DNA of 64,000 nucleotides, taken from the NCBI GenBank assembly GCA_049521075.1, contig JBEKPD010000003.1:47766-111765 (forward strand), in the 5' to 3' direction. This stretch comes from Terracidiphilus sp. Its GTDB lineage: Bacteria; Acidobacteriota; Terriglobia; Terriglobales; Acidobacteriaceae. The position numbers and the translations under genes were made by a program. This document shows, piece after piece, positions 1-64,000 of the stretch. The notes beneath the pieces were generated by a model, which saw only the letters and a list, made by a program, of their open reading frames with translations, had not been told where the DNA came from and did not search any database. The stretch's first letter is position 1. Every line of letters starts with the position of its first letter.

Positions 1-1098
1 GTCGAGCGATCGCTCATCACACTGAAGGCCATGACTTACCGTCCGACGGGTGGTCTGGTGGCCGCCATAACTACGTCTCTACCGGAGCGGATCGGAGGCG
101 TGCGCAATTGGGACTATCGCTATTGCTGGCTTCGCGACACGACCTTCAGTCTTCTGGCGCTGGCCAACGCCGGTTATTACGACGAAGCCAGCGCGTGGCA
201 GGATTGGCTTTTGCGCGCCCTTGCCGGCAGCCCCGACCAGGTGCAGATTATGTACGGCCTGAAAGGCGAACGGCAACTTATCGAATGGGAGGCCGATTGG
301 CTTCCGGGATACGAAAACTCAAGGCCAGTGCGCGTCGGAAATGCGGCATCGAAACAGGTGCAGCTCGATATCTATGGAGAGATGCTGGACTGTTTCTATC
401 ATGCACAACAGAGCCTTGCAGCTCACGGAGAAGAAGAGTTCCGCGTGCTGGCGTTGCTTCTGGAACATCTTGAGAAGATATGGCGCGAACCCGATGACGG
501 GATATGGGAGACACGTGGCGGCCCGCAGCAGTTTACTTATTCCAAAATGATGGCGTGGGTGGCCTTCGATCGCGCCGTCAAGCTTGCGGAAGAACTGAAC
601 TACGAAGCTCCCGTAGTCCGATGGAAATCGGTTCGCGACAAGATCCACCAGGAAATCTGCAACAGCGCTTATAACAACGAGAAACAGAGTTTCGTGCAGT
701 CTTATGGATCCGATCAGCTCGACGCGGCTCTGCTGCTGATGCCACTCGCGGGATTTCTTCCGGGCGACGACCCGCGCATTCGGGGTACTGTTGAAGGCAT
801 CGAGCGGGAATTGACGATCGATGGCTTAGTGCGGCGGTATGACACTGCGAAGGTCAATGATGGATTGCCGGCCGGAGAAGGCGTCTTTCTGGCGTGCAGT
901 TTCTGGATGGTGAGCAGCCTGAAGGCCATCGGCCGCGTTGAAGACGCCAGGAAACTCTTTGAGCGACTGCTGCCGCTTGCGAACGATCTTGGACTTCTCT
1001 CAGAGGAGTACGCCCCTGACGCAAAACGGTTGCTGGGAAATTTTCCCCAGGCCTTCTCGCACATTGCATTGGTCAATGCCGCCTTCCATCTGGAATAA
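1..1098 (+). CDS. Glycoside hydrolase family 15 (glucoamylase/trehalase-like), 5'-truncated by the window edge
   Basis: Frame is open from base 1 (VERSLITLKAM...). GH15 motifs: AAITTSLPE, WDYRYCWLRD, PDDGIWETRG, GLLSEEY, GNFPQAFSH. Confidence 0.92.
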   Translation, partial: VERSLITLKAMTYRPTGGLVAAITTSLPERIGGVRNWDYRYCWLRDTTFSLLALANAGYYDEASAWQDWLLRALAGSPDQVQIMYGLKGERQLIEWEADWLPGYENSRPVRVGNAASKQVQLDIYGEMLDCFYHAQQSLAAHGEEEFRVLALLLEHLEKIWREPDDGIWETRGGPQQFTYSKMMAWVAFDRAVKLAEELNYEAPVVRWKSVRDKIHQEICNSAYNNEKQSFVQSYGSDQLDAALLLMPLAGFLPGDDPRIRGTVEGIERELTIDGLVRRYDTAKVNDGLPAGEGVFLACSFWMVSSLKAIGRVEDARKLFERLLPLANDLGLLSEEYAPDAKRLLGNFPQAFSHIALVNAAFHLE

Positions 1099-1182
1099 GA
1101 CGCAGGCAGGTCCGCTCGACGTTGAAGGTACAGCCTGGCATTCAGTTGTGAGAGGCCAGGCTGTGTTAGTTGTGACACCGAC

Positions 1183-2286
1183 TTAAGCCGACTGGATTGC
1201 GTTCATGATCGCGGTGTCGGGTTCCTCGGTGGTCTCCCAAGCGCCCTCGGTATAGGTGCAGAAGGGCGAATAGCACTCCGGCTCCCAATAGAAGACGCCC
1301 AGGCCACCACCGTTACGCAAGGTCTGGATATACTCGGTCGCCGCAGTCGCGGTGCCCGAAGAGCTGACGGGGCCGCCGAACTCGACCTGCATGACCGGCT
1401 TGCCATATGTTTTCCCAAATCCCAACATGTCGTTGGCAAGACTCACGGCAAGACTTGAGGAGCCGTACGATGAGAATCCCAAGATGTCCAACTTGCCGCC
1501 GTTCCCATCGTAGGCGCTCATGAAGGTTTCTATTGGACCAGAATCTTGCGGCTGAGCAAGGTGAATGATGCACTGGGCACTTGGGAAGACAGCCTTGACG
1601 TTGTTGTAACCAGCCATGAGGAGGGCGGTCATCTGCGAGGGGTAGTTCACCCCTCCGAGCGGATGGCAGATGCCGCTGTTGATCTCGTTGCCGAGTTGCA
1701 CCCATGTCGGGGTAACTCCGGACGCCTTCAGGGCTTCCATGAAGTTATAGACGTAAGTGCCCAGGGCACTCTCCATCTGACTTAAAGTCATGTTAGCCCA
1801 TGCCGCCGGCGGGTTCTGTGTGCCCACACTGTTCCATGTGTCGCCGAAGTGAAAGTCGATGTCTACGGGTAAGCCCATTTCCTTCATCAGGTACGCCATG
1901 GCGACGGTATCTGCCTGGTTACAGCAGCCGTTGACCGGATCTGTCGAAGGATTGACCCAGGTGCGTAGGCGGATGGCATTGATGTTATAGCTCTTCAGGA
2001 TGCTGCACAAATAGTTAATCTGGGTGTCAGCGCTCCCGGTCGTGCCCTGATCGCTGGCGTTCTTCCAAAAGTAGCCGTAGTTAGCCATCTGTTGTGCCCA
2101 GCTGATGTCGCAGCCCTTGTAAAAGGTGGCAGCCTTAACGGGTGCGGGGTTGAGCAGTTCTTCGGCGGATTTTAAAGAACCGCCGATGAGCGAGCCAGCT
2201 GCAAATGCTCCTGCGGTCGCGCCAGCGCCCTTGAGCACCTGGCGACGTGAAAGGTGAAAGCTAAGAGGGGAATACTTTGTTGGCAT
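1183..2286 (-). CDS. GH53 endo-beta-1,4-galactanase with Tat signal peptide
   Basis: Start moved to MPTKY..., followed by Tat motif SRRQVLK. GH53 motifs: IRLRTWVNP, DFHFGDTW, WVQLGNE, VEFG, GVFYWEP. Confidence 0.88.
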   Translation of the reverse strand: MPTKYSPLSFHLSRRQVLKGAGATAGAFAAGSLIGGSLKSAEELLNPAPVKAATFYKGCDISWAQQMANYGYFWKNASDQGTTGSADTQINYLCSILKSYNINAIRLRTWVNPSTDPVNGCCNQADTVAMAYLMKEMGLPVDIDFHFGDTWNSVGTQNPPAAWANMTLSQMESALGTYVYNFMEALKASGVTPTWVQLGNEINSGICHPLGGVNYPSQMTALLMAGYNNVKAVFPSAQCIIHLAQPQDSGPIETFMSAYDGNGGKLDILGFSSYGSSSLAVSLANDMLGFGKTYGKPVMQVEFGGPVSSSGTATAATEYIQTLRNGGGLGVFYWEPECYSPFCTYTEGAWETTEEPDTAIMNAIQSA

Positions 2287-2800
2287 TGCGTTCGTCTCCT
2301 TTTGCGCGGTTAGGTAAAGCGGCCCGCACAACGCGCGGTGAAACGGCAACCATTCACCGTGCGGGCGGACCGCCATGCGCGCTTTCGCTTGCTGAGTGGA
2401 TGTTTCGGCCGGTGGAGGCGCGGCCAGCCGTTCTGGGAGCGTCCGTTCCGATCGAGCAAGATGCCAGAGAAATCGATGACGGCGTCTTCGATTGCATGTT
2501 TGATCACAAAGTGAAAGCCGTGTGCTTCTGTCGTTGCGCAGTCTGGGAAACCGCAATCCGCGGGGAGCGGGAGAAGGCACTCGCGGACAAGCAGCATACA
2601 GTTCACTAAAATCCGCGACTATTCAGATGAATGCGAGACGGAAGTCTATTTTTCGGCCTCAGTCTTCGTCCTATTCCCGAGTAATAATCGGGAATAGCCC
2701 ATTGTATGCTCCTGGACGAACATCGGAGTCCATTGGCTGAATAATCTGTGATCGGCACGATCTGCCGCTTCGAGCGCAATGCGCTCGTGCGCTCCGAGCA

Positions 2801-2901
2801 TCGGCCTTTCGGAGGGCCGGAGGCAATACCACTTCGCTGCGCTCAATGGGACGAGCACGGTTTTACCACATGCCGAATTCACAGAATGGTGGCCGGGGAC
2901 G
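2801..2901 (-). repeat. Distal copy of tRNA-Phe 3' end (CGTCCCCGGCCACCA, 2887-2901) plus the ~85-bp spacer that follows the tRNA at 18.3-18.4 kb; att-like
   Basis: 14/15 match to the tRNA 3' end CGTCCCTGGCCACCA. The adjoining sequence aligns with 18351-18434 (shared tcggcctttcggagggcc, ggcaatac, acttcgctgcgctcaatgg, acagaa). Confidence 0.85.
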
Positions 2902-3038
2902 CTACTGATAAGTCGTCTCAGGGGCGAAATTTTGCAGAAATCTGCAGAAATCTGCTGCCGAAGACCTTTTTATAGAAGCGAGCCGATCGGTTAAAGATTC
3001 ACAGATGCCAATTTTCTCGTCCCTCATTGTCTCATTAC

Positions 3039-3050
3039 ACAAACGATTGT
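3039..3050. promoter_or_regulatory. Putative LacI-family operator ACAAACGATTGT (auxiliary, upstream of GH30-1)
   Basis: Matches the recurrent palindrome ACAAnCGnTTGT with central CG typical of LacI-family operators. Confidence 0.6.
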
Positions 3051-3340
3051 CTAAAGTAGATTTTCTAAAGGCGCGGAAAGGAGTACTGTGCGCCCTCCCG
3101 TTTGTTCCATTTGATACCCGCTTGTGAGCGATTGCTGAGACGGGAGATGGACCTGCGACGCGCTGGCCGGAGTTCGGCTGCGCCTGGTTTATTTTTGATC
3201 AATTGGGCTTCGTGAATTGCCTTCGGAATTTGCGTTGGCAGAATATCTGCTAGTCCGGATTGAAGGGAATAACACGTAAGCCCGGACATGTCGTCTGCAA
3301 TATGCCGCTTGACAATCCAGATAATCCTCTGCTTTCATCC

Positions 3341-3369
3341 TTGACAGTCCAAAAATTCCGTTCTAAAGT
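3341..3369 (+). promoter_or_regulatory. Sigma70 promoter for the GH30-GH55 operon
   Basis: TTGACA-N17-TAAAGT, with an operator 10 nt downstream. Confidence 0.7.
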
Positions 3370-3378
3370 ATCGCGTTA

Positions 3379-3390
3379 ACAATCGGTTGT
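3379..3390. promoter_or_regulatory. Putative LacI-family operator ACAATCGGTTGT just downstream of the predicted TSS
   Basis: Palindromic consensus match in a classical repressor position. Confidence 0.7.
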
Positions 3391-3458
3391 CTTGACCATA
3401 TTCGAGAAGCATCGACAGTACGAAGCGGCGTAACCATTCGCCGAAGCAAGAGGAAATT

Positions 3459-4868
3459 ATGACCTTGAAGCGCATTTTTCTTATCCTTTTTTCCGCTCTA
3501 ATTCTCTTTGCGACAGCCTCTCGAGCGCAAAACACACAAGATGCGCAGGTCTGGCTGACGACGGGCGACCGAAACGCGTTGCTCACTCACGAACCGGACG
3601 CTCTGCATTTTTCCGATGTGAAGAGCGACGCGCCGACAATTGAAGTGAACGACATGCAACAGTACCAACCGATCGAAGGGTTTGGGTTTGCGCTGACGGG
3701 CGGAAGCGCGCAGCTGCTGATGCAGATGACGCCGACGCGGCGAAGCGAGTTGCTGGGGCAGCTCTTCACGGCCAAGGGAGACGGGATCGGAGTGAGTTAT
3801 CTGAGGGTGAGCATCGGCTCCTCAGATATGAACGATCACGTGTACTCGTACGACGATATGCCGGCCGGCCAGACTGATGCGAAGCTCGAGAAATTCAGCC
3901 TTGCCCCGGATGGGGCGACGGTGATTCCGGTCTTGAAGGAGATCCTGGCCATCAATCCGCAGATTAGGATTCTGGGGTCGCCCTGGTCGGCGCCAGCGTG
4001 GATGAAAACCAACGGCGCGGTAAAGGGCGGGGAACTGAAACCGGAGTTCTACGAGGCGTACGCGCAGTACCTGACGAAGTATGTCGAGGGCATGAAGGCG
4101 GAGGGGATCAACGTCACTGCCATTACCGTAGAGAACGAGCCGCTAAACCCGAAGAATACGCCGAGCATGGTTGTGTTTGCGTCGGAAGAGGATGAACTGA
4201 TTGCAAAGCACCTGGGGCCGGCGTTTGAGAAAGCCGGAATCAAGACAGAGATCCAGCTGTACGATCACAATCCGGATGTGATTTCTTACCCGCTATCGAT
4301 CCTGGCAGACGCCGCGGCGAGCAAGTATGTGGCGGGAACGGCATTTCATCTGTATGGCGGCGACAGTTCTGCGCTGACGTGCGTGCACAACCAGTATCCG
4401 AACAAGAATCTTTATTTGACGGAGCAATCAGTGGGCGGCCGGCCGAGCGCGACATCGATTGATATCACCGAGCCGGTGAGCCGCGTCCTGATTGGCGCCA
4501 CGCGGAACTGGGCGCGCAATGTGTTGCTGTGGAATCTGGCGGCAGATCCGCATGCCGGGCCGCACACGAACGATGGCGGATGTCCGGTCTGCTACGGTGC
4601 GATCACCCTTGATGGCGATCAGGCGCGGTTCAACGTGGCCTACTATGCGCTGGCCCATTTCTCAAAGTTTGTGCCGCCGGGTTCGGTGCGGATCGGTTCG
4701 AATGAACTCGAGCAGCTTTCGACAGTGGCGTTTTTGACGCCGGACGGAAAGGTTGTTCTGGTCGCAGTGAACACGGGAAATTTTCCGAAGACTTTCCAGA
4801 TTGAATACCATGGGCAGAGCGTGACGGCGACGCTGCGCCCGGAGTCGGCTGCGACCTATGTGTGGTGA
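3459..4868 (+). CDS. GH30 glycoside hydrolase, resembling GH30_3 beta-1,6-glucanases; Sec signal peptide
   Basis: YQPIEGFG, YLRVSIGSSD, SPWSAPAWMK, acid/base NEPL, nucleophile LTE, C-terminal beta-sandwich; hydrophobic N-terminus ending in ASRA. Confidence 0.88.
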   Translation: MTLKRIFLILFSALILFATASRAQNTQDAQVWLTTGDRNALLTHEPDALHFSDVKSDAPTIEVNDMQQYQPIEGFGFALTGGSAQLLMQMTPTRRSELLGQLFTAKGDGIGVSYLRVSIGSSDMNDHVYSYDDMPAGQTDAKLEKFSLAPDGATVIPVLKEILAINPQIRILGSPWSAPAWMKTNGAVKGGELKPEFYEAYAQYLTKYVEGMKAEGINVTAITVENEPLNPKNTPSMVVFASEEDELIAKHLGPAFEKAGIKTEIQLYDHNPDVISYPLSILADAAASKYVAGTAFHLYGGDSSALTCVHNQYPNKNLYLTEQSVGGRPSATSIDITEPVSRVLIGATRNWARNVLLWNLAADPHAGPHTNDGGCPVCYGAITLDGDQARFNVAYYALAHFSKFVPPGSVRIGSNELEQLSTVAFLTPDGKVVLVAVNTGNFPKTFQIEYHGQSVTATLRPESAATYVW

Positions 4869-4886
4869 GATTGGGAGGCTGCGGCG

Positions 4887-6653
4887 ATGAATCGAAGGGA
4901 AGGAAGAGCCGGAATGCGCGCTGCGAAAATCAAGTTGGGTGTGGCCTTGCTGGCAGGAGTGTTTGCCGGCGAATTCGCGCGGGCTGGGGCGCAGGTGTCG
5001 AAGAAGCCGGACCTCGGGCCGAATGTGATGATCTTCGATCCCTCGATGCCGGCCGCGGAGATTCAGGCGCGGATTGACAAGGTCTACGCCGTCGAAGAGA
5101 AGAGCGAGTTCGGCACAGCGCGGTATGCGCTGCTGTTTTTGCCGGGCAAGTATCACGTGGATGTGCCGGTGGGATTCTACACACAGGTACTGGGGCTGGG
5201 TGCAACGCCGGATGCGGTGGAGATTGACGGTAATGTGCACTCGGACGCGAGCCTGCCACACAACAATGCGACGTGCGCTTTCTGGCGCGCGGCAGAAGGG
5301 TTTTCAGTGACGCCCGCAGGTGGAACGATGCAGTGGGCGGTGTCGCAGGCAGTTCCGTTCCGGCGGATGCACGTGCGCGGCAACCTGGTGCTGCATCAGA
5401 ATCACGGATGGGCAAGCGGTGGGTGGATGTCGGACTCGCTCGTGGACGGCAACGTGGATTCGGGATCGCAACAGCAGTGGATCTCGCGCAACAGCGAGTG
5501 GGGAAGCTGGACGGGATCGAACTGGAACATGGTGTTTGTGGGAGTGATTTCTCCGCCGGCGGGGGAGTGGCCGGCTCCGCCGTATACCAAGGTGGATCGC
5601 GCGCCGCTGGTGCGAGAGAAGCCCTTTCTTCAGGTAGACGGGAATGGGAGCTGGAGCGTGCGTGTCCCCGAGCTGCGAAGAGACAGCAGAGGAATCACGT
5701 GGCATGGCGGCGAGACGCCCGGCCGATCGGTTCCCTTGAGTCATTTTTATGTAGCGCGGCCGGGTGTGGACACGGCAGCAAGCATGAACGCGCAATTGGC
5801 CAAAGGTAAAGATCTGTTGTTGACGCCGGGGAACTATGAACTCGACGATACGATTCGTGTGACGCGGCCGAATACGGTCGTGATGGGCCTGGGATACGCA
5901 ACGCTGAAGCCGACGCATGGAACACCGGCAATGACGACGGCCGATGCGGACGGGATCGACATTGCGGGCGTGCTATTCGATGCGGGCGCGGAGAAGTCGC
6001 CCGTGCTGCTGCGGGTGGGGCCGAAGGGAAGCAAGGCGAGGCATCGATTGAATCCGATTTGCCTGCACGATGTGTTTTTCCGCGTGGGTGGAGCAGGCGT
6101 AGGGAGTGTGGAGGTTGATCTCGAGATTAACAGCTCCGACACAATTGTGGACCACACATGGATCTGGCGTGCAGACCACGGGGCCGGCGTGGGATGGGAC
6201 AAGAACCTGAGCGCGAATGGGATGGTTGTGAACGGCGCGGACGTGACAGCGTATGGATTATTTGTCGAGCATCACCAGCAGTACCAGGTACTGTGGAATG
6301 GGAACGGCGGCCGGACGTATTTCTATCAATCGGAGATTCCCTACGATCCGCCGGACCAGGCAAGCTATACGAGCGCGGCAGGCGTGGATGGATGGGCATC
6401 TTATAAAGTGGCTTACGGCGTGACTCGGCACGAGGCGTGGGGGCTGGGAATCTATAGCGTGTTCCGTCACCCGAATGTGGTGCTGACCAGGGCGATTGAG
6501 GTGCCGGTGACGCCGGGTGTGCGATTCCACCACATGATTACGGTGGCGCTGGACGACAAGGGCGCGATCGAGAACGTGATCGACGATGCGGGGGGACCCA
6601 CGTCGATCGCGCCTCGGGTAACGCCGAAGGTTTCGGAATTTCCACAACAGTGA
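4887..6653 (+). CDS. GH55 exo-beta-1,3-glucanase (bacterial laminarinase type), secreted
   Basis: GPNVMIFDPS, YALLFLPG, GFYTQVLGLG, FWRAAE, WAVSQAVPFRR, SQQQWISR, DHTWIWRADHG and QSEIPYD follow the Streptomyces GH55 (SacteLam55A-like) motif order. The start may be 4914. Confidence 0.85.
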   Translation: MNRREGRAGMRAAKIKLGVALLAGVFAGEFARAGAQVSKKPDLGPNVMIFDPSMPAAEIQARIDKVYAVEEKSEFGTARYALLFLPGKYHVDVPVGFYTQVLGLGATPDAVEIDGNVHSDASLPHNNATCAFWRAAEGFSVTPAGGTMQWAVSQAVPFRRMHVRGNLVLHQNHGWASGGWMSDSLVDGNVDSGSQQQWISRNSEWGSWTGSNWNMVFVGVISPPAGEWPAPPYTKVDRAPLVREKPFLQVDGNGSWSVRVPELRRDSRGITWHGGETPGRSVPLSHFYVARPGVDTAASMNAQLAKGKDLLLTPGNYELDDTIRVTRPNTVVMGLGYATLKPTHGTPAMTTADADGIDIAGVLFDAGAEKSPVLLRVGPKGSKARHRLNPICLHDVFFRVGGAGVGSVEVDLEINSSDTIVDHTWIWRADHGAGVGWDKNLSANGMVVNGADVTAYGLFVEHHQQYQVLWNGNGGRTYFYQSEIPYDPPDQASYTSAAGVDGWASYKVAYGVTRHEAWGLGIYSVFRHPNVVLTRAIEVPVTPGVRFHHMITVALDDKGAIENVIDDAGGPTSIAPRVTPKVSEFPQQ

Positions 6654-6674
6654 GCACTTCTGTACCGAGACGGA

Positions 6675-8111
6675 TCAGGCCCACTGCAGCGTGAGGACGG
6701 AATCGGCAGGCAGGTTCGCGCGAATAACTTTTCCCTGGAACACACACAGCATATCGCTTTCTTTGCCCTGATTGGTTAGAACCAGAACGAACGTGCCGTC
6801 GGGATTGGCGAAGGCGACGTGTTCGACACCGGGAAGCGATGAGTTGCTTGCGATGACGCGCGCTCCGCGTTGCACCGTCTTCGAGTAGTGCGCAAGTGCC
6901 CAGTACTGACCGCTGCGGGTAAGCTGTTGGGCTTTCGAGTCGATGGTGACGACGCCGCCGCAGGTGAACGGACCGAGGTTCGGGCCGCCTTTCTCGTTGA
7001 GCAATAGATTCCAGGCGACAGCACAGCAGGCCCAATTCCTGAAGATCTGTGCATAGGAAGCGGACCACTTTGCCCAGCCGGTGAGGTAATCGGAGTCTGT
7101 GATAAGGGGACCGTATTCGGTGAAGTAGGCGCTTTTCGACGGGAAGGCATCGTGGACGCGCGTCATCGCGTCGGGTTCGCCGGCGTAAGCGTGCCATGCG
7201 ACGCCATCGACAAAGCGGCCGACGTCGGGATCGCTGAGCAAGTCCAGGACGCGGCCCCACAGATTGAAGTTGTGATCGAGGAGCCAGATTTTCGTGTCGA
7301 GTGATGCGTTGGCGAGTGCGGGACCGAGGAAGCTTTTGATGAACTCGCCTTCGTATTCCTGGCCCCAGAGAGTAGCCGGCATTCTGCCGTCCTGGTCGGT
7401 GTCGACTTCGTTTTGAATGGTGACAGCGCGAATGTGGATGCCGGCGGCCTTATAAGCATCGATGAACTTAACGAAGTATTGCGCGTAAGAATCGAAAAAA
7501 TGCTTCCGCATGGAGCCACCGAGAAGCGAGTCGCCGGTTTTCATCCACGCAGGCGGGCTCCAGGGCGTGGAGAAATAGAAAAGGTCGGGCCGGATGGAGA
7601 CAGCTTCACGAAGAGTAGGCAGAATGTATGCGCGGTCGTGCTCGATGCCGAAATGGGTGAGATCGGGATCGGGGGTTTGCGTGTCGTCAAATGTGTAAGT
7701 GGCGAGCGAATAGTCGCTGGAGCCGATGCAGGTGCGTCCAACAGAAAGGTTTAAGCCAGCCGTGGAGAAGAGTTCTTGGAGCAAGCAATGACGTGCGTCG
7801 GAGTTCATCTGATTGAAAAGAAAGCAGGATGAATCGGTAAACGCGCCACCGAACCCGAGGATGCTCTGAAAGGTTCGCGATGGGTCGACCTCGATCATGT
7901 GAGCCCCCGCAGAAGGGTGCAATCCGGTTGGCGCCTGCCAACCGGGGAGGGAAATCTCCTGGTATCGCTGGCTGCCGGCCGTCAGCCAGGCTCGGAGTGG
8001 GCCACCGGCAGACGCCAGCTGGGCGCGCGACTGTAACCCCTTGGCACAAACCATTGCTCCAAAGCAAGATGCCGCATTCCCAAGAAAAGCACGACGTGAA
8101 GCGGGACACAT
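6675..8111 (-). CDS. Second GH30 glycoside hydrolase with Tat signal
   Basis: Start MCPASRRAFL (Tat). Motifs FQSILGFGGAFTD, RTCIGSSDY, PWSPPAWMK, QNEVD, DHN, AWHAY, YFTE. Confidence 0.85.
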   Translation of the reverse strand: MCPASRRAFLGNAASCFGAMVCAKGLQSRAQLASAGGPLRAWLTAGSQRYQEISLPGWQAPTGLHPSAGAHMIEVDPSRTFQSILGFGGAFTDSSCFLFNQMNSDARHCLLQELFSTAGLNLSVGRTCIGSSDYSLATYTFDDTQTPDPDLTHFGIEHDRAYILPTLREAVSIRPDLFYFSTPWSPPAWMKTGDSLLGGSMRKHFFDSYAQYFVKFIDAYKAAGIHIRAVTIQNEVDTDQDGRMPATLWGQEYEGEFIKSFLGPALANASLDTKIWLLDHNFNLWGRVLDLLSDPDVGRFVDGVAWHAYAGEPDAMTRVHDAFPSKSAYFTEYGPLITDSDYLTGWAKWSASYAQIFRNWACCAVAWNLLLNEKGGPNLGPFTCGGVVTIDSKAQQLTRSGQYWALAHYSKTVQRGARVIASNSSLPGVEHVAFANPDGTFVLVLTNQGKESDMLCVFQGKVIRANLPADSVLTLQWA

Positions 8112-8151
8112 AAAGTTTCTCCGTACCCCTATGATCGCAGAAAATCGATTT

Positions 8152-8167
8152 AGACAAGCGATTGCCT
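8152..8167. promoter_or_regulatory. Putative LacI-family operator AGACAAGCGATTGCCT upstream of GH30-2
   Basis: Near-palindromic match to the island consensus. Confidence 0.55.
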
Positions 8168-8262
8168 CTAATGAGGCATACCGAACGGCGCTTGTATGGC
8201 ATGACGCACGACCCCATAGCCACACCCACTAGGATAAATCGTTTAATGGAAATCATACTGAC

Positions 8263-8274
8263 TCAAACGATTGT
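8263..8274. promoter_or_regulatory. Putative LacI-family operator TCAAACGATTGT in the divergent GH30-2/TBDT spacer
   Basis: One mismatch to ACAAnCGnTTGT, followed by CT like the other copies. Confidence 0.55.
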
Positions 8275-8292
8275 CTACAACACACAAATGAC

Positions 8293-8322
8293 TTGACAGT
8301 CCATCTTTTGGTGTGCTCTAAT
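8293..8322 (+). promoter_or_regulatory. Possible sigma70 promoter for the TBDT operon
   Basis: TTGACA-N18-TCTAAT with a TG extension. Shares CTTGACAGTCCA with the promoter at 3341. Confidence 0.45.
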
Positions 8323-8360
8323 CGCTCCCGCGCTCGGAAATGCTGGCATAAGCGCTTAAA

Positions 8361-8372
8361 ACAACCGATTGT
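8361..8372. promoter_or_regulatory. Putative LacI-family operator ACAACCGATTGT upstream of the TBDT
   Basis: Exact ACAAnCGnTTGT match. Confidence 0.68.
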
Positions 8373-8488
8373 CTTGTCAGTGATGCAATCTAAGCCAATG
8401 AATTCAGACGCGCCCGGTCCGGCACCGGAAAAGATTCGGAGCCGCCTATGCCGAGACGGCGGAATGTGAGAAGTTCAGGAGGCAATTC

Positions 8489-11400
8489 ATGAAGACTTTG
8501 TCGAGATGGATTTTACCCCTTCTTCTGTTGACCAGCTGGTTGCTGGTTGGTGGAAGCAGGGCGAGTTTCGGACAGGCCGTAAGCTCAGGCGACATCCGAG
8601 GGACTGTGACAGACACCACCGGAGCGTTGGTGGCTGGAGTTACGGTTACGGTTTTAGACGTGGACACCGGAGTTTCAAGGGATTTCGCTACCAACCAGGA
8701 CGGGTTGTATGACACCTCCGCGATTGTGGCGGGACACTACAAACTTACGTTCAAAAAAACGGGGTTTGAGACCTTTGTACGCGGCCCTCTCACTATCGAT
8801 GTGGGCCTTACAGCCGTGGACGCACAATTGAAAATTGGCGATGTCTCAGTCGCTGTAACAGTCACCACCGATGTTCCACTGTTGAACACCGTAAGCGGCG
8901 ACCAGACCTCGACTCTGGAAGCACAAACGATGGATCAGCTTCCTCAGGTGGGTACGGCTAACAACAGCGGCAACAGCTGGGAAAATTTCATCACTCTGCT
9001 ACCGGGCATCGCCGGCACCGCAGGCGGACAGCAAGGCGCTGCCAGCCCTGGTCAAGAGCCTTCTTCTAACGGCAATATGCCGTTTTCGAACGTGCTCAGC
9101 GACGGATCGTCCACCACGCTCGATCACAGCCAGAATGCCAACCCCGCGACCTTCGACGACTTGGCGGAAGTCCAGATCTCCCTTTCCTCGTTCTCCGCGC
9201 AGTACGGCGTGGGCGGATTGATCATCAATCAGGTGACTAAGGGTGGGACCGACAAGTTTCATGGCACCGCGTACGAGTACTTCATGAACAATGACTTGAA
9301 TGCGGCGCCCTTTGAATTTGGGAACACACTAACCCGTGCGCAGGCGGTTCCGTTCCTCCGCTACAACGACTATGGCTTCACCGTTGGTGGACCCATTGCC
9401 GTCGGCCCGTTCAAGAAGAAAGCCTTCTTCTTCTTCGGCTACGACCGAATCGACAACAACACCAATACCAGCGGTTTCCAGACACTTCCCACCGCGGGCG
9501 TCATGGCCGGCAACTTCAACAGCACCAACGGCGACAACATCGCTTACTACAACCTGTACGATCCGACTACCCAGACCATCGCTCACGATTCTTTGGGCAA
9601 TCCGTATCCGGTTAGGAAGACGTTCGCTAGCGAAAATCCCTCGCTGGGCAACGCGATTCCTGCCGCGCTGCAGGACTCCGTCTCCCAGAAATTCCAAGCG
9701 TTGTTTCCGACCGGCTCGAATGATGTCGGTGAGTATGTGAGCGGTACAGCGAAGGCAAACTTCCTCCAGAATAACTGGCACGATAGTTATGCGCAGCCCC
9801 GCCCGTGGCGGCGATATTTCGGGCGCATGGACTACGACATTAACCGTAATAACCGGCTGACGCTGGTCGATAACCAGGGCGACGAACTAGAGAACGGCGA
9901 TAACTCGGTTACCGCGTGCCCGATCGCCTGCCAGCTGGGCGATGTAGATAACAACACTGCCTCAATCACCGACGTGTGGAACATCGGCCAGCGCACCATC
10001 AACGAAGCCCGAATGGGATACACCGACCAATTGAACTTCTTCACGGACTCCACCACGGGTCAGGACTATCCGACGAAGCTCGGCTGGCAATTTGCCGAGT
10101 ACAATATTCTTCCCAACGTCACCATCAACAATTATTACAACCTCGGGCCGGCGACCAACGCCATCTATAAGGAGATGACGTTCGATCCTTCCGATGTGGT
10201 GACCATGATCCGTGGCAATCACGTCCTTCACTTCGGCGGCGAACTGGCATTTTATCGCGACGACTCTACGGCGTGGGGCAACCTCCACTCCGGGGAATTC
10301 ACCTATAGTGGCCAATACACCCAGCAATGGGCCCTTTCGAACGCCAATTGCCCGACGGGCACACCGGCTGCGGACACGTGCGCAGCTCCAAACACTGCCA
10401 CGGGTTCATCGTATGCCGACTTCCTGCTTGGCTATGCGCAAAAGTGGGACGCGCAGAACACTCCGGAGTTCGGCGCTCGTCTGAAGAAGCCGCAGATGTT
10501 CGTCCAGGACGATTGGAAGGCGCGCAGGAACCTCACAGTCAATCTTGGGCTGCGCTATGAAATCAGTCACGGCTACAGCGAAGTCAAGGGGAATGAAGCC
10601 AGCTTCGACCCGACGGTGACGAACACGGACGGCACGCTGGGAGCCATGTGGTATGGGGAGACACATGCCAACGGGCGCACAGCAATGGAGGCCAACGTCT
10701 TTTCCACCTTCATGCCGCGCCTGGGGTTCTCTTGGCAGGCAATACCCAAGACTACGGTTCGTGGTGGGTACGGGCTCTACTCCTATAACTTCAGCCTGGA
10801 TAACTATGCCTCCGGAATGGGCTCATCCGTCTCATCCTTTGGTAGCTACACCGATGTATCGAATGGCATCTATCCGGTGACCAAGTTTAACGGAACCGGC
10901 ACAATCTTCCCATTGGGTGGTGGACCCGCAGGGCCTTTGCCTTATACGGCGGCTTCTACCTCTCCGGGAAGGTTCAACGGCTCGAGCACGCCCGCCTACA
11001 GCGAATTTCACACTCCGGTTCCCAAGGCAGAGCAATGGAACTTTGGCGTGGAGCGGGAATTGAGCACGGACTATGTGGTTACCCTCTTCTATGTGGGAAG
11101 CCACGGGTTCAACCTCACCATGCCAACCGACCTGAACGCAGTTCCTGAAAGTAAGTTATCGTCCAACGATGCGGCAGCTCGTCCATACTCGAATTTCACA
11201 AACATCACGGGCAATCTTTACAACGCGGTCTCGAACTACCACTCATTGCAGGTTGCGGTCACCAAGCGCATGAGCCATGGCTTTAGTACGAGCTTCAATT
11301 ACACCTGGTCGCACATGCTGGACGACATGGACTCCTCCGGTTGGGGAAGCCACGCCGGGTTCCAGGGTTGGCAGCATGCCACCAGTCTCACGCAGAATCT

Positions 11401-12031
11401 GACATCGCTCAACTACGGACCTTCCAACTTCGATCAACGCCAGGCTCTGAAAGGGTACGTGGTCTATCAACTGCCCTTCGGCAAGGGCAAGGCGTTCATG
11501 AACAACAACGCCATTACGGACGCGGTGTTGGGCGGCTGGCAATTTGCAGGCACGATGCTCGAACTGGCTGGCAATCCCTTCCAGCCGACCGTCCCAAACG
11601 GCGGCCAACTCCTCTACAACCTGGCGGGCAATTCAACGCAATATCCCAACCGGGTATCTGGCGTCAGCCTTACACCTCAGGGAGGCAAGAGCTGGCAGCA
11701 CTGGTTCAATGAAGGGGCCTTCTCGCAAGCCGCTGTCGGAGCTTTCGGCGACGCTCAGAGAAATCCGGTGGTCGGGCCTGGAATCAACAACTTCACTCTT
11801 TCTGGAGGGAAGGAACTCTCGATTTGGGAGCAGGTCAAATTCTCGCTTCGCTGCGACGCGACCAACGTGTTCAATCATCCCAGCTTCAGCGCCGTCCCTG
11901 GCGGAAGTGGCAACGGCAATTTCGGTCTCACCGGGGGCTCCGCAGGCGCGCCGTTTACGGGTACTAGCCAACTAAGCAATACTTCGGTGGGCGGGCGCGC
12001 GGTGGAACTGAGCGGGCGCATCAGCTTCTAA
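8489..12031 (+). CDS. TonB-dependent receptor (Oar-like) with N-terminal carboxypeptidase-regulatory-like domain
   Basis: Signal peptide; GDIRGTVTDTTGALVAGVTV prealbumin-like domain; plug motif NQVTKGGT; LNLGLRYE barrel strand; C-terminal Phe (GRISF). Confidence 0.9.
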   Translation: MKTLSRWILPLLLLTSWLLVGGSRASFGQAVSSGDIRGTVTDTTGALVAGVTVTVLDVDTGVSRDFATNQDGLYDTSAIVAGHYKLTFKKTGFETFVRGPLTIDVGLTAVDAQLKIGDVSVAVTVTTDVPLLNTVSGDQTSTLEAQTMDQLPQVGTANNSGNSWENFITLLPGIAGTAGGQQGAASPGQEPSSNGNMPFSNVLSDGSSTTLDHSQNANPATFDDLAEVQISLSSFSAQYGVGGLIINQVTKGGTDKFHGTAYEYFMNNDLNAAPFEFGNTLTRAQAVPFLRYNDYGFTVGGPIAVGPFKKKAFFFFGYDRIDNNTNTSGFQTLPTAGVMAGNFNSTNGDNIAYYNLYDPTTQTIAHDSLGNPYPVRKTFASENPSLGNAIPAALQDSVSQKFQALFPTGSNDVGEYVSGTAKANFLQNNWHDSYAQPRPWRRYFGRMDYDINRNNRLTLVDNQGDELENGDNSVTACPIACQLGDVDNNTASITDVWNIGQRTINEARMGYTDQLNFFTDSTTGQDYPTKLGWQFAEYNILPNVTINNYYNLGPATNAIYKEMTFDPSDVVTMIRGNHVLHFGGELAFYRDDSTAWGNLHSGEFTYSGQYTQQWALSNANCPTGTPAADTCAAPNTATGSSYADFLLGYAQKWDAQNTPEFGARLKKPQMFVQDDWKARRNLTVNLGLRYEISHGYSEVKGNEASFDPTVTNTDGTLGAMWYGETHANGRTAMEANVFSTFMPRLGFSWQAIPKTTVRGGYGLYSYNFSLDNYASGMGSSVSSFGSYTDVSNGIYPVTKFNGTGTIFPLGGGPAGPLPYTAASTSPGRFNGSSTPAYSEFHTPVPKAEQWNFGVERELSTDYVVTLFYVGSHGFNLTMPTDLNAVPESKLSSNDAAARPYSNFTNITGNLYNAVSNYHSLQVAVTKRMSHGFSTSFNYTWSHMLDDMDSSGWGSHAGFQGWQHATSLTQNLTSLNYGPSNFDQRQALKGYVVYQLPFGKGKAFMNNNAITDAVLGGWQFAGTMLELAGNPFQPTVPNGGQLLYNLAGNSTQYPNRVSGVSLTPQGGKSWQHWFNEGAFSQAAVGAFGDAQRNPVVGPGINNFTLSGGKELSIWEQVKFSLRCDATNVFNHPSFSAVPGGSGNGNFGLTGGSAGAPFTGTSQLSNTSVGGRAVELSGRISF

Positions 12032-12053
12032 CTTCAACCAACACTCACCTAAT

Positions 12054-12083
12054 CGAGAGACGGCGATTCGTCGCCGTCTCTCG
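12054..12083 (+). terminator. 13-bp perfect hairpin with UUCG loop between TBDT and TPR genes
   Basis: CGAGAGACGGCGA-TTCG-TCGCCGTCTCTCG followed by GTGTTT. Confidence 0.7.
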
Positions 12084-12131
12084 GTGTTTAACAAGAAGCA
12101 TCGCGTTGTTGCAACTCCTATAATGAGGGTT

Positions 12132-13343
12132 ATGAATCTGCAGATCAGAGGAGTTATTGGATATCTCATGCTATTGATCGCCGGGATATGCAAGGCGCAG
12201 ACGGGAACCTACCCTCAGGCAGAGTTTTCCAGACATATCCAGCAAGCGCAGAGATACCTGGCGGAAAAGCGGCCTGATCTCGCGATTCCTGAACTGCAGA
12301 CGGCGGTAACCATCGATCCAGACAGCGTTGAAACGCAAAGCAATCTCGGTGTGCTGTTGTTTTTTCAAGGCAAGGCGGCCGAGGCGATCCCGCATTTGCG
12401 CATCGCAGTTGAGAAACAGCCGGCCCTCAGCAAAATCCAGGGGATTTTAGGGATTGCGGAACTACACGCGCAGGATTTCGCAGAGGGGCGGAAGGATCTG
12501 GAGACAGCCTTCCCCACGATTGACGATCAGAAATTCAAATTGCAGGTGGGCCTGGAACTCGTGGGAGTCTATACGGACAGCGGCGATCTTGAGCAGGCGG
12601 CCGGCATCCTCGCGCAGTTGAAAAAGGTCGCACCCGACAATCCGGAAGTGCTTTATGCTTCTTACCGGACCTTCACGGATCTCTCGAGCGAGGCCATGAT
12701 TGCGCTCTCGCTTGCGGCTCCCGATTCAGCGCAGATGCATCAATTACTCGCGCACCAGGAAATCAAAGAGGGGAATACGAATGTCGCGATCGCCCAGTAC
12801 CGGAAGGCGATTGCAATCGATCCGCGTTTGCCGGGTGTGCACTTCGAACTGGCGGAGTTGTTGCGCACATCGCACGATCCCGCAGTGAAAGAGCAGGCGG
12901 AGCAGGAGTATCGCGCCGCGCTTCAGGAAAACCCGCAGGACGAAAAAGCGATTTTCGCAATGGCGGAGATTGCCGAGACCAAGGGTGACACGCAGCAAGC
13001 ATACAACGACTATTCGCAGGCAGTGGCGCTCGATCCCGGCGATGCGAATGCGAAGTTGGGTTTGGCCAAGGTGCTTATTGGGATGGATAAGCAGGACAAG
13101 GCACTGCCGCTGCTTGAGGCCTCGGCGCAACTCGAGCCGACGAACGCGACCGTACACTACAGGTTGGCCATGCTCTATAGAAAGATGGGTCGCGTGGACG
13201 ACGCCAAGCGCGAAGTTGAGCTTTACCAGAAGTTCAAGGACATGAAGGAAAAGCTTCGCGCCGTATATAGCGGACTTCTCATCCAGCCGGATGAAATCCG
13301 CGCGGACGAGAATCCGGAAGAGGAACCATCTGAAAAGAAATGA
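12132..13343 (+). CDS. Exported tetratricopeptide-repeat protein
   Basis: Signal-like N-terminus. Multiple TPR units (AIAQYRKAIAIDP, AYNDYSQAVALDP, VHYRLAMLYRKMG). Start uncertain (12084/12123/12132). Confidence 0.85.
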   Translation: MNLQIRGVIGYLMLLIAGICKAQTGTYPQAEFSRHIQQAQRYLAEKRPDLAIPELQTAVTIDPDSVETQSNLGVLLFFQGKAAEAIPHLRIAVEKQPALSKIQGILGIAELHAQDFAEGRKDLETAFPTIDDQKFKLQVGLELVGVYTDSGDLEQAAGILAQLKKVAPDNPEVLYASYRTFTDLSSEAMIALSLAAPDSAQMHQLLAHQEIKEGNTNVAIAQYRKAIAIDPRLPGVHFELAELLRTSHDPAVKEQAEQEYRAALQENPQDEKAIFAMAEIAETKGDTQQAYNDYSQAVALDPGDANAKLGLAKVLIGMDKQDKALPLLEASAQLEPTNATVHYRLAMLYRKMGRVDDAKREVELYQKFKDMKEKLRAVYSGLLIQPDEIRADENPEEEPSEKK

Positions 13344-13356
13344 AGCAGACCGATCG

Positions 13357-15156
13357 ATGAGATTGCGGATCGTGATTCTGAAACTCTCTGCTGCGCTTTC
13401 ATTTCTCGCGTTTGAACAGATGATTGGCGCGCAAATGGGAACGCCAACACCCCTGTCCCCCGCAGAGCGCCAAAGGGCTGAGGCGGAAAAAGCCGCTACC
13501 GGGCCTGTCCCGAATTACCCGCAGCTCGTCGATATTACAAAATTAACCGGAATCACCTTCGACCATAAGTCGAGCCCGGAAGCCAGGTTCATTGCGGAAT
13601 CTATGAGCGGAGGAGTCGCGCTGATCGATTACGATGGCGACGGATGGCCAGATATCTATTTCACCAATGCGCAAAGCGTCAATATGGCGCTGCACGGTGT
13701 TAAGTCGCGCGGCGTTCTCTTACGCAACAATCACGATGGCACATTTACCGACGTGACCGACAAGGCGGGTGTCGGTTATCCTTGCTGGGCGATGGGGGCC
13801 GTCGCCGGTGACTACAATAACGACGGCCTGCCCGATCTTTTGGTTACTTGTCTCAACGGCGTGGTGCTCTATCGTAACAATGGCGACGGCACGTTTACCG
13901 ATGTGACTAAAGCAAGCGGGCTCGATGCCGACACCGGTTGGGCTACAGGTGCGGCGTTCGGAGACTATGACAATGACGGCCGCGCCGACTTGTTTGTGTC
14001 GCATTACGTAGATTTTCGTTTGGACAACCTGCCGGTCTTCGGGTCGGGCAAAGGGTGTAAGTACCTCGGACTGGACGTTCAGTGCGGTCCGCGCGGATTA
14101 AAAGGGCTGCCGGACAATCTCTATCACAACAACGGCGATGGGACCTTCATAGACATTTCAAAGCAGGCTGGCGTGGATGATGCCGAGCGCCGCTTCGGAC
14201 TGACTTCAATTTGGTCGTACTTCGGTGACGACGGGAAACTCGATCTCTTCGTAACTAACGACGGTGAGGCGAATTATCTGTACCAGAGTGACGACTCCCG
14301 TAAGTTTGAAGACGTTGCGCTGTTGGCAGGTGTCGCGGCCAATGAGGACGGAGTGGAGCAGGCGAACATGGGCGTGGCGTACGGCGATTACCTGCACTCC
14401 GGTCGCATATCGCTGGCTATCTCGCATTTCGATGTGGAGTACACAGCGCTCTACAGTAATGAAGGCGGCATGAATTTTACCGATAACTCCATCGCCTCAG
14501 GCATCGCGCGCGGGACGCAAGGTTATGTTGGCTGGGGCGATGCCTTTGTGGATTTCGCCAACAGCGGCTGGCAGGATTTCTTTCAGGTCAACGGTCACGT
14601 GTATCCGCAAGTCGATACGGCGCACACGGCGACGCGCTATCTGGAGCCGAAACTTCTGTTTCTAAATCGCGGCGACGGCACGTTCCAGGACATCAGCCGA
14701 CGCGTAGGGCCGGCGCTCCAGATTCCCCAGGTGAGCCGCGGCCTCGCCGTGGGCGACTTATTCAATGACGGCCGCGTGGAAGCGGTGGTGGAGAATCTTG
14801 TAGGCGAGCCGATGATCCTCCGACCTGAGGGGGGCCCGAAGAATCATTGGGTCAGCTTTCAGCTCCAGGGAGTCACCTGCAATCGACTTGCGCTGAACGC
14901 TCGAGTTCGCGTGGCTGCGGGAGATCTGGTGCAACTTGGCGAGGTCATAAGCGGAGGAAGCTATCTTTCGCAGAGCGATTTGCGTCTCCATTTTGGGTTG
15001 GGCAGTCATGAGCTTCTCGATCAGGTCAAGGTGTTATGGCCGGATGGAAAGAAAGAAATTCTGACTCACTTGGCTGCCGACCGGTTTTATGTGCTGCGCG
15101 AGGGCCAGGGAGTGATTTCAAGCAAGCCGGCCGAGCATTCCACGAATCTTCCATAG
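13357..15156 (+). CDS. CRTAC1-family protein (FG-GAP/VCBS repeats + ASPIC/UnbV domain), exported
   Basis: Repeated DYDGDGWPD / DYNNDGLPD / NNGDGTFTDVT Ca-binding repeats. C-terminal SGGSYLSQSDLRLHFGLG...WPDG is typical of ASPIC/UnbV. Confidence 0.88.
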   Translation: MRLRIVILKLSAALSFLAFEQMIGAQMGTPTPLSPAERQRAEAEKAATGPVPNYPQLVDITKLTGITFDHKSSPEARFIAESMSGGVALIDYDGDGWPDIYFTNAQSVNMALHGVKSRGVLLRNNHDGTFTDVTDKAGVGYPCWAMGAVAGDYNNDGLPDLLVTCLNGVVLYRNNGDGTFTDVTKASGLDADTGWATGAAFGDYDNDGRADLFVSHYVDFRLDNLPVFGSGKGCKYLGLDVQCGPRGLKGLPDNLYHNNGDGTFIDISKQAGVDDAERRFGLTSIWSYFGDDGKLDLFVTNDGEANYLYQSDDSRKFEDVALLAGVAANEDGVEQANMGVAYGDYLHSGRISLAISHFDVEYTALYSNEGGMNFTDNSIASGIARGTQGYVGWGDAFVDFANSGWQDFFQVNGHVYPQVDTAHTATRYLEPKLLFLNRGDGTFQDISRRVGPALQIPQVSRGLAVGDLFNDGRVEAVVENLVGEPMILRPEGGPKNHWVSFQLQGVTCNRLALNARVRVAAGDLVQLGEVISGGSYLSQSDLRLHFGLGSHELLDQVKVLWPDGKKEILTHLAADRFYVLREGQGVISSKPAEHSTNLP

Positions 15157-15226
15157 AACTCGAGCGGCCCTGTCGATTCGCGACGAAGGATTGCATTGAA
15201 GTGGCGAACGAACGAGTTGAAAAATC

Positions 15227-16411
15227 ATGATCGACGAAACCACAACGGCAACCGTCGTTCCCACGCAGAGAACGTCATCGACGATCGCCTTGAGCGCCGG
15301 ATTCGCATTGACGGGCGCAGGCACTGTAATGATGGGCGTGCTGTTGCCGGTGCTTTCATTACGCTGGGGATTGCGCGACGATCAGGCTGGGCTGCTCCTT
15401 TTTCTGCAATTCGTGGCATGCGCACTGGGCGCCATTGTCACTGGGCGAAATCGCGTTTACACAATGACGATCGGCTACGGGCTGCTGGCGGCCACACTCG
15501 GCCTGCTCGCGATTGATGGCAGCCGGGCAGCATACGCCGCATTTTTCCTTTATGGATTGGGATTGGGTATGGCCATGACCTCGACCAGCCTGCTCTTCGC
15601 GAATCGCTGGGGCGATGCCAGCGCTGCTAAATTGGAGTGGCTGAACTTTGTCTGGTCGGCCGGGGCCACCGCGGGTCCGGTATGCTTTTTGCCGCTGCTG
15701 AGGCGCGGCGATCTTCGATCGCTGTTCGTGACCATGGCCGCGTTGTCGTTCGCGATGCTGGTGTGGGTGGTGTCGCAGGAGGGCAATGAAAGGGAGCGCC
15801 ACGACCCGCATTTCGACGCCGCGGGGCAACCCGGCGCAATTCGCGGATCCCTCAGAGGTCTGATCGCAATACTCCTTTTGCTGACCATGATCACGGTTGG
15901 CATGGAGGCTGCTTTGAGCGGCTGGCTTACGACCTATTCGCAGCGCGTAGGGATGCACAGTCTGGCCGGGGCAGCCTTGGCGACATCCATGTTCTGGTTG
16001 GGAGAGATGGCAAGCCGGCTAGTTTTTTCCACGCGCCTTTTGGCAAAAGTCGGCCGCGGGGCAGCATTGCAGGCGTGCTCCTGGGGCGTAGCGGCCATGG
16101 CAATTCTGATCGTAGCGGCTCCAAGACCGTCACTGATCCTCGTTGCTGCCGCCGCCGCAGGTGCGTTCGTCGGTCCGCTTTACCCGTTGCAGCTTTCCTT
16201 CCTGCTTGAGCTTTCTCCTTGGGGCTGGTTTTTCGCGGTTGGAGGCATTGGAGCTGCCTTCGTCCCCTGGGTCACGGGGCTAATCTCAGCAAACTTTCAT
16301 TCGCTCCGGCTTGGAATGACGGTTCCATGTCTCGCGGGATTTGCGATGATTGCACTCAACGTGCTGGTTATCCGACGCATCACTCCGGAAAACAGTTCCG
16401 CCATCCAATAA
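15227..16411 (+). CDS. MFS transporter (fucose/glucose permease-like)
   Basis: About 12 hydrophobic segments. Resembles FucP/TsgA-like permeases. Located in a sugar locus. Confidence 0.8.
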   Translation: MIDETTTATVVPTQRTSSTIALSAGFALTGAGTVMMGVLLPVLSLRWGLRDDQAGLLLFLQFVACALGAIVTGRNRVYTMTIGYGLLAATLGLLAIDGSRAAYAAFFLYGLGLGMAMTSTSLLFANRWGDASAAKLEWLNFVWSAGATAGPVCFLPLLRRGDLRSLFVTMAALSFAMLVWVVSQEGNERERHDPHFDAAGQPGAIRGSLRGLIAILLLLTMITVGMEAALSGWLTTYSQRVGMHSLAGAALATSMFWLGEMASRLVFSTRLLAKVGRGAALQACSWGVAAMAILIVAAPRPSLILVAAAAAGAFVGPLYPLQLSFLLELSPWGWFFAVGGIGAAFVPWVTGLISANFHSLRLGMTVPCLAGFAMIALNVLVIRRITPENSSAIQ

Positions 16412-16425
16412 ACATTGTCGCGATG

Positions 16426-16441
16426 AGACAATCGTATGTCT
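16426..16441. promoter_or_regulatory. Putative LacI-family operator AGACAATCGTATGTCT upstream of the regulator
   Basis: 16-bp near-perfect palindrome. Confidence 0.6.
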
Positions 16442-16633
16442 ATATAGATACTATGACTTCTAGCCGTAACAGTCCGGCCCCGCAGCACCATGAGCTCCGT
16501 CTTCTTCGGTACTACGCGCTTAGTAAATGCCAAATATTCAACAATAAATCCCCAAATTGGCTTGACATTGACAATGCCTCAAGCGTCTAATGAAGCACAA
16601 AAAGAAAATGCCTGATTCCTGCTTTACATTGAG

Positions 16634-16645
16634 TTAATCGATTGT
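16634..16645. promoter_or_regulatory. Putative LacI-family operator TTAATCGATTGT (autoregulatory)
   Basis: Right half is identical to consensus (CGATTGTCT). Lies just downstream of a TTTACA -35-like hexamer. Confidence 0.55.
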
Positions 16646-16879
16646 CTTATGAGCATGGACGGGCGCGTCGAACTAGTCTGGATGCTAACTTGGACCGGTC
16701 AGTCGTCGAAAAGGGTCGCGCCTGGGCCGCTTGGCAGGCGCTGCCGAGGTTTGATTTCGCTCCGCTACGTCATTTTGATCTGCGTGATCTGCGGTCGATC
16801 AGCTTTACGCGCAGGGCGATCGACTTCCCGCTGTAGAATCAACCGTGAACCCCGCTGCTAAAAGGTTTGAGCAGACAGG

Positions 16880-17938
16880 ATGAAGGATTCCACGAGCGAC
16901 AAGAAGGCCAAAACATACGTGAAGCCGCGGATCCACCAGCCCGCGAGCCTGAAGCAGCTTGCCGAACATCTCGGGCTGAATCCGGCAACGGTTTCAGTGG
17001 TTTTGAACGACGTGCCGGGACGATCCATTCCGCAGGCCACCCGCGACCGCATCAAGGCTGCCGCCAAAGCCATGAACTACCAGCCGAATCTGCTGGCGCG
17101 CTCCCTGCGCAACCGCCGGACATTGACCATCGGCATCCTGGTGCCGGAACTCGGCGATGGCTATCACACGCAGGTGATGAGCGGTATCGGCGATCAGTTG
17201 ATTCAGGCGGGATATTTTTACTTTACAGCGCATCACCGACACAAGCCGAATCTGGTGGAAGAGTACACGCGGATGCTGATTGGGCGCGGTGCTCAAGGGC
17301 TGATTGCAATCGACACGCAGCTCGAGCACCCGGTTTCGATTCCGATGGTCGCGGTGGCGGGCCACCGCCATATCGAGGGCGTAACTAATGTGTTGCTCGA
17401 TCATGCGCGTGCTGCCGTGCTTGCCCTCGAGCATCTCTACGCACTGGGACACCGTAAAATCGCATTCATGCGCGGGCAACCTTTTAGTTCAGACTCAGAT
17501 GAGCGATGGAAGAGCCTCATGGCAGTCGCCGAGCGGCTCGGCATTGAAATCAAACCAGAACTCGTGGTGAGCCTCGATCGCGATATGAGTTCACCGGAAC
17601 TGGGTTACCCGGTAGCACAGCAGTTGCTCGCGACAAAGCTGCCGTTTACCGCGATTGTAGCCTTCAACGATATTTCGGCAATCGGTACAATTCGCGCGTT
17701 GAAGGATTCCAATTTGCGCGTTCCGGAAGACATATCGGTAATAGGCTTCGACGATATCAAGGCGGCGGCATTCACTCTGCCTCGTTTGACGACGATCAAT
17801 CAGCCGCTCGAGGAGATGGGCAGAGTAGCGACACAAAGCCTTCTGAATCGCATCCATAATACAGTGCCGCCGCGCGACGAAATCATGGTTGAGCCGGAGC
17901 TGATCATTCGCGAATCGACAGGCCCAGTAAAGGGATGA
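16880..17938 (+). CDS. LacI-family transcriptional regulator
   Basis: HTH SLKQLAEHLGLNPATVSVVLN, hinge YQPNLLARSL, sugar-binding domain AFNDISAIG, DISVIGFDD, LTTINQP. Confidence 0.95.
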   Translation: MKDSTSDKKAKTYVKPRIHQPASLKQLAEHLGLNPATVSVVLNDVPGRSIPQATRDRIKAAAKAMNYQPNLLARSLRNRRTLTIGILVPELGDGYHTQVMSGIGDQLIQAGYFYFTAHHRHKPNLVEEYTRMLIGRGAQGLIAIDTQLEHPVSIPMVAVAGHRHIEGVTNVLLDHARAAVLALEHLYALGHRKIAFMRGQPFSSDSDERWKSLMAVAERLGIEIKPELVVSLDRDMSSPELGYPVAQQLLATKLPFTAIVAFNDISAIGTIRALKDSNLRVPEDISVIGFDDIKAAAFTLPRLTTINQPLEEMGRVATQSLLNRIHNTVPPRDEIMVEPELIIRESTGPVKG

Positions 17939-18187
17939 AGCATCTACATTCTGCAGGGACGATTAACCTGCGGAAAGTGCGGGGACCGTTTTGCCTAGGC
18001 TTGGCTAGTCTGACACCGGAGTATTTTGCTCCGTCCTCGACAGGCAGCTCATTTGAGGAATCTTGAGTTGCCCCCAGAACCAGTAGGCCGTCAAGGAATG
18101 AGAGGGAACTTGGCGGGAACGGTAGCTAAGAAAAAAATAGGGATTTAGCTCATTTCTGAGCTTGGATGAGACGCGCTGAATCGCAAA

Positions 18188-18318
18188 TAGTGCGGCAAGG
18201 GACGGGCCCCTGTCGGTATTACCCCGCCGACTAATCGGCCTTTCGGAGGGCCGCGGGCAATACTACTTCGCTGCGCTCAATGGCGAGCGCTACCTACGGA
18301 CACGCAGAATTTACAGAA
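18188..18318 (-). repeat. Second, more degenerate tandem unit (spacer + degenerate tRNA-Phe 3' half)
   Basis: Spacer at 18235-18318 is nearly identical to 18351-18434. tagtgcggcaagggacggg...ccgccgac is a decayed copy of tggtggccagggacggg...ccgccgac. Confidence 0.65.
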
Positions 18319-18434
18319 TGGTGGCCAGGCACGGGATTGAACCGCCGACGCCGGCCTTTCGGAGGACCGCGGGCAATACTACTTCGCTGCGCTCAATGGC
18401 GAGCGCGACCTACGGACACGCAGAATTTACAGAA
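18319..18434 (-). repeat. 116-bp tandem unit: spacer + duplicated tRNA-Phe 3' half (altered anticodon arm, T arm, ACCA)
   Basis: 18319-18359 repeats 18435-18475 with one substitution; the period is 116 bp. Confidence 0.9.
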
Positions 18435-18509
18435 TGGTGGCCAGGGACGGGATTGAACCGCCGACGCCGGCCTTTTCAGGGCCGCGCTCTACCACTGAGC
18501 TACCTGGCC
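18435..18509 (-). tRNA. trnF: tRNA-Phe (GAA)
   Basis: GGCCAGG acceptor stem, D arm GCTC-AGTGGTA-GAGC, anticodon loop CT-GAA-AA, T loop GTTCAATC, encoded CCA. Confidence 0.97.
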
Positions 18510-18739
18510 TCAATTAAGTGAGACGATTGAATCTGCGCGGATTCCGGTCGTGCCAGGTGGCATTGCCGGGAGAGGCGGGTGTTTCCACTTGCCGTGCGCT
18601 CAAAACAACCAGAGTTAGTATAGCAATCCTTATGTGCTCAGCCAAACAGAGCCAAGCGCAGCAGGACGTGTGGTCAGGCGCGGCGGACTTGTGGCCAGGT
18701 ACGGCGGGCCTTGGGCTCTGGGCTACACTGAAGAACATT

Positions 18740-20341
18740 ATGCGATACACGGTGCGGTTCTTTGCTTGTTTTGGACTGGCTTTAGGCGTCTCGATCTTCG
18801 GCCAGGCGGCCGCGGAGGGACAGGGCAGTTCCCCGTCGGTGCAAGGGGCCGAGGCGCGCGCCGTGCGTGCCTACGAGGCTGCCGTGCGGCAGGGCGCCCC
18901 GGCGCTCACGGCCTTTCTCGCGCAGTTTCCCAAGGGCGCCGATCTGCACGTACATCTTTCGGGCGCTGTGTATGCAGAGACTTTCATCCGCGAGGCCGGC
19001 AAAGATGAGGTGTGCGTGGACACGGTGGCGCTGACCTTCGCCAAACCGCCCTGCACCGGCAATCTGATTCCGGCAACAAATTTGTCGGGGAACTTGAGCG
19101 CGGCCAATCAGACGATCTACGACAGGCTCATCGACTCGTTCTCGCTGCGAAGCTTTGTGCCTTCGGCGGGATGGAGCGGGCACGACCAGTTCTTTGCCAC
19201 CTTTGACCGCTTCGGTGGCCTCAAAGATCATTATGGCGAATGGGTGGATGAGGTGGCCAGCCGTGCCACGGCGCAGAATGAGCAATACCTTGAACTGATG
19301 GTGACGCCGGCCTTCAGTGGCGCCGCCGGGATTGCGCACCAGATCGGCTGGAGTCCGCAGTTGGCAGCAGCTGATACAAGTGCATTCGCGCAGTTTCGCC
19401 AGCAACTGCTGGATAAAGGATTGCGCGACGAAGTTGCCGCGGATCGCGAAAAAGTGCGGGCGTCCGAGACGCAACGCAAACAATTGGAACACTGCGGAAC
19501 AGCGCTGGCCGCGGAGGCTTGCCAAGTAGAAGTGCGGTACCTTTACCAGGTGCTGCGCGGCAATGCGCCGGAGCAGGTGTTTGCGCAGACTCTGCTTGGC
19601 TTCGAGACCGTCGAGGCGAGCATGGCGGCAAAAGACGACTTGTGGGTAGGCATCAATTTCGTGCAGCCCGAGGACGGATTTATTTCCATGCGCGACTACA
19701 CGCTGCAGATGAAGATGGTGGGCTATCTGCACACGGTGTATCCCAATGTCGCCATTTCGCTGCACGCGGGCGAGTTGACGCTGGGCCTGGTACCGCCGGA
19801 GGGATTGCGCTTCCATATTCGCCAGGCGGTGGAGCTGGCCCACGCGGAGCGGATCGGGCACGGCGTGGACGCGATGTACGAGGACGACGCCGCGGGGTTG
19901 TTGAAGGAGATGGCCGCCAAGCACATAATGGTCGAGATCAATCTGAGCTCGAACGAGGGAATTCTGGGCGTGAAGGGCGCGGAGCATCCGTTCCCGATTT
20001 ATCGCGCAGCAAAAGTACCCGTGGCGCTTTCGACAGACGATGAGGGTGTAAGCCGCATCGACCTGACGCATGAATATGTGCGCGCCGCGCTCGACTACCA
20101 CCTGAGCTACGCAGACCTGAAGAAGCTGGCGCGGACGGGGATGGAGCACGATTTTCTGCCGGGCGCGAGCCTCTGGGTCCGGCCGGACGACTTTGCCGCA
20201 CCGGTGAAGGCCTGCGAGAACGATGTGCTCGGCGCGGCGAATCCGTCGGCGGCGTGCAAGGCGTTTTTGAACGGAAGCGAGAAAGCCGCGGCCCAGTGGG
20301 AGCTCGAACGGCGATTCCGGGCGTTTGAGGCGAAGTTCTGA
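18740..20341 (+). CDS. Adenosine deaminase family protein with N-terminal signal peptide
   Basis: DLHVHLSG, LHAGE, RIGHG and STDDEG metal/catalytic motifs. Start moved to MRYTVRFFACFGLALG (signal peptide-like). Confidence 0.88.
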   Translation: MRYTVRFFACFGLALGVSIFGQAAAEGQGSSPSVQGAEARAVRAYEAAVRQGAPALTAFLAQFPKGADLHVHLSGAVYAETFIREAGKDEVCVDTVALTFAKPPCTGNLIPATNLSGNLSAANQTIYDRLIDSFSLRSFVPSAGWSGHDQFFATFDRFGGLKDHYGEWVDEVASRATAQNEQYLELMVTPAFSGAAGIAHQIGWSPQLAAADTSAFAQFRQQLLDKGLRDEVAADREKVRASETQRKQLEHCGTALAAEACQVEVRYLYQVLRGNAPEQVFAQTLLGFETVEASMAAKDDLWVGINFVQPEDGFISMRDYTLQMKMVGYLHTVYPNVAISLHAGELTLGLVPPEGLRFHIRQAVELAHAERIGHGVDAMYEDDAAGLLKEMAAKHIMVEINLSSNEGILGVKGAEHPFPIYRAAKVPVALSTDDEGVSRIDLTHEYVRAALDYHLSYADLKKLARTGMEHDFLPGASLWVRPDDFAAPVKACENDVLGAANPSAACKAFLNGSEKAAAQWELERRFRAFEAKF

Positions 20342-20781
20342 TGGACAACGAACGCATTCGCGAGATTTGCCTCAGGCTGCCTCACGTCAGTGAGACGCTG
20401 AACTGGGGTCACCACCTCGTCTACTGGGCCGGCGACCGCGACCTGGGCGGAAAGATGTTCGCGATGACGGATCTCGATGGAACGGGCACTGGCGTGTTGT
20501 GGTTCCATTGCGGGGCGGAGCGGTTTCACGAACTGCTGGAGCGCGAAGGAATTATTCCCGCGCCGCACCTGGCGCGCGCGTACTGGGTGGCCGTGGAGCG
20601 CTGGGATGTGTTGCGGCCGCGCGAGATTGAGGACGAGTTGCGCCGGGCACACGAGCTGATCTACGAAAAGCTGCCCAAGCGGACCAAAGCCGTGCTGGCA
20701 CAGCCCGAGAAGAAACGCACGAAAGCGATCCGCGAACACAAGAAGACGTTGGCAACACGCACGAAGGCGAAACGGAAATAA
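20341..20781 (+). CDS. MmcQ/YjbR family protein
   Basis: REICLRLPHVSETLNWG, GKMFA, PAPHLARAYWV. Start overlaps the upstream stop by one base. Confidence 0.85.
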   Translation: MDNERIREICLRLPHVSETLNWGHHLVYWAGDRDLGGKMFAMTDLDGTGTGVLWFHCGAERFHELLEREGIIPAPHLARAYWVAVERWDVLRPREIEDELRRAHELIYEKLPKRTKAVLAQPEKKRTKAIREHKKTLATRTKAKRK

Positions 20782-20863
20782 CGGACCGAACTTTTGCGCG
20801 CGTTGTTGCGTACAACAGAATTATTGCGATCAAAGATGCACTTGGTCGCGGGGCGGTGAGACG

Positions 20864-21055
20864 ATGGTTAAATTTCTTCTCTGGTGCATTCTGCTTATCT
20901 TGTGCTGGCCGGTGGCGTTGGTGGCCCTGGTGCTCTATCCGCTTGTCTGGTTGGTGCTGCTGCCGTTCCGTGTGGTCGGCATCGCGGTGGGCGGAGTGCT
21001 GGAGCTGGTGAAGGCGATCATCCTGCTACCGGCACGCGTGCTGCGGGCAGTGTGA
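20864..21055 (+). CDS. Small hydrophobic membrane protein (63 aa)
   Basis: Fills the gap in a co-directional gene run; strongly hydrophobic; PFR motif. Confidence 0.7.
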   Translation: MVKFLLWCILLILCWPVALVALVLYPLVWLVLLPFRVVGIAVGGVLELVKAIILLPARVLRAV

Positions 21056-21105
21056 GGCTGCGAGACGTCTCGACATTTCCTCTGACAATGCTTTAGCGTG
21101 GGCCT

Positions 21106-21975
21106 ATGGCGTTCGCTCTGAATCTCAACGGCAAAGTTGCGCTCGTCAGCGGCGGGTCGCGCGGCATTGGCGCGGAGACCGTGCGCCTGCTGCGCCAGGC
21201 AGGTGCGCGTGTGGCCTTCAGCTACCGCAAGGCGCAGGCGCAGGCTGATGCGTTAGTAGCAGAGTGCGGCGGGACCGGCGCTGCGGGCGAGCCATCGTGC
21301 GTGGCTATTGAGCAGGAACTGAGTTCGCCGGTAGACGGGCAGCGGCTGGTGGAGCGCGCTGTGGCGGCGATGGGGCGGCTGGATATTCTGGTGGCCAATC
21401 ACGGCGTGTGGGAGGCCAAGGATGTGCCCATTGCGCGGATGGACGAAACGCAGTGGCGGCGCACGCTTGCGGTGAATCTGGATGCGGTGTTCGGATTGGT
21501 GCAGGCAGCGGTAGGGCAAATGCAATTGCAGAGCACCGCAGGAGCACGAGGATCTGGCGACGCGGACGCCGCCAGTACAGCCGGTCAGGAGACCGGCGCC
21601 ACAGGGCCTGGCGGGGTACGAGGACACATCGTTCTGATCAGCTCGACCGCGGGCCAGCGCGGCGAGGCGTTCCATGCCGACTACGCCGTTACGAAAGGTG
21701 CTTTGATCAGTCTTACCAAGAGTCTGTCGACGGAACTCGCGCCCAAGGGAATCATGGTGAACTGCGTTGCACCGGGGTGGGTGGCGACCGATATGTCGGC
21801 GTCCACGCTGGCTGACCCGGCGAAGGGTGAGAAGATCGCCGCGGCGATTCCGCTGGGCCGCGCAGCAACCCCGCGGGAGATCGCGGGCCCGGTCGTTTTT
21901 CTTTGCACGCCGCTGGCCGGGTTCATCAGCGGCGAAGTGCTGAATGTTAACGGTGGAGCAGTGCTGGTGGGGTGA
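21106..21975 (+). CDS. Short-chain dehydrogenase/reductase (FabG-like)
   Basis: SGGSRGIG Rossmann motif, ANHG (NNAG-like), ISS, YAVTK catalytic YxxxK, VNCVAPG. Confidence 0.92.
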   Translation: MAFALNLNGKVALVSGGSRGIGAETVRLLRQAGARVAFSYRKAQAQADALVAECGGTGAAGEPSCVAIEQELSSPVDGQRLVERAVAAMGRLDILVANHGVWEAKDVPIARMDETQWRRTLAVNLDAVFGLVQAAVGQMQLQSTAGARGSGDADAASTAGQETGATGPGGVRGHIVLISSTAGQRGEAFHADYAVTKGALISLTKSLSTELAPKGIMVNCVAPGWVATDMSASTLADPAKGEKIAAAIPLGRAATPREIAGPVVFLCTPLAGFISGEVLNVNGGAVLVG

Positions 21976-21979
21976 AGGC

Positions 21980-22068
21980 AGGGACTGAGGGACCAGGGAC
22001 CAGGAAATTGGGAGCCGTAAACGTCCAACAGCCGCAAGGTCCAAGCCTGAGAGCTGACGACTGATGGC
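21980..22068 (+). repeat. Phased heptamer repeats (AGGGACT/AGGGACC/AGGGACC/AGGAAAT; TGAGAGC/TGACGAC/TGATGGC)
   Basis: Direct reading of the spacer between the SDR and the next gene. Confidence 0.65.
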
Positions 22069-22084
22069 TTTTACGAGGAGGACG

Positions 22085-22882
22085 ATGAAGATCGGGAAGT
22101 TGGCAACGATTTTGCTCGCGACTGCGGCGCTGATGGCCCCGCATGCGATGCGCGCGCAGAATACCGACGACGAGGCACAGAAGAACGCGCGGCAGGCTCG
22201 GGCTGCGTTGGACGCGATGGTGAAGGCGCTGGGCGGGCAGGCGTGGCTCGACATGAAGAACCAGATGCGACAGGGCCACATTGCCGCGTTCTTCCAGGGC
22301 AATCCGGACCTCGGCACCGAGGACACCTTCGAGTTCCACCAGTGGCCCGATCACGACCGCATTGAAGTGACCAAGCACCGCGACGTGGTGGAATTTTTTG
22401 TGGGGCGTGAGGGCTGGGAGGTGACCTACCGCGGCAAGAAACCGCTCGACAAGGATATCGTGGACGACTTTTTGCGGCGGCGCGACCACTCCGTTGAGGT
22501 GGCGATGAAAGTTTGGATGAAGGATCCGAACACGATTCTGCTTTACGAAGGCCAGCACATGGCCGAGCGACACCTGGCGGAACAGGTGACGCTGATTTCG
22601 CCGCAGAACGAGGCCATCACCATCCTGATGGACGTGCAAACGCATCTGCCGCTGGCGCGCAGCTTTGAGTGGCGCGACCCCACCTACCACGACAAGAACA
22701 CCGACACCGAGGAGTACGACGACTACCACACGATCGACGGATTCCCTACGCCGTTCACCATCACGCGGCTCAAGAATGGCGACACCGTCCGCCAGTATTA
22801 CGTGACGCACGTGACCTTCAATCAGAATCTGCCTGCCGATTTCTGGGACCCGGATGCCGAGGCGCACAAGGTGAAGAAGTAG
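22085..22882 (+). CDS. Exported protein with probable LolA-like beta-roll fold
   Basis: SD GAGGAGG; signal peptide ending in AMRA; C-terminal DYHTIDGFPTPFTIT...VTFNQNLPADFW pattern typical of LolA-like proteins. Confidence 0.6.
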   Translation: MKIGKLATILLATAALMAPHAMRAQNTDDEAQKNARQARAALDAMVKALGGQAWLDMKNQMRQGHIAAFFQGNPDLGTEDTFEFHQWPDHDRIEVTKHRDVVEFFVGREGWEVTYRGKKPLDKDIVDDFLRRRDHSVEVAMKVWMKDPNTILLYEGQHMAERHLAEQVTLISPQNEAITILMDVQTHLPLARSFEWRDPTYHDKNTDTEEYDDYHTIDGFPTPFTITRLKNGDTVRQYYVTHVTFNQNLPADFWDPDAEAHKVKK

Positions 22883-22975
22883 CGGCGCGAAGGGCCATTC
22901 GGGGGCGGCGGCTCAATATTTATAATCCCAACGAGCACTTAGCTGCCAAAAGAACCGTTCCCTAGGAGCCGCAGA

Positions 22976-23455
22976 ATGACGTTGACCATTCAGGAAATCA
23001 TGGATTTCCTGCCCCACCGCTACCCGTTTCTCCTGATTGACCGCGTGCTCGAGTTCGAGCCCCGAAAGCGCATCGTCGCCATCAAAAACGTGACCATGAA
23101 TGAGCCGTTCTTCCAGGGCCACTTCCCCGGCGCGCCGCTTATGCCCGGCGTACTGATCGTTGAGGCGATGGCGCAGGCAGGGGCGGTGCTGCTGCTCTCG
23201 GAGATGGAGGACCGGCACTCGAAGCTGGCGGTCTTCACCGGCATTGACGGAGCCAAGTTCCGCCGTTCGGTGACGCCGGGCGATCAACTTCGTATCGAAG
23301 TGGATGTGGTAAGCTTCCGCCCACGCGCCGGCAAGATGGCAGGCAAAGCATATGTCGAAGGCAAACTTGCCTGCGAGGCTGAACTAACCTGCATGATTGT
23401 GCCCCGGGTTCGGGAATCGAAGAGTGAATCGGGTTCTTCCGAGGCAGCCCAGTGA
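22976..23455 (+). CDS. fabZ: 3-hydroxyacyl-ACP dehydratase FabZ
   Basis: LPHRYPFLLIDRV, FFQGHFPG, MPGVLIVEAMAQ. Confidence 0.97.
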   Translation: MTLTIQEIMDFLPHRYPFLLIDRVLEFEPRKRIVAIKNVTMNEPFFQGHFPGAPLMPGVLIVEAMAQAGAVLLLSEMEDRHSKLAVFTGIDGAKFRRSVTPGDQLRIEVDVVSFRPRAGKMAGKAYVEGKLACEAELTCMIVPRVRESKSESGSSEAAQ

Positions 23456-24222
23456 GCATCCATCCGAGCGCGATCGTCGCGGAAGGCGCGCGGGTTCCGG
23501 ACTCGTGCACCGTTGGACCGTATTGCACTATTGCGGCGGAGGTCGAGCTGGGCAAGGAGTGCATGCTCATCTCGCATGTGGTGATCGACGGCCGCACGCG
23601 CATCGGGGCGCGCAACACGTTCTACCCGTTTTGCTCCGTCGGCGTGGCGCCGCAGGATCTCAAATACAAAGGCGAGCCGACCGAGACCGAGATCGGCGAC
23701 GACAACACCATTCGCGAGTGCGTCACCATCAGCCGCGGCACAGTGGGCGGCGGCGGCATAACGCGGCTGGGCTCCGGCAACCTGCTGATGGCGTACGCGC
23801 ACGTGGGCCACGACAGCCAGGTGGGCAGCCGCTGCATTCTGGCCAACTCCGCCACGCTCGCCGGTCACGTGACCATTGAGGACGATGTGACGCTGGGTGC
23901 GTTTTGCCCAGTGCACCAGCACTGTGTGTTGGGCGCGCACGCGTTTATTGGCGGCGGCACCATTGTCACGCAGGACGTGCTGCCGTTTTCGCTCACCTCG
24001 GCAAAGCGCGAGAACCGGGCCTTCGGGATTAACAAAGTCGGCCTCGAGCGCAAGGGCTTTTCACCGGAGCGCCTGCAGCGATTGCAAAAGGCCTACCGGT
24101 ATTTGCTGGCCGCGAAGCTCAACACCACACAGGCTCTCGAAAAGATACGCGCGATGGAAGGCGAAGATGTGGCGCTGCTGGTGCGATTCATTGAGCGCAG
24201 CGAGCGCGGGGTGATCAAGTAG
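23452..24222 (+). CDS. lpxA: UDP-N-acetylglucosamine acyltransferase LpxA
   Basis: IHPSAIV, hexapeptide repeats, PQDLKYKGE, IRECVTISRGT, AHVGHDS. Confidence 0.96.
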   Translation: MSIHPSAIVAEGARVPDSCTVGPYCTIAAEVELGKECMLISHVVIDGRTRIGARNTFYPFCSVGVAPQDLKYKGEPTETEIGDDNTIRECVTISRGTVGGGGITRLGSGNLLMAYAHVGHDSQVGSRCILANSATLAGHVTIEDDVTLGAFCPVHQHCVLGAHAFIGGGTIVTQDVLPFSLTSAKRENRAFGINKVGLERKGFSPERLQRLQKAYRYLLAAKLNTTQALEKIRAMEGEDVALLVRFIERSERGVIK

Positions 24223-24300
24223 GCGCTCACGCGCTTTTGCTCTTTGGAATTGGCTTTTATGAAGGCAGAGGAAGCGATTCCGTTGACAGAGTCTATTGCG

Positions 24301-25149
24301 ATGAAACTCGGTTTGATCGCCGGTAACGGCCGCTTCCCTTTCCTGCTGCTCGATGCGGCGCGAGCTGAGGGGCTGGCGGTTGTAGTTGCGGCTATCAAGG
24401 AAGAGACCGATCCGGAGATTGACAGGCGCGCCGCAGCAGATGCCGGCGTGACTGTGCACTGGCTCTCGCTGGGCGAGCTTTCTCGGCTGATTGAGACCTT
24501 CAAAAAAGAGGGGGTCGAGCAGGCTGTGATGGCGGGCCAGGTGAAGCATAAACAGATTTTCTCGAGCATCCGGCCTGATTGGCGGCTGGCCAAGCTGCTC
24601 TTGAATTTGCGCACGCGCTCGACGGACGCGCTGCTGGGTGCAGTGGCCAAGGTGCTCGGCGATGAAGGCATCGAACTGATCAGCTCGACTGCGTTTCTGG
24701 AGCCGCTTTTGGCCACCGAGGGCGTGCTGACCGAACGCGCACCCGACGAAGAGGAATGCAAAAATATCGAGTACGGGTTGGGAGTGGCTGGGGCACTGGC
24801 CGGATTCGACATCGGGCAAACGGTGGTGGTGGCGGCGCAGGCGTGCGTGGCCGTGGAGGCCATGGAGGGTACCGACGCCACCATCGAGCGGGCCGGGCGG
24901 TTGATGGCGACCCTTGTGGCTGAGGCCTCGACTCTAGAACGGAGGCTCACGGTCGTCAAAGTGGCTAAACCCAATCAGGACATGCGCTTCGACGTGCCGG
25001 TGGTCGGGCAATCGACAATTGAGACGATGATTAGCGCCGGGGCAAGCTGCCTTTCGATTGAAGCTGGAAGGACCCTTTTATTCGACCGGGAGGCGCTGCT
25101 CCAGACCGCCAGCCTGGCGGGGATTGCCATTGTCGCCGCGCAGCGGTAG
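24301..25149 (+). CDS. lpxI: UDP-2,3-diacylglucosamine pyrophosphatase LpxI
   Basis: KLGLIAGNGRFP, DIGQTVV, AVEAMEGTDATIER, QDMRFDVP; directly after lpxA. Confidence 0.93.
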   Translation: MKLGLIAGNGRFPFLLLDAARAEGLAVVVAAIKEETDPEIDRRAAADAGVTVHWLSLGELSRLIETFKKEGVEQAVMAGQVKHKQIFSSIRPDWRLAKLLLNLRTRSTDALLGAVAKVLGDEGIELISSTAFLEPLLATEGVLTERAPDEEECKNIEYGLGVAGALAGFDIGQTVVVAAQACVAVEAMEGTDATIERAGRLMATLVAEASTLERRLTVVKVAKPNQDMRFDVPVVGQSTIETMISAGASCLSIEAGRTLLFDREALLQTASLAGIAIVAAQR

Positions 25150-25223
25150 AACAATTGTCAGGGGTTGATCGTCTATAAGTAACGGGCTTGCACCGACGTT
25201 AGTTTCTGTGTTCGCTGTTGCTC

Positions 25224-25253
25224 GTCCCCTGTTCCCTAAGTTCCTAATCCCCA
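25224..25253 (-). repeat. Heptamer repeat cluster (GTCCCCT GTTCCCT AAGTTCCT AATCCCC)
   Basis: Reverse-orientation members of the AGGGANY family, upstream of bcp. Confidence 0.55.
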
Positions 25254-25272
25254 CTTCTCCAGGAGGTATTTC

Positions 25273-25809
25273 GTGAATAAGCCCCTTCTCTTCTCGCTCG
25301 TCGTGGCGGCCGTGGCTGTTGTGACCGCAGTGCCGCTTTTCACGGTCCGCGCGGCCGATGACGCTATGCCCACCGTGGGCCAGGAAGCGCCCACCTTTAC
25401 CCTACCCTCGCAGGATGGCACGCCGATTTCGCTTGAGCAATACCGCGGCAAGTGGGTAGTGCTCTACTTCTATCCCAAGGACATGACCACCGGCTGCACC
25501 ATTGAGGCGCACAAGTTTCAGGACGCGCTGCCGCAGTTCGACGCCAAGAATGCGGTGATTCTGGGCGTGAGCGTGGATACCAGCGACAGCCACAAGCAGT
25601 TCTGCACCAAGGATGGCCTGACCTTCCATCTGCTTGCGGACCCCGATCACAAGGTGGTGAGCGCGTATGGATCGCTGGGTTCGTTTGCTACTTTTACGAT
25701 TGCCAACCGCAACACGTTCCTTATCGATCCCCAGGGCAAGATTGCCAAGGTGTGGGTGAAAGTGTCTCCGGCCAACGCGGCATCGGACGTGCTGGCTGCA
25801 TTACCGTAG
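25273..25809 (+). CDS. bcp: Peroxiredoxin (Bcp/PrxQ family) with N-terminal signal/anchor
   Basis: YFYPKDMTTGCTIEA peroxidatic motif; GTG start with AGGAGG SD. Confidence 0.92.
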   Translation: MNKPLLFSLVVAAVAVVTAVPLFTVRAADDAMPTVGQEAPTFTLPSQDGTPISLEQYRGKWVVLYFYPKDMTTGCTIEAHKFQDALPQFDAKNAVILGVSVDTSDSHKQFCTKDGLTFHLLADPDHKVVSAYGSLGSFATFTIANRNTFLIDPQGKIAKVWVKVSPANAASDVLAALP

Positions 25810-25892
25810 TACCCCCTTTACAGGTAACCCTCTTGGTGGGAATGTGCATCTAATCAGTCGACAACCCAAATCCAGATAGCAGCCGGGGTCAA

Positions 25893-26381
25893 ATGGTGAC
25901 ACAATCTCTCCCTATGGAAATAGGGCCAGCACAAGGGCCCACCGTGCTGGCTCGCGATTTCCGCGCGGAACTGAATAACTATTACGCTGCCTTGCTGACG
26001 ATCTCGGCTGCCCAAGCGGACACTCCGTGGCGCGAGGGCGGGTGGACGCGCAAGCAGATTGTTGGGCATTTGCTGGATTCTGCGGCCAACAATCGCCAAC
26101 GATTTGTGAGGGCTGCGATTGACGGCGAGTACGTGGGCCCCAGTTACGGGCAGGACGCGTGGCTGGCCGCACACGGTTATGAATATGAGACCTGGGAAAC
26201 CCTGCTGCGCTGGTGGCGCACAGAGCACGATATTTTGGCGGCCGTAGTCGACCGCATCCCGGATAGTCGGCTCAATGCCAAATGCAAAGTGGGCGATGGT
26301 TCTGCGGTGACGCTGCGTTCCCTGATCGAGGATTACCTCGGCCACCATCGGCGACACTTCCAGCAGCTTATTGCGTCATAA
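25893..26381 (+). CDS. DinB-family protein
   Basis: WTRKQIVGHLLDSA and YLGHHRRHFQQ His motifs. Confidence 0.88.
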   Translation: MVTQSLPMEIGPAQGPTVLARDFRAELNNYYAALLTISAAQADTPWREGGWTRKQIVGHLLDSAANNRQRFVRAAIDGEYVGPSYGQDAWLAAHGYEYETWETLLRWWRTEHDILAAVVDRIPDSRLNAKCKVGDGSAVTLRSLIEDYLGHHRRHFQQLIAS

Positions 26382-26414
26382 CGCCTGCTTGGCGCAGTGG
26401 TTCACAAAAAGCAT

Positions 26415-26446
26415 GGGCCCGGCGGCGAACCGGGCCCTTTGTTTTT
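26415..26446 (+). terminator. Intrinsic terminator after dinB
   Basis: GGGCCCGG-N7-CCGGGCCC followed by TTTGTTTTT. Confidence 0.8.
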
Positions 26447-26543
26447 CATGGTGCGCAAGGCGTACAGCAGCAGACAGCCCAGCACACGTGACACATGGAG
26501 CCATGCGCCACGCGGTCGGAGCGCCTGCACGAAGACGCCATGT

Positions 26544-27065
26544 TTACTTCTTCGACTTCTTCTTCGCGGCCTTTTTGGCCGCCTTTTTCGCAGCCTTCTT
26601 GCCAGCCTTCTTCGGCGCTACCTTTTTGGCGGGCGCTTTCTTAGCCGCCTTCTTAGCGGCTTTCTTGACTGGAGCACTCTTCTTTGCAGCCTTCTTGGGC
26701 TGCGCCTTCTTCGCCACTTTTGGGGACGCCTTCTTCGCAGGAGCCTTTGCGGCCGCCTTCTGGACAGGCGCTTTTTGGGCAGGCGCCTTCTTGGCCGCTG
26801 CCTTCTTCGCTGGTGCCTTCTTGGCAGGCGCCTTCTTGGCCGGCGGTGCGGATACTATGACCACGGTCTCTTCGGCGATCACCTCATCGTCGTCTGAAGA
26901 AGTAAGGATGCCGGCAGTCTCAAATTCATCTTCTTCGTCAGCAAAGGCATCGACCTGACCGGCGTCCAGATCGCCCGGCTTCCCAAAGGGATCGCCGTCA
27001 CTCATCGCGTACATCTTGAACACTTCATCCATCCCATTTGCCTCCAGCGGATAGCCGCTGCTCAT
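26544..27065 (-). CDS. Histone H1-like Lys/Ala/Pro-rich protein with acidic N-terminus
   Basis: PAKKA / KKAA repeats across about 100 C-terminal residues and a D/E-rich N-terminal segment. Confidence 0.8.
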
Positions 27066-34813: not shown

Positions 34814-37756
34814 TTAGAACGTCGTCGAGACTGTCAGGCGGAAGGTTTTGCGCGGCTCGCGGAAGATGTATTGCTGCCCGTAAGATTCGATAGCTTCGCA
34901 GTAGGTGTAGGTTCCCGCGTTGTTGGCGGAGCCGTTGCAACTCGAACTGGCGTTGGGGAACATGTCGGGGGTAATCAGCTTGGTGTTGCAGCTGAACTGG
35001 CCGGTGGTCCCACCGGTAAGCTCGGTAGGGCAGAACGGCCGCTCGTAGAGGCGAAGCGGGTTATAGGCGTAGAAGAGCCTGAATGGCGCGTTGATGATGG
35101 GCATCACCACCGAGAGCTCCGCCCCGGTGGACATGCGGGGCACGAAGTTAGTGCCGGGCACCGGGTGAATGTCTTGCTTGAAGCCGACCTGCGAGCCTGG
35201 AATGCCGCCCTCGCAGGCGCCGTTGTTGAAGACCGGGCAGCCGTAAAGTGGCGCGGTGAGGGAAGCAAAGCCTTCGGGGCTTTGCCTCAACTGTCCATGG
35301 TTGACCGCCGCATCGATGCCGAAGTCGTCGAAGAACGCAAACGTGAAGGGCCCGACGACGGGAATGCGGTACTCGAGGTTGGTGGTCATCATGGAGTCGC
35401 CGCCGACGGAGGCGATGCCGTAGACAGGTAGCGGCACCTGAATGCACTGGTTGTCTTGCGGGTTGTTCACGTCGCGCGGCACGCAGCTGCCGTCAGGATT
35501 TGTGAGCTGGAAATTGACGCGGGTGGGCACGTAGCCGTAGGGCGTGGTGCTACGCACGTCGAAGCCCCGCAGATCCATCTCGCCGCCGTTGAAGAAGCGG
35601 TTGTTGGGCGGCGCCACGTCGCCCGAGATGCCCTGGATGTAACCCAACTGCATGCGAATGCCCAGAGTGTTGCGTCCCGAGTTCGTCGCGATCAGGTAGT
35701 GCATGGGGATGAAGCGCTTGTAAGCAACGGCCGTATTGACATAGCGCACGTCGCCCCACAGGCCCGCAAGCTGCAGGTAAGCGGTGTACTCCTTGCCGTC
35801 GTGCGGCTTCAGCGGGTTCGAAACCGTGTTGTAGGAGTAACTGAGGCCGACGGAGCTGTTGATAATGCCGGCCAGAGGGTTCGAGCCCTGCACTCCAGAG
35901 CGAAAAGCGATGGTCTGGAAGAAGGTTTGCGAAGCCGTGCTAAAAGCCGTGATGGACGATTTCGTCCACGAATACGTGACGCCCACGCGCTGGAAGGCGT
36001 GCCGCTTGAGCGGGTAACTGACGGAGAAATTGAAGCCGTCGGACCCGACGTTGTAGTTCTGCGTGAGCGACTTCTCGGCGGTGGACAGATTCAACGACGC
36101 GCCAGTGGTGGTCTGGTAGTTCTTCTGCGCGTTGTAATCCTGCTTGTTGTTGAAGACCTGGAAGCCCAAATTGATTGGGCGGTTGCGGACATACGGCTGG
36201 GTGAAGCCGAAGAGGAAGGTACGGCTGATCGAGCCCAGATTGGCCTGCAGGCTCAGGGTTTCGCCCAATCCCAAGAAGTTGTTGGTCTGGTAGTTCACGC
36301 CGAGGAATGCGCCGGAATAGCCGCTGACGCCGCCATTCATGCCGATCGAGTTCTTGCCCTTCTCCTTTACCTTGAGGAGCAGGTCGACGGTGCCGGCATC
36401 GGGATCCTGATGCGCTTCGGAGTCCTGATCGACCTTGAGCGGATCGAAGTATTCCAACTGGTTGAGGCGCAGCAGGCTGTACTCCCAGAGCTGCGAGTTG
36501 TAGACCGAACCCTCGTCGAGCATCAACTCGCGGCGGATGACGCGATCGCGGGTGATGGTGTTGCCCTGAAACTCGATGCGCGAGACAAAGAATTGCTTGC
36601 CCTCGTCGATGTCGATATTCATGGACACGGTCTTCTTTTCTTCGTCAGTGGTCAGCTTGGGCACCGCGCCAAAGTTAATGTAACCCAGGCTTCCGTAAGC
36701 CTTCTTCAGGTTGTCGAGTCCCTTGGCGACGGCCGTGGCGTTGAACCAGTCGCCGTCCTTGATGGCGAAGGTGGAGCGCAGGGCCTTGATATTCGTGATC
36801 TGCTTATTGCCGGTGAAGGTGATGGAGCCCAGCCGGTAGCGGCCGCCTTCTTCAATGGTCATCTGAATGTCGATGCGCTTGCCCTTGCTCGGCCGGAAGG
36901 TGAACCAGTTCAGGCCGCCTTCGTCGCGGATCTGCGTCTTCGGCTCCTCGACGGCAGCGTTGGCGTAACCCTTGTCGCGGTAGGCCTGGCGCACGCGCTC
37001 GGTGTCTTCCTCGAGCTTCGTGGAGTCGTAGGTCTGGGAGAAGAGATCCTCAAAGATGATGGAGTAGGGAATGCCGATGGGCTTCAGGTTCTTCATGGAC
37101 CGGCGCAGTTCAAGCCCGCTGAGGTGTCGATTGCCCGCGAACTCGATCTTGCCTACCTTCACCACAGGGCCTTCCTTGATATTGAAGTTCACCTGCACCG
37201 AGGCTGGAGGAATGGTTTTGACGTCAGTCTTGATAGTGGCGAACTGGTGGCCATGCTCGGCGAGCAGCCGCTTGATGGAAGCTTCGGCCAGCTTGATCTT
37301 GGTGGGATCGTACTGGCTTTCGACCGAGAGGCCGACCTTCTCTTTTTTGAAGCGGTCGAGCACATCTGACTGCGAGACGCTGTTCAAGCCCTTGTAATTG
37401 ATCTCGCGGATGCTTGGCTTCTCAGTGACAAAGACGTTAAGAATGACGCCTTTTTCGGAGTCCTCGCGTTCGATGCGCAGATTCTCGAAATAGCCCGTGT
37501 TCCAAAGCGAATGGAAGTCGCGCTCGATAGAGATGGGATCGTAGGGATCGCCGGGATGGGTGAACATCCGGGCCAGGATGGTTTCCTTGGGGATGCGCCG
37601 ATTGCCGATTACCCTGACCTGGTCGATGGTGTCCGCTGTCGGGGTCTGGGCCAGGGCCGCGCCGGCGGTAGACGCCAGAATCAGAATGACGGCAAAGCGC
37701 GCAACGCGTCGCGCAAACCAGCCGACGCGAGAGATGGAAGTGTGCTTGATCTTCAC
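34814..37756 (-). CDS. bamA: Outer-membrane protein assembly factor BamA
   Basis: Five POTRA repeats (VIGNRRI, FQGNTITRDRVIRRE), NFLGLG, LRGF loop motif, C-terminal Phe. GTG start chosen at 37756. Confidence 0.96.
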   Translation of the reverse strand: MKIKHTSISRVGWFARRVARFAVILILASTAGAALAQTPTADTIDQVRVIGNRRIPKETILARMFTHPGDPYDPISIERDFHSLWNTGYFENLRIEREDSEKGVILNVFVTEKPSIREINYKGLNSVSQSDVLDRFKKEKVGLSVESQYDPTKIKLAEASIKRLLAEHGHQFATIKTDVKTIPPASVQVNFNIKEGPVVKVGKIEFAGNRHLSGLELRRSMKNLKPIGIPYSIIFEDLFSQTYDSTKLEEDTERVRQAYRDKGYANAAVEEPKTQIRDEGGLNWFTFRPSKGKRIDIQMTIEEGGRYRLGSITFTGNKQITNIKALRSTFAIKDGDWFNATAVAKGLDNLKKAYGSLGYINFGAVPKLTTDEEKKTVSMNIDIDEGKQFFVSRIEFQGNTITRDRVIRRELMLDEGSVYNSQLWEYSLLRLNQLEYFDPLKVDQDSEAHQDPDAGTVDLLLKVKEKGKNSIGMNGGVSGYSGAFLGVNYQTNNFLGLGETLSLQANLGSISRTFLFGFTQPYVRNRPINLGFQVFNNKQDYNAQKNYQTTTGASLNLSTAEKSLTQNYNVGSDGFNFSVSYPLKRHAFQRVGVTYSWTKSSITAFSTASQTFFQTIAFRSGVQGSNPLAGIINSSVGLSYSYNTVSNPLKPHDGKEYTAYLQLAGLWGDVRYVNTAVAYKRFIPMHYLIATNSGRNTLGIRMQLGYIQGISGDVAPPNNRFFNGGEMDLRGFDVRSTTPYGYVPTRVNFQLTNPDGSCVPRDVNNPQDNQCIQVPLPVYGIASVGGDSMMTTNLEYRIPVVGPFTFAFFDDFGIDAAVNHGQLRQSPEGFASLTAPLYGCPVFNNGACEGGIPGSQVGFKQDIHPVPGTNFVPRMSTGAELSVVMPIINAPFRLFYAYNPLRLYERPFCPTELTGGTTGQFSCNTKLITPDMFPNASSSCNGSANNAGTYTYCEAIESYGQQYIFREPRKTFRLTVSTTF

Positions 37757-38497
37757 CGGGTTTGAGCCCTGCGGCGAGCACAAATACTCTTTCGTACCAT
37801 TGTTCTGCTTCACAGGAAGAATTTGCACACCCTCATTGCTGAAAATCTGGTCTTACCTTTAGGAAAGATCGATTCTACAAGACCGCAGCCACTCGGCCCA
37901 AACTTCGCGCCCCGCCGACAGGTCCTTCGACAGGTCCTGGTCGCGGAGGCAAAAGCACCGGGGGCCGGCAAGCAGCTTTTGAACCGTATCCTTCCCACAA
38001 AATCCCTACCGCGCCAGGCGCCGAAAGCAGGGCCGAATCCCTCGTTGGAATCCATTTCCCAGTCTACCGGACTCAGACGGGTTGCGGCTGCTGTGCATCC
38101 CTCCTGGCAATATGTCCCCTTAGACGCGCCGCAGCGGCTCATGGCACTCTGGCAACGCGAATCAGGCCTTGTGCCGGATCGATGGCTGAGCCAAGCCCAG
38201 CGGGCAGCGGCACGGCCCGGGAAAGCCGAATCTTTTAGCTTACCCGGCCATCTTTAATAGGGAAGCAAGGCGCGGTAAGCGTGCTTGTGCCCACCGTCAT
38301 TGTCATTTGTTTCAGCTACCATATTCTTATTCAAGTGACACTGTGGCTGGGCTGCGCACAAGCACGGTCCGGCCGGAAGCGCGAGAAGTCGGCGCGAACC
38401 GGACAGCGGCTGCGCTTGACCCTGCATCCGGCAGGAGCGAGCGCGGTTCGGTTGCGGATCTAAAGAGAACGCCGGCCGAGGAGCAGAAACCAGCCCT

Positions 38498-41400
38498 ATG
38501 ATGTGGATTGTCCGGCTTGCGCTGAGGCGGCCTTACACCTTTGCCGTCTTTGCCCTGCTGATCTTGATCCTTGGCGTCTTCAGCATCGAATCGATGCCCA
38601 CGGACATCTTTCCCAACATCGACATCCCGGTGGTGACGGTGGTGTGGAACTACACCGGATTGTCGGCCGATCAGATCGCTGACCGCATCGTAACCAATGC
38701 CGAGCGGGGCATGACTACGACGGTCAACGACATCGACCACATCGAGTCGCAATCGCTGGTGGGCGTCGGGCTCATCAAGGTCTTTTTTCATCCCGGCGTG
38801 AATATTGGCGAGGCAGTAGCTGAAATTACGGCCATCAGCCAGGTGCAACTGCGCTCACTGCCTCCGGGCACTACCCCGCCCTTCATCATTCAATACAACG
38901 CGTCAAGCGTGCCTGTGCTGCAACTGGGACTCTCCGGCCCTGGCTTGAACGAGCAGCAGTTGAACGATCTGGCTACGAATACCATCCGCGTTCAATTGGC
39001 GACCGTCGAGGGCGCGCAGTCGCCCTTTCCCTATGGCGGCAAGATGCGCCAGATTCAGGTGGACCTGGATCTGGACGCATTGCAGGCGCGCGGCCTTTCG
39101 CCCTCCGACGTGGTCACTGCCATTGCAGCGCAAAACCTCATCGCGCCGTCGGGGACGATGAAGCTCGACCGCTTCGAATACGAGGTGGAAACCAACTCCG
39201 CGCCCTCGCTGTTAGGCGCGCTGAACGACCTGCCCGTGAAAACCGTGAACGGCGCCGTGGTTTATATCCGCGACGTGGCGCACGTGCGCGACGGCAATCC
39301 CCCGCAGACCAACATCGTCCGCGTGGATGGTAAGCGGGCGATCATGATGAACATCATGAAGATCGGCTCGTCTTCCACGCTGGACATTATTAAGGGAGTG
39401 CGCCAGATCGTCAACAGCCCCAGCCTGCGGGGCCAGTTGCCGCCGCAGCTGAAGATCGTCCCCGTCTCCGATCAGTCGATCTTCGTGCGTAATTCCATTG
39501 AGGGCGTGATTCACGAGGCGCTCATCGCGGCCTGCCTCACGGCGATCATGATCCTGGTCTTCCTGGGCAGCTGGCGGTCCACGCTCATCATCGCGGTATC
39601 GATTCCGCTCTCCATTCTGTGTTCACTGTGCGTGCTCTACGCGCTGCACCAGACCATCAACATCATGACCCTGGGCGGACTGGCACTGGCCGTGGGCATT
39701 CTAGTGGACGACGCCACGGTCGAAATCGAAAACATCAATCGCAACCTGGAATCCGGCAAGGAGATCGAGCAGGCCATTCTCGACGGCGCGGCGCAGATCG
39801 CCACCCCGGCCCTGGTTTCCACGCTCGCCATCTGCATCGTGTTCGTGCCCATGTTCCTGTTGAGCGGCGTGGCGCGCTACCTTTTTGTGCCTCTGGCAGA
39901 AGCAGTGGTCTTCGCCATGCTGGCCAGCTACCTGCTTTCGCGCACCGTGGTGCCCACCATGGCGCGCTACCTGCTGAAGGAACACGACGACGCCGAAGTC
40001 CAGCGCAAACACTCCAGCCGCAATCCGCTGGTGCGGTTTCAGCTCGCCTTCGAGGAGCGCTTTGAAAGGATGCGCCACGGCTACATGAATCTGCTCGTGG
40101 TGTGCGTCGACCATCCCGGATGGCTCATCGGAGGTTTTCTGGTTTTCACGCTGGCTTCAGTCGGACTAATCGGGCCATGGCTTGGTCAGGACTTTTTCCC
40201 ATCCGTCGACTCCGGCCAGTTCACGATTCACGTCCGCGCCCACACCGGTACGCGCATTGAAGAGACGGCCGCGCTTTGCGATCACGTGGAGCAGACCATA
40301 CGGCAGGAGATTCCGCCCGGAGAATTGAACACGATCCTCGACAACATCGGCCTGCCTTACTCGTCGCTGAATCTTTCCTACTCCGTTTCTGCGCCCGTAG
40401 GCCCCTCCGACGCAGACATCCAGGTGCAGCTGACGCCGCACCATCATTCCACCGAGGCATACGTGGAGCGCCTGCGCGGCGAGTTGGCCCGCGATTATCC
40501 CGGCGTGACGTTCTACACTGTGCCCGTCGACATCGTGACGCAAATCCTCAACTTTGGCCTGGCCGCGCCCATCGATATTCAGATCGTGGGGCCCAATCTC
40601 TACGCCAATCGCGCACTCGCCGAGCACATGCTGAACGAGGTGCGTTACGTACCGGGCGCCGTCGACTCGCGCATCCAGCAGCCGTTCAACTATCCGAACT
40701 TCACGGTGAACGTGGACCGCACGCGCGCCGCTTCAACCGGATTGACGCAGCAAAACGTGGCGCAGAGCCTGCTTGTGGCGTTGAGCGGCAGCTTCCAGAC
40801 TAGCCCGAGCTTCTATCTCGATCCGCATAACGGCGTTTCGTATAGCATCGCGATTCAGTCGCCGCAATATCGCATGGACACAATGGCGCAACTCGAGAGC
40901 CTGCCCATCACGGGGAGCGGCTCGATCCGCACAACTGGCATAGCGCCCTCTACAGTAGCTCCGGGATCGGATGCTTCGGCGGCGCCGGGAGCAGCACCCA
41001 CGGCCGCGCCCGGGGCTCCCGTGCCCACGCAGGTGCTTGGCAATCTGGCCGCAGTTGTCCCCGGGGCCGAGCAAGGTCTGGTGAGCCATTACAACATTCA
41101 GCCGGTCATCGACATTTACACCAACGTGGAAGGCACAGACCTGGGCAGCGTAACCCGCGCCATGGAAAAGATCGTCGCCAACCACCAGAAGGAGCTGCCC
41201 AAAGGCTCGCGGTTCAACCTGCGCGGGCAAAGCGAAACCATGTACCGGTCCTATATCGGCCTGTTGACCGGCCTCGCGTTCTCGATCCTGCTGGTTTATC
41301 TGCTCGTCGTGGTCAACTTTCAATCCTGGCTCGATCCGTTTCTTATCATCGCGGCGCTGCCTGCGGCGCTGGCCGGAATCACATGGTTTCTGTTCCTGAC

Positions 41401-41824
41401 GAATACGCACCTCAGTGTGCCGGCTCTCACCGGCGCCATCATGTGCATGGGCGTGGCCACAGCCAACTCCATCCTGGTGGTGAGCTTTGCGCGCGAACAA
41501 CTGGAAATCCTGGTGGGCGATGCGCGCCAGGCGGCCCTGAACGCGGGTTTTGTCCGCTTGCGTCCGGTGATCATGACCGCGCTCGCCATGATCATCGGCA
41601 TGGTTCCTATGTCCCTCGGTCTTGGCGAAGGCGGCGAGCAGAATGCGCCACTCGGCCGAGCGGTGATTGGCGGCCTGCTGCTGGCTACGGGCGCCACATT
41701 ATTTTTTGTGCCCGTATTCTTCTCCTTCATCCACGGCCATCTTGAGCACAGGCGTAAAACGCGCGCCGCTTCCGCCGGCCGCTCTTCCATTGAATTCGAT
41801 GAATTCGACGAGACCCTGGAGTAG
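38498..41824 (+). CDS. RND efflux permease (AcrB/AcrD/AcrF superfamily)
   Basis: MPTDIFPNIDIP, GILVDDATV, RLRPVIMT, PLGRAVIGG; two sets of TM helices. Confidence 0.95.
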   Translation: MMWIVRLALRRPYTFAVFALLILILGVFSIESMPTDIFPNIDIPVVTVVWNYTGLSADQIADRIVTNAERGMTTTVNDIDHIESQSLVGVGLIKVFFHPGVNIGEAVAEITAISQVQLRSLPPGTTPPFIIQYNASSVPVLQLGLSGPGLNEQQLNDLATNTIRVQLATVEGAQSPFPYGGKMRQIQVDLDLDALQARGLSPSDVVTAIAAQNLIAPSGTMKLDRFEYEVETNSAPSLLGALNDLPVKTVNGAVVYIRDVAHVRDGNPPQTNIVRVDGKRAIMMNIMKIGSSSTLDIIKGVRQIVNSPSLRGQLPPQLKIVPVSDQSIFVRNSIEGVIHEALIAACLTAIMILVFLGSWRSTLIIAVSIPLSILCSLCVLYALHQTINIMTLGGLALAVGILVDDATVEIENINRNLESGKEIEQAILDGAAQIATPALVSTLAICIVFVPMFLLSGVARYLFVPLAEAVVFAMLASYLLSRTVVPTMARYLLKEHDDAEVQRKHSSRNPLVRFQLAFEERFERMRHGYMNLLVVCVDHPGWLIGGFLVFTLASVGLIGPWLGQDFFPSVDSGQFTIHVRAHTGTRIEETAALCDHVEQTIRQEIPPGELNTILDNIGLPYSSLNLSYSVSAPVGPSDADIQVQLTPHHHSTEAYVERLRGELARDYPGVTFYTVPVDIVTQILNFGLAAPIDIQIVGPNLYANRALAEHMLNEVRYVPGAVDSRIQQPFNYPNFTVNVDRTRAASTGLTQQNVAQSLLVALSGSFQTSPSFYLDPHNGVSYSIAIQSPQYRMDTMAQLESLPITGSGSIRTTGIAPSTVAPGSDASAAPGAAPTAAPGAPVPTQVLGNLAAVVPGAEQGLVSHYNIQPVIDIYTNVEGTDLGSVTRAMEKIVANHQKELPKGSRFNLRGQSETMYRSYIGLLTGLAFSILLVYLLVVVNFQSWLDPFLIIAALPAALAGITWFLFLTNTHLSVPALTGAIMCMGVATANSILVVSFAREQLEILVGDARQAALNAGFVRLRPVIMTALAMIIGMVPMSLGLGEGGEQNAPLGRAVIGGLLLATGATLFFVPVFFSFIHGHLEHRRKTRAASAGRSSIEFDEFDETLE

Positions 41825-41830
41825 TTGCCT

Positions 41831-43063
41831 ATGAACCAACAATACAATCCGAATCCTCAACAGGGACCCCAACACGGTATGGACGGCTACAAGGCCGCCG
41901 CCGGACAAAAGCCCACCTCGCCGCGCAAAGTCCTCACGGGTGCAGGCGTGGTTCTGCTGATCCTGGTTGTGCTCGCGGCCATTGGCATTCTCGACCGCCT
42001 GCACGCCCACTCGGTTCTCGCCCAGCGCACTTACGAGCTGGCCGCACCGACGGTAAACGTGGCTCCGGCACAGCCCGGCGCCCCCGTGGACACTTTCGTG
42101 CTGCCGGGCAATGTGACTGCCTATACCGACTCGCCGATCTACGCGCGCACCGACGGTTACCTGGTTCACTGGTACTACGACATCGGCGCACACGTGAAGA
42201 AAGGCGCCTTGCTGGCAACCATCGACACGCCCGAGCTCGACCGGCAAGTGATGCAGGCCGAAGCCGACCTGGCCACCGCCGAAACCAACGCCGGCAACGC
42301 AAAAGTGCAGGCCGAGCGCTACTCGGGGCTGGTCAAATCCGATGCCGTATCGCAGATCGACACCGACACTTTCAACACGCAGGCTGCCGCCACTGCCTCC
42401 ACAGTCAAGTCCGCTCAAGCCAACGTGCAGCGGCTGAAAGAAATGCAGGCGTTTGAGAAGGTCTATGCGCCGTTTGAGGGCGTGGTGACCGCGCGCACGG
42501 TGGACACCGGCCAGTTGATCAACCAGGGCGCCGGCACTGAGCTCTTTCACATGCAGGCGATAGACACACTGCGCGTGTATGCGAATGTGCCGCAACTTTA
42601 CGCGCAGACGCTCGCGCGCGGCAGGAAGATCGACCTCACCTTTCCCGAACATCCGGGAAAGACTTACGTTGGTACGCTGGTGCGCACGGCCGACGCCATC
42701 GATCCCTCGAGCCGCACCCTGTTAACCGAAATCGACGTGAACAACCGCTCCGGCGAGCTGATGCCCGGGGCACTGGCGCAAGTTCACTTCAAAACGCCGA
42801 ACGTCAACCGCACCTTTATTGTGCCCACCCCAGCCCTGATCTTTCGGCGCGACGGCATGCAGGTAGGTACGGTAGTGAATGGCGAGACGGCGCGGCTGGT
42901 GCAGGTGGTGATCGGCGAAGACGATGGAGCCACAGTGCAGATCGTCAACGGCTTGAACCAGGGTGACCAGATTATCCAGGATCCGCCTGACTCGCTGATC
43001 GATGGCGAGAAGGTGACCGTGGTGCAGCCCGGACGCACACCCACTTCCGCGGGGAGCAAGTAG
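41831..43063 (+). CDS. RND periplasmic adaptor (membrane fusion protein)
   Basis: N-terminal TM, IYARTDGYL, VYAPFEGVVTAR, LMPG. Confidence 0.93.
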   Translation: MNQQYNPNPQQGPQHGMDGYKAAAGQKPTSPRKVLTGAGVVLLILVVLAAIGILDRLHAHSVLAQRTYELAAPTVNVAPAQPGAPVDTFVLPGNVTAYTDSPIYARTDGYLVHWYYDIGAHVKKGALLATIDTPELDRQVMQAEADLATAETNAGNAKVQAERYSGLVKSDAVSQIDTDTFNTQAAATASTVKSAQANVQRLKEMQAFEKVYAPFEGVVTARTVDTGQLINQGAGTELFHMQAIDTLRVYANVPQLYAQTLARGRKIDLTFPEHPGKTYVGTLVRTADAIDPSSRTLLTEIDVNNRSGELMPGALAQVHFKTPNVNRTFIVPTPALIFRRDGMQVGTVVNGETARLVQVVIGEDDGATVQIVNGLNQGDQIIQDPPDSLIDGEKVTVVQPGRTPTSAGSK

Positions 43064-43065
43064 CA

Positions 43066-44625
43066 ATGGCGCGTCGGCTCACAAAATCGCCGGCAAAGTG
43101 GACGGGAGAACTGCGCAGGCTAACTCGCGCCTTCGCGCTCTTGCTCCCTGCCGAGGTCCCCCGGGAGCGGTCTTTGCTCGCTGGGGTGACTTGCTCCCTG
43201 CTTCTCTTCACCGGTTGCAAACCCGTTGGTCCCGACTATCATCGCCCCGGCTACGATGCGCCGGCGGTGTACAAGGAAGCGGGCGCATCGACGGTGACGC
43301 CTCCTGCGAATCCCTCCGGCGGTGCATGGCAACCGGCCAATCCCTCCGACGGCATGTTGAAGGGCAAGTGGTGGGAGATCTACCAGGATCCGCAACTCAA
43401 CCAGCTCGAAGAGCGCATTGCGACCAACAACGTGCAGCTCAAGCAGGCGCTCGAAACCTATCTCGCCGCGCGGGACCAGGTGATCGCAGCGCGCGCCAAC
43501 CTCTATCCCACGCTCTCAGTGGACGTGACATCCCAGGGCCAAAAGTATTCAGCTAATCAACCGCTATGGAATAAGGCCAATGCAACCACCTACGCAGACC
43601 TGACCATTGCGGGGCAAGCCAGTTGGGAGCCGGATTTCTGGGGCCGCGTCCGGCGCACGGTGGAGCAGGTCAGAGCCAACGCGCAGGCCAGCGCAGCCGA
43701 AGCCGCAAGCGTCGACCTGACCTTGCACGCGGAGCTCGCGGCCGACTACTTTGCCCTGCGCGGGATCGACGCCGAGATCAAGCTGCTGACGACAACGGTC
43801 GCGGACCTCGAACGCCAGCTTGACCTGACCCAGCGGCGTTTTTCGGGCGGCGTGGCGACAGCAGTCGATGTAGCGCAGGCGCAGACCCAGCTCGAGACGG
43901 TCCGCGCGCAGCTTGTCGATCTGGGCGTGGCGCGCGCACAGTTCGAACACGCCATCGGGACCATCGCCAACTACGATCTTTCCGGCTTCAGCATCCCTTC
44001 ATCACCACTCGATCTCACGCTGCCGAAGGTTCCGCTCGGACTGCCGTCGCAATTGCTCGAGCGCCGGCCCGACATTGCCGCGCAGGAACGGCTGGCCGCC
44101 GCGGCCAACGCGCAGATCGGCATCCAGGTCAGCGCCTTCTATCCCACCATCACGCTCAATGCCACCGGCGGCTTTCAAAGTACGAATCCGGGCACGTGGA
44201 TTCAGGGACCGAGCACGATGTGGACGCTCGGCGGGCAGGCCGCGGAGCTCCTGTTCGATGCCGGGCAGCGCCACGCTCTCACGGATGCCGCGCGCCACAA
44301 CTACGAAGCCCAGGCGGACGGTTATCGCAACACGATCTTTGGGGCTTTCGAAGACGTGGAAGACCAGCTCGCCGGCCTGCGCATTCTCGAGCAGGAAACC
44401 CTGGTGGAGCAGCGCGCGGTGGATTCGGCGCGGCACTCTTTTGACTTAGCGAACGGCCGTTACAAAGGCGGCGTCACCAGCTATCTCGAGGTCCTGACCG
44501 CCGAGCAGACGCTTTTGCAGGACCAGGTGACGGCTATCAACATCGAAAGCCGTCAGTTCGCAGCCAGCGTGAGCCTGGTGCGCGCCCTTGGCGGTGGGTG
44601 GGACGTCAGCCAACTACCAAAGTAA
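43066..44625 (+). CDS. Outer-membrane factor lipoprotein (NodT/OprM family)
   Basis: Lipobox FTGC, VGPDY, SWEPDFWGR, LLERRPDI, LVRALGGGW. Confidence 0.93.
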   Translation: MARRLTKSPAKWTGELRRLTRAFALLLPAEVPRERSLLAGVTCSLLLFTGCKPVGPDYHRPGYDAPAVYKEAGASTVTPPANPSGGAWQPANPSDGMLKGKWWEIYQDPQLNQLEERIATNNVQLKQALETYLAARDQVIAARANLYPTLSVDVTSQGQKYSANQPLWNKANATTYADLTIAGQASWEPDFWGRVRRTVEQVRANAQASAAEAASVDLTLHAELAADYFALRGIDAEIKLLTTTVADLERQLDLTQRRFSGGVATAVDVAQAQTQLETVRAQLVDLGVARAQFEHAIGTIANYDLSGFSIPSSPLDLTLPKVPLGLPSQLLERRPDIAAQERLAAAANAQIGIQVSAFYPTITLNATGGFQSTNPGTWIQGPSTMWTLGGQAAELLFDAGQRHALTDAARHNYEAQADGYRNTIFGAFEDVEDQLAGLRILEQETLVEQRAVDSARHSFDLANGRYKGGVTSYLEVLTAEQTLLQDQVTAINIESRQFAASVSLVRALGGGWDVSQLPK

Positions 44626-44649
44626 TGACTGGCGCATTGGCGACGTGTG

Positions 44650-45264
44650 CTATCCGGACGCGGCCTGTTCCCTGCGAAGCAAATACATGGGGTGCATGAG
44701 GCCAGTGGGGATGTAGAGTTTGTCGCCCTGGTACGCGAAACCAAGCTTGATCAGCAGGCGGCCCGACGCGACGTTTTGCGGGTGATGCCCGGCAACGATT
44801 GCCGTGGCGCCTAGCGGACCGAATGCCCTGGGGATGATGGCTTCGGCCGCTTCACGCGCGATTCCCCGCCCCCAGAACTCCGGGAGCAAGTGGACTCCCA
44901 TTTCATAGCTGGCTTTACCGGCCTCGTAAGGGCGTATACCTGCGCAGCCCGCGTGACGGCCATCGGCGACGAGAAAGACCGACCAGTATTGCATTCCGTA
45001 TTGATTTTGTTGTTCGATCTCCTGGGCGAGCCGTTTGAGTGCTACATCGCGCGTCCATGGGCCGCCGATCAGCGCCGTCACCTGCGGATTGCACCAGAGA
45101 TCGATTGCGAGATCCTCGTCGCGGGCAGTCCAGCAGCGGAAGCCCAGGCGCTTTGTGGTGAGGAAGTAGCCCGGCGGGTCCGCGGGCTCTGAAACAGATG
45201 GGTTGGCGGAAGGTTGGCGAACACTCGCGGGCGCACCTTCGACGCCTTCCCAGTACTGGCTCAT
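44650..45264 (-). CDS. GNAT N-acetyltransferase (RimJ/RimL-like)
   Basis: LTTKRLGFR, EMGVHLLPEFWGRGIARE, NVASGRLLIKLGF; ATGA overlap with cysE. Confidence 0.9.
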   Translation of the reverse strand: MSQYWEGVEGAPASVRQPSANPSVSEPADPPGYFLTTKRLGFRCWTARDEDLAIDLWCNPQVTALIGGPWTRDVALKRLAQEIEQQNQYGMQYWSVFLVADGRHAGCAGIRPYEAGKASYEMGVHLLPEFWGRGIAREAAEAIIPRAFGPLGATAIVAGHHPQNVASGRLLIKLGFAYQGDKLYIPTGLMHPMYLLRREQAASG

Positions 45265-45995
45265 ATGCCTTCGCCCATCGAAACATAGACGCGCAGGCGT
45301 TCCAGCTCCGCACTATAGGCGGCGCGCTCGGCCTCTTCATCGGCGAAGGGCTTGGCCCAGCGATCGCGGGCGCCGAGACGCTCTTCCAGTTCGTCCACGC
45401 GGACCGAGAGTGCAATAAGGGCATCAGAGAGCGGATCCTTAATCTCATGCGGATCGGTGATGAGCACGCGCTGGCCGTTGTGATAAACGATATGCGCGGG
45501 AACGCCGACCACAGTGGAATTCGGCGGCACGTCGGAGAGAACCACGGAGCCTGCGCCGACGCGCGAATTCTCGCCTACGGTCACGTTGCCGAGGATGTTG
45601 GCGTTGTTGCCTATAAAAACGTTGTCGCAAATAGTAGGGTGGCGCTTGCCATGCTGCTTGCCGGTGCCGCCGAGAGTGACGCCTTGATATATGGTCACGT
45701 CGCTGCCCACGATGGCGGTTTCGCCGATGACGACTCCCGTGGCGTGATCGATGAAGAGCCTCGCACCGATGAGCGCGCCGGGGTGAATGTCGACGCCGGT
45801 ATAGAAACGCGCCACCTGCGAGAGAACGCGCGCGAGTAGACGCAAGTTGCCACGCCATAGCCAGTGCGAGAGACGGTGGATCCACACCGCCCATAGGCCG
45901 GGATAGCAGAGCAGCACTTCAAGACGCGTGCGCGCAGCCGGATCGCGCTCCATGATGGAGCGAATGTCGTCGTGCATGCGATAAAGCAGGGACAT
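45261..45995 (-). CDS. cysE: Serine O-acetyltransferase CysE
   Basis: ERDPAAR, YPGLWA, DIHPGA, DHATGVVIGET, GKRHPT. C-terminal GEGI matches the CysK-binding tail of E. coli CysE (GDGI). Confidence 0.96.
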   Translation of the reverse strand: MSLLYRMHDDIRSIMERDPAARTRLEVLLCYPGLWAVWIHRLSHWLWRGNLRLLARVLSQVARFYTGVDIHPGALIGARLFIDHATGVVIGETAIVGSDVTIYQGVTLGGTGKQHGKRHPTICDNVFIGNNANILGNVTVGENSRVGAGSVVLSDVPPNSTVVGVPAHIVYHNGQRVLITDPHEIKDPLSDALIALSVRVDELEERLGARDRWAKPFADEEAERAAYSAELERLRVYVSMGEGI

Positions 45996-46003
45996 AGGGA
46001 AAC

Positions 46004-46093
46004 AGGGAATAGGGAGTAGCCAATAGGGAGTAGCAAGCGAACCGGATTTTTACTCCGTTTTCTACTCCCTATTCCCTACTGCCTGCTCCCTGC
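46004..46093. repeat. Inverted pair of heptamer arrays between cysK and cysE
   Basis: AGGGAAT AGGGAGT AGCCAAT AGGGAGT AG ... CT ACTCCCT ATTCCCT ACTGCCT GCTCCCT. Confidence 0.8.
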
Positions 46094-46096
46094 TTT

Positions 46097-47077
46097 TTAC
46101 GCCGGCACCGCAATCGGCTCGGGCTGCAGGGCCAGCGCTTGCTGGCGCAGCGGCTCGAAGAGAATGCTCGACAGATAGCGCTCGCCGAAATCGGGTAGGA
46201 CAACCACGATCAGCTTACCCTTATTCTCAGGCCGCGCTGCCACTTTGAGAGCCGCGGCGGCCGCAGCGCCGGAGCTGATGCCCACAAAAAGGCCTTCTTC
46301 CTTGGCCAGCCGCCGCGCCGTCTCAACCGCTTCATCGTTAGAGATCTGAACGATCTCGTCGATGAGCTTGGTGTCGAGAATGCTCGGCACAAAGCCCGCG
46401 CCGATGCCCTGGATCTTGTGCGGGCCGGGCTTGCCGCCGGAGAGCACAGGACTGTCCGTGGGTTCGACGGCGATGGCCTTGAACGACGCTTTCTTGGGCT
46501 TGATGAAGTTCGATACGCCGGTGAGGGTTCCGCCGGTGCCTATGCCGGAGATGAGGATGTCGACTGCACCATCCGTGTCGTCCCAGATCTCTGGGCCGGT
46601 GGTGGCCAGATGGATGGCTGGGTTGGCGGGGTTGTCGAACTGTTGGAGGATGTAGCCGTTGGGCGTCTTTTCCAGGACTTCGTTGGCTTTGGCGATAGCG
46701 CCCTTCATGCCATTGGGACCGGGGGTAAGCACAATTTCCGCGCCGTAAGCGAGCAGGGTCACGCGGCGCTCCAGGCTCATGGTCTCGGGCATGGTGAGGA
46801 TGAGCCGGTAGCCCTTGACCGCGGCCACAAACGCCAGCGCGATGCCGGTGTTGCCGCTGGTGGGCTCGATGAGCACGGTTTTGCCGGGGGTGATCTTGCC
46901 GGCCTTCTCGGCGGCCTCGATCATGGCAAGTCCGATGCGGTCCTTGACGCTCGACGCGGGGTTCTGGCTTTCCAGCTTGACGGCGACGGTAGCCGGAAGT
47001 CCGGCTGCCACACGGTTCAACCGCACCAACGGAGTGCGGCCGATCAATTCAGTAACATTCGCGGCAATGCGCGCCAT
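46097..47077 (-). CDS. cysK: Cysteine synthase A (O-acetylserine sulfhydrylase)
   Basis: [20 protein letters not shown] (PLP Lys), [28 protein letters not shown]; SD AGGAGA. Confidence 0.97.
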
Positions 47078-47150
47078 GATGATCTCCTTTTTCCCGGGCC
47101 ACGCGCCCGGACCTGTCAAAATTTTGGGGATTGGTGCAGCTTATCGGAGG

Positions 47151-47178
47151 AAAAAATCGAGCGCGCTTCAGGCGCACT
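47151..47178 (-). terminator. Intrinsic terminator inside the cysK 5' leader (attenuator 3:4 stem)
   Basis: Minus strand AGTGCGC-CTGAA-GCGCGCT-CGA-TTTTTT. Confidence 0.6.
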
Positions 47179-47207
47179 TGAGCATCGGAGCTGGCACCAG
47201 GACGGTG

Positions 47208-47225
47208 TTAGCGACATCGATGCAT
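47208..47225 (-). CDS. Putative leaderless leader peptide MHRCR* upstream of cysK
   Basis: ATG CAT CGA TGT CGC TAA. The ATG is the 7th nt after the -10 hexamer TACGCT. Confidence 0.5.
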   Translation of the reverse strand: MHRCR

Positions 47226-47231
47226 ACAAAT

Positions 47232-47261
47232 AGCGTAGACCCAACGGCCCGGCGATGGCAA
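47232..47261 (-). promoter_or_regulatory. Sigma70 promoter for the cysK-cysE-GNAT operon
   Basis: TTGCCA-N18-TACGCT on the minus strand. Confidence 0.55.
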
Positions 47262-47304
47262 GGGGCGTGATCGGTCCTATGTTTCGGCAACGAATTCTGC
47301 TGGT

Positions 47305-50205
47305 TCATCCGGTGTTGCGCAAGCCTGCGGCGATGCCGTTGATGGTGGCGGCGATGACGCGGTTCACTTCGGGCGTGTCTTCACCCTGGCGCTTGCGGCG
47401 CAGCATGTCGACTTGGATCAAATGCATGGGATCGACGTAAGGGTTGCGCAGCTTGATGGATTGAGCGAGAACCTGGTTGGTTTCAAGCAGCTCCTTCTGG
47501 CGCAGCACGGCGAGCAGGCCGCGCACGGTGCGATGGAACTCGGCCTCGAACAGGTCGTAGATGCGCTCGCGGAGCTGCTCGTCCTTGACCAGCGAGGAGT
47601 AGAGGCGCGCGGTGCCGAGGTCGGCTTTGCCCAGCGCCATTTCCACGTTACGCAGCAGGTCGATGAAGAGCGGAAACTCTCTGGCCATGGTTTGCAGCAG
47701 ATCGATTTTGGATTGGGCGGGTTTGGTTTGGGTGGGATTCGTTTCGGAGGGCGCGCCGGACTCCGAAAGATAGCGATCGATGGCATAGCCCACGCCGAAC
47801 CACGCGGGCACCAGTAGCCGCGACTGCGTCCAGCCGAAGACCCACGGGATGGCGCGGAGATCCGAGAGCTTTGGCGAATTGTTGCGGCGCGCGGGGCGCG
47901 AGCCGATCTTGGCGTTTTCAAGCTCGCCCACGGGCGTCGACTGCTCGAAGTAGGTGATAACGCCCGGATCTTCGAGGATGTGCTCGCGATAAAAGCCGTA
48001 GGCCAGGCTCGAAAGCGTGTCGAACGCTGCCTCCCATTCCGGCTTGAGCACGCCGGTGAAGTGGCCCTCGGGGTCGCGCGCGTTGGGCCGGGCCAAAGCG
48101 TCTAATGAAGCGGCGATCATGAGTTCGAGGTTGCGCTCGGCCAGCACCTCGTCGGCGTATTTGAAGTTGAGCACTTCGCCCTGCTCGGTGATGCGCAACT
48201 GGCCGTCGAAGGAGTCGAAGGGCTGCGCAAAGATGGCGCGATGCGTGGGTCCACCACCGCGGCCCACTGTGCCGCCACGGCCATGGAAGAGGCGCAACCG
48301 GATGCCCGCCTCGCGCGCGGCCACATGTAGATCGCGATGCGCGCGGAAGATCTCCCACGTGGAGGTGAGCATGCCGCCGTCCTTGTTCGAGTCGGAGTAG
48401 CCGAGCATGATCTCCTGCCAATCGCCCCAGCTGGCGAGAAGTTTGCGGTAATCAGGACGACTCCAGAGTTCGCGGCAGATGGCAGGCGCGTTGCGCAGAT
48501 CTTCGATGGACTCGAAGAGAGGCACAGGCATGAGGCCCGGATCGGGGCCTTCTTCTGCGCCTTCGACGGCAACGCCGCCCAGCCGCGCCAGGCGGATCAC
48601 GGCCAACACATCTTCAACCGACGATGCGCCGCTGATGACATACTGGCGAATGGCTTCAGGCGAACATCCCCGCTTGATTTCGGCGACGACGCGGAAGGTT
48701 TCAAGCACGCTCGCGGTTTGTGCGGAGAGCCCGCTGGCCAGCGTCGGCGCAATGGTATCGCTGATCGCCTCCTGCAAAGCGGCAGCATGAACGCGGGCAT
48801 GCTGGCGGATATCGAGCGTATGCAGATGCAGACCGAAGGTACGCACCTGCAGGACGAGCGGATCGATGAGCGTACGGGCGATGCGGATGCCGCCATTCGC
48901 GGCCAGAGACGCGCGCAGCGTTTCGAGATCTTCAACAAAATCCTGGACCGAGCAGTAGGCAGGCAGCGCCTGTGTGAGCTTATCGTTACGGCTCGCCAGC
49001 GTGTAAGGCGTGACGGGCAGCATGCTGCCGGCAGCCGCGTGCGCTTCGCCCGTCTCCTCCAGCGTGCGCTGGATGCGCGCCTTGAGGCAGATCACAAAGC
49101 GGCGGTAGTACTCGAATTCATATTGCGAACCGAAGACCTGCGCTTCAGGCGTGTGCACCAGGGACACATACACGCGGAGCCGCTTCATTAGCGCATCGCT
49201 CGCGGGCCGCTGCTGGGCGCTCGAGGTGAGTAGGTCGATGATGCGGTCGAGCCGGCGCTGGTAGTAGAGCAGCAGATGGCCGCGGGCCAGTTGCAGCGCG
49301 GCGCGCGTGACCTCAGGCGTCACAAAGGGATTGCCGTCGCGGTCGCCGCCGATCCAAGAGCCGAAGTGCAGAACCAGGGGCAGCTCGTGGGGCTCGATTT
49401 CGAGGCCATAGGCTGCGCCGAGGGCCGCGGAGATCTCGCGATAGAGCCCGGGCAGAGTCTCGAAGATCGAAACGTCATAGTAGTCGAGGCCCATCTTGAT
49501 CTCGTCGTAGACGGTGGGCCGGCGCGAGCGCACTTCGTCGGTCTGCCACAGGCCAGTGATTTCAGCCAAAACCAGTTCTTCGAGCCGGGCAAGATCCAGC
49601 CCGGGGATGGGGATGCGGTCGAGCGCCTCGAGAAACTCGCCGATGCGGCGGCGCTTGAACATGACGGTGCGGCGCGCGGCTTCAGTAGGATGAGCCGTGA
49701 AGACCGGCACGATGAGCACACGGCGCAGCCAGTTCAGAGCCTCTTCCGCGCCAATGCCCACGCGGCGCATCTCCGAGAGCGTGCCTGCAAGCGAACCGCG
49801 CTGGCGGCCGGCCTGTCCGCTCAGGCGCAGGGCAACGCGGCGGCGCTTGCGATGATTCGTTTCCGCCAAATTGATGAGCTCGAAGTAGAAGGCGAAGGCA
49901 CGCGTGAGCAAGATGGCGCGCTCTACGGGAAGTGAGTGCACCAGATCGAGAGCGGCGACGGCGTGACGCGCGGCCTCTCCGGCCTGGCCGCGGAGCTCCG
50001 CGTCACGGCGGCGGATGGTGCCCTGGCGCAAAGCCTCGACCTGCTCGAAGGCCTCGCTGCCGGCCTGCTCGCGCAGCACCGTGCCAAGGAGTGTGCCCAG
50101 CGAGCGCACGTCGCGGCGCAGAGGCGCCTCTTTCAGGTCGCCGGACTGCGCTTCAATCTCTGCCAGCCGCTGGGACCAGCTCTCGGGGTTCCAAAGGGAA
50201 GCCAT
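47305..50205 (-). CDS. ppc: Phosphoenolpyruvate carboxylase
   Basis: FTAHPTE, GSWIGGDRDGNP, MLGYSDSNKDGG, FHGRGGTVGRGGGP, LRAIPWVFGW, LRNTG. Confidence 0.97.
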   Translation of the reverse strand: MASLWNPESWSQRLAEIEAQSGDLKEAPLRRDVRSLGTLLGTVLREQAGSEAFEQVEALRQGTIRRRDAELRGQAGEAARHAVAALDLVHSLPVERAILLTRAFAFYFELINLAETNHRKRRRVALRLSGQAGRQRGSLAGTLSEMRRVGIGAEEALNWLRRVLIVPVFTAHPTEAARRTVMFKRRRIGEFLEALDRIPIPGLDLARLEELVLAEITGLWQTDEVRSRRPTVYDEIKMGLDYYDVSIFETLPGLYREISAALGAAYGLEIEPHELPLVLHFGSWIGGDRDGNPFVTPEVTRAALQLARGHLLLYYQRRLDRIIDLLTSSAQQRPASDALMKRLRVYVSLVHTPEAQVFGSQYEFEYYRRFVICLKARIQRTLEETGEAHAAAGSMLPVTPYTLASRNDKLTQALPAYCSVQDFVEDLETLRASLAANGGIRIARTLIDPLVLQVRTFGLHLHTLDIRQHARVHAAALQEAISDTIAPTLASGLSAQTASVLETFRVVAEIKRGCSPEAIRQYVISGASSVEDVLAVIRLARLGGVAVEGAEEGPDPGLMPVPLFESIEDLRNAPAICRELWSRPDYRKLLASWGDWQEIMLGYSDSNKDGGMLTSTWEIFRAHRDLHVAAREAGIRLRLFHGRGGTVGRGGGPTHRAIFAQPFDSFDGQLRITEQGEVLNFKYADEVLAERNLELMIAASLDALARPNARDPEGHFTGVLKPEWEAAFDTLSSLAYGFYREHILEDPGVITYFEQSTPVGELENAKIGSRPARRNNSPKLSDLRAIPWVFGWTQSRLLVPAWFGVGYAIDRYLSESGAPSETNPTQTKPAQSKIDLLQTMAREFPLFIDLLRNVEMALGKADLGTARLYSSLVKDEQLRERIYDLFEAEFHRTVRGLLAVLRQKELLETNQVLAQSIKLRNPYVDPMHLIQVDMLRRKRQGEDTPEVNRVIAATINGIAAGLRNTG

Positions 50206-50296
50206 GCTGATTTGATTATGCACGAGGCACTTCAGGCAGCGTATGCTCGCCAATCTCGGAGGTGCTGTATCGTGAAGGTGCAACCAATCGCCCGTC

Positions 50297-51112
50297 ATGT
50301 CTAAACGCGAAAAGCGGTACGAATCCGAACGCGAGAGCCTGCGCGCACAGATGATTGAAAACGCGGCCGAGATCAACCGCCTTCACCGGCGGGTACACGA
50401 GACTTTCTCCGGGACATCAACCGCCGAGAACTCTCGCGAAGAATGGTCCGGCGCTTGCCGGGAGTTCCACGACCGCTATGCACAACTCTGCATCCCTGGC
50501 GGTTGGGACAGCAGCTTTATGGACCGGTTGAAGGTAGGTGAATTTCACACGGTAGAAGCGGCGCTCTGCTTTCTTGAGGTACGCCCATATTTCTTTCGCT
50601 CCGGTTATATGTGGAAGGACCTGCTAAGGAAATGCAAGCGGGTCCGCATGAACGAGGAGCAAGCTTCGCGCTTCATTGCCCTTCTTGAGCGCCACTCGGA
50701 GTGGAAGACGAATCGCGATGCTAAGGCGAGACGGGGAACGAAGGTCCGGAACAATTTGTCGACCCTTTTTGTGCGATTCGAGAGGCTTTTCCCGATCCAT
50801 TTCCTAGATTCGGATCTCGATGGAATAAATACAGTCGGCGATCTTTATGGCACCCTGTGCCGCAAATTGAAGCTGGAGCCACTTAAAAAACCTGAGGTCA
50901 ACGACGGTAAGGCGAGGAAACCATATTCACCGGGCAAACTCGTAAGATTTCCAAGCATTGGTCTTTACTTGAGCGAGACTCACATGCTGAGCAGTTGGAA
51001 CGCGGCAGATGGCTGGGCGACTCTTGTGGCGACGATCCGTGACGTTTATGGAGCCGGCGACGAACTCAGTATCGGCGCTCAGACGATGCTACCAATCACT
51101 CGAAGCGACTAA
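50297..51112 (+). CDS. Hypothetical protein (helical N-domain; C-terminal ACP-like similarity)
   Basis: 271-aa ORF filling the intergenic gap, with protein-like composition. No family recognised with certainty. Confidence 0.6.
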   Translation: MSKREKRYESERESLRAQMIENAAEINRLHRRVHETFSGTSTAENSREEWSGACREFHDRYAQLCIPGGWDSSFMDRLKVGEFHTVEAALCFLEVRPYFFRSGYMWKDLLRKCKRVRMNEEQASRFIALLERHSEWKTNRDAKARRGTKVRNNLSTLFVRFERLFPIHFLDSDLDGINTVGDLYGTLCRKLKLEPLKKPEVNDGKARKPYSPGKLVRFPSIGLYLSETHMLSSWNAADGWATLVATIRDVYGAGDELSIGAQTMLPITRSD

Positions 51113-51161
51113 AAGAGCATCGGTCTTTCGCTGGGTTGAGCCGTTCGCGCATAATGGCTGG

Positions 51162-52301
51162 ATGAAAATTTCCGGCTGGATTTTCCCCCTTGTTTTCGCA
51201 TGCTTTGTTGTCGTGACTCCGTTGGTGCCGAGCGAGACTAGCTTCGGACAAGCAGCGGCGCGGCCTGCGCGGCCGCTTCCACCAGCGCGCGATCCGCGTA
51301 CGCCGGGCTACGTGGCGGCGACGGAGCTACCCGACGGAGCGGTTCCCGACCCGAATCAGAACGGCAACTTCATCCTGGGGCCAACGCACACTCCGGCGCC
51401 AGAGCTGGCTGATCCCAATCGCCCACTGGACGGGACGGTTGTCGAATTCACAATGAATTCCGAAGACAGCGAATATTATCCGGGGATCGCGCGGAACCCG
51501 GACTCGCATCCCATGCCGGACGCGGCGAACCCGGCGCGCCTCGTGGGCGTGGAGACACATCCCGCGCCGTATGTGCGCAAGGTGGCCGTGTATGTGCCGA
51601 AGGGCTACGTGCCGGGGAAGGAGATGCCGTTTATTGTGGGCGCGGATGGACCCGATCGCCTGCTGTTCGCCGCGCTGGACGCATTGATTGCCGAGCACAA
51701 ACTGCCGCCGACGGTGGCCGTCTCGATCGGCAATGGCGGCGGCGATGCGCAGGGCAGCGAGCGGGGCCTGGAGTACGACACGACGTCGGATAAGTACGCC
51801 GAGTTTGTGGAGTATGAGGTGCTGCCCGCGGTGGAGAACCACGCGCATGTGAAACTGACGCACGATCCGAATGGGCGGGCGACGACGGGCAACAGTTCCG
51901 GCGGCTCCTGCGCGCTGGCGATGGCGTGGTACCACCCGGACTGGTATCACCGCGTGCTGACGTACTCCGGCACGTACGTGAACCAACAGTGGCCGTGGAA
52001 CCCCGCGACGCCGCATGGCGCGTGGGGATTTCACGAGCAGCTGATTCCGCACAGCGCACGCAAGCCACTGCGCATCTGGATGGAAGTGGGCGACCGCGAC
52101 AATCTGAACCCCAACACAATGCGCGACGAGATGCACGACTGGGTGTTGGCCAACGAACGCATGGCGCAAGTGCTGGCGGAGAAGCACTATCCGTATCAGT
52201 TTGTGTTTGCGCGCAACGCGGTGCACGTGGACCGGGCCGTGCGGCAGCAGACGCTGCCGGAAGCATTGGAGTGGGTGTGGCGGGGGTACAAGGCGAAGTA
52301 G
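51162..52301 (+). CDS. Exported alpha/beta-hydrolase (Fes/enterochelin-esterase-like)
   Basis: Signal peptide, RKVAVYVP, RGLEYDT, GNSSGG (GxSxG), Asp and His near the C-terminus. Confidence 0.85.
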   Translation: MKISGWIFPLVFACFVVVTPLVPSETSFGQAAARPARPLPPARDPRTPGYVAATELPDGAVPDPNQNGNFILGPTHTPAPELADPNRPLDGTVVEFTMNSEDSEYYPGIARNPDSHPMPDAANPARLVGVETHPAPYVRKVAVYVPKGYVPGKEMPFIVGADGPDRLLFAALDALIAEHKLPPTVAVSIGNGGGDAQGSERGLEYDTTSDKYAEFVEYEVLPAVENHAHVKLTHDPNGRATTGNSSGGSCALAMAWYHPDWYHRVLTYSGTYVNQQWPWNPATPHGAWGFHEQLIPHSARKPLRIWMEVGDRDNLNPNTMRDEMHDWVLANERMAQVLAEKHYPYQFVFARNAVHVDRAVRQQTLPEALEWVWRGYKAK

Positions 52302-52309
52302 AGAACGAT

Positions 52310-52885
52310 TTATTTGCGCCCGGTGGCATTGCGGCGGAAGCAAGTGGGGCTGTGATCGTTCACCATGCCGGCAGCCTGCATAAATGCGTACACGATGACG
52401 GGGCCAACAAATTTGAAACCGCGTTTCTTGAGCTGCTTCGACATTTCGACGGCGAGCGGCGTTTGCGCTGGGATGGGACCTTCGTTCCTGATGGGCTTGC
52501 CGCCCACAATGTCCCAGAGAAACGTGGCGAAGTGTTCGCCGGCCTTTTGCATCTCGACGTAAATGCGAGCAGCCTTGATGGTGGCTTCAATTTTGGCGCG
52601 CGAGCGAATGATGCCGGGATTCTCGAGCAGGCGCTCGACGTCGGCTTCGCGGAAGCGGGCGACTTTGAACGGGTCGAAATCTTTGAAGGCTTTACGGAAT
52701 TCGTCGCGTTTGCGCAGCACAATGATCCAGGCCAGGCCAGCCTGAAATCCTTCGAGCATGAGCAGCTCCCAGAGGGCGCGGCTGTCGCATACGGGCACGC
52801 CCCACTCCGTGTCGTGGTAGTCGCGAAGGAGCGGATCGCTCTCTGCCCATGTGCAGCGGGATTTAGGTGCTTTGCTGTTCATCAT
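52310..52885 (-). CDS. tag: DNA-3-methyladenine glycosylase I
   Basis: RCTW, YHDTEWG, LEGFQAGLAW, GFKFVGP, AAGMVNDH. Confidence 0.95.
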   Translation of the reverse strand: MMNSKAPKSRCTWAESDPLLRDYHDTEWGVPVCDSRALWELLMLEGFQAGLAWIIVLRKRDEFRKAFKDFDPFKVARFREADVERLLENPGIIRSRAKIEATIKAARIYVEMQKAGEHFATFLWDIVGGKPIRNEGPIPAQTPLAVEMSKQLKKRGFKFVGPVIVYAFMQAAGMVNDHSPTCFRRNATGRK

Positions 52886-52928
52886 TCCGATCGTACGCAA
52901 AGATTTCGTTCGACGCCAGACTTCAAGC

Positions 52929-54926
<1,998 letters not shown>

Positions 54927-54966
54927 GAAAGTCCATTTTCGCAGAGCGCGCGGGAGCTTGTAATCG

Positions 54967-55497
54967 CTATGGCCTGATCTCGACCGGCGTGCCAGTCGGC
55001 ACCATATCCCAGATTTCGTCGATCTCCTGATCGGTGACCGCAATGCAGCCGAGCGTCCAATCGTAGAGGCGATGCGCAGCGCCGATCGCGCCCATGCCGT
55101 TGGGCAAACCATGAATCATGATGGCGCCGCCGGGCGCGACCCCCAGCTTGGCTGCGTGTTTGCGATCTTCGTCATTCGGATAAGAAACGTGCAGGGCTTT
55201 GTGGTAGTGGCTCGCCGCATTGCGGCTGTCGATGATGTAGTGGCCCTCTGGCGTGCGTCCATCGCCCTCGCGCTCTTTCAGCGCGAGACCACCGCTGCCC
55301 AGCGCCACCTTGTAGGTGCGGATCACCCTGCCGCCTCGCAGCAATTCGAGCACGTGATCCTTTTTGAGAATCAGAATCGAATCGGCCTTTTGTGGTGGAG
55401 GCATCGGTTGAGCCATCAGCGGAACGGCGAAGATCAGGATCGCGCACCAGACCGCGGCGCGCGTCCATCGATGATTGCTGCCTGAGTTGGATTGCAT
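54967..55497 (-). CDS. L,D-transpeptidase family protein (YkuD; YafK-like)
   Basis: GRTPEGHY, LHVSYPN, IMIHG...DWTLGCIAV (His/Cys catalytic motif); signal peptide. Confidence 0.92.
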   Translation of the reverse strand: MQSNSGSNHRWTRAAVWCAILIFAVPLMAQPMPPPQKADSILILKKDHVLELLRGGRVIRTYKVALGSGGLALKEREGDGRTPEGHYIIDSRNAASHYHKALHVSYPNDEDRKHAAKLGVAPGGAIMIHGLPNGMGAIGAAHRLYDWTLGCIAVTDQEIDEIWDMVPTGTPVEIRP

Positions 55498-55531
55498 GCG
55501 CTCACTCTACTACAGGAGAGCGCGGGATCGG

Positions 55532-55855
55532 CTAGTCGAGGTGAAAGACCTCTTCCATCGCAGCCCACCACTCGCCTTCGCTGCGGTCGGACAGAGGGTT
55601 TTGCATGGGCATCACGAGGGCCCACCACTCCTGCGTGGTCTTATCGGCGGCCATGCGCGCCATGTCGGCGGCGAAATCTGTGCCGTGATACTCGAAGTAA
55701 CTAAAGAGGGTGTGATTGCGCAGATAGATGGAGTAGTTGCGGATGTTCGAGGCGTGGATCGTCTCAAGCACCGCAGGCCAGACTGCGGCATGATGTTCCT
55801 TATATTTCTGTTCGGCCTCGGGCTTGAGGCCGATCACCATTCCATAACGCTTCAT
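55532..55855 (-). CDS. rhaM: L-rhamnose mutarotase
   Basis: YKEHHAAVWP, NYSIY, LFSYFEY, QEWW, EEVFHLD. Confidence 0.85.
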   Translation of the reverse strand: MKRYGMVIGLKPEAEQKYKEHHAAVWPAVLETIHASNIRNYSIYLRNHTLFSYFEYHGTDFAADMARMAADKTTQEWWALVMPMQNPLSDRSEGEWWAAMEEVFHLD

Positions 55856-55873
55856 GGGACCTCGCTGGGAAGA

Positions 55874-57043
55874 TCAATTCAGGTCGGGCAGATCAAATTC
55901 GTCAAGCTGGAGCGGGTAGACGCCGTGTTCGCGCACCAGCCGCACCACGTAATCGTAACTTTCGCCCGAGACGTTTGTGGGGACCGAGTGATCGGACTGA
56001 AAGATGAAGCCTCCTCCTTTGGCTGCATTCAGCTTGGTGAGCACGGCGGCGCGCAGTTCCTCTTTGCTGCCCGCGGCCCACAACTGCACGTCCATGTTGC
56101 CGCAGAATCCGAGCCGGTGGCCGAGCTTGCGGCGCAACTCGACCGCATCGAGGCCAGCTTTGTATTCAAGCGGGTTATAACCATCGACGCCGATCTCGAT
56201 GAAATCGTCGAAGATGCGCGTAACATTGCCGCAGCCGTGATAAATGACGGGAAGTCCGTGGCTATGGCACTCGTCGATCATGGCCTTGACGCCTGGCTTG
56301 AAGTGCCGCCGCCAGAAAGTGGGCGAAAAGAGCATACCCTTTTTGTAGGCCACGTCGCCCCAGATGATCATGCCGGCCAGGCGGCCTTCGGCGGCCTTGA
56401 TTTGCGCACGGACGATGCCGAGATTGAATTCGTGCAGCCGTTCGACGAAGCGGGCGATGGCGTCGGGGTCTTCGGCCATCCACATCATCACGTTTTCCGT
56501 GCCGACGATGCGCCAGATCATCTCATGTGCCTCGCATGCGCCGCCGTAGACGGGAAAATCGGCGTACTCGGCAGCGACGCGATCGACATATGGCGCCAGG
56601 TTGCGCTCGAAGCCATCGCCTACGCCGTTGATCTGGTCGTCGCCGGCACGGAAGAAGCGGCGCTCGTCGAAGGGATCTTCGAACTCGAAGGCTGCCATTT
56701 TTTCGATGGTGTCGGTATCGAAGGCGACAAAGGCCGGCATGGGCAGATCGAACCTCTTGCGAATGGTTGCGCCGAAACCGGTATGGACCGTGACCTCAGT
56801 CTCGTCGTTGCGAAGGATCTCGAACGGCCGGATATGCGGATCCATATTCGGCGCTACCACGCGCCAGTCGAGATCGTAGTAGCGATAGATGTCGGTGTCG
56901 GCGGCGAGGCCTAGTTCACTGCGCCAACGATTGAGAAAGCCGCCCCAGAAAAAATCGCTGATGGGCACGCGGTCGGGCTCTTCGTGGCGCAGCGCCTTGT
57001 TCATTCTTTCCAGTTTGGCGAGACAGTTTGCAGTTCTTTCCAT
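55874..57043 (-). CDS. Uroporphyrinogen-decarboxylase/MtaA-CmuA-like TIM-barrel protein of unknown function
   Basis: PDRVP, WGDVAYKKGMLFSP, YHGCG, GNMDVQ, GGGFIFQSDHSVP. Confidence 0.85.
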   Translation of the reverse strand: MERTANCLAKLERMNKALRHEEPDRVPISDFFWGGFLNRWRSELGLAADTDIYRYYDLDWRVVAPNMDPHIRPFEILRNDETEVTVHTGFGATIRKRFDLPMPAFVAFDTDTIEKMAAFEFEDPFDERRFFRAGDDQINGVGDGFERNLAPYVDRVAAEYADFPVYGGACEAHEMIWRIVGTENVMMWMAEDPDAIARFVERLHEFNLGIVRAQIKAAEGRLAGMIIWGDVAYKKGMLFSPTFWRRHFKPGVKAMIDECHSHGLPVIYHGCGNVTRIFDDFIEIGVDGYNPLEYKAGLDAVELRRKLGHRLGFCGNMDVQLWAAGSKEELRAAVLTKLNAAKGGGFIFQSDHSVPTNVSGESYDYVVRLVREHGVYPLQLDEFDLPDLN

Positions 57044-57348
57044 GTTGTCGTCGTCCTTACTCCGGTCGCGCCCTGCGGTGTCGCGCTTCCGGTCTTGCAC
57101 AATTGCGCCTGGAGCGCACGCTGCTGGATGGAAGTCACCATCTTACTTCCGGCAGAGTGGCAATTCCCATGACAAATTCACGTCTGTACGCAAAGGCAGC
57201 TATGATCTATGTGCATTGGCGCAGCGGATACTGGATCGAATCCAAATTGCGGAACGCGCCGTTTCGTGTTTCGACGCGTTTTTGGGGGCGCAAATCGGAT
57301 TCTGGAATCGCCAAACTGTTCATTCATGGCATCGGATGTGGAGGAGAG

Positions 57349-58563
57349 ATGAGCACGAGTTTCACGCATCGACGTGAGTTTTTGAAGCAGGCGGGGCTGG
57401 TAGGGTCGCTGGGGTCAGCCGCGATCATGGCTGGGCTGCCGGAGAGCGTCTTGGCGCAAGGCGGCGGAGCGGCGCGCATCGCGGAGGATGCGGTTGCGCC
57501 GGTGCAGACTGAAGACGCGCCGAAGTATCACATCAAGTTTGCGGTGTGCGGCATGAGCCACGACCACATCTTCGGGATGATCGGCGCGGTCCAGCGCGGG
57601 GGCGGCGAGCTGGTGGCCGCGTGGGGCGGCGAAGAGGACAAGCTCGCCGGTTTCCGCAAGCGCTTTCCCGATGTGAAGATCGTGAAGACGCAGGATGAGA
57701 TTCTCGACGATCCACCGGTGCAACTGGTGCTGACCTCACAGATTGCCAGCGAGCGCGCCGGCATCGCGGTGCGCGCCATGAAGCGCGGTAAGGATTTTCT
57801 CAGCGACAAGCCCGGGATGACGACGCTCGATCAGCTGGCTGACGTGCGCAAGACCATCGCGGAGACCAAGCGGATCTACGCAATTCTTTACAGCGAACTT
57901 CTGGAGGTGAAGGCCGCGGTGCACGCGGGAGTGCTCGTGAAGCAGGGCGCGATCGGCAAGGTGCTTCAAACGATCAATATTGCGCCGCACCAGATTTTCC
58001 AGCACGCGGGAAACGCGGGCGGCAGCGGCGGCCGGCCTGATTGGTTCTGGAATCCCGAGCAGTACGGCGGAATTCTTTGCGACATCGGCTCGCACCAGGT
58101 GGATCAGTTCCTGTTCTTCACGGGATCGACCGAGGCGGAGGTGGTGGAGTCGCAGATCGCCAACGTGCGCCATCCCGATCATCCGCGCTTCCAGGATTTT
58201 GGCGACATGGGGCTGCGCGGCAATCGCGGGCTGGGCTACGTGCGGCTGGATTGGTTCACGCCCGACGGCCTGGGCACGTGGGGTGACGGGCGGCTGTTCA
58301 TTCTGGGCACCGACGGATATATGGAGGTGCGCAAGTACACCAATGTCGGCGTAAGCCACCGAGGCAACAATCTGTTCGTGGTGGATGGCAAGCAGGCGCG
58401 GTTTATCGATTGCAATGCCATGCCGCTTCCCTTCGGGCCGCAGTTTGTGGCTGACATTGTGAATCGCACCCACCTTGCGCAGAACCTGGACGAGGCGCTG
58501 CTGGCGGCGGAATTGGTGCTCAAGGCGCAGAAGAATGCGAAGTGGGTGACGCTCGAGGAATAA
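57349..58563 (+). CDS. Gfo/Idh/MocA-family oxidoreductase with Tat signal
   Basis: HRREFLK Tat motif, FAVCGMSHDH, SDKPG, CDIGSHQVD; SD GGAG. Confidence 0.9.
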   Translation: MSTSFTHRREFLKQAGLVGSLGSAAIMAGLPESVLAQGGGAARIAEDAVAPVQTEDAPKYHIKFAVCGMSHDHIFGMIGAVQRGGGELVAAWGGEEDKLAGFRKRFPDVKIVKTQDEILDDPPVQLVLTSQIASERAGIAVRAMKRGKDFLSDKPGMTTLDQLADVRKTIAETKRIYAILYSELLEVKAAVHAGVLVKQGAIGKVLQTINIAPHQIFQHAGNAGGSGGRPDWFWNPEQYGGILCDIGSHQVDQFLFFTGSTEAEVVESQIANVRHPDHPRFQDFGDMGLRGNRGLGYVRLDWFTPDGLGTWGDGRLFILGTDGYMEVRKYTNVGVSHRGNNLFVVDGKQARFIDCNAMPLPFGPQFVADIVNRTHLAQNLDEALLAAELVLKAQKNAKWVTLEE

Positions 58564-58593
58564 AGAAATCTGCAACAGAGATTGAAGCCAGAT

Positions 58594-58641
58594 GTCGGTC
58601 AAGATACCCACACTACAGCCGGCCGGGAGGCCAGCGCTACA
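58594..58641 (-). repeat. Two tandem GTAG-type REP-like units between convergent genes
   Basis: Minus strand TGTAGC-GCTGGC-CTCCCG-GCCGGC followed by a degenerate TGTAGTGTGGGTATCTTGACCGAC. Confidence 0.5.
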
Positions 58642-58642
58642 T

Positions 58643-60166
58643 TTAAGGTCCGAAGGCGGCCAGCCCCGGCGCATCGGGAATTCTGCACACCGCGTAGCCC
58701 TGTTGCTGATAGGGGCAAGCCATTCCTGCAGGCGCAGAGCCGTGGATGACCGCCCACATGACGGGATAAATCTGGGCCAGCCGGGTAAAATCAGCCGCTG
58801 TGAAGTGGTTCAGGCCATAAGTGGCATCGCTCATCTGCTTCCATTCGAGGGCCAGCTTGGGAAAGATCGCCACTGCGCCGCCATCCTTAAAGTAATCCGC
58901 AAGCTCAGAGCGCTCGCTGATGGCGCGAAAGCCGTGAGCGTTAACGCCCGTGTCCATGAAGTAACGGGAATCGACGGCAAAAACGGCGTCGTGCGGCGTG
59001 TTCGAGCGCACCCACAGGAGCGTGTTGACCCAGGCGTTGGAACTGGTTTTCATCCAAGGCCATTCGATGTGCGGGCTGTCCGGATAGATGTTGCGCTCCA
59101 CCGCGAACATGAGCACGGCCAGGCAAAGGCAGAGGGCCGGCATGAGGAACATGCGGAGCTTCCTGCGGATTCCGACGGCGTATTCACCAACCACGCCGCC
59201 AAGAAAGATAAGAAAGACCAGCGTGATCAGGTGAAAGCAGCGCAACGGCTGCACACGCGCAAACATATCGAATACGTGCGAGCTCGAAATGACGGCGGCA
59301 GTGAGAATCGAGAGCAGGCCGAAGGGGATGAGCGCAAGACAGAGCCGCCTGAAGGCCGGCGTTGTGCCGCGCGGACCAGCCTTCCAGAACCAGACGAGAA
59401 AAGCCAACGGCGCAATCAAGCCGAGCCAATCGTACCAGGTCCAGGTGAAGAGAAAGTAGAAGTCGCGTGCGTAGAGGGCTTCGCGATAGGGATCCTGCGC
59501 GGCAGCGAATCGAAAATCGATGGGCAGGAAGAGCGCGAAGCACGCGGCCGGAGCGGGGTACGTCGTTGCAGGTTTCGCTTTCCCCGTAAACCATAGCATG
59601 AGGCCGAGAAGGGCGAGATACACCGCCATCTGGGGATGGATAAGGACGGTGAGCACGGCGGCCACGGACGCCCAGAGATAGCGGCGAGCAAGAAATGCCG
59701 CGAGCACGAAGACAGTCAGCGGAGTGGAAAAGGAGCGGGCCGTCACGTAGGGGTCCATCAGCAGCAGGCCGGTGTTGGCGGCCGGCATCATAAGAGCTGC
59801 GGTGACGGAAAGGATCGCGGCCCAGCGTGCGCGCGAAGAACTGAAGCAGACCGCAGCCAGCATCCAGCACGCAACCAGTGTGGCAAAGAGCGTGGTGATG
59901 TACCAGAGAAATACCGTCCAGTCCATGGAGAGATGAGTGAGCCGCGCGGTCCATGCCAAGATGGGCGCGAATAGCGACAGGTGCTCGTGCGAAAGAAAGA
60001 ACTCCGGAGCGTAAGGATAAAGATCGGAATGGAGCAGCTTGCTGGCGGCGGGGATGTAGATTTCGGCGTCGTCAACGCCGAAATGATAGCCGTGGATGGC
60101 AAGGGCAGCAGCCGTGAGGAGCCCCAAACGAATCAAGGGCAAACGCTGCACCGGGGTGAATTTCAT
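58643..60166 (-). CDS. Polytopic membrane protein, possibly a GT-C-fold glycosyltransferase
   Basis: About 11-12 TM segments; acidic DDAEIY motif after TM1; C-terminal soluble domain. Confidence 0.6.
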   Translation of the reverse strand: MKFTPVQRLPLIRLGLLTAAALAIHGYHFGVDDAEIYIPAASKLLHSDLYPYAPEFFLSHEHLSLFAPILAWTARLTHLSMDWTVFLWYITTLFATLVACWMLAAVCFSSSRARWAAILSVTAALMMPAANTGLLLMDPYVTARSFSTPLTVFVLAAFLARRYLWASVAAVLTVLIHPQMAVYLALLGLMLWFTGKAKPATTYPAPAACFALFLPIDFRFAAAQDPYREALYARDFYFLFTWTWYDWLGLIAPLAFLVWFWKAGPRGTTPAFRRLCLALIPFGLLSILTAAVISSSHVFDMFARVQPLRCFHLITLVFLIFLGGVVGEYAVGIRRKLRMFLMPALCLCLAVLMFAVERNIYPDSPHIEWPWMKTSSNAWVNTLLWVRSNTPHDAVFAVDSRYFMDTGVNAHGFRAISERSELADYFKDGGAVAIFPKLALEWKQMSDATYGLNHFTAADFTRLAQIYPVMWAVIHGSAPAGMACPYQQQGYAVCRIPDAPGLAAFGP

Positions 60167-60434
60167 GCAGTCCCTTTTATAGCATTCGTAGCGTTCGAAC
60201 AGTTCGCGGCCCCATCGTGACGAGAAAAGTTCCGGCCACGAGAGCAGCTGAATCAGTCGGCCTGTCGGCGCCCGGATTTTAGGCCTTGCGCAGAGGCAAG
60301 TGGTCTGTCGAATGCCAACCTTTTCTGCAGGATTCCTCCCATCTCCCGAAATTCAAGCCGGCGGAGGCGTGATATGATTTTTCAAAATTTCATCAATTTA
60401 TTCCACGCAGAGAAAACGCAAGGAGTCGTGTCTT

Positions 60435-63400
60435 ATGAGGGGCCGTCTATTCGCTATCCTGTTTATTTTCTTGGGGTTTATTCTTTCCGGCGCCGTTGTT
60501 GCCCAGACCTTCCGCGGAAATATCCAAGGCACAGTAACCGATACTTCAGGCGCGCTGATTCCTGGCGCACAGGTAAAAATTTTCAGTCCGGGCACTGGAT
60601 TGTCGCGGACGGTGTCGACCAACGACCAGGGTGCATATGTAGCCTCCGAACTGCCGCTCGGCTCCTACAACGTCACGGTCACAAGGGAAGGATTCCGCAC
60701 CATCACGCTCACCCAGATTTCGCTGAGCGTGGGCTCGCCGACGCGCGCTGACGTCAAACTGCAGCCGGGCATGGTCAGCGAAGCTGTCGAGGTGACGGCA
60801 AACGTTCCGCTTGTCGAGACCGCCGCCGACACCACCGGCGCAACTCTTGAGGCCTCAGAGGTTGCCGAGTTGCCAGTGAACGGGCGCGACTATACCAAAC
60901 TGCTCGACCTGGTCCCGGGCGCTACCAGCGACCCTGTGGGATCGACCGAATCGGCTGGCTCGTACGGGCTGTTCAGCCTCAACGGGAATCGCGGCCGCTC
61001 AAATAATTATTTGCTGGACGGCACCGACATGAACGACGGCTACCGCAATCTGCCTGCGATCAACCAGGCCGGCGTGTGGGGCTGCCCCGGCACCATTCTT
61101 CCCGTCGATGCGCTCGCCGAGATTCCAGTCACTGGCAATCCAGAAGCAGAGTTTGGGCGGAGCTCCGGCGCCACCGTGAACATCGTGACCAAGAGCGGCA
61201 CCAACCAAATTCACGGCAGTGTGTACGAGTACTTTCGCAACGGAGCGTTGAGCGCGCGGAATTTCTTCAATGGCACGAACAGTGACGGCACCGTTCAGCC
61301 GAAAGACTCCTTCTCCAACAATCAGTTTGGAACTTCGGTCGGCGGCCCGTTCATCAAAGACGATATGTTCTGGTTCCTGGCTTACGAAGGCCAGCGCGAA
61401 AACGGTGGACTGCCGCAGCTCGGCACGGTCCCCGTCCAATCCGACATTGGCGCTTGGAAGAAGGCCAACGGAGCAGTCAATCCCGTCATCCAGAAGCTGC
61501 TCAACAGCAATCCGTGGGGCGCGTTGCCGAGCTCCGGCAGCGGCGACGAGACCTTCACCACGCCATTCGTCAACAATAGCGACAACATGATCGCCAAGGT
61601 CGACAAACACATACGCATCTTCAGCGCAGGCGACCTGTTTACCGGGCGATATTTCTACAGTCAAGGCACGCAGAGCTTTCCGCTGGGGATGCTCTACACG
61701 GGGTCGAGTGCTCCCGGCTACAACACCACCACGCCGACGCACGTTAATATAGCCTCGCTTTCGTACACATCGATACCCAGACCAAATCTGATCTTTGAAA
61801 CGCGCGCAGGCTACAACCGGTTTCTGCAGCAATTCCTGCCCCAGGACGTCGGCCTCAATCCCAATACCGCGTTTGGCCTGAACACCCTGCCCGCGAATTA
61901 TTCGACACGCGACTTGGGCTTGCCCACCATCGACGTAGCCGCCTATAGCCCCATCGGCGTCACGGCCAGCGACTCCCGCGGCCGCGTCGATACCAACTAC
62001 CAGGCCTTTGAAAATGTTTCGCTGATTAAAGGCCGCCACAGCTTCAAGGCTGGATTCGAGTGGCGCCGTACGTTCATCAATAGCTTTATCGACTCCGGAC
62101 ATCGCGGCAAGCTGGTCTTCAACTCGCTCGACGATTTCCTCTCCGGCACTCCCGACGGCGGCAGCTCTACCGAGGGCAATGGCACTCGCTATTCCTTCCA
62201 AAACGCCAGCGGCGCGTATCTCCTCGATTCCTGGCGCTTCAATACCAAACTGACGATCAACTATGGCCTGCGCTGGGACTACTACGGCGTGATCGGCGCA
62301 AAAAACAACGCCTTCAGCCTCTTCGACGCCAAAACCGCGTCCCTTGAAACCGTCGGCGCCGCGGGCGATCCCTCTTCGCTGTATCACAGGGACCTTAGCA
62401 ACTTCGCGCCTCGCTTCAGCATGGCCGACGATCTTCTGGGCAACGGAAAATTCGTGCTCCGCTTCGGCGGCGGTATCTTCTACGACGGACCATCACAGGA
62501 CTACTTCGTCGGCAACCAGGCCTACAACACCAATGCGGGTCAGGCCGGGCCGATCTTCAACAGCATCACGTTTGCATCACCCGTCACCTCGACCAGCACC
62601 ACATCCGGCTACGCCCCCATCGCGTCAGGCACGCCAGTCTTCGGGGTCTACGCGCCCACGAGTGTCTTCACCGTCGACCAGAATCTGAAGACGCCGCGCT
62701 ACGGGGCCTACAACCTTAACCTCGAGTCCCAGCTGACCAAGACCGTCGCGCTCCAACTCGGCTATGTCGGCTCACAGGGCCGCCACCTCTTCCGCTTCCG
62801 CGACCTGAACCAGTTCAACATTGTGGCCGGCAGCGTCGATACCTGCGGCAACGGAACCAAGATCACCTACGGCCAGCAGTGCTACTCGTCGTATACGGTC
62901 GGTTCTACTGTCATCAACCCGTTCTACTACCTCAACCAGATCGAAACCTCGGCGCTTTCGAACTACAACTCGTTGCAGGCGACACTGAAGATACAGGCTT
63001 GGAAGGGTCTCACTTCCACCCTCAACTACACCTGGGCCCATTCGATCGACACCGCCAGCGATGGTCAGGACTTCGTGCCCAACGCCGCCATGCCCGACGA
63101 CAGTTGGAATCCCCACGGGGAACGGGCGAGCTCAAACTTCGACGCGCGCAACCGTGTGCAGTGGTACTGGACATACACGGTGCCCAAGACTAAGCAGGTT
63201 GGTTGGCTGCTCAATGGCTGGGCCCTGGACGGTATGTTCAACTTGTCCTCCGGTCAGCCCTACACGGTCAGTTACATCGATAACTTCCAGAATAACTTCA
63301 ACGGCAGCGGCGAATACTTTGGCCGGCTCGATATTATCGGCAACCCGCACCAGGGCGCGGGAGGCGTCAATTTGCTGAACGCTTCAGCCTTTGCTGCGCC

Positions 63401-63806
63401 CTGCACGATGGACACTAATACCAAAAGTCAAACGTACGGCGCCTGCATCAATGGTCACCCGGGTAGCGAAGGCCGCAATGCCTTCAACTCTCCGAACTAC
63501 ACGAACATGGACTTTTCGCTCAACAAGACCTCCCACATCACAGAAAAGCTGACCATGGAACTGCGCGCCGACTTCTTCAACATCTTGAATCACCCCAATC
63601 TTTCGAATCCGTTATTGCCGGGCTTCGGTCTCGACATATACAGCTTCAACAATAACAATCCCATCCAGCAAGGAAATCGCCTTGTCATGGGCACCAGCTC
63701 GCAGTTCCTCCAGACCACAGCCACTCCCGATGTGGGCAGCGGCAATCCTTATCTCGGCGGCGGTGGACCGCGCAGCGCGCAACTTGCGGTGCACTTCACG
63801 TTTTGA
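60435..63806 (+). CDS. TonB-dependent receptor (Oar-like) with carboxypeptidase-regulatory-like domain
   Basis: GNIQGTVTDTSGALIPGA, LPVNGRDY, NNYLLDG, NIVTKSGTN, NYGLRWDY, C-terminal HFTF. Confidence 0.92.
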   Translation: MRGRLFAILFIFLGFILSGAVVAQTFRGNIQGTVTDTSGALIPGAQVKIFSPGTGLSRTVSTNDQGAYVASELPLGSYNVTVTREGFRTITLTQISLSVGSPTRADVKLQPGMVSEAVEVTANVPLVETAADTTGATLEASEVAELPVNGRDYTKLLDLVPGATSDPVGSTESAGSYGLFSLNGNRGRSNNYLLDGTDMNDGYRNLPAINQAGVWGCPGTILPVDALAEIPVTGNPEAEFGRSSGATVNIVTKSGTNQIHGSVYEYFRNGALSARNFFNGTNSDGTVQPKDSFSNNQFGTSVGGPFIKDDMFWFLAYEGQRENGGLPQLGTVPVQSDIGAWKKANGAVNPVIQKLLNSNPWGALPSSGSGDETFTTPFVNNSDNMIAKVDKHIRIFSAGDLFTGRYFYSQGTQSFPLGMLYTGSSAPGYNTTTPTHVNIASLSYTSIPRPNLIFETRAGYNRFLQQFLPQDVGLNPNTAFGLNTLPANYSTRDLGLPTIDVAAYSPIGVTASDSRGRVDTNYQAFENVSLIKGRHSFKAGFEWRRTFINSFIDSGHRGKLVFNSLDDFLSGTPDGGSSTEGNGTRYSFQNASGAYLLDSWRFNTKLTINYGLRWDYYGVIGAKNNAFSLFDAKTASLETVGAAGDPSSLYHRDLSNFAPRFSMADDLLGNGKFVLRFGGGIFYDGPSQDYFVGNQAYNTNAGQAGPIFNSITFASPVTSTSTTSGYAPIASGTPVFGVYAPTSVFTVDQNLKTPRYGAYNLNLESQLTKTVALQLGYVGSQGRHLFRFRDLNQFNIVAGSVDTCGNGTKITYGQQCYSSYTVGSTVINPFYYLNQIETSALSNYNSLQATLKIQAWKGLTSTLNYTWAHSIDTASDGQDFVPNAAMPDDSWNPHGERASSNFDARNRVQWYWTYTVPKTKQVGWLLNGWALDGMFNLSSGQPYTVSYIDNFQNNFNGSGEYFGRLDIIGNPHQGAGGVNLLNASAFAAPCTMDTNTKSQTYGACINGHPGSEGRNAFNSPNYTNMDFSLNKTSHITEKLTMELRADFFNILNHPNLSNPLLPGFGLDIYSFNNNNPIQQGNRLVMGTSSQFLQTTATPDVGSGNPYLGGGGPRSAQLAVHFTF

Positions 63807-64000
63807 GTTCGAAGCTATGAGAGAATGACTTTCATGCCGATTAGCGGAAATCAGATTTTTCGAGCGATTTGATTCCCGCTTAAAATCGGGCTTCGATATA
63901 ACGAGAGTTCGCCGGAAACGGAAAACATGATGACTCAACGTCCGACGCTTTGGTGCGGCTTATTCCTTGTGTCGGTGCTAACGGTGAATGGGAGCGCGTC

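What the first reader, a model, noticed from the sequence alone, without database searches (positions are those of the whole stretch)
2887..18509. ~15.4-kb integrase-less island at tRNA-Phe carrying a complete glycan-utilisation regulon
Seen: the tRNA-Phe 3' end (CGTCCCTGGCCACCA) reappears 15.5 kb downstream as CGTCCCCGGCCACCA (2887-2901), followed by the same ~85-bp spacer that follows the intact tRNA. Everything between is one functional unit with its own regulator and operators, and no recombinase ORF appears in the six-frame track. Known: tRNA 3' ends are classic tyrosine-integrase att sites. Inference: a whole polysaccharide-utilisation locus was delivered as an integrative cassette that either lost its integrase or is mobilised in trans. 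The GH53/GH15 genes beyond the distal att suggest this tRNA is a hotspot for accumulating glycan genes.
Basis: partly seen in the sequence, partly recalled or inferred. Interest (0 to 1): 0.72.

Follow-up and report, generated by a model that had tools for sequence, protein, structure and literature searches.

The report
Decayed tRNA-Phe island carrying beta-glucan genes
A 15-kb block of fungal beta-glucan-degrading genes in a peat Terracidiphilus sits between leftover attachment sites of a dead integrase element next to tRNA-Phe, an ordinary decayed genomic island with an odd landing site.

Summary
The last 15 nt of tRNA-Phe (18435-18509, minus strand) recur at 2887-2901, followed by about 85 nt that are 82% identical to the sequence after the tRNA.

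- **The "spacer" is a pseudo-tRNA repeat.** It belongs to an array of tRNA-Phe-derived repeats (18190-18434) that about 14 related species also carry.
- **The near attachment site is not the tRNA.** The inner boundary is the worn 3' end of the second pseudo-tRNA (18190-18204).
- **An integrase-element remnant exists.** 18043-18189 matches the integrase-upstream arm of P4-type integrase elements found at this tRNA in five relatives (z = 4-15). The integrase gene itself is gone.
- **The cargo is not foreign.** The LacI-controlled GH30/GH55/TonB-receptor cluster is native to the genus (82-92% protein identity). Relatives keep it in the same order at another chromosomal site, not near tRNA-Phe.

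None of the roughly 75 relatives that keep the tRNA-Phe/deaminase junction has these genes within 10 kb of it. The tRNA's downstream flank is hypervariable, and about 12 species carry an integrase there. It is a general hotspot, not a glycan-specific one.

In peat metagenome contigs the island looks fixed; no empty site was seen.

Verdict: an integrase-less island flanked by attachment sites (CIME-like). How the cluster got between the sites is unresolved.

The parts
18435..18509 (-). Intact tRNA-Phe(GAA) gene
   Evidence: ARAGORN; Rfam tRNA model at 67.7 bits. It is conserved next to the deaminase gene in about 75 of 80 relatives.
18319..18434 (-). Pseudo-tRNA unit 1 (type 1). About 26 nt of spacer are followed by a degenerate tRNA-Phe copy with an 8-nt 'anticodon' loop, a normal T arm and a CCA end.
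   Evidence: 116-nt tandem repeat, 97% identical. Its last 50 nt match the tRNA at 85% or better. Alignment to the tRNA and to units in relatives.
18190..18318 (-). Pseudo-tRNA unit 2 (type 2, T loop expanded to about 18 nt). Its worn 3' end at 18190-18204 (GTGCGGCAAGGGACG on the plus strand) is the proximal att core (attL).
   Evidence: The same type-2 unit occurs in L007, L009, L012 and L055. The element arm begins at the same roughly 52-nt spacing from this end as it does from the tRNA CCA end in relatives that carry an integrase.
18043..18189 (-). Remnant of the integrase-upstream arm of a P4-type tyrosine-integrase element. It has a TTCCTTGAC -35-like box and a CTGGGGGCAAC repeat. The integrase ORF is missing.
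   Evidence: Alignment A1 with L016, L019, L030, L069 and L075. Local alignment gives z = 14.6, 13.3, 9.0, 6.0 and 4.2 against shuffles; control loci give z < 1.
17939..18030 (+). Flank downstream of LacI that still belongs to the cluster. The junction with the element arm lies at about 18030-18042.
   Evidence: Homology to the LacI-downstream region of L098 runs to window 18035.
16880..17938 (+). LacI-family repressor
   Evidence: Pfam LacI and Peripla_BP_3. Homologs at 82-92% identity across Terracidiphilus.
15227..16411 (+). MFS transporter
   Evidence: Pfam MFS_1. It holds the same position in L092 and L093.
13291..15156 (+). FG-GAP/ASPIC repeat protein
   Evidence: Pfam FG-GAP_3 and UnbV_ASPIC. 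Syntenic in relatives.
12084..13343 (+). TPR protein
   Evidence: Pfam TPR families. Syntenic in relatives.
8489..12031 (+). Acidobacterial-type TonB-dependent outer-membrane receptor
   Evidence: Pfam CarboxypepD_reg and OMP_b-brl_4, E = 1.5e-179.
6675..8225 (-). GH30 glycoside hydrolase (second copy)
   Evidence: Pfam Glyco_hydro_30 and Glyco_hydro_30C.
4887..6653 (+). GH55-like exo-beta-1,3-glucanase (LAM55_pectate-like)
   Evidence: PDB 4PEW, 4PEX, 4TYV and 4TZ1 match at E = 6e-168. PF27525 is recorded on its homologs, which are 75-92% identical.
3459..4868 (+). GH30 glycoside hydrolase, closest to a GH30 structure from a beta-1,6-glucan locus
   Evidence: Pfam GH30. PDB 5NGK matches at E = 1.6e-84.
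3037..3052 (.). LacI-type operator palindrome. The other six start at 3377, 8152, 8261, 8359, 16426 and 16632.
   Evidence: Of the 8 matches in the window, 7 lie inside the island; 1.9 are expected by chance in 64 kb and 0 of 100 shuffles reached 8. The motif sits at equivalent positions in relatives' clusters and is rare elsewhere, with 2 hits in 1.36 Mb.
2945..2989 (-). 15-residue remnant of a glyoxalase/VOC-type gene: a deletion scar just inside the distal att core
   Evidence: tblastn gives RSARFYKKVFGSRFL, 80% identical to the L078 product. Other genomes add 2-3 times extra contig depth at this spot.
2887..2901 (-). Distal att core (attR): the displaced 15-nt 3' end of the pseudo-tRNA/tRNA-Phe
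   Evidence: 14 of 15 nt match the tRNA 3' end.
2801..2886 (-). Host flank: a spacer plus pseudo-tRNA unit 3, truncated at its anticodon-like stem. This is the continuation of the ancestral array.
   Evidence: The same arrangement (spacer plus a truncated third unit after the type-2 unit) occurs in L007, L009, L012 and L055. It is 82% identical to the proximal units.
1183..2286 (-). GH53 endo-galactanase. It lies outside the island and is itself accessory DNA.
   Evidence: Pfam GH53. Exact copies occur only in two peat contigs; the next best homolog is 68% identical, and named hits are Ktedonobacteria and Actinobacteria.

Best explanation
The stretch 2902-18189 (15,288 nt) is the remains of a P4-family tyrosine-integrase element.

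**Where it landed (shown).** The element recombined with the 15-nt 3' end of a tRNA-Phe-derived pseudo-tRNA. That pseudo-tRNA is the second unit of a repeat array that follows the real tRNA-Phe gene in this clade.

**What survives (shown).**
- Both att cores: attL at 18190-18204, now degenerate, and attR at 2887-2901.
- About 150 nt of the element's integrase-upstream arm.
- A 15-codon scrap of a VOC-type gene.
- The integrase gene and all other backbone genes have been deleted.

**What lies between the cores (shown).** A LacI-repressed cluster with seven operators carries two GH30 enzymes, a GH55-like exo-beta-1,3-glucanase, a TonB-dependent receptor, TPR and FG-GAP partner proteins, and an MFS transporter. 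Its inferred role is uptake and breakdown of beta-1,6/beta-1,3-glucan.

**How the cluster got there (inferred, about 0.45).** My preferred reading is that it rode in as cargo of the element from a related Terracidiphilus, and that deletions then removed the integrase gene and the backbone. About 0.3 goes to relocation within this genome into the already resident element.

**Present state.** The island cannot move on its own. It could at best be moved in cis or in trans by an incoming element with the same integrase specificity, recombining attR with the intact tRNA or unit-1 3' end. I put about 0.8 on the att-bounded decayed-element part and only the lower figure on the cargo route.
For: - **Direct repeats of the tRNA 3' end.** They flank the segment, and the flanks share 82% identity over 100 nt.
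- **Conserved junction, hypervariable flank.** The tRNA-Phe/deaminase junction is kept in about 75 of 80 species, while the downstream flank is hypervariable. None has these genes within 10 kb.
- **Integrases at the same site.** P4-type integrases (Arm-DNA-bind_3, Phage_int_M, Phage_integrase) lie 79-197 nt from the tRNA in L003, L019, L030, L069 and L075, with fragments in L004 and L016. A second integrase type sits there in L021, L029, L039 and L060.
- **Element arm in the window.** 18031-18189 aligns to the integrase-upstream arm of those elements at z = 4.2-14.6. Controls give z < 1, and the spacing from the core is the same.
- **Host array continues past the insertion.** The sequence outside attR matches the continuation of the ancestral array seen in L007, L009, L012 and L055.
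- **Cluster sits elsewhere in relatives.** It has the same order and operators there. In one genome, LacI lies at about 0.99 Mb and tRNA-Phe at about 0.355 Mb on the same contig.
- **Sharp ends of homology.** DNA homology to relatives stops at 3304 and at about 18030.
- **Composition.** GC steps from 0.565 to 0.604 at the tRNA.
- **Recurrent decay.** Similar arms without an integrase gene occur in L077, L006 and L008.
Against: - No integrase coding remnant survives, only non-coding arm sequence.
- The attL core matches attR at only 11 of 15 positions.
- The cluster is no closer to any relative than the core flank is: 82-89% nucleotide identity against 80-88%. Nothing therefore marks it as recently imported.
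- Its lower GC is also seen at its native site in relatives.
- No relative was found with this cluster on an integrase-bearing element.
- 2902-3303 has no homolog that would identify the element's other arm.
- No excised or empty form appears in metagenome contigs, although contigs drop rare variants.
Confidence: 0.45

Rival explanations
1. Relocation within this genome. A P4-type element integrated at the pseudo-tRNA and decayed. The genus-native beta-glucan cluster then moved from its normal chromosomal site into the element's interior by illegitimate or secondary-site recombination, replacing the integrase gene and the backbone. No horizontal delivery of the cluster took place.
For: - The cluster's divergence from relatives equals that of the core flank.
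- Its GC matches the same cluster in relatives.
- Its gene order and operators are the genus standard.
- Not a single element gene is left beside it.
- The junction lies only about 12 nt from the end of the LacI flank.
Against: - Both ends of a 14.7-kb block would have to land inside a resident element.
- No repeats, transposase or target duplication mark such a move.
- The native site in this genome could not be inspected.
Confidence: 0.3
2. The repeats are simply units of a pre-existing pseudo-tRNA array. The whole region (array, arm, cluster, array) was acquired or reshuffled by homologous recombination between array units, or with DNA from a relative. No site-specific event involved this particular 15 kb.
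For: - Array units occur in about 14 species, including ones with an empty site.
- Copy number varies from 1 to 4, and copies within a genome are 97-100% alike, so unequal crossing-over is active.
Against: - The distal break falls exactly 15 nt from a CCA end, the classical core position.
- The proximal break is followed by an element arm at the canonical spacing.
- Homologous exchange between units would not leave these landmarks.
Confidence: 0.15
3. Nothing was inserted. The arrangement is ancestral, and the short repeat is a chance or genome-wide repeat.
For: Contigs from several peat metagenomes all show the occupied form at depth equal to the flanks.
Against: - None of the roughly 75 relatives that keep the junction has the genes there.
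- The repeat is 100 nt at 82% identity, E = 5e-22.
- The repeat unit occurs only beside tRNA-Phe in 1.4 Mb of loci and in the window.
Confidence: 0.03

Closest known systems
[quoted passage not shown] 2004 and Bellanger et al. 2011)
   Same: The island is flanked by both att cores, has no integrase or transfer genes, and sits at a site where related integrase-bearing elements insert. Part of an element arm is still present.
   Different: - attL is degenerate and lies in a pseudo-tRNA rather than in the target gene.
- No accretion partner is present.
- Mobilisation is untested.
- The cargo is a genus-native metabolic cluster rather than element-specific genes.
tRNA-targeting genomic islands with P4-type integrases. 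The general model is in the Islander database (PMC4383910). From my own knowledge, examples at tRNA-Phe include the E. coli pheV/pheU islands and the Mesorhizobium symbiosis island, which has a 17-bp repeat.
   Same: A displaced 15-nt 3' fragment of tRNA-Phe marks the far end. In the relatives' intact elements, the integrase gene lies directly beside the tRNA. The flank is hypervariable across species.
   Different: The integrase gene is deleted here. The regenerated target is a pseudo-tRNA in a repeat array, so the real tRNA was never split.
Bacteroides beta-1,6-glucan utilisation locus (its GH30 enzyme is, from memory, the PDB 5NGK structure) and GH55 exo-beta-1,3-glucanases (PDB 4PEW series, from memory Streptomyces SacteLam55A)
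   Same: GH30 and GH55-type enzymes are combined with an outer-membrane TonB-dependent importer and a dedicated regulator.
   Different: There is no SusD partner. The receptor is the acidobacterial type with TPR and FG-GAP proteins. The regulator is LacI in place of a hybrid two-component system, although some relatives do have a Y_Y_Y sensor kinase next to the cluster.
Polysaccharide utilisation loci carried on integrative elements in Bacteroidetes (from my own knowledge, for example the porphyran locus on an ICE)
   Same: A whole glycan-utilisation unit lies inside the boundaries of an integrative element.
   Different: There is no conjugation or integration machinery, no sign of recent inter-species transfer, and the phylum is different.

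Membership tests
tRNA-integrated tyrosine-integrase genomic island | Lies at the 3' end of a tRNA gene and is bounded by a direct repeat of that 3' end | tested here: met
   The core at 2887-2901 matches the tRNA 3' end at 14 of 15 positions. The proximal core at 18190-18204 is the 3' end of a pseudo-tRNA-Phe 230 nt from the tRNA.
tRNA-integrated tyrosine-integrase genomic island | Integrase gene next to the att site | tested here: not met
   No integrase ORF or coding remnant was found. Only the non-coding upstream arm survives.
tRNA-integrated tyrosine-integrase genomic island | Absent from the same site in related genomes | tested here: met
   None of the roughly 75 species that keep the tRNA-Phe/deaminase junction has the island genes within 10 kb.
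tRNA-integrated tyrosine-integrase genomic island | Composition or phylogeny marks the cargo as foreign | tested here: not met
   GC is 0.565 against 0.604 in the core flank, but the cluster has the same GC at its native site in relatives. Its divergence equals that of the flank.
tRNA-integrated tyrosine-integrase genomic island | Excision gives a circular form and an empty site | tested here: inconclusive
   Only the occupied junction is seen in contigs of 6 runs and one JGI contig. Contigs drop rare variants, and no raw reads were available.
CIME (cis-mobilizable element) | [quoted passage not shown] | tested here: met
   Both cores are present and there are no integrase or transfer genes. 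attL carries 4 changes in 15 nt.
CIME (cis-mobilizable element) | Derived by decay from a functional element of the same site specificity | tested here: met
   The arm is homologous to that of integrase-bearing elements at tRNA-Phe in five relatives.
CIME (cis-mobilizable element) | Can be mobilised after accretion with an incoming element | not testable with these tools
   This needs an experiment with a cognate integrase or element.
LacI-controlled catabolic regulon | Repressor gene plus palindromic operators in the promoter regions of the regulated genes | tested here: met
   Seven palindromes lie in the three intergenic promoter regions and in the left junction, with none (at up to 2 mismatches) elsewhere in 64 kb. 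They are conserved at the same places in relatives. Binding itself was not tested.
Bacteroidetes-type PUL | Adjacent SusC/SusD pair | tested here: not met
   The TonB-dependent receptor is of the acidobacterial OMP_b-brl_4 type, and no SusD family hit was found. The cluster is PUL-like only.

The most novel reading that the evidence does not exclude
The conserved array of tRNA-Phe-derived pseudo-tRNAs after the real gene may be a selected feature rather than debris. It could be a co-transcribed tRNA-like RNA. Or it could be a landing pad whose extra att cores let integrase elements insert, pile up and decay without ever splitting the functional tRNA-Phe gene. If so, the att-flanked beta-glucan cluster would remain a cassette that community P4-type integrases can move.

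- The pseudo-tRNA bodies are 74-82% identical across 14 species, while the adjacent spacer is 37% identical.
- At least two loci (the window and L008) show elements inserted at a unit rather than at the tRNA.
- Against this, covariation support is weak and no RNA evidence was obtained.
Probability: 0.15. Interest if true: 0.6.

Novelty: new member of a known kind. Interest (0 to 1): 0.35.

Why it matters
- It gives a worked example, in poorly studied soil Acidobacteria, of how a tRNA integration hotspot turns over. Elements insert, lose their integrase, and leave att-bounded blocks of ordinary metabolic genes.
- It shows that a core carbohydrate-utilisation regulon can end up inside such a shell. 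That is one route by which glycan loci could become mobilisable between peat bacteria.
- The practical lesson for island prediction is that repeats beside a tRNA can belong to a pre-existing pseudo-tRNA array. The true att site may then not be the tRNA itself.
- The conserved pseudo-tRNA array is the only part that might lead somewhere new.

Tried and rejected
- **Integrase coding remnants.** tblastn of 10 integrases from relatives against the whole window gave only chance hits. The best, at 43708-43908, lies antisense in an outer-membrane efflux gene.
- **A supposed integrase start codon.** I first read 18008-18024 as a remnant of the integrase start. It is in fact homologous to the LacI-downstream flank of L098, so I dropped that idea.
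- **Rfam.** Nothing but the tRNA was found, even at E up to 10.
- **RNA structure of the pseudo-tRNA unit.** RNAalifold gave no convincing covariation.
- **Unit motif in viral contigs.** No hits.
- **Metatranscriptomes.** No run holds the array sequence. The contigs are too sparse to judge expression; only GH15/GH53 fragments were seen.
- **Empty-site search.** Logan contigs of 6 runs and the JGI metagenome collection showed only the occupied form.
- **The element's other arm.** 2902-3303 has no homolog in any locus except a 34-nt VOC gene scrap.
- **Glycan bias at the hotspot.** Rejected.
- **Composition as evidence of foreign origin.** Rejected, because relatives show the same offset at the native site.
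Full report
**Observation**

The window carries a single tRNA gene, tRNA-Phe(GAA), at 18435-18509 on the minus strand. Its last 15 nt recur, with one change, at 2887-2901 on the same strand. The roughly 85 nt that follow this copy (2801-2886) resemble the sequence that follows the tRNA: 81-82% identity over 100 nt, E = 5e-22, with a 50-nt core at 88-94%.

No recombinase ORF lies in between.

**Gene content**

Between the repeats lie these genes:
- GH30 (3459-4868)
- a GH55-like exo-beta-1,3-glucanase (4887-6653; PDB 4PEW series, E = 6e-168)
- a second GH30 on the other strand (6675-8225)
- an acidobacterial-type TonB-dependent receptor (8489-12031)
- a TPR protein, an FG-GAP/ASPIC protein and an MFS transporter
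- a LacI repressor (16880-17938)

The first GH30 is closest to PDB 5NGK (E = 1.6e-84). From memory, that structure is the beta-1,6-glucanase of a Bacteroides fungal-glucan locus.

Seven AGACAAnCGnTTGTCT palindromes sit in the promoter regions. All are inside the segment, against 1.9 expected by chance in 64 kb. The same motif sits at the equivalent places in relatives' clusters and is rare elsewhere, with 2 hits in 1.36 Mb. The reading of one regulated functional unit is sound. The likely substrate is beta-1,6/beta-1,3-glucan.

**Comparative context of the tRNA**

I scanned one genome per species with the secreted deaminase-like protein to the right of the tRNA. This returned 80 Terracidiphilus/Acidobacteriaceae loci at 67-84% protein identity.

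- In about 75 of them, tRNA-Phe sits in the same orientation just upstream of that gene. The right side (YjbR, SDR, LpxA) is syntenic.
- The other side, downstream of the tRNA 3' end, is hypervariable. Most ORF clusters there are singletons.
- No locus has any island gene, GH53 or GH15 within 10 kb.
- An ancestral-looking flank (GT2, an unknown protein, TldD and others) abuts the tRNA in L009 and L011, and lies within about 2 kb in L023, L028 and L034. It is displaced by 4.7-9 kb in L006, L013, L041 and L055.
- A P4-type integrase (Arm-DNA-bind_3, Phage_int_M, Phage_integrase) lies 79-197 nt from the tRNA in L003, L019, L030, L069 and L075, with fragments in L004 and L016.
- A second integrase type lies there in L021, L029, L039 and L060, and two further integrase hits turned up.

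So this tRNA is an active integration hotspot in the genus. The nearest two non-integrase ORFs in about 70 species hit 129 different Pfam families with no glycan bias. The hotspot is therefore general, not glycan-specific.

**What the "spacer" is**

Read in the tRNA's direction, the sequence after the tRNA is a series of degenerate tRNA-Phe copies. Each has these parts:
- a fast-evolving spacer of about 26-30 nt
- a 5' hairpin (GCGCTC...GAGCGC)
- a D-arm-like segment (GCGAAGTGGTATTGC, against GCTCAGTGGTAGAGC in the tRNA)
- an anticodon-like arm with an 8-nt loop
- then either a normal T arm and CCA end (type 1) or a T arm whose loop is expanded to about 18 nt (type 2)

About 14 relatives have such units, in 1-4 copies. 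They include species with an empty site.

The common layout is: tRNA, one or more type-1 units, a type-2 unit, then a third unit truncated near its anticodon-like stem (L007, L009, L012, L055). The window shows this layout interrupted. The tRNA, unit 1 and unit 2 (type 2) end at 18190. On the far side of the island come 15 nt of a unit's 3' end, a spacer, and a third unit truncated at the anticodon-like stem (2801-2901).

The insertion therefore sits exactly at the 3' end of the type-2 pseudo-tRNA. The shared spacer is ancestral host sequence on both sides.

**Element remnant**

Directly inside the proximal boundary, 18043-18189 is homologous to the region between tRNA-Phe and the P4-type integrase gene in L016, L019, L030, L069 and L075.

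- It has the same spacing of about 52 nt from the CCA-like end to a T-rich block.
- It has the same TTCCTTGAC box and the same CTGGGGGCAAC motif.
- With the core excluded, local alignment scores are 14.6, 13.3, 9.0, 6.0 and 4.2 standard deviations above shuffles. Loci with the other integrase type, or with empty sites, give z < 1.
- The homology stops about 25-35 nt before the point where the integrase start codon lies in the relatives. From about 18030 leftwards, the sequence is the LacI-downstream flank seen in relative L098.

The integrase gene and everything else of the element's backbone are gone.

At the other end, a 15-codon scrap of a VOC/glyoxalase-type gene (2945-2989) lies just inside the distal core. 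It is another deletion scar. Comparable arms without an integrase gene occur in L077, L006 and L008. L006, L041 and L055 share an old repeat copy next to an encapsulin operon. Decay of elements at this site is thus recurrent.

**Origin of the cargo**

The cluster is not foreign to the genus.

- The GH55-like protein and LacI have hundreds of Terracidiphilus homologs at 75-92% identity.
- In relatives the genes keep the same order: GH30, GH55-like, sometimes extra genes, GH30 on the other strand, receptor, TPR, FG-GAP, MFS, LacI.
- They sit in a chromosomal context without tRNA-Phe. On the LacI side the neighbours are BadF-type ATPase, MR_MLE and RraA genes, or FG-GAP and sulfatase genes. On the other side they are GH16 with a two-component system, or GH43 genes.
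- In one genome, both loci lie on the same 1.6-Mb contig about 640 kb apart (L033 and L094).
- DNA homology between the window and these loci runs from 3304 to about 18030 and stops sharply at both ends.
- Nucleotide identity of the cluster to relatives is 82-89%. That is comparable to the core flank's identity to the closest species, 80-88%.
- The cluster's lower GC (0.565 against 0.604 for the core side of the window) is mirrored at its native site in relatives, at 0.57-0.58 against 0.59-0.61.

Nothing therefore marks the cluster as a recent import. Equally, nothing shows whether this genome's native site is empty.

**Population data**

Exact copies of the GH53 protein and of the left junction occur in peat and soil metagenomes from several studies.

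- In four runs, the left flank and the island have equal contig depth of about 8-12x.
- In five of the six runs examined, one contig spans the left junction; in the sixth (X4) a contig ends at 2928, just inside it. No run yielded an alternative contig.
- The one JGI contig holding the host-flank sequence is identical to the window across the junction.
- No empty-site or circular form was seen, but assembled contigs cannot exclude rare variants.
- Metatranscriptome contigs were too sparse to say anything about the island or the array.

**Interpretation**

The structure is best filed as a decayed, integrase-less island flanked by att sites, which is the definition of a CIME (PMC5704250). It derives from a P4-type element at the tRNA-Phe hotspot. 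It follows the classical tRNA-island logic, in which a displaced gene fragment marks the far end (PMC4383910).

- **Shown:** the att cores, the arm remnant, the absence of the genes from this site in relatives, the native location of the cluster elsewhere, and the conserved regulon.
- **Inferred:** that a site-specific event created the boundaries, and how the cluster came to lie between them.

I lean slightly towards delivery as cargo from a related strain followed by deletion of the integrase gene (about 0.45). Relocation within the genome into a resident element gets about 0.3. An origin by homologous exchange among array units gets about 0.15.

The proximal core now matches the distal one at only 11 of 15 positions. 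Excision between them is unlikely. Recombination of the distal core with the intact tRNA 3' end (14 of 15 matches) or the unit-1 3' end (13 of 15) remains conceivable if a cognate integrase is supplied.

**Novelty and interest**

A degenerate island at tRNA-Phe is ordinary. The cargo being a genus-core glycan regulon, and the landing site being a pseudo-tRNA inside a conserved tRNA-derived array, are modest twists.

The array itself is the most curious element. Its pseudo-tRNA bodies are 74-82% identical across 14 species whose neighbouring spacer is 37% identical. Yet there is no convincing covariation, no Rfam match and no RNA evidence. It stays unexplained.

Noticed in passing
window 18190-18434; L007, L008, L009, L012, L027, L034, L037, L041, L055 downstream of tRNA-Phe: A tandem array of tRNA-Phe-derived pseudo-tRNAs with a 5' hairpin, an 8-nt anticodon-like loop, and in type 2 an 18-nt T loop. 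The bodies are 74-82% identical across 14 species, against 37% for the spacers between them. ARAGORN and Rfam do not call them as tRNAs, and covariation is weak.
   Followed up: partly
L008 about 9560-9610; window 18190-18204: Integrase elements or their remnants begin after the 3' end of a pseudo-tRNA unit rather than after the real tRNA. The units therefore act as extra attachment sites.
   Followed up: partly
window 2945-2989 (minus strand): A 15-residue scrap (RSARFYKKVFGSRFL) of a glyoxalase/VOC-type gene. The same motif in other genomes adds 2-3 times extra metagenome contig depth at 2957-2991.
   Followed up: yes
window 1183-2286 and 1-1098; L081: The GH53 galactanase has no close relatives (the next best is 68% identical; named hits are Ktedonobacteria and Actinobacteria). 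With GH15, an SDR and MgtC it forms further accessory DNA outside the distal att core, possibly an older island. No further repeat copy lies within 2.4 kb beyond the window start.
   Followed up: partly
window 3037-3052: An extra LacI-type operator lies in the junction DNA (2902-3303), which has no homolog in relatives. It suggests a lost upstream gene of the regulon.
   Followed up: no
L016 2556-7013 and 8857-9470: Another species has a truncated P4-type integrase at tRNA-Phe, followed by a 1486-residue protein with a GH55-like domain (43% identical to the window's enzyme).
   Followed up: no
L004 9447-9663: A C-terminal integrase fragment lies next to an inverted 3' end of a different tRNA-like sequence (TGGTGGCGAGGGACGGAATCCAACCC).
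   Followed up: no
L006 2682-2696; L041 2317-2331; L055 6997-7011: A shared old copy of the tRNA 3' end lies next to an encapsulin/DyP-peroxidase operon. It bounds integrase-less islets of 2.7-7 kb in three species.
   Followed up: partly
window 2921-2955: A small tandem repeat, gcagaaatctgcagaaatctgc, lies just inside the distal att core.
   Followed up: no

What the first reader, a model, noticed from the sequence alone, without database searches (positions are those of the whole stretch)
3459..17938. A non-Bacteroidota PUL apparently targeting mixed beta-1,3/beta-1,6-glucan (fungal cell wall or laminarin)
Seen: GH30 (Sec), GH55 (Sec), GH30 (Tat), TBDT, TPR, CRTAC1/ASPIC, MFS and LacI, all flanked by one operator motif. 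Known: bacterial GH55 enzymes are exo-beta-1,3-glucanases, and GH30_3 enzymes are beta-1,6-glucanases used against yeast/fungal glucan. Inference: a complete sense-import-degrade system for fungal or algal beta-glucan with no SusD homologue, which could enable mycophagy or necromass use.
Basis: partly seen in the sequence, partly recalled or inferred. Interest (0 to 1): 0.68.

Follow-up and report, generated by a model that had tools for sequence, protein, structure and literature searches.

The report
Acidobacterial beta-glucan uptake and breakdown locus
A peat-soil acidobacterium carries a conserved eight-gene cluster, under one repressor, that most likely imports and digests fungal or lichen beta-1,6/beta-1,3-glucan; it is a new example of a known type of locus and its substrate is still untested.

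Summary
Window 3459-17938 encodes GH30 (Sec), GH55 (Sec), GH30 (Tat, divergent), an outer-membrane transporter, a TPR protein, a CRTAC1/ASPIC beta-propeller, an MFS permease and a LacI regulator. A 16-bp palindrome (AGACAATCGATTGTCT) occurs 7 times, only in this locus (0.18 expected).

The organism is an Acidobacteriaceae bacterium near Terracidiphilus, from peat. The same architecture and operator positions recur in several distinct MAGs.

- **GH55:** about 55% identical to the exo-beta-1,3-glucanase SacteLam55A, with all 11 catalytic and subsite -1 residues kept.
- **GH30a:** resembles the endo-beta-1,6-glucanase BT3312 (GH30_3), including its Cys-x-x-Cys loop.
- **GH30b:** nearest to BT3312 but lacks its specific features, so its subfamily is unresolved.
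- Neither GH30 falls with xylanases or galactanases.

The beta-glucan reading is therefore well supported in silico but unproven. "Complete" overstates it: there is no endo-beta-1,3-glucanase and no GH1/GH3, and the MFS specificity is unknown.

The transporter has a TonB-dependent-transporter fold but is not SusC-family. The TPR protein is not SusD-like. The logic matches proteobacterial CUT loci, so this is a new member of a known kind.

Unexplained extras are a conserved TPR-ASPIC pair and tRNA-Phe-derived direct repeats bracketing the locus.

The parts
2800..2908 (.). Distal copy of a direct repeat: an 83-nt spacer plus about 20 nt of the tRNA-Phe 3' end. It marks the left boundary of the locus.
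   Evidence: 88-94% identical to the units at 18234-18467. There are 3 copies in the window and none are expected by chance.
3037..3052 (.). Operator-like palindrome ACACAAACGATTGTCT, the upstream auxiliary site of the GH30a-GH55 unit.
3341..3369 (+). Sigma-70-like promoter of GH30a-GH55: TTGACA, 17-nt spacer, TAAAGT.
   Evidence: Best promoter match in the region, 10 of 12 positions. The number of promoter-like hits in the region as a whole is not above chance.
3377..3392 (.). Operator TAACAATCGGTTGTCT, 7 nt downstream of the -10 hexamer, over the predicted transcription start.
   Evidence: A site at the same position occurs upstream of GH30a in 15 related loci.
3459..4868 (+). GH30a: Sec-signal GH30, BT3312-like, predicted endo-beta-1,6-glucanase.
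   Evidence: Pfam PF02055 and PF17189. PDB 5NGK at 1.6e-84. NCBIfam NF053856 at 387 bits. Residue check; tree.
4887..6653 (+). GH55, predicted exo-beta-1,3-glucanase. The likely start is at 4911, followed by a Sec signal.
   Evidence: PDB 4PEW at 6.4e-168 with full-length alignment. All 11 key residues are conserved, using the residue list from PMC10637969.
6675..8111 (-). GH30b: Tat-signal GH30 of a distinct, conserved clade. The retaining beta-glycosidase machinery is intact.
8152..8167 (.). Operator AGACAAGCGATTGCCT, 41-56 nt upstream of the GH30b ATG.
8261..8276 (.). Operator ACTCAAACGATTGTCT. It sits in the spacer of a candidate GH30b promoter (-35 at 8280-8275, -10 at 8257-8252, minus strand) and 17 nt upstream of the transporter promoter's -35.
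   Evidence: The promoter assignment is an inference from the sequence.
8293..8322 (+). Candidate promoter of the transporter operon: TTGACA, 18-nt spacer, TCTAAT. It shares the CTTGACAGTCCA element with the GH30a promoter.
   Evidence: Read from the sequence. Inference only.
8359..8374 (.). Operator AAACAACCGATTGTCT, about +30 to +45 relative to the transporter promoter.
   Evidence: Paired sites about 100 bp apart are conserved in L002, L006, L008 and L024.
8489..12031 (+). Outer-membrane TonB-dependent-transporter-fold protein: N-terminal CarboxypepD_reg domain plus a large barrel, 1180 aa.
   Evidence: Pfam PF13620 and PF25183. All top-50 Foldseek hits are TonB-dependent transporters. Fragments appear in metatranscriptomes.
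12132..13343 (+). Secreted or periplasmic TPR protein, about 10 TPR units, with no lipobox.
   Evidence: Pfam. Model pLDDT 88. Plain TPR superhelix fold. The top 120 listed homologue clusters (clustered at 90% identity) are 64-88% identical to it.
13357..15156 (+). CRTAC1-family FG-GAP/UnbV_ASPIC beta-propeller protein with a signal peptide.
   Evidence: Pfam. PDB 9ETN at 8e-17. It follows the TPR gene in every related locus examined.
15227..16411 (+). MFS permease of unknown specificity.
   Evidence: PF07690 at 4e-14. No NCBIfam or PDB relative. Conserved in the locus.
16426..16441 (.). Operator AGACAATCGTATGTCT, 15 nt after the MFS stop codon.
   Evidence: The same position is occupied in L083.
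16562..16591 (+). Candidate lacI promoter: TTGACA, 18-nt spacer, TCTAAT.
   Evidence: Read from the sequence. Inference only.
16632..16647 (.). Operator AGTTAATCGATTGTCT upstream of lacI, implying autoregulation.
   Evidence: The same position is occupied in L083.
16880..17938 (+). LacI-family repressor.
   Evidence: PF00356 plus Peripla_BP_1/3. NCBIfam hits are all below equivalog cut-offs.
18234..18467 (.). Two tandem 116-nt units, each an 83-nt spacer plus 33 nt of the tRNA-Phe 3' end. They mark the right boundary.
18435..18509 (-). tRNA-Phe (GAA).

Best explanation
This is a LacI-repressed carbohydrate-utilisation locus of an Acidobacteriaceae bacterium near Terracidiphilus, from peat. It most likely serves growth on beta-1,6-linked and beta-1,3-linked glucan, that is fungal or lichen cell-wall glucan and necromass, and less probably algal laminarin.

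Proposed mechanism. Only steps 1 and 5 have direct sequence support. The order of events and all locations are inferred.
1. GH30a, a BT3312-like endo-beta-1,6-glucanase, and GH55, an exo-beta-1,3-glucanase, are exported by Sec. GH30b is exported folded by Tat.
2. Enzymes that reach the outside cut the polymer into gentio- and laminari-oligosaccharides, gentiobiose and glucose.
3. The large TonB-dependent-type outer-membrane transporter takes up oligosaccharides. GH55 and/or GH30b finish them in the periplasm.
4. The MFS permease carries a small product, a disaccharide or glucose, into the cytoplasm.
5. That product or a derivative releases the LacI repressor from 16-bp palindromes. These lie over or beside the promoters of four units: GH30a-GH55; GH30b; transporter-TPR-ASPIC-MFS; and lacI itself.

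The TPR and CRTAC1/ASPIC proteins are conserved partners of this transporter. Their role is unknown. My guess is a periplasmic or envelope scaffold plus a binding propeller.
For: - Gene content and signal sequences.
- GH55: 6.4e-168 to SacteLam55A over its full length. T149, F152, Q174, S198, W444, W446, D449, E480, H481, E502 and Y505 are all conserved (with the residue list from PMC10637969).
- GH30a: best PDB hit is BT3312 at 1.6e-84, against 2e-48 for SrfJ and 4e-42 for glucocerebrosidase. It is the top NCBIfam hit to the endo-1,6-beta-glucanase model at 387 bits. D131, W179, N237, E238, N244, H281, N282, D286, E339, W377, C393 and C396 are conserved.
- GH30b: catalytic and subsite -1 residues are invariant in 112 homologues. 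In a small tree it sits nearer BT3312 than the GH30_1 references.
- Operator: 7 sites against 0.18 expected, all in the locus. In 1.5 Mb of related loci, 27 of 28 sites lie in loci that carry the GH30a-GH55 pair, at the same relative positions. Positions are also kept in L083, where the TPR protein is 67% identical.
- The same eight-gene architecture occurs in L083 and L089, and nearly the same in L002, L007, L024 and L004.
- Variant loci L087 and L088 keep GH30b, transporter, TPR, ASPIC and MFS, and add further GH30s (one with CBM6/35) plus GH3 or GH5. This points to beta-1,6-glucan as the core target.
- The transporter model's top 50 PDB fold hits are all TonB-dependent transporters.
- Transporter mRNA fragments at 95-100% identity occur in peat and soil metatranscriptomes.
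Against: - There is no biochemical, induction or genetic evidence.
- GH30a scores below the NCBIfam equivalog cut-off (387 against 700 bits) and has Arg in place of the -2 subsite Trp345.
- GH30b lacks Asn244, Trp345 and the Cys393-Cys396 disulfide. Instead it has its own conserved loop, NEVDTDQDG(R/K)MPA-LW. Its specificity could differ.
- The locus has no endo-beta-1,3-glucanase and no GH1/GH3.
- The MFS has no characterised relative.
- The transporter's plug is undetectable by sequence and modelled at pLDDT below 50.
- No lipobox or other surface-anchoring signal is present, so whether any enzyme acts outside the cell is unknown.
- No metatranscriptome contig was seen on GH30a or GH55.
Confidence: 0.62

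Rival explanations
1. The locus is regulated and built the same way, but its real substrate is a bacterial or plant beta-glucan rather than fungal or algal glucan. Candidates are cyclic beta-1,3/1,6-glucans, curdlan-like exopolysaccharide or plant callose.
For: GH55 and GH30 specificities concern linkages, not sources. The habitat is peat, which is rich in plant and bacterial polymers. Most Acidobacteriaceae keep an orphan GH55 next to rpsA, which suggests a general housekeeping use of beta-1,3-glucan.
Against: Long beta-1,6-glucan, the substrate of BT3312-type enzymes, is known mainly from fungi, lichens and oomycetes (background knowledge). Variant loci carry up to three GH30s with CBM6/35, which fits a polymeric beta-1,6-glucan.
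Confidence: 0.15
2. The two GH30 enzymes are not beta-1,6-glucanases. They are exo-beta-glucosidases, glucosylceramidases or beta-xylosidases of the GH30_1/2 type, and the locus handles small beta-glycosides or glycolipids, with GH55 a side activity.
For: Sources name the GH30b homologues 'glucosylceramidase'. GH30b scores almost as well against SrfJ (185 bits) as against BT3312 (211 bits) and lacks the BT3312-specific features. GH30a has W345 replaced by Arg at subsite -2.
Against: GH30a clearly prefers BT3312 (287 against 168 and 147 bits) and keeps N244 and the CxxC loop. A large TonB-dependent transporter and an exo-beta-1,3-glucanase are hard to explain for glycolipids. The 'glucosylceramidase' names are automatic orthology labels.
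Confidence: 0.12
3. The transporter, TPR and ASPIC genes form an independent envelope module that merely sits beside the glycosidases. They import or handle something other than the glucan products.
For: TPR-ASPIC pairs occur without a transporter or CAZymes nearby (L085). The TPR protein is a plain protein-interaction superhelix. The transporter is only 42-45% identical between loci whose ASPIC proteins are 80% identical.
Against: Operators flank the transporter promoter and the divergent GH30b gene, and this arrangement is conserved. GH30b, transporter, TPR, ASPIC and MFS stay together even where the other enzymes are exchanged.
Confidence: 0.1

Closest known systems
CUT loci of Xanthomonas, Caulobacter and other Proteobacteria (for example the sux sucrose locus: LacI-type SuxR, TonB-dependent SuxA, MFS SuxC, glycosidase SuxB). 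Named from my own knowledge of Blanvillain et al. 2007; the paper was not read here.
   Same: The four-part logic is the same: a LacI-family repressor, a TonB-dependent outer-membrane transporter, an MFS inner-membrane permease and secreted or periplasmic glycoside hydrolases. There is no SusD.
   Different: The phylum differs. The transporter belongs to another family: CarboxypepD_reg plus OMP_b-brl_4, 1180 aa, with no sequence match to any solved transporter. The enzymes are GH30, GH55 and GH30. The locus carries an extra conserved TPR plus CRTAC1/ASPIC pair.
Bacteroides thetaiotaomicron PUL for 1,6-beta-glucan (BT3309-BT3314; PMC5481569)
   Same: The key enzyme is a GH30 related to BT3312. 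The predicted substrate, fungal beta-1,6-glucan, is the same. Uptake is through a large outer-membrane transporter that carries an N-terminal carboxypeptidase-regulatory-like domain.
   Different: There is no SusC-family match, no SusD, no surface glycan-binding lipoprotein, no lipobox on the GH30, and no GH3. The regulator is LacI rather than SusR-type. The locus has two GH30s plus a GH55.
SacteLam55A, the GH55 exo-beta-1,3-glucanase of Streptomyces sp. SirexAA-E (PDB 4PEW/4TZ1)
   Same: Full-length alignment at 6e-168, with all 11 catalytic, proton-relay, subsite -1 and aromatic-block residues identical.
   Different: Tyr194 is His. The three residues that fill the space for a -2 subsite in SacteLam55A (the Trp/Phe pair and Gln150) are Leu, Pro and Cys here. 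This could leave room for a beta-1,6 branch, but that is inference only. In this organism the gene is embedded in a regulated transporter locus.
Laminarin PULs of marine Flavobacteriia (GH16/GH17/GH30/GH3 with SusC/D and an MFS). Named from my own knowledge.
   Same: A GH30 is combined with beta-1,3-active enzymes and an MFS permease for a beta-1,3/1,6-glucan.
   Different: They use endo-acting GH16/GH17 and SusC/D. Here the only beta-1,3 enzyme is an exo-type GH55, and the habitat is peat.

Membership tests
Bacteroidota-type PUL (SusC/SusD) | SusC/RagA-family TonB-dependent transporter | tested here: not met
   No NCBIfam hit of any kind, including the SusC/RagA model, even at E<=1. No sequence hit to any solved structure, with either the single sequence or a 53-sequence profile. 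The fold search returns classical TonB-dependent transporters, with no SusC in the top 50. It does share an N-terminal CarboxypepD_reg-type domain and a large size with SusC.
Bacteroidota-type PUL (SusC/SusD) | Adjacent SusD-like lipoprotein | tested here: not met
   No SusD Pfam family appears in any of the eight proteins, and there is no room for another gene. The TPR protein next to the transporter has no lipobox. Its confident model (pLDDT 88) matches plain TPR superhelices such as OGT and APC/C subunits, not SusD.
CUT locus (transporter + inner-membrane transporter + CAZyme + regulator) | TonB-dependent outer-membrane transporter | tested here: inconclusive
   Fold: all top-50 PDB matches are TonB-dependent transporters, E 1e-14 to 1e-17, target TM-score 0.43-0.65. 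Some homologues hit PF00593, and NCBI names them TonB-dependent receptor. However, no Plug domain is found at E<=1, and residues 118-254 are modelled at pLDDT below 50. A candidate TonB box, VAVTVTTD, is only read from the sequence.
CUT locus (transporter + inner-membrane transporter + CAZyme + regulator) | Linked inner-membrane transporter, glycoside hydrolases and a regulator, co-regulated | tested here: met
   MFS_1, GH30 x2, GH55 and LacI are present. A shared palindromic operator lies at every promoter region: 7 sites against 0.18 expected. The sites are conserved in position in related loci. Co-regulation itself is inferred, not measured.
CUT locus (transporter + inner-membrane transporter + CAZyme + regulator) | Substrate-induced expression and transporter-dependent uptake | not testable with these tools
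   Only fragments of the transporter transcript were seen in environmental metatranscriptomes.
GH55 exo-beta-1,3-glucanase | [quoted passage not shown] | tested here: met
   All 11 residues are identical in the alignment to 4PEW. The residue list comes from PMC10637969.
GH55 exo-beta-1,3-glucanase | Exo-type hydrolysis of beta-1,3-glucan | not testable with these tools
   Fungal endo-acting GH55s share the same residues, so the mode of action needs an assay.
GH30 subfamily 3 (beta-1,6-glucanase), for GH30a | Catalytic Glu238/Glu339 and subsite -1 residues, plus BT3312-specific Asn244 and the loop with the Cys393-Cys396 disulfide | tested here: met
   D131, W179, N237, E238, N244, H281, N282, D286, E339, W377, C393 and C396 are conserved; only W345 is Arg. 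GH30a groups with BT3312 in a small tree.
GH30 subfamily 3 (beta-1,6-glucanase), for GH30a | Score above a curated family threshold (NCBIfam equivalog NF053856, or the dbCAN subfamily HMM) | tested here: not met
   387 bits against a 700-bit cut-off. dbCAN is not available here. GH30a is therefore a homologue, 35% identical to BT3312, not an equivalog.
GH30 subfamily 3 (beta-1,6-glucanase), for GH30b | The same features as for GH30a | tested here: inconclusive
   The catalytic pair and D131, W179, N237, H281, N282 and W377 are kept and invariant in 112 homologues. Asn244 is Arg/Lys within a 2-residue longer loop, W345 is Leu, C393 is Pro (so no disulfide), and D286 is Trp. BT3312 is still the best PDB hit (211 bits, against 185 for SrfJ), and the GH30b clade is sister to the BT3312 group.
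LacI/GalR repressor | N-terminal HTH plus periplasmic-binding-protein-like effector domain, and a palindromic operator with a central CG | tested here: met
   PF00356, PF00532 and PF13377 are present. The 16-bp palindrome AGACAATC|GATTGTCT is enriched and conserved. DNA binding and the effector were not tested.
tRNA-integrated genomic island | Direct repeats that include the tRNA 3' end at both boundaries | tested here: met
   The copy at 2800-2908 against those at 18234-18467, next to tRNA-Phe.
tRNA-integrated genomic island | Integrase or other mobility genes, and presence/absence polymorphism | tested here: not met
   Only the eight locus genes lie between the repeats. Four metagenomes show even depth of about 10x and no empty-site junction. 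GC3 is lower than in housekeeping genes but equals that of the GH53 gene outside the repeats. None of the other tested window genes (GH53, the GH15-like gene, the deaminase-like gene) is found beside the locus in the first 80 related loci, and 13 of the 14 loci scanned have no tRNA gene (L075 has a tRNA-Ser, not tRNA-Phe).

The most novel reading that the evidence does not exclude
The transporter, TPR protein and CRTAC1/ASPIC propeller form a conserved acidobacterial outer-membrane glycan capture and import module. It would do the job of SusC/SusD by different means, with the FG-GAP beta-propeller as the glycan-binding partner and the TPR protein as its scaffold. The whole locus would be a cassette that moved into a tRNA-Phe site.
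Probability: 0.15. Interest if true: 0.75.

Novelty: new member of a known kind. Interest (0 to 1): 0.45.

Why it matters
Acidobacteria are among the most abundant bacteria in acidic soils and peat, yet none of their polysaccharide-uptake systems appeared as characterised in the papers I could search. Those searches found no description of this locus.

This locus is a compact, conserved and apparently self-regulated candidate for turnover of fungal or lichen beta-glucan in peat. That bears on how fungal necromass carbon is recycled.

It offers ready experimental handles: three enzymes, one repressor with a defined operator, and one transporter. It also offers a first functional context for two very common but unexplained acidobacterial gene types:
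- the CarboxypepD_reg/OMP_b-brl_4 outer-membrane proteins;
- the TPR plus CRTAC1/ASPIC pairs.

If the substrate prediction fails, the locus is simply one more uncharacterised CAZyme cluster.

Tried and rejected
1. **TPR protein as a SusD analogue.** SusD is built from TPR-like helices, so I modelled the TPR protein (pLDDT 88). Its PDB neighbours are generic TPR superhelices and it has no lipobox. Rejected.
2. **Transporter as a SusC-family member.** There was no NCBIfam, Pfam Plug or PDB sequence match, even with a 53-sequence profile. Only the fold search places it among TonB-dependent transporters.
3. **GH53 galactanase upstream as a sign of a galactan or arabinogalactan locus with GH30_5.** GH53 lies outside the flanking repeat and has no operator at its promoter. 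Both GH30s belong to the glucocerebrosidase/BT3312 group, not the xylanase group, and no galactanase entry appears among their PDB hits.
4. **Locus as an active mobile island.** There is no integrase and no empty-site junction in four metagenomes.
5. **Small ORFs or RNAs in the long leaders (2909-3458 and 16412-16879).** No convincing ORF and no Rfam hit.
6. **Exact-match lookup of the GH55 protein.** Not on record.
7. **GH30b homologue search for distant relatives in other contexts.** The top 120 were all at least 60% identical and carried generic names, so it did not help with the subfamily.
8. **Literature.** Seven searches found no description of this locus or of an association between transporters and TPR-ASPIC pairs.
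9. **Expression.** Metatranscriptome contigs touched the transporter and GH53 genes only. That is too sparse to say anything about induction.

Full report
**What is there**

The stretch holds eight genes in four apparent transcription units:
- GH30a (3459-4868, +) and GH55 (4887-6653, +; likely start 4911);
- GH30b (6675-8111, -), transcribed divergently;
- an outer-membrane barrel protein (8489-12031), a TPR protein (12132-13343), a CRTAC1-family FG-GAP/UnbV_ASPIC propeller (13357-15156) and an MFS permease (15227-16411), all on the + strand;
- a LacI-family regulator (16880-17938, +).

GH30a, GH55, the barrel protein, the TPR protein and the ASPIC protein begin with Sec-type signal peptides, and none has a lipobox. 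The listed GH30b ORF is over-extended. The ATG at 8111 has a GGAG ribosome-binding site and opens MCPASRRAFLG. This twin-arginine motif appears in at least 72 of 120 homologues as called.

The rest of the window is ordinary chromosome: LepA, BamA, an RND efflux pump, PEP carboxylase and a second barrel protein.

**Is it more than chance**

The palindrome AGACAATCGATTGTCT, allowing 3 mismatches, occurs 7 times. All sites lie in the locus's intergenic regions. The expectation is 0.18 and no shuffle exceeded 1. At 4 mismatches the only further site in the window is one at 35901, outside the locus.

Where the sites sit:
- 3377 lies just downstream of the best sigma-70-like promoter in the region (3341-3369).
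- 8261 lies in the spacer of a candidate GH30b promoter and just upstream of a candidate promoter for the barrel-protein operon.
- 8359 lies downstream of that promoter, and 8152 lies in the GH30b leader.
- 16426 follows the MFS stop codon, and 16632 precedes lacI.
- 3037 lies 340 bp upstream of 3377.

The promoter assignments other than 3341 are my reading of the sequence.

**Who carries it and how conserved it is**

The best relatives of the GH55 gene are Terracidiphilus and Acidobacteriaceae MAGs, up to 86% identical. The DNA itself is found in many peat, wetland and soil metagenomes. It has even depth of about 10x and perfect identity across the whole locus in four of them.

Among the first 80 GH55 loci fetched, about 60 carry an orphan GH55 with none of the other locus genes nearby; the two I annotated sit beside rpsA and glpD. 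About 20 have GH30a immediately upstream. A subset has the full set:
- L002, L007 and L024;
- L004, which lacks GH30b;
- L001, L006 and L008, which are cut by contig ends.

Two further genomes, L083 and L089, show exactly the window's eight-gene architecture. The TPR protein of L083 is 67% identical to the window's, and the GH30b of L089 is 63% identical.

In 1.5 Mb of related loci, 27 of 28 operator matches fall in loci with the GH30a-GH55 pair. One lies upstream of GH30a, and two lie about 100 bp apart between GH30b and the barrel gene. L083 also keeps the two sites after the MFS gene and before lacI. This is good footprinting evidence for a dedicated regulon.

Variant loci L087 and L088 keep GH30b, the barrel gene, TPR (twice), ASPIC and MFS. 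They replace GH30a-GH55 with a 799-aa GH30 carrying CBM6/35, another GH30, and GH3 or GH5. The constant core is therefore GH30b plus the transport genes, and the system is GH30-centred.

**The enzymes**

*GH55.* It aligns end to end with the exo-beta-1,3-glucanase SacteLam55A at 6e-168. I used the residue list in PMC10637969 and an index offset that I verified on four landmarks. All of T149, F152, Q174, S198, W444, W446, D449, E480, H481, E502 and Y505 are identical.

Tyr194 is His. The residues that fill the would-be -2 space in SacteLam55A are Leu, Pro and Cys here. This may leave room for a branch, but that is inference.

*GH30a.* It prefers BT3312, the GH30_3 reference, over SrfJ and human glucocerebrosidase: 287 against 168 and 147 bits. 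It is the best match to NCBI's endo-1,6-beta-glucanase model, though at 387 bits it is below the 700-bit equivalog cut-off. It keeps 12 of 13 residues highlighted for BT3312 in PMC5481569, including Asn244 and the Cys393-Cys396 loop. Trp345 is Arg.

*GH30b.* It keeps the catalytic pair and the -1 subsite, invariant in 112 homologues. It has its own conserved loop, lacks Asn244, Trp345 and the disulfide, and scores 211 bits against BT3312 and 185 against SrfJ.

*Placement.* I built a small neighbour-joining tree from sequences copied out of the tool alignments. It puts GH30a and other acidobacterial paralogues with BT3312, the GH30b clade as sister to that group, and SrfJ and glucocerebrosidase outside. 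Both enzymes are far from the xylanase-type GH30 structures, at E 1e-9 to 1e-28.

**The transport and accessory genes**

*Barrel protein.* It has CarboxypepD_reg plus PF25183. It has no Plug hit at E<=1, no NCBIfam hit and no sequence hit to any solved structure, even with a profile. Its model is mediocre, with pLDDT 65 overall and below 50 in the plug region. Even so, all 50 best PDB fold matches are TonB-dependent transporters.

I therefore accept a TonB-dependent-transporter fold. I reject SusC-family membership as untested or failed.

*TPR protein.* It models confidently as a plain superhelix resembling OGT and APC/C TPR domains, not SusD. Its top 120 listed homologue clusters are 64-88% identical to it.

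*TPR-ASPIC pair.* The ASPIC gene follows the TPR gene in every related locus I examined. The pair also occurs away from transporters and CAZymes (L085). Its role is unknown.

*MFS.* It has no characterised relative.

**How it most likely works**

See the best explanation. What is shown is the gene content, the conserved catalytic machinery, and the enrichment and conservation of the operator. Everything else is inferred: the substrate, the order of steps, where each enzyme acts, the inducer, and what the TPR and ASPIC proteins do.

The locus lacks an endo-beta-1,3-glucanase and a GH1/GH3 beta-glucosidase, so "complete" is too strong.

**Comparison with known systems**

Functionally this is the CUT-locus design known from Xanthomonas and Caulobacter: LacI repressor, TonB-dependent transporter, MFS and hydrolases (named from my own knowledge). 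Here it is applied to the substrate of the Bacteroides 1,6-beta-glucan PUL (PMC5481569). It fails both defining tests of a Bacteroidota PUL, namely a SusC-family transporter and SusD.

Seven literature searches found no description of this locus or of the transporter-TPR-ASPIC association.

**Verdict**

The finding is real, conserved and sensibly interpreted, but it is a new member of a known kind rather than a new kind of system. Interest is moderate at 0.45. It is ecologically relevant and experimentally tractable, with two unexplained features worth a follow-up.

Noticed in passing
window 2800-2908 and 18234-18509: A 116-nt unit (83-nt spacer plus 33 nt of the tRNA-Phe 3' end) is repeated twice in tandem next to tRNA-Phe. 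A third copy, 88-94% identical, lies 15.4 kb away, so the copies bracket the whole locus like att sites. There is no integrase between them. The unit is absent from all fetched loci, and four metagenomes show no empty-site junction.
   Followed up: partly
window 1183-2289 (-) and 31-1098 (+): Upstream of the locus lie a Tat-signal GH53 endo-beta-1,4-galactanase (true start about M98, motif SRRQVLKG) and the C-terminal part of a GH15-like trehalase/glucoamylase. Neither has the operator, and both sit outside the flanking repeat.
   Followed up: partly
L009, L076 and about 60 other loci: Most Acidobacteriaceae GH55 orthologues (70-80% identical) have none of the other locus genes within 10 kb. 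In the two loci I annotated (L009, L076) the GH55 gene sits next to ribosomal protein S1 and glpD. The glucanase therefore exists both as a syntenic singleton and inside the regulated locus.
   Followed up: partly
L087 and L088: These variant loci keep GH30b, the transporter, TPR (x2), ASPIC and MFS. They swap GH30a-GH55 for a 799-aa GH30 with CHB_HEX_C/Fn3_assoc and CBM6/35 modules, another GH30, and GH3 or GH5.
   Followed up: no
L081 and L082, about 6100-7700: A large serine recombinase gene (Resolvase/Recombinase/Zn_ribbon_recom) lies about 2.3 kb upstream of TPR-ASPIC-LacI, in the stretch where the transporter gene would be expected. This suggests mobile-element-driven rearrangement of this locus type.
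   Followed up: no
L085 10001-16470: Two TPR-ASPIC pairs sit beside a phospholipase C and a two-component system, without CAZymes. The pair is a general and very abundant acidobacterial module of unknown function.
   Followed up: no
window 8152-8374; L002, L006, L008, L024: Operators in the GH30b/transporter intergenic region are spaced 98-109 bp apart and flank the candidate transporter promoter at about -60 and +37. This recalls the two-operator looping arrangement of the E. coli gal operon. Spacing elsewhere is 206 and 340 bp.
   Followed up: no
window 13724-14267: Depth doubles in all four metagenomes (about 20x against 10x), with many short cross-mapping contigs over the FG-GAP repeats of the ASPIC gene. 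This presumably comes from numerous paralogues in the community.
   Followed up: no
window 18431-18511: Contigs from two metagenomes and two metatranscriptomes show a 'goes back 81' junction with a 31-nt insert at tRNA-Phe, and depth there is above 200x. The likely cause is other organisms' tRNA-Phe genes, or a tandem tRNA arrangement in related strains.
   Followed up: no
window 18518-20341 (+): This adenosine-deaminase-family ORF has a long N-terminal extension and an internal signal-like segment. Its listed start is probably too far upstream.
   Followed up: no
window 60435-63806 (+): A second CarboxypepD_reg/OMP_b-brl_4 outer-membrane protein lies at the window's end. Its downstream genes are cut off, so it is unknown whether a TPR-ASPIC pair follows.
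   Followed up: no

What the first reader, a model, noticed from the sequence alone, without database searches (positions are those of the whole stretch)
47151..47261. Candidate cysteine-sensing attenuator: leaderless uORF MHRCR* plus switchable terminator upstream of cysK-cysE
Seen (minus strand): TTGCCA-N18-TACGCT promoter, with the 7th nt after the -10 being the A of a 5-codon ORF M-H-R-C-R (47225-47208). Immediately downstream are mutually exclusive stems. Stem 1:2 is GCT-AA-CACC/GGTG-CC-AGC (47212-47190). Stem 2:3 is GGTGC..AGC/GCT..GCGCC. Stem 3:4 is AGTGCGC/GCGCGCT followed by a U6 tract (47178-47151), about 75 nt before the cysK start. Known: amino-acid attenuators work by ribosome stalling on leader codons, and leaderless poly-Cys sORFs control cysteine genes in mycobacteria. 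Inference: a ribosome stalled at the single TGT codon would cover segment 1 and allow the 2:3 antiterminator, whereas a ribosome at the stop would cover segment 2 and allow termination. I know of no such single-Cys, intrinsic-terminator attenuator described for this lineage.
Basis: partly seen in the sequence, partly recalled or inferred. Interest (0 to 1): 0.8.

Follow-up and report, generated by a model that had tools for sequence, protein, structure and literature searches.

The report
Tiny cysteine-sensing leader before cysK-cysE
Just upstream of the cysteine-synthesis genes cysK-cysE of a soil/peat Acidobacterium lies a conserved five-codon mini-gene (Met-x-Arg-Cys-Arg-stop) embedded in switchable RNA hairpins, most likely a ribosome-based sensor that raises cysteine synthesis when cysteine runs short; the principle is known from mycobacteria, but this very small single-cysteine form and this phylum are new.

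Summary
The window comes from an Acidobacteriaceae genome (Terracidiphilus / Ca. Sulfotelmatomonas-like). The order on the minus strand is ppc, a 227-nt gap, then cysK, cysE and a GNAT gene.

The element is clade-restricted. It precedes cysK in 10 of 10 relatives sampled through the protein alone (CysK at least 80% identical). It is absent from 12 of 12 more distant Acidobacteriota loci. A DNA-pattern scan added 120 metagenome contigs. Nearly all with enough downstream DNA carry cysK 140-235 nt downstream; L194 is rearranged and L082 keeps only a partial cysK match.

Conserved features:
- The -35 and -10 boxes.
- An invariant ATG exactly 6 nt after the -10 box.
- The ORF M-x-R-C-R-stop.
- Hairpin 1:2, the pairing potential of 2:3, and hairpin 3:4.

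A sister clade has poly-Cys uORFs (…CCPCCCR*, …RCCCSR*) before cysK-cysE. These end in the same UGU-CGC-stop, which supports ribosomal sensing of Cys-tRNA.

The weak point is the terminator. Only about 28% of members have a run of at least 4 U after hairpin 3:4, so the output may be Rho-dependent or translational elsewhere.

Verdict: real, and a new variant of a known kind. There is no experimental evidence.

The parts
47256..47261 (-). -35 box TTGCCA of the cysK leader promoter
   Evidence: Read. cTTGCCA sits at a fixed offset in the family.
47232..47237 (-). -10 box TACGCT (family pattern TAnnnT), 18 nt after the -35 box and 6 nt before the ATG
   Evidence: TAnnnT lies at -12..-7 in almost all unique leaders. 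It does not meet the consensus criteria of the promoter scan.
47208..47225 (-). Predicted leaderless 5-codon uORF ATG CAT CGA TGT CGC TAA (M-H-R-C-R-stop); predicted +1 at 47225
   Evidence: ATGC and C7 are invariant in 128 leaders although the search pattern did not force them. Codon 2 varies among CAT, CGT, CAA, CCT, CTT and CAG. CGA TGT CGC TAA is identical in all 10 relatives sampled through the protein.
47182..47223 (-). Hairpin HP1 (the 1:2 structure): P1 is GCAUCG/CGAUGC, P2 is GCU/AGC, P3 is CACC/GGUG, loop GUCCU. It encloses the uORF from G3 onward.
   Evidence: MFE folds. P1 is paired in 94.7% of cells and P2/P3 in 93%. The A/G at nt 5 tracks the U/C at its partner position; compensated changes occur in L006 and L161.
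47171..47198 (-). Alternative 2:3 structure (candidate antiterminator): GGUGC (47198-47194) with GCGCC (47175-47171), plus AGC with GCU
   Evidence: It is the MFE of nt 23-59, at -9.8 kcal/mol. The outer helix can pair in 91.3% of cells and the inner one in 63%.
47151..47178 (-). Hairpin HP2 (3:4), AGUGCGC-CUGAA-GCGCGCU, then CGA and U6: an intrinsic-terminator-like site
   Evidence: -10.3 kcal/mol with z = -2.9. The hairpin is conserved, with double-sided changes at 4 of 7 pairs. The U-run is not conserved.
47112..47159 (-). Pyrimidine-rich, G-poor spacer. It contains UUUCCU (47153-47148), which can pair with the SD, and segment 5 AAGCUGCACCA (47142-47132), which is complementary to segment 2.
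   Evidence: Plus-strand GC skew is +0.37 to +0.53. Segment 2 pairs with segment 5 in the fold with nt 1-22 removed in the window and in at least 10 of 20 relatives. 71.8% of cells pair. UUUCCU pairs with AGGAGA in the full-leader MFE.
47093..47111 (-). Hairpin HP3, UCCGGGC-GCGUG-GCCCGGG, immediately 5' of the A-rich stretch and SD
   Evidence: Covariation across 44 leaders: 27 cells changed on both sides against 11.5 +/- 2.7 in shuffles, 0 of 500 shuffles as high.
47084..47088 (-). Shine-Dalgarno AGGAG of cysK
   Evidence: nearly invariant in A4.
46097..47077 (-). cysK (cysteine synthase A, 326 aa), the regulated gene
   Evidence: TIGR01139, E = 1e-139.
45261..45995 (-). cysE (serine O-acetyltransferase), second gene of the operon
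   Evidence: TIGR01172, E = 5e-75. It follows cysK in most related loci.

Best explanation
This is the 5' leader of a cysK-cysE(-GNAT) operon, and it most likely acts as a ribosome-mediated cysteine attenuator.

Proposed mechanism:
1. Transcription starts at the A of an AUG (47225).
2. A 70S ribosome initiates without a leader on an 18-nt ORF, M-x-R-C-R-stop.
3. The ORF's only Cys codon is UGU. My inference is that it is read by G:U wobble.
4. That codon lies in the 5' strand of hairpin HP1, so a ribosome there keeps HP1 open.

When Cys-tRNA is plentiful:
- The ribosome finishes and leaves, or never loads.
- HP1 (1:2) folds.
- HP2 (3:4) forms, and in this genome its U6 tract terminates transcription before cysK.

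When Cys-tRNA is scarce:
- The ribosome waits at UGU and keeps about nt 1-22 occupied.
- The freed GGUGCCAGC pairs with the 5' strand of HP2 (2:3).
- RNA polymerase reads through.
- Later in the transcript the same segment can pair with a conserved downstream copy of segment 1 (AGCUGCACC), enclosing HP2 and its pyrimidine tail.

What is shown and what is inferred:
- Shown: the sequence elements, their conservation, the pairing potentials, and the exclusive link to cysK-cysE.
- Inferred: the transcription start site, translation of the uORF, stalling, and termination.
For: Genes:
- cysK and cysE are identified.

Clade-specific conservation tied to cysK:
- 8 of 8 genome loci with CysK at 81-92% identity carry the element. 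None of 12 more distant Acidobacteriota loci do.
- 2 of 2 further protein-based look-ups carry it.
- Of the 120 pattern hits, nearly all with enough downstream DNA have cysK 140-235 nt downstream, usually followed by cysE. L194 is rearranged and L082 keeps only a partial cysK match.
- ppc is upstream in only a subset, so the element belongs to cysK and not to ppc.

Start codon at the predicted transcript start:
- The -35 box, an 18-nt spacer, the -10 box, a 6-nt spacer and the ATG keep fixed spacing.
- A1 and U2 lie outside every predicted helix, yet they are invariant in 128 sequences.
- Leaderless genes were predicted to make up about 13% of genes in Acidobacteria (PMC3160421).

Switch structures:
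- HP1 pairs in 93-95% of cells.
- 2:3 is the MFE of the partial transcript and can pair in 91% of cells.
- HP2 and HP3 show double-sided changes.

Independent support for Cys-codon sensing:
- The sister clade has uORFs MRAIANSAPCDSCRLCCCR*, ...AASCCPCCCR*, ...MGCCPCCCR* and ...YLRCCCSR*.
- They end 55-65 nt before cysK-cysE, and all finish with UGU CGC UAR like the window.

Precedent:
- Mycobacterial leaderless poly-Cys sORFs, including one before cysK1-cysE (10.1101/834739).
- A uORF motif with two tandem Cys codons and a terminator before cysS (PMC8632094).
Against: - There are no transcript, ribosome or reporter data.
- The promoter is a weak consensus match.
- HP1 starts at G3, so a folded HP1 would block leaderless initiation. 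Loading must happen co-transcriptionally.
- A single sensing codon is unusual.
- CGA, UGU, CGC and UAA show no synonymous change in the 10 relatives sampled through the protein. The 5' strand is therefore constrained at the nucleotide level. The large metagenome set cannot test this because the search pattern fixed those bases.
- A run of at least 4 U follows HP2 in only 35 of 127 members, and there is none in L207. Intrinsic termination therefore cannot be the family-wide output.
- Once the whole leader is made, HP2 is always the favoured fold.
- P1 has uncompensated mismatches in about 8 members.
- Whole-leader folds are not more stable than shuffled sequences.
Confidence: 0.5

Rival explanations
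1. The sensor is the same (a leaderless Cys uORF within HP1), but the main output is not intrinsic termination.

When the uORF is vacated, HP1 forms. That leaves the C-rich, G-poor spacer free for Rho loading, or leaves its pyrimidine tract (UUUCCU, or CUCC in segment 5) free to mask the Shine-Dalgarno sequence.

When the ribosome stalls, segment 2 pairs with segment 5. This buries HP2, its tail and part of the spacer, which prevents Rho loading or frees the SD.
For: - The U-tract is absent from about 72% of members, whereas the pyrimidine-rich tail, segment 5 and HP3 are conserved.
- With nt 1-22 removed, segment 2 pairs with segment 5 in the window and in at least 10 of 20 relatives.
- Paired variants occur: CAGCU with AGCUG, GAGCU with AGCUC, GGUGCGA with UCGCACC (L004), and AGCC with GGCU (L087). 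71.8% of cells pair, against 25-55% when the partner is slid.
- The tail or segment 5 pairs with GGAG in many full-leader MFEs.
- The spacer has a strong C>G skew.
- The sister-clade poly-Cys leaders have no terminator hairpin.
- The mycobacterial system is translational, and Rho was proposed for actinobacterial Cys leaders (PMC1262725).
Against: - Pairing between the SD and an anti-SD cannot be tested by covariation because the SD is invariant. Any pyrimidine run will pair with GGAG in an MFE fold.
- In the stalled-state folds the SD is often still paired.
- The segment 2:segment 5 statistics are modest: 55 of 500 shuffles reach the observed number of covarying pairs.
- CUCC in segment 5 is not universal.
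- There is no known rut consensus to test against.
Confidence: 0.27
2. HP1 is a structured sensor RNA, either a small riboswitch or a protein-binding site that responds to a sulfur metabolite or regulator. The ATG...TAA reading frame would then be incidental, or only secondary.
For: - Nucleotide-level invariance of nt 7-22, including all synonymous positions, in every unbiased sample.
- The start codon's G and all the codons lie inside a stable hairpin.
- The element is tied to cysK-cysE.
- It matches no known RNA family, so a new class is not excluded.
Against: - Conservation is one-sided. The 5' strand is invariant, while the opposing internal-loop and 3'-strand positions vary freely. This is not typical of an aptamer.
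- A1 and U2 lie outside the structure but are invariant.
- At 42 nt, HP1 is very small for an aptamer.
- The sister clade keeps Cys-Arg-stop uORFs without HP1.
Confidence: 0.12
3. This is an ordinary unregulated 5' UTR. HP2 with its U6 is simply the ppc terminator or an insulator. HP1 and HP3 are stabilising hairpins, and the mini-ORF is a coincidence. Alternatively, +1..+22 is a DNA operator for a repressor.
For: - ppc ends 80 nt upstream of the ATG (47305) and has no terminator hairpin of its own before the promoter.
- In the window, HP2 with U6 would stop ppc read-through.
- A U-run is somewhat more frequent where ppc is upstream: about 14 of 34 against 21 of 93 (my count).
- CATCGATG is a DNA palindrome.
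Against: - The element, promoter included, is kept where ppc is not upstream, for example in L003, L005, L006, L007, L053 and L207.
- The ATG and the Cys-Arg-stop are invariant.
- The palindrome is lost in the majority CGT variant.
- The association between nt 5 and its partner 37 nt away argues for RNA and against a DNA site.
- The sister clade has poly-Cys uORFs.
Confidence: 0.08

Closest known systems
Mycobacterial leaderless polycysteine sORF attenuators (Canestrari et al. 2020; e.g. Ms5788A, and Rv2334A upstream of cysK1-cysE)
   Same: - A leaderless sORF at the 5' end of a cysteine-biosynthesis operon.
- Cys codon(s) placed right before the stop.
- Sensing of Cys-tRNA supply by ribosome transit.
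- The same target genes, cysK-cysE.
   Different: - A different phylum, Acidobacteriota.
- 5 codons and one Cys codon, against about 30 codons with a run of Cys codons.
- The uORF pairs locally in a hairpin, not with the downstream SD.
- A terminator-like hairpin is present in the window, whereas the mycobacterial mechanism is translational.
Classical trp/his/leu-type transcription attenuators
   Same: - A leader ORF carrying codon(s) of the end-product amino acid.
- Mutually exclusive 1:2, 2:3 and 3:4 helices.
- 3:4 followed by a U-run in the window.
- A biosynthetic operon downstream.
   Different: - Initiation is leaderless, not SD-led.
- There is a single regulatory codon.
- The ORF lies almost entirely inside segment 1.
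- The stop codon is too far from segment 2 for a terminating ribosome to mask it.
- The U-tract is missing in most family members.
uORFC-8-2 motif upstream of cysS in Rhodobacterales (Brewer et al. 2021)
   Same: A predicted Cys-codon uORF within a stem, followed by an intrinsic terminator, in front of a cysteine-related gene.
   Different: - No sequence relationship.
- Two tandem Cys codons at positions 14-15 of a longer peptide.
- SD-led initiation.
- A different target gene (cysS) and a different phylum.
Candidate Cys leader peptides without terminators in Actinobacteria (Seliverstov et al. 2005)
   Same: Runs of Cys codons near the stop codon upstream of cys operons. No conserved terminator, so Rho was proposed. 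This resembles the acidobacterial sister-clade leaders.
   Different: - They are purely predicted.
- A different phylum.
- No equivalent of HP1, HP2 or HP3.

Membership tests
Ribosome-mediated transcription attenuator (trp/his type) | Short leader ORF containing codon(s) for the amino acid made by the downstream operon | tested here: met
   M-x-R-C-R-stop carries one UGU codon upstream of cysK-cysE. It is conserved in all family members.
Ribosome-mediated transcription attenuator (trp/his type) | The leader ORF is translated (functional initiation signal) | tested here: inconclusive
   There is no SD. The AUG sits exactly 6 nt after a conserved -10 box, which fits leaderless initiation. The TSS and translation were not measurable.
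Ribosome-mediated transcription attenuator (trp/his type) | Mutually exclusive helices 1:2, 2:3 (antiterminator) and 3:4 (terminator) | tested here: met
   1:2 pairs in 93-95% of cells. The 2:3 outer helix pairs in 91% and is the MFE of the partial transcript. 3:4 is conserved, with double-sided changes. Support comes mostly from conservation; true covariation is limited.
Ribosome-mediated transcription attenuator (trp/his type) | The 3:4 hairpin is followed by a U-tract (intrinsic terminator) | tested here: inconclusive
   Met in the window, which has U6. Only 35 of 127 relatives have a run of at least 4 U, and L207 has none.
Ribosome-mediated transcription attenuator (trp/his type) | Readthrough increases on starvation for the amino acid | not testable with these tools
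   Needs Term-seq or reporter assays.
Mycobacterial polycysteine leaderless sORF translational attenuators | sORF begins at the transcription start (5' AUG/GUG) | tested here: inconclusive
   Predicted only from the conserved spacing between promoter and ATG.
Mycobacterial polycysteine leaderless sORF translational attenuators | C-terminal tract of consecutive Cys codons | tested here: not met
   The window clade has a single Cys codon. The sister clade does have CCPCCC and CCC tracts.
Mycobacterial polycysteine leaderless sORF translational attenuators | The Cys-codon region base-pairs with the SD region of the downstream gene | tested here: not met
   In the MFE folds of 20 leaders, most pair the uORF region locally within HP1 or with HP1's own 3' strand. 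L097, L092 and L168 instead pair part of the uORF region long-range into the spacer, still not with the SD. By eye, only a 4-nt GAUG/CAUC match to the cysK initiation region exists.
Known RNA families (Rfam 15, including riboswitches and T-box) | Match to a curated covariance model | tested here: not met
   No hit in 47078-47304 even at E <= 10.

The most novel reading that the evidence does not exclude
An 18-nt leaderless ORF with a single wobble-read Cys codon may be a complete amino-acid sensor. It would drive a three-partner RNA switch in which segment 2 can pair with segment 1, segment 3 or segment 5. That switch would gate both premature termination and a later step, either Rho loading or SD access. 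If so, this is the smallest ribosome-dependent attenuator known and the first in Acidobacteriota.

A still more unusual reading is not excluded: HP1's invariant 5' strand may also bind a ligand or protein, making the element a hybrid of riboswitch and attenuator.
Probability: 0.15. Interest if true: 0.8.

Novelty: new variant of a known kind. Interest (0 to 1): 0.6.

Why it matters
- **Spread of the mechanism.** uORF-based cysteine sensing has experimental support only in mycobacteria. A conserved family in Acidobacteriota, which are dominant in soil and peat, would show the strategy is widespread and evolved repeatedly, or is ancient.
- **Design limits.** The window's version has five codons, one sensing codon and no leader. 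It gives a directly testable case for how little is needed for ribosome-mediated attenuation, and for leaderless translation in this phylum.
- **Open question on output.** Close relatives include members with and without a U-tract. That makes this a natural series for asking whether Cys leaders act through intrinsic termination, Rho or translation, a question left open since 2005 for Actinobacteria.
- **Annotation.** Several database CysK entries of this clade appear to have over-long N-termini that run through the leader.

Tried and rejected
1. **HP2 as merely the ppc terminator.** Rejected as the main role, because the whole element persists where ppc is not the upstream gene.
2. **Rfam scan at E <= 10.** Nothing in the leader; only spurious miRNA and snoRNA hits elsewhere.
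3. **Covariance model R1, built from 128 leaders.** No second copy in the window and no diverged copy in 72 other cysK loci.
4. **RNAalifold on the MAFFT alignments.**
   - On A2 it recovered only P3 plus an alternative UGUCG:CGAUG pairing.
   - On A4 it recovered nothing.
   - The causes are the invariant 5' strand and gap placement.
   - I used explicit pair counts instead.
   - HP2 survives in all 20 folds lacking nt 1-22.
   - I revised this after folding the transcript as it exists before HP2's 3' strand is made.
6. **T-box-like reading of tRNA.** The idea was UGU in an internal loop and UGG in the terminal loop. Rejected:
   - There is no Rfam T-box hit.
   - The hairpin is far too small.
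   - The codon is on the wrong side of the loop.
   - UGGU does not match the U73 discriminator of tRNA-Cys (my knowledge).
7. **L194, the only pattern hit without cysK downstream.** Its leader is broken after HP1 and is followed by an integrase fragment.
8. **Contig ends as a hint to the TSS.** L094 starts 2 nt before the ATG. One case among 120 contigs is too weak to count.
9. **Loss of the Python machine.** It failed, so family-wide constrained folding and exact statistics could not be run. Some counts were made by hand from alignment A2.
Full report
**1. What is there**

All features are on the minus strand. A phosphoenolpyruvate carboxylase gene (47305-50376, NF000584, ending ...GLRNTG*) is followed by a 227-nt gap. 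Next come cysK (46097-47077, TIGR01139 E = 1e-139) and cysE (45261-45995, TIGR01172). A GNAT acetyltransferase ORF overlaps the end of cysE by 4 nt. CysK's closest relatives are Terracidiphilus and Acidobacteriaceae MAGs, and a 93% match is named Ca. Sulfotelmatomonas gaucii.

- TTGCCA (47261-47256), 18 nt, TACGCT (47237-47232), 6 nt, then ATG CAT CGA TGT CGC TAA (47225-47208).
- Stem GCU-AA-CACC with GGUG-CC-AGC.
- Stem AGUGCGC with GCGCGCU (47178-47160), then CGA and U6 (47156-47151).

Folding adds an outer helix, GCAUCG (47223-47218) with CGAUGC (47187-47182). The uORF from G3 onward is therefore the 5' strand of a 42-nt hairpin, HP1.

Taken alone these motifs are unremarkable:
- The promoter fails the scan's consensus criteria.
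- One terminator-like hit compares with 2.8 expected.
- The HP1+HP2 fold has z = -2.6.
- Rfam has no match in the gap even at E <= 10.

**2. Conservation**

A CysK-based scan of one genome per species is blind to the leader. It returned 20 Acidobacteriota loci.
- All 8 loci with CysK at 81-92% identity carry the same arrangement upstream of cysK.
- The 12 loci at 73-77% identity do not.
- Two more protein-based look-ups, L206 and L207, also carry it.

A scan of metagenome contigs used a pattern taken from the core.
- Nearly every hit with enough downstream DNA has cysK (79-97% identical) starting 140-235 nt downstream, usually followed by cysE.
- The exceptions are L194, whose leader is broken after HP1 and runs into an integrase fragment, and L082, where only a partial cysK match (residues 145-324) was found.
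- ppc is the upstream neighbour in only a subset, so the element travels with cysK.

Across 128 aligned leaders:
- The -35 and -10 boxes keep fixed spacing to the ATG.
- A1, U2, G3, C4 and C7 are invariant although the pattern did not force them.
- Codon 2 varies: CAU, CGU, CAA, CCU, CUU and CAG.
- CGA UGU CGC UAA is identical in all 10 protein-sampled relatives. The pattern-derived set cannot speak to these positions.

**3. RNA structures**

- *HP1.* P1 pairs in 94.7% of cells and P2/P3 in 93%. The 5' strand is nearly invariant, so true covariation is scarce.
  - The variable nt 5 tracks its partner. C at the partner position goes with G5 in 18 distinct sequences and with A5 in about 1. My hand hypergeometric estimate is P about 0.001, uncorrected for phylogeny.
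  - L006 (GCAACG/CGUUGC) and L161 (GCCUCG/CGAGGU) are compensated.
  - About 8 members carry uncompensated mismatches.
- *HP2.* It is conserved, with double-sided changes at 4 of 7 pairs, even on an alignment not built to respect RNA structure.
- *HP3.* This third hairpin (47111-47093) lies directly 5' of the A-rich SD region and covaries clearly. It shows 27 double-sided cells against 11.5 +/- 2.7 in shuffles, with 0 of 500 shuffles as high.
- *Spacer.* Between HP2 and HP3 the RNA is pyrimidine-rich and G-poor. Plus-strand GC skew is +0.37 to +0.53 at 47110-47159.

**4. The switch**

I removed nt 1-22 to mimic a ribosome waiting at UGU, and cut the transcript before HP2's 3' strand. The minimum-energy fold is then exactly 2:3:
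- In the window it is -9.8 kcal/mol, against -10.3 for HP2 alone.
- It recurs in about 9 of 15 relatives.

Once the whole leader exists, HP2 always wins. Segment 2 then pairs with a downstream near-copy of segment 1, AGCUGCACC (47141-47133), and this helix encloses HP2 and its tail.
- It forms in the window and in at least 10 of 20 relatives.
- Paired variants occur: CAGCU/AGCUG, GAGCU/AGCUC, GGUGCGA/UCGCACC.
- 72% of cells pair, against 25-55% for slid controls.

In full-length folds the pyrimidine tail (UUUCCU, 47153-47148) or the CUCC of segment 5 often pairs with the SD. Such pairings are cheap to obtain and cannot be tested by covariation.

**5. Is it a Cys-tRNA sensor?**

The strongest independent support comes from the sister clade, whose CysK is about 77% identical to the window's. 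Four of five distinct loci carry uORFs ending 55-65 nt before cysK-cysE:
- MRAIANSAPCDSCRLCCCR*
- ...AASCCPCCCR*
- ...MGCCPCCCR*
- ...YLRCCCSR*

All finish with UGU CGC UAR, as in the window. The window clade thus looks like a minimal member of an acidobacterial family of Cys uORF leaders: one Cys codon, five codons, leaderless.

This matches the logic shown experimentally for leaderless poly-Cys sORFs in mycobacteria, where one precedes cysK1-cysE. It also matches earlier predictions for Actinobacteria and for cysS in Rhodobacterales. Leaderless genes were predicted at about 13% in Acidobacteria. Four literature searches found no description of this element.

**6.

- *U-tract.* The window's U6 is the best case in the family. 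Only 35 of 127 members have a run of at least 4 U after HP2 (hand count). Typical tails read CUCUUCCCCGCC. L207, with CysK 92% identical, has no U-run at all after HP2. Intrinsic termination is plausible here, and also convenient because ppc lacks its own terminator. It cannot be the family-wide output, and the sister-clade leaders have no terminator hairpin either.
- *Ribosome reach.* By standard footprint sizes (my knowledge), a ribosome with UAA in its A site reaches only to about nt 25-28 and so would not cover segment 2. The OFF state more likely needs ribosome release and HP1 refolding, or transcripts that never loaded a ribosome.
- *Loading.* HP1 includes the G of the AUG, so loading must precede folding of HP1.
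- *Synonymous sites.* The absence of synonymous change shows nucleotide-level constraint beyond coding. This fits overlapping structural roles, and perhaps selection for slowly read codons (inference). It also keeps a ligand- or protein-binding role for HP1 alive, though the one-sided conservation argues against an aptamer.

**7. Verdict**

- A uORF-based cysteine attenuator is the best explanation. I put the probability that the uORF is the sensor at about 0.75, summed over the different possible outputs.
- The specific output in this window is probably termination at HP2/U6.
- A conserved second layer, either Rho-dependent or translational and acting through the segment 2:segment 5 helix, is quite possible.

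It is a new variant of a known kind. It is not yet described for this phylum, and it is notable for its minimal size.

Noticed in passing
window 45996-46096 (minus strand, between cysK and cysE): A very stable long hairpin (-52.9 kcal/mol, z = -6.0) built from CUAYUCCCUAU / AUAGGGARUAG units. These units occur only here in the window. The hairpin caused spurious MIR408 hits on both strands. It may be an intra-operon processing, stability or partial-termination element.
   Followed up: partly
window 44650-45264 (minus strand): A GNAT acetyltransferase ORF (Pfam Acetyltransf_3) overlaps the end of cysE by 4 nt. The operon is therefore probably cysK-cysE-GNAT.
   Followed up: partly
window 46097-47119; database proteins: The mechanical ORF list extends cysK to a TTG at 47119 (340 aa), running through HP3 and the SD. 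Many database CysK entries of this clade are 334-377 aa. At least some probably have mis-called starts that swallow part of the leader. P0001 (377 aa) starts correctly and is longer for another reason.
   Followed up: partly
L012 2876-2935; L201 ~471-539; L203 470-544; L205 ~473-541: Sister-clade Terriglobales MAGs carry poly-Cys uORFs (…CRLCCCR*, …SCCPCCCR*, …RCCCSR*, …GCCPCCCR*) 55-65 nt upstream of cysK-cysE, with no terminator-like hairpin. L202 lacks one.
   Followed up: yes
L077, about 115-211 nt upstream of cysK: An uncultured bacterium outside Acidobacteriota has a uORF MRNTTPIHRTCCCCCRG… with five consecutive Cys codons upstream of cysK.
   Followed up: no
L016 and L018, about 60-100 nt upstream of cysK: Other Terriglobales cysK loci without a Cys uORF share a different conserved upstream sequence, ATAGTAGAGTTAnTnGTGTTAAAyGGCG. 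Its nature is unknown.
   Followed up: no
L194 2166-2519: This is the only pattern hit without cysK downstream. The leader is intact through HP1, then diverges into a fragment of a phage-integrase-family ORF, which indicates a rearrangement.
   Followed up: yes
L094 2500-2502; L129 2222-2233: Two metagenome contigs end 2 nt and 11 nt upstream of the uORF ATG. If either comes from RNA, this would fit a TSS at the ATG, but it is too weak to count.
   Followed up: partly
L207 1425-1500: A relative with 92%-identical CysK keeps the uORF exactly. It has a loop variant (CCGCUCUGG) that my search pattern would have missed. Its U-rich stretch sits inside the HP2 loop, and no U-run follows HP2.
   Followed up: partly
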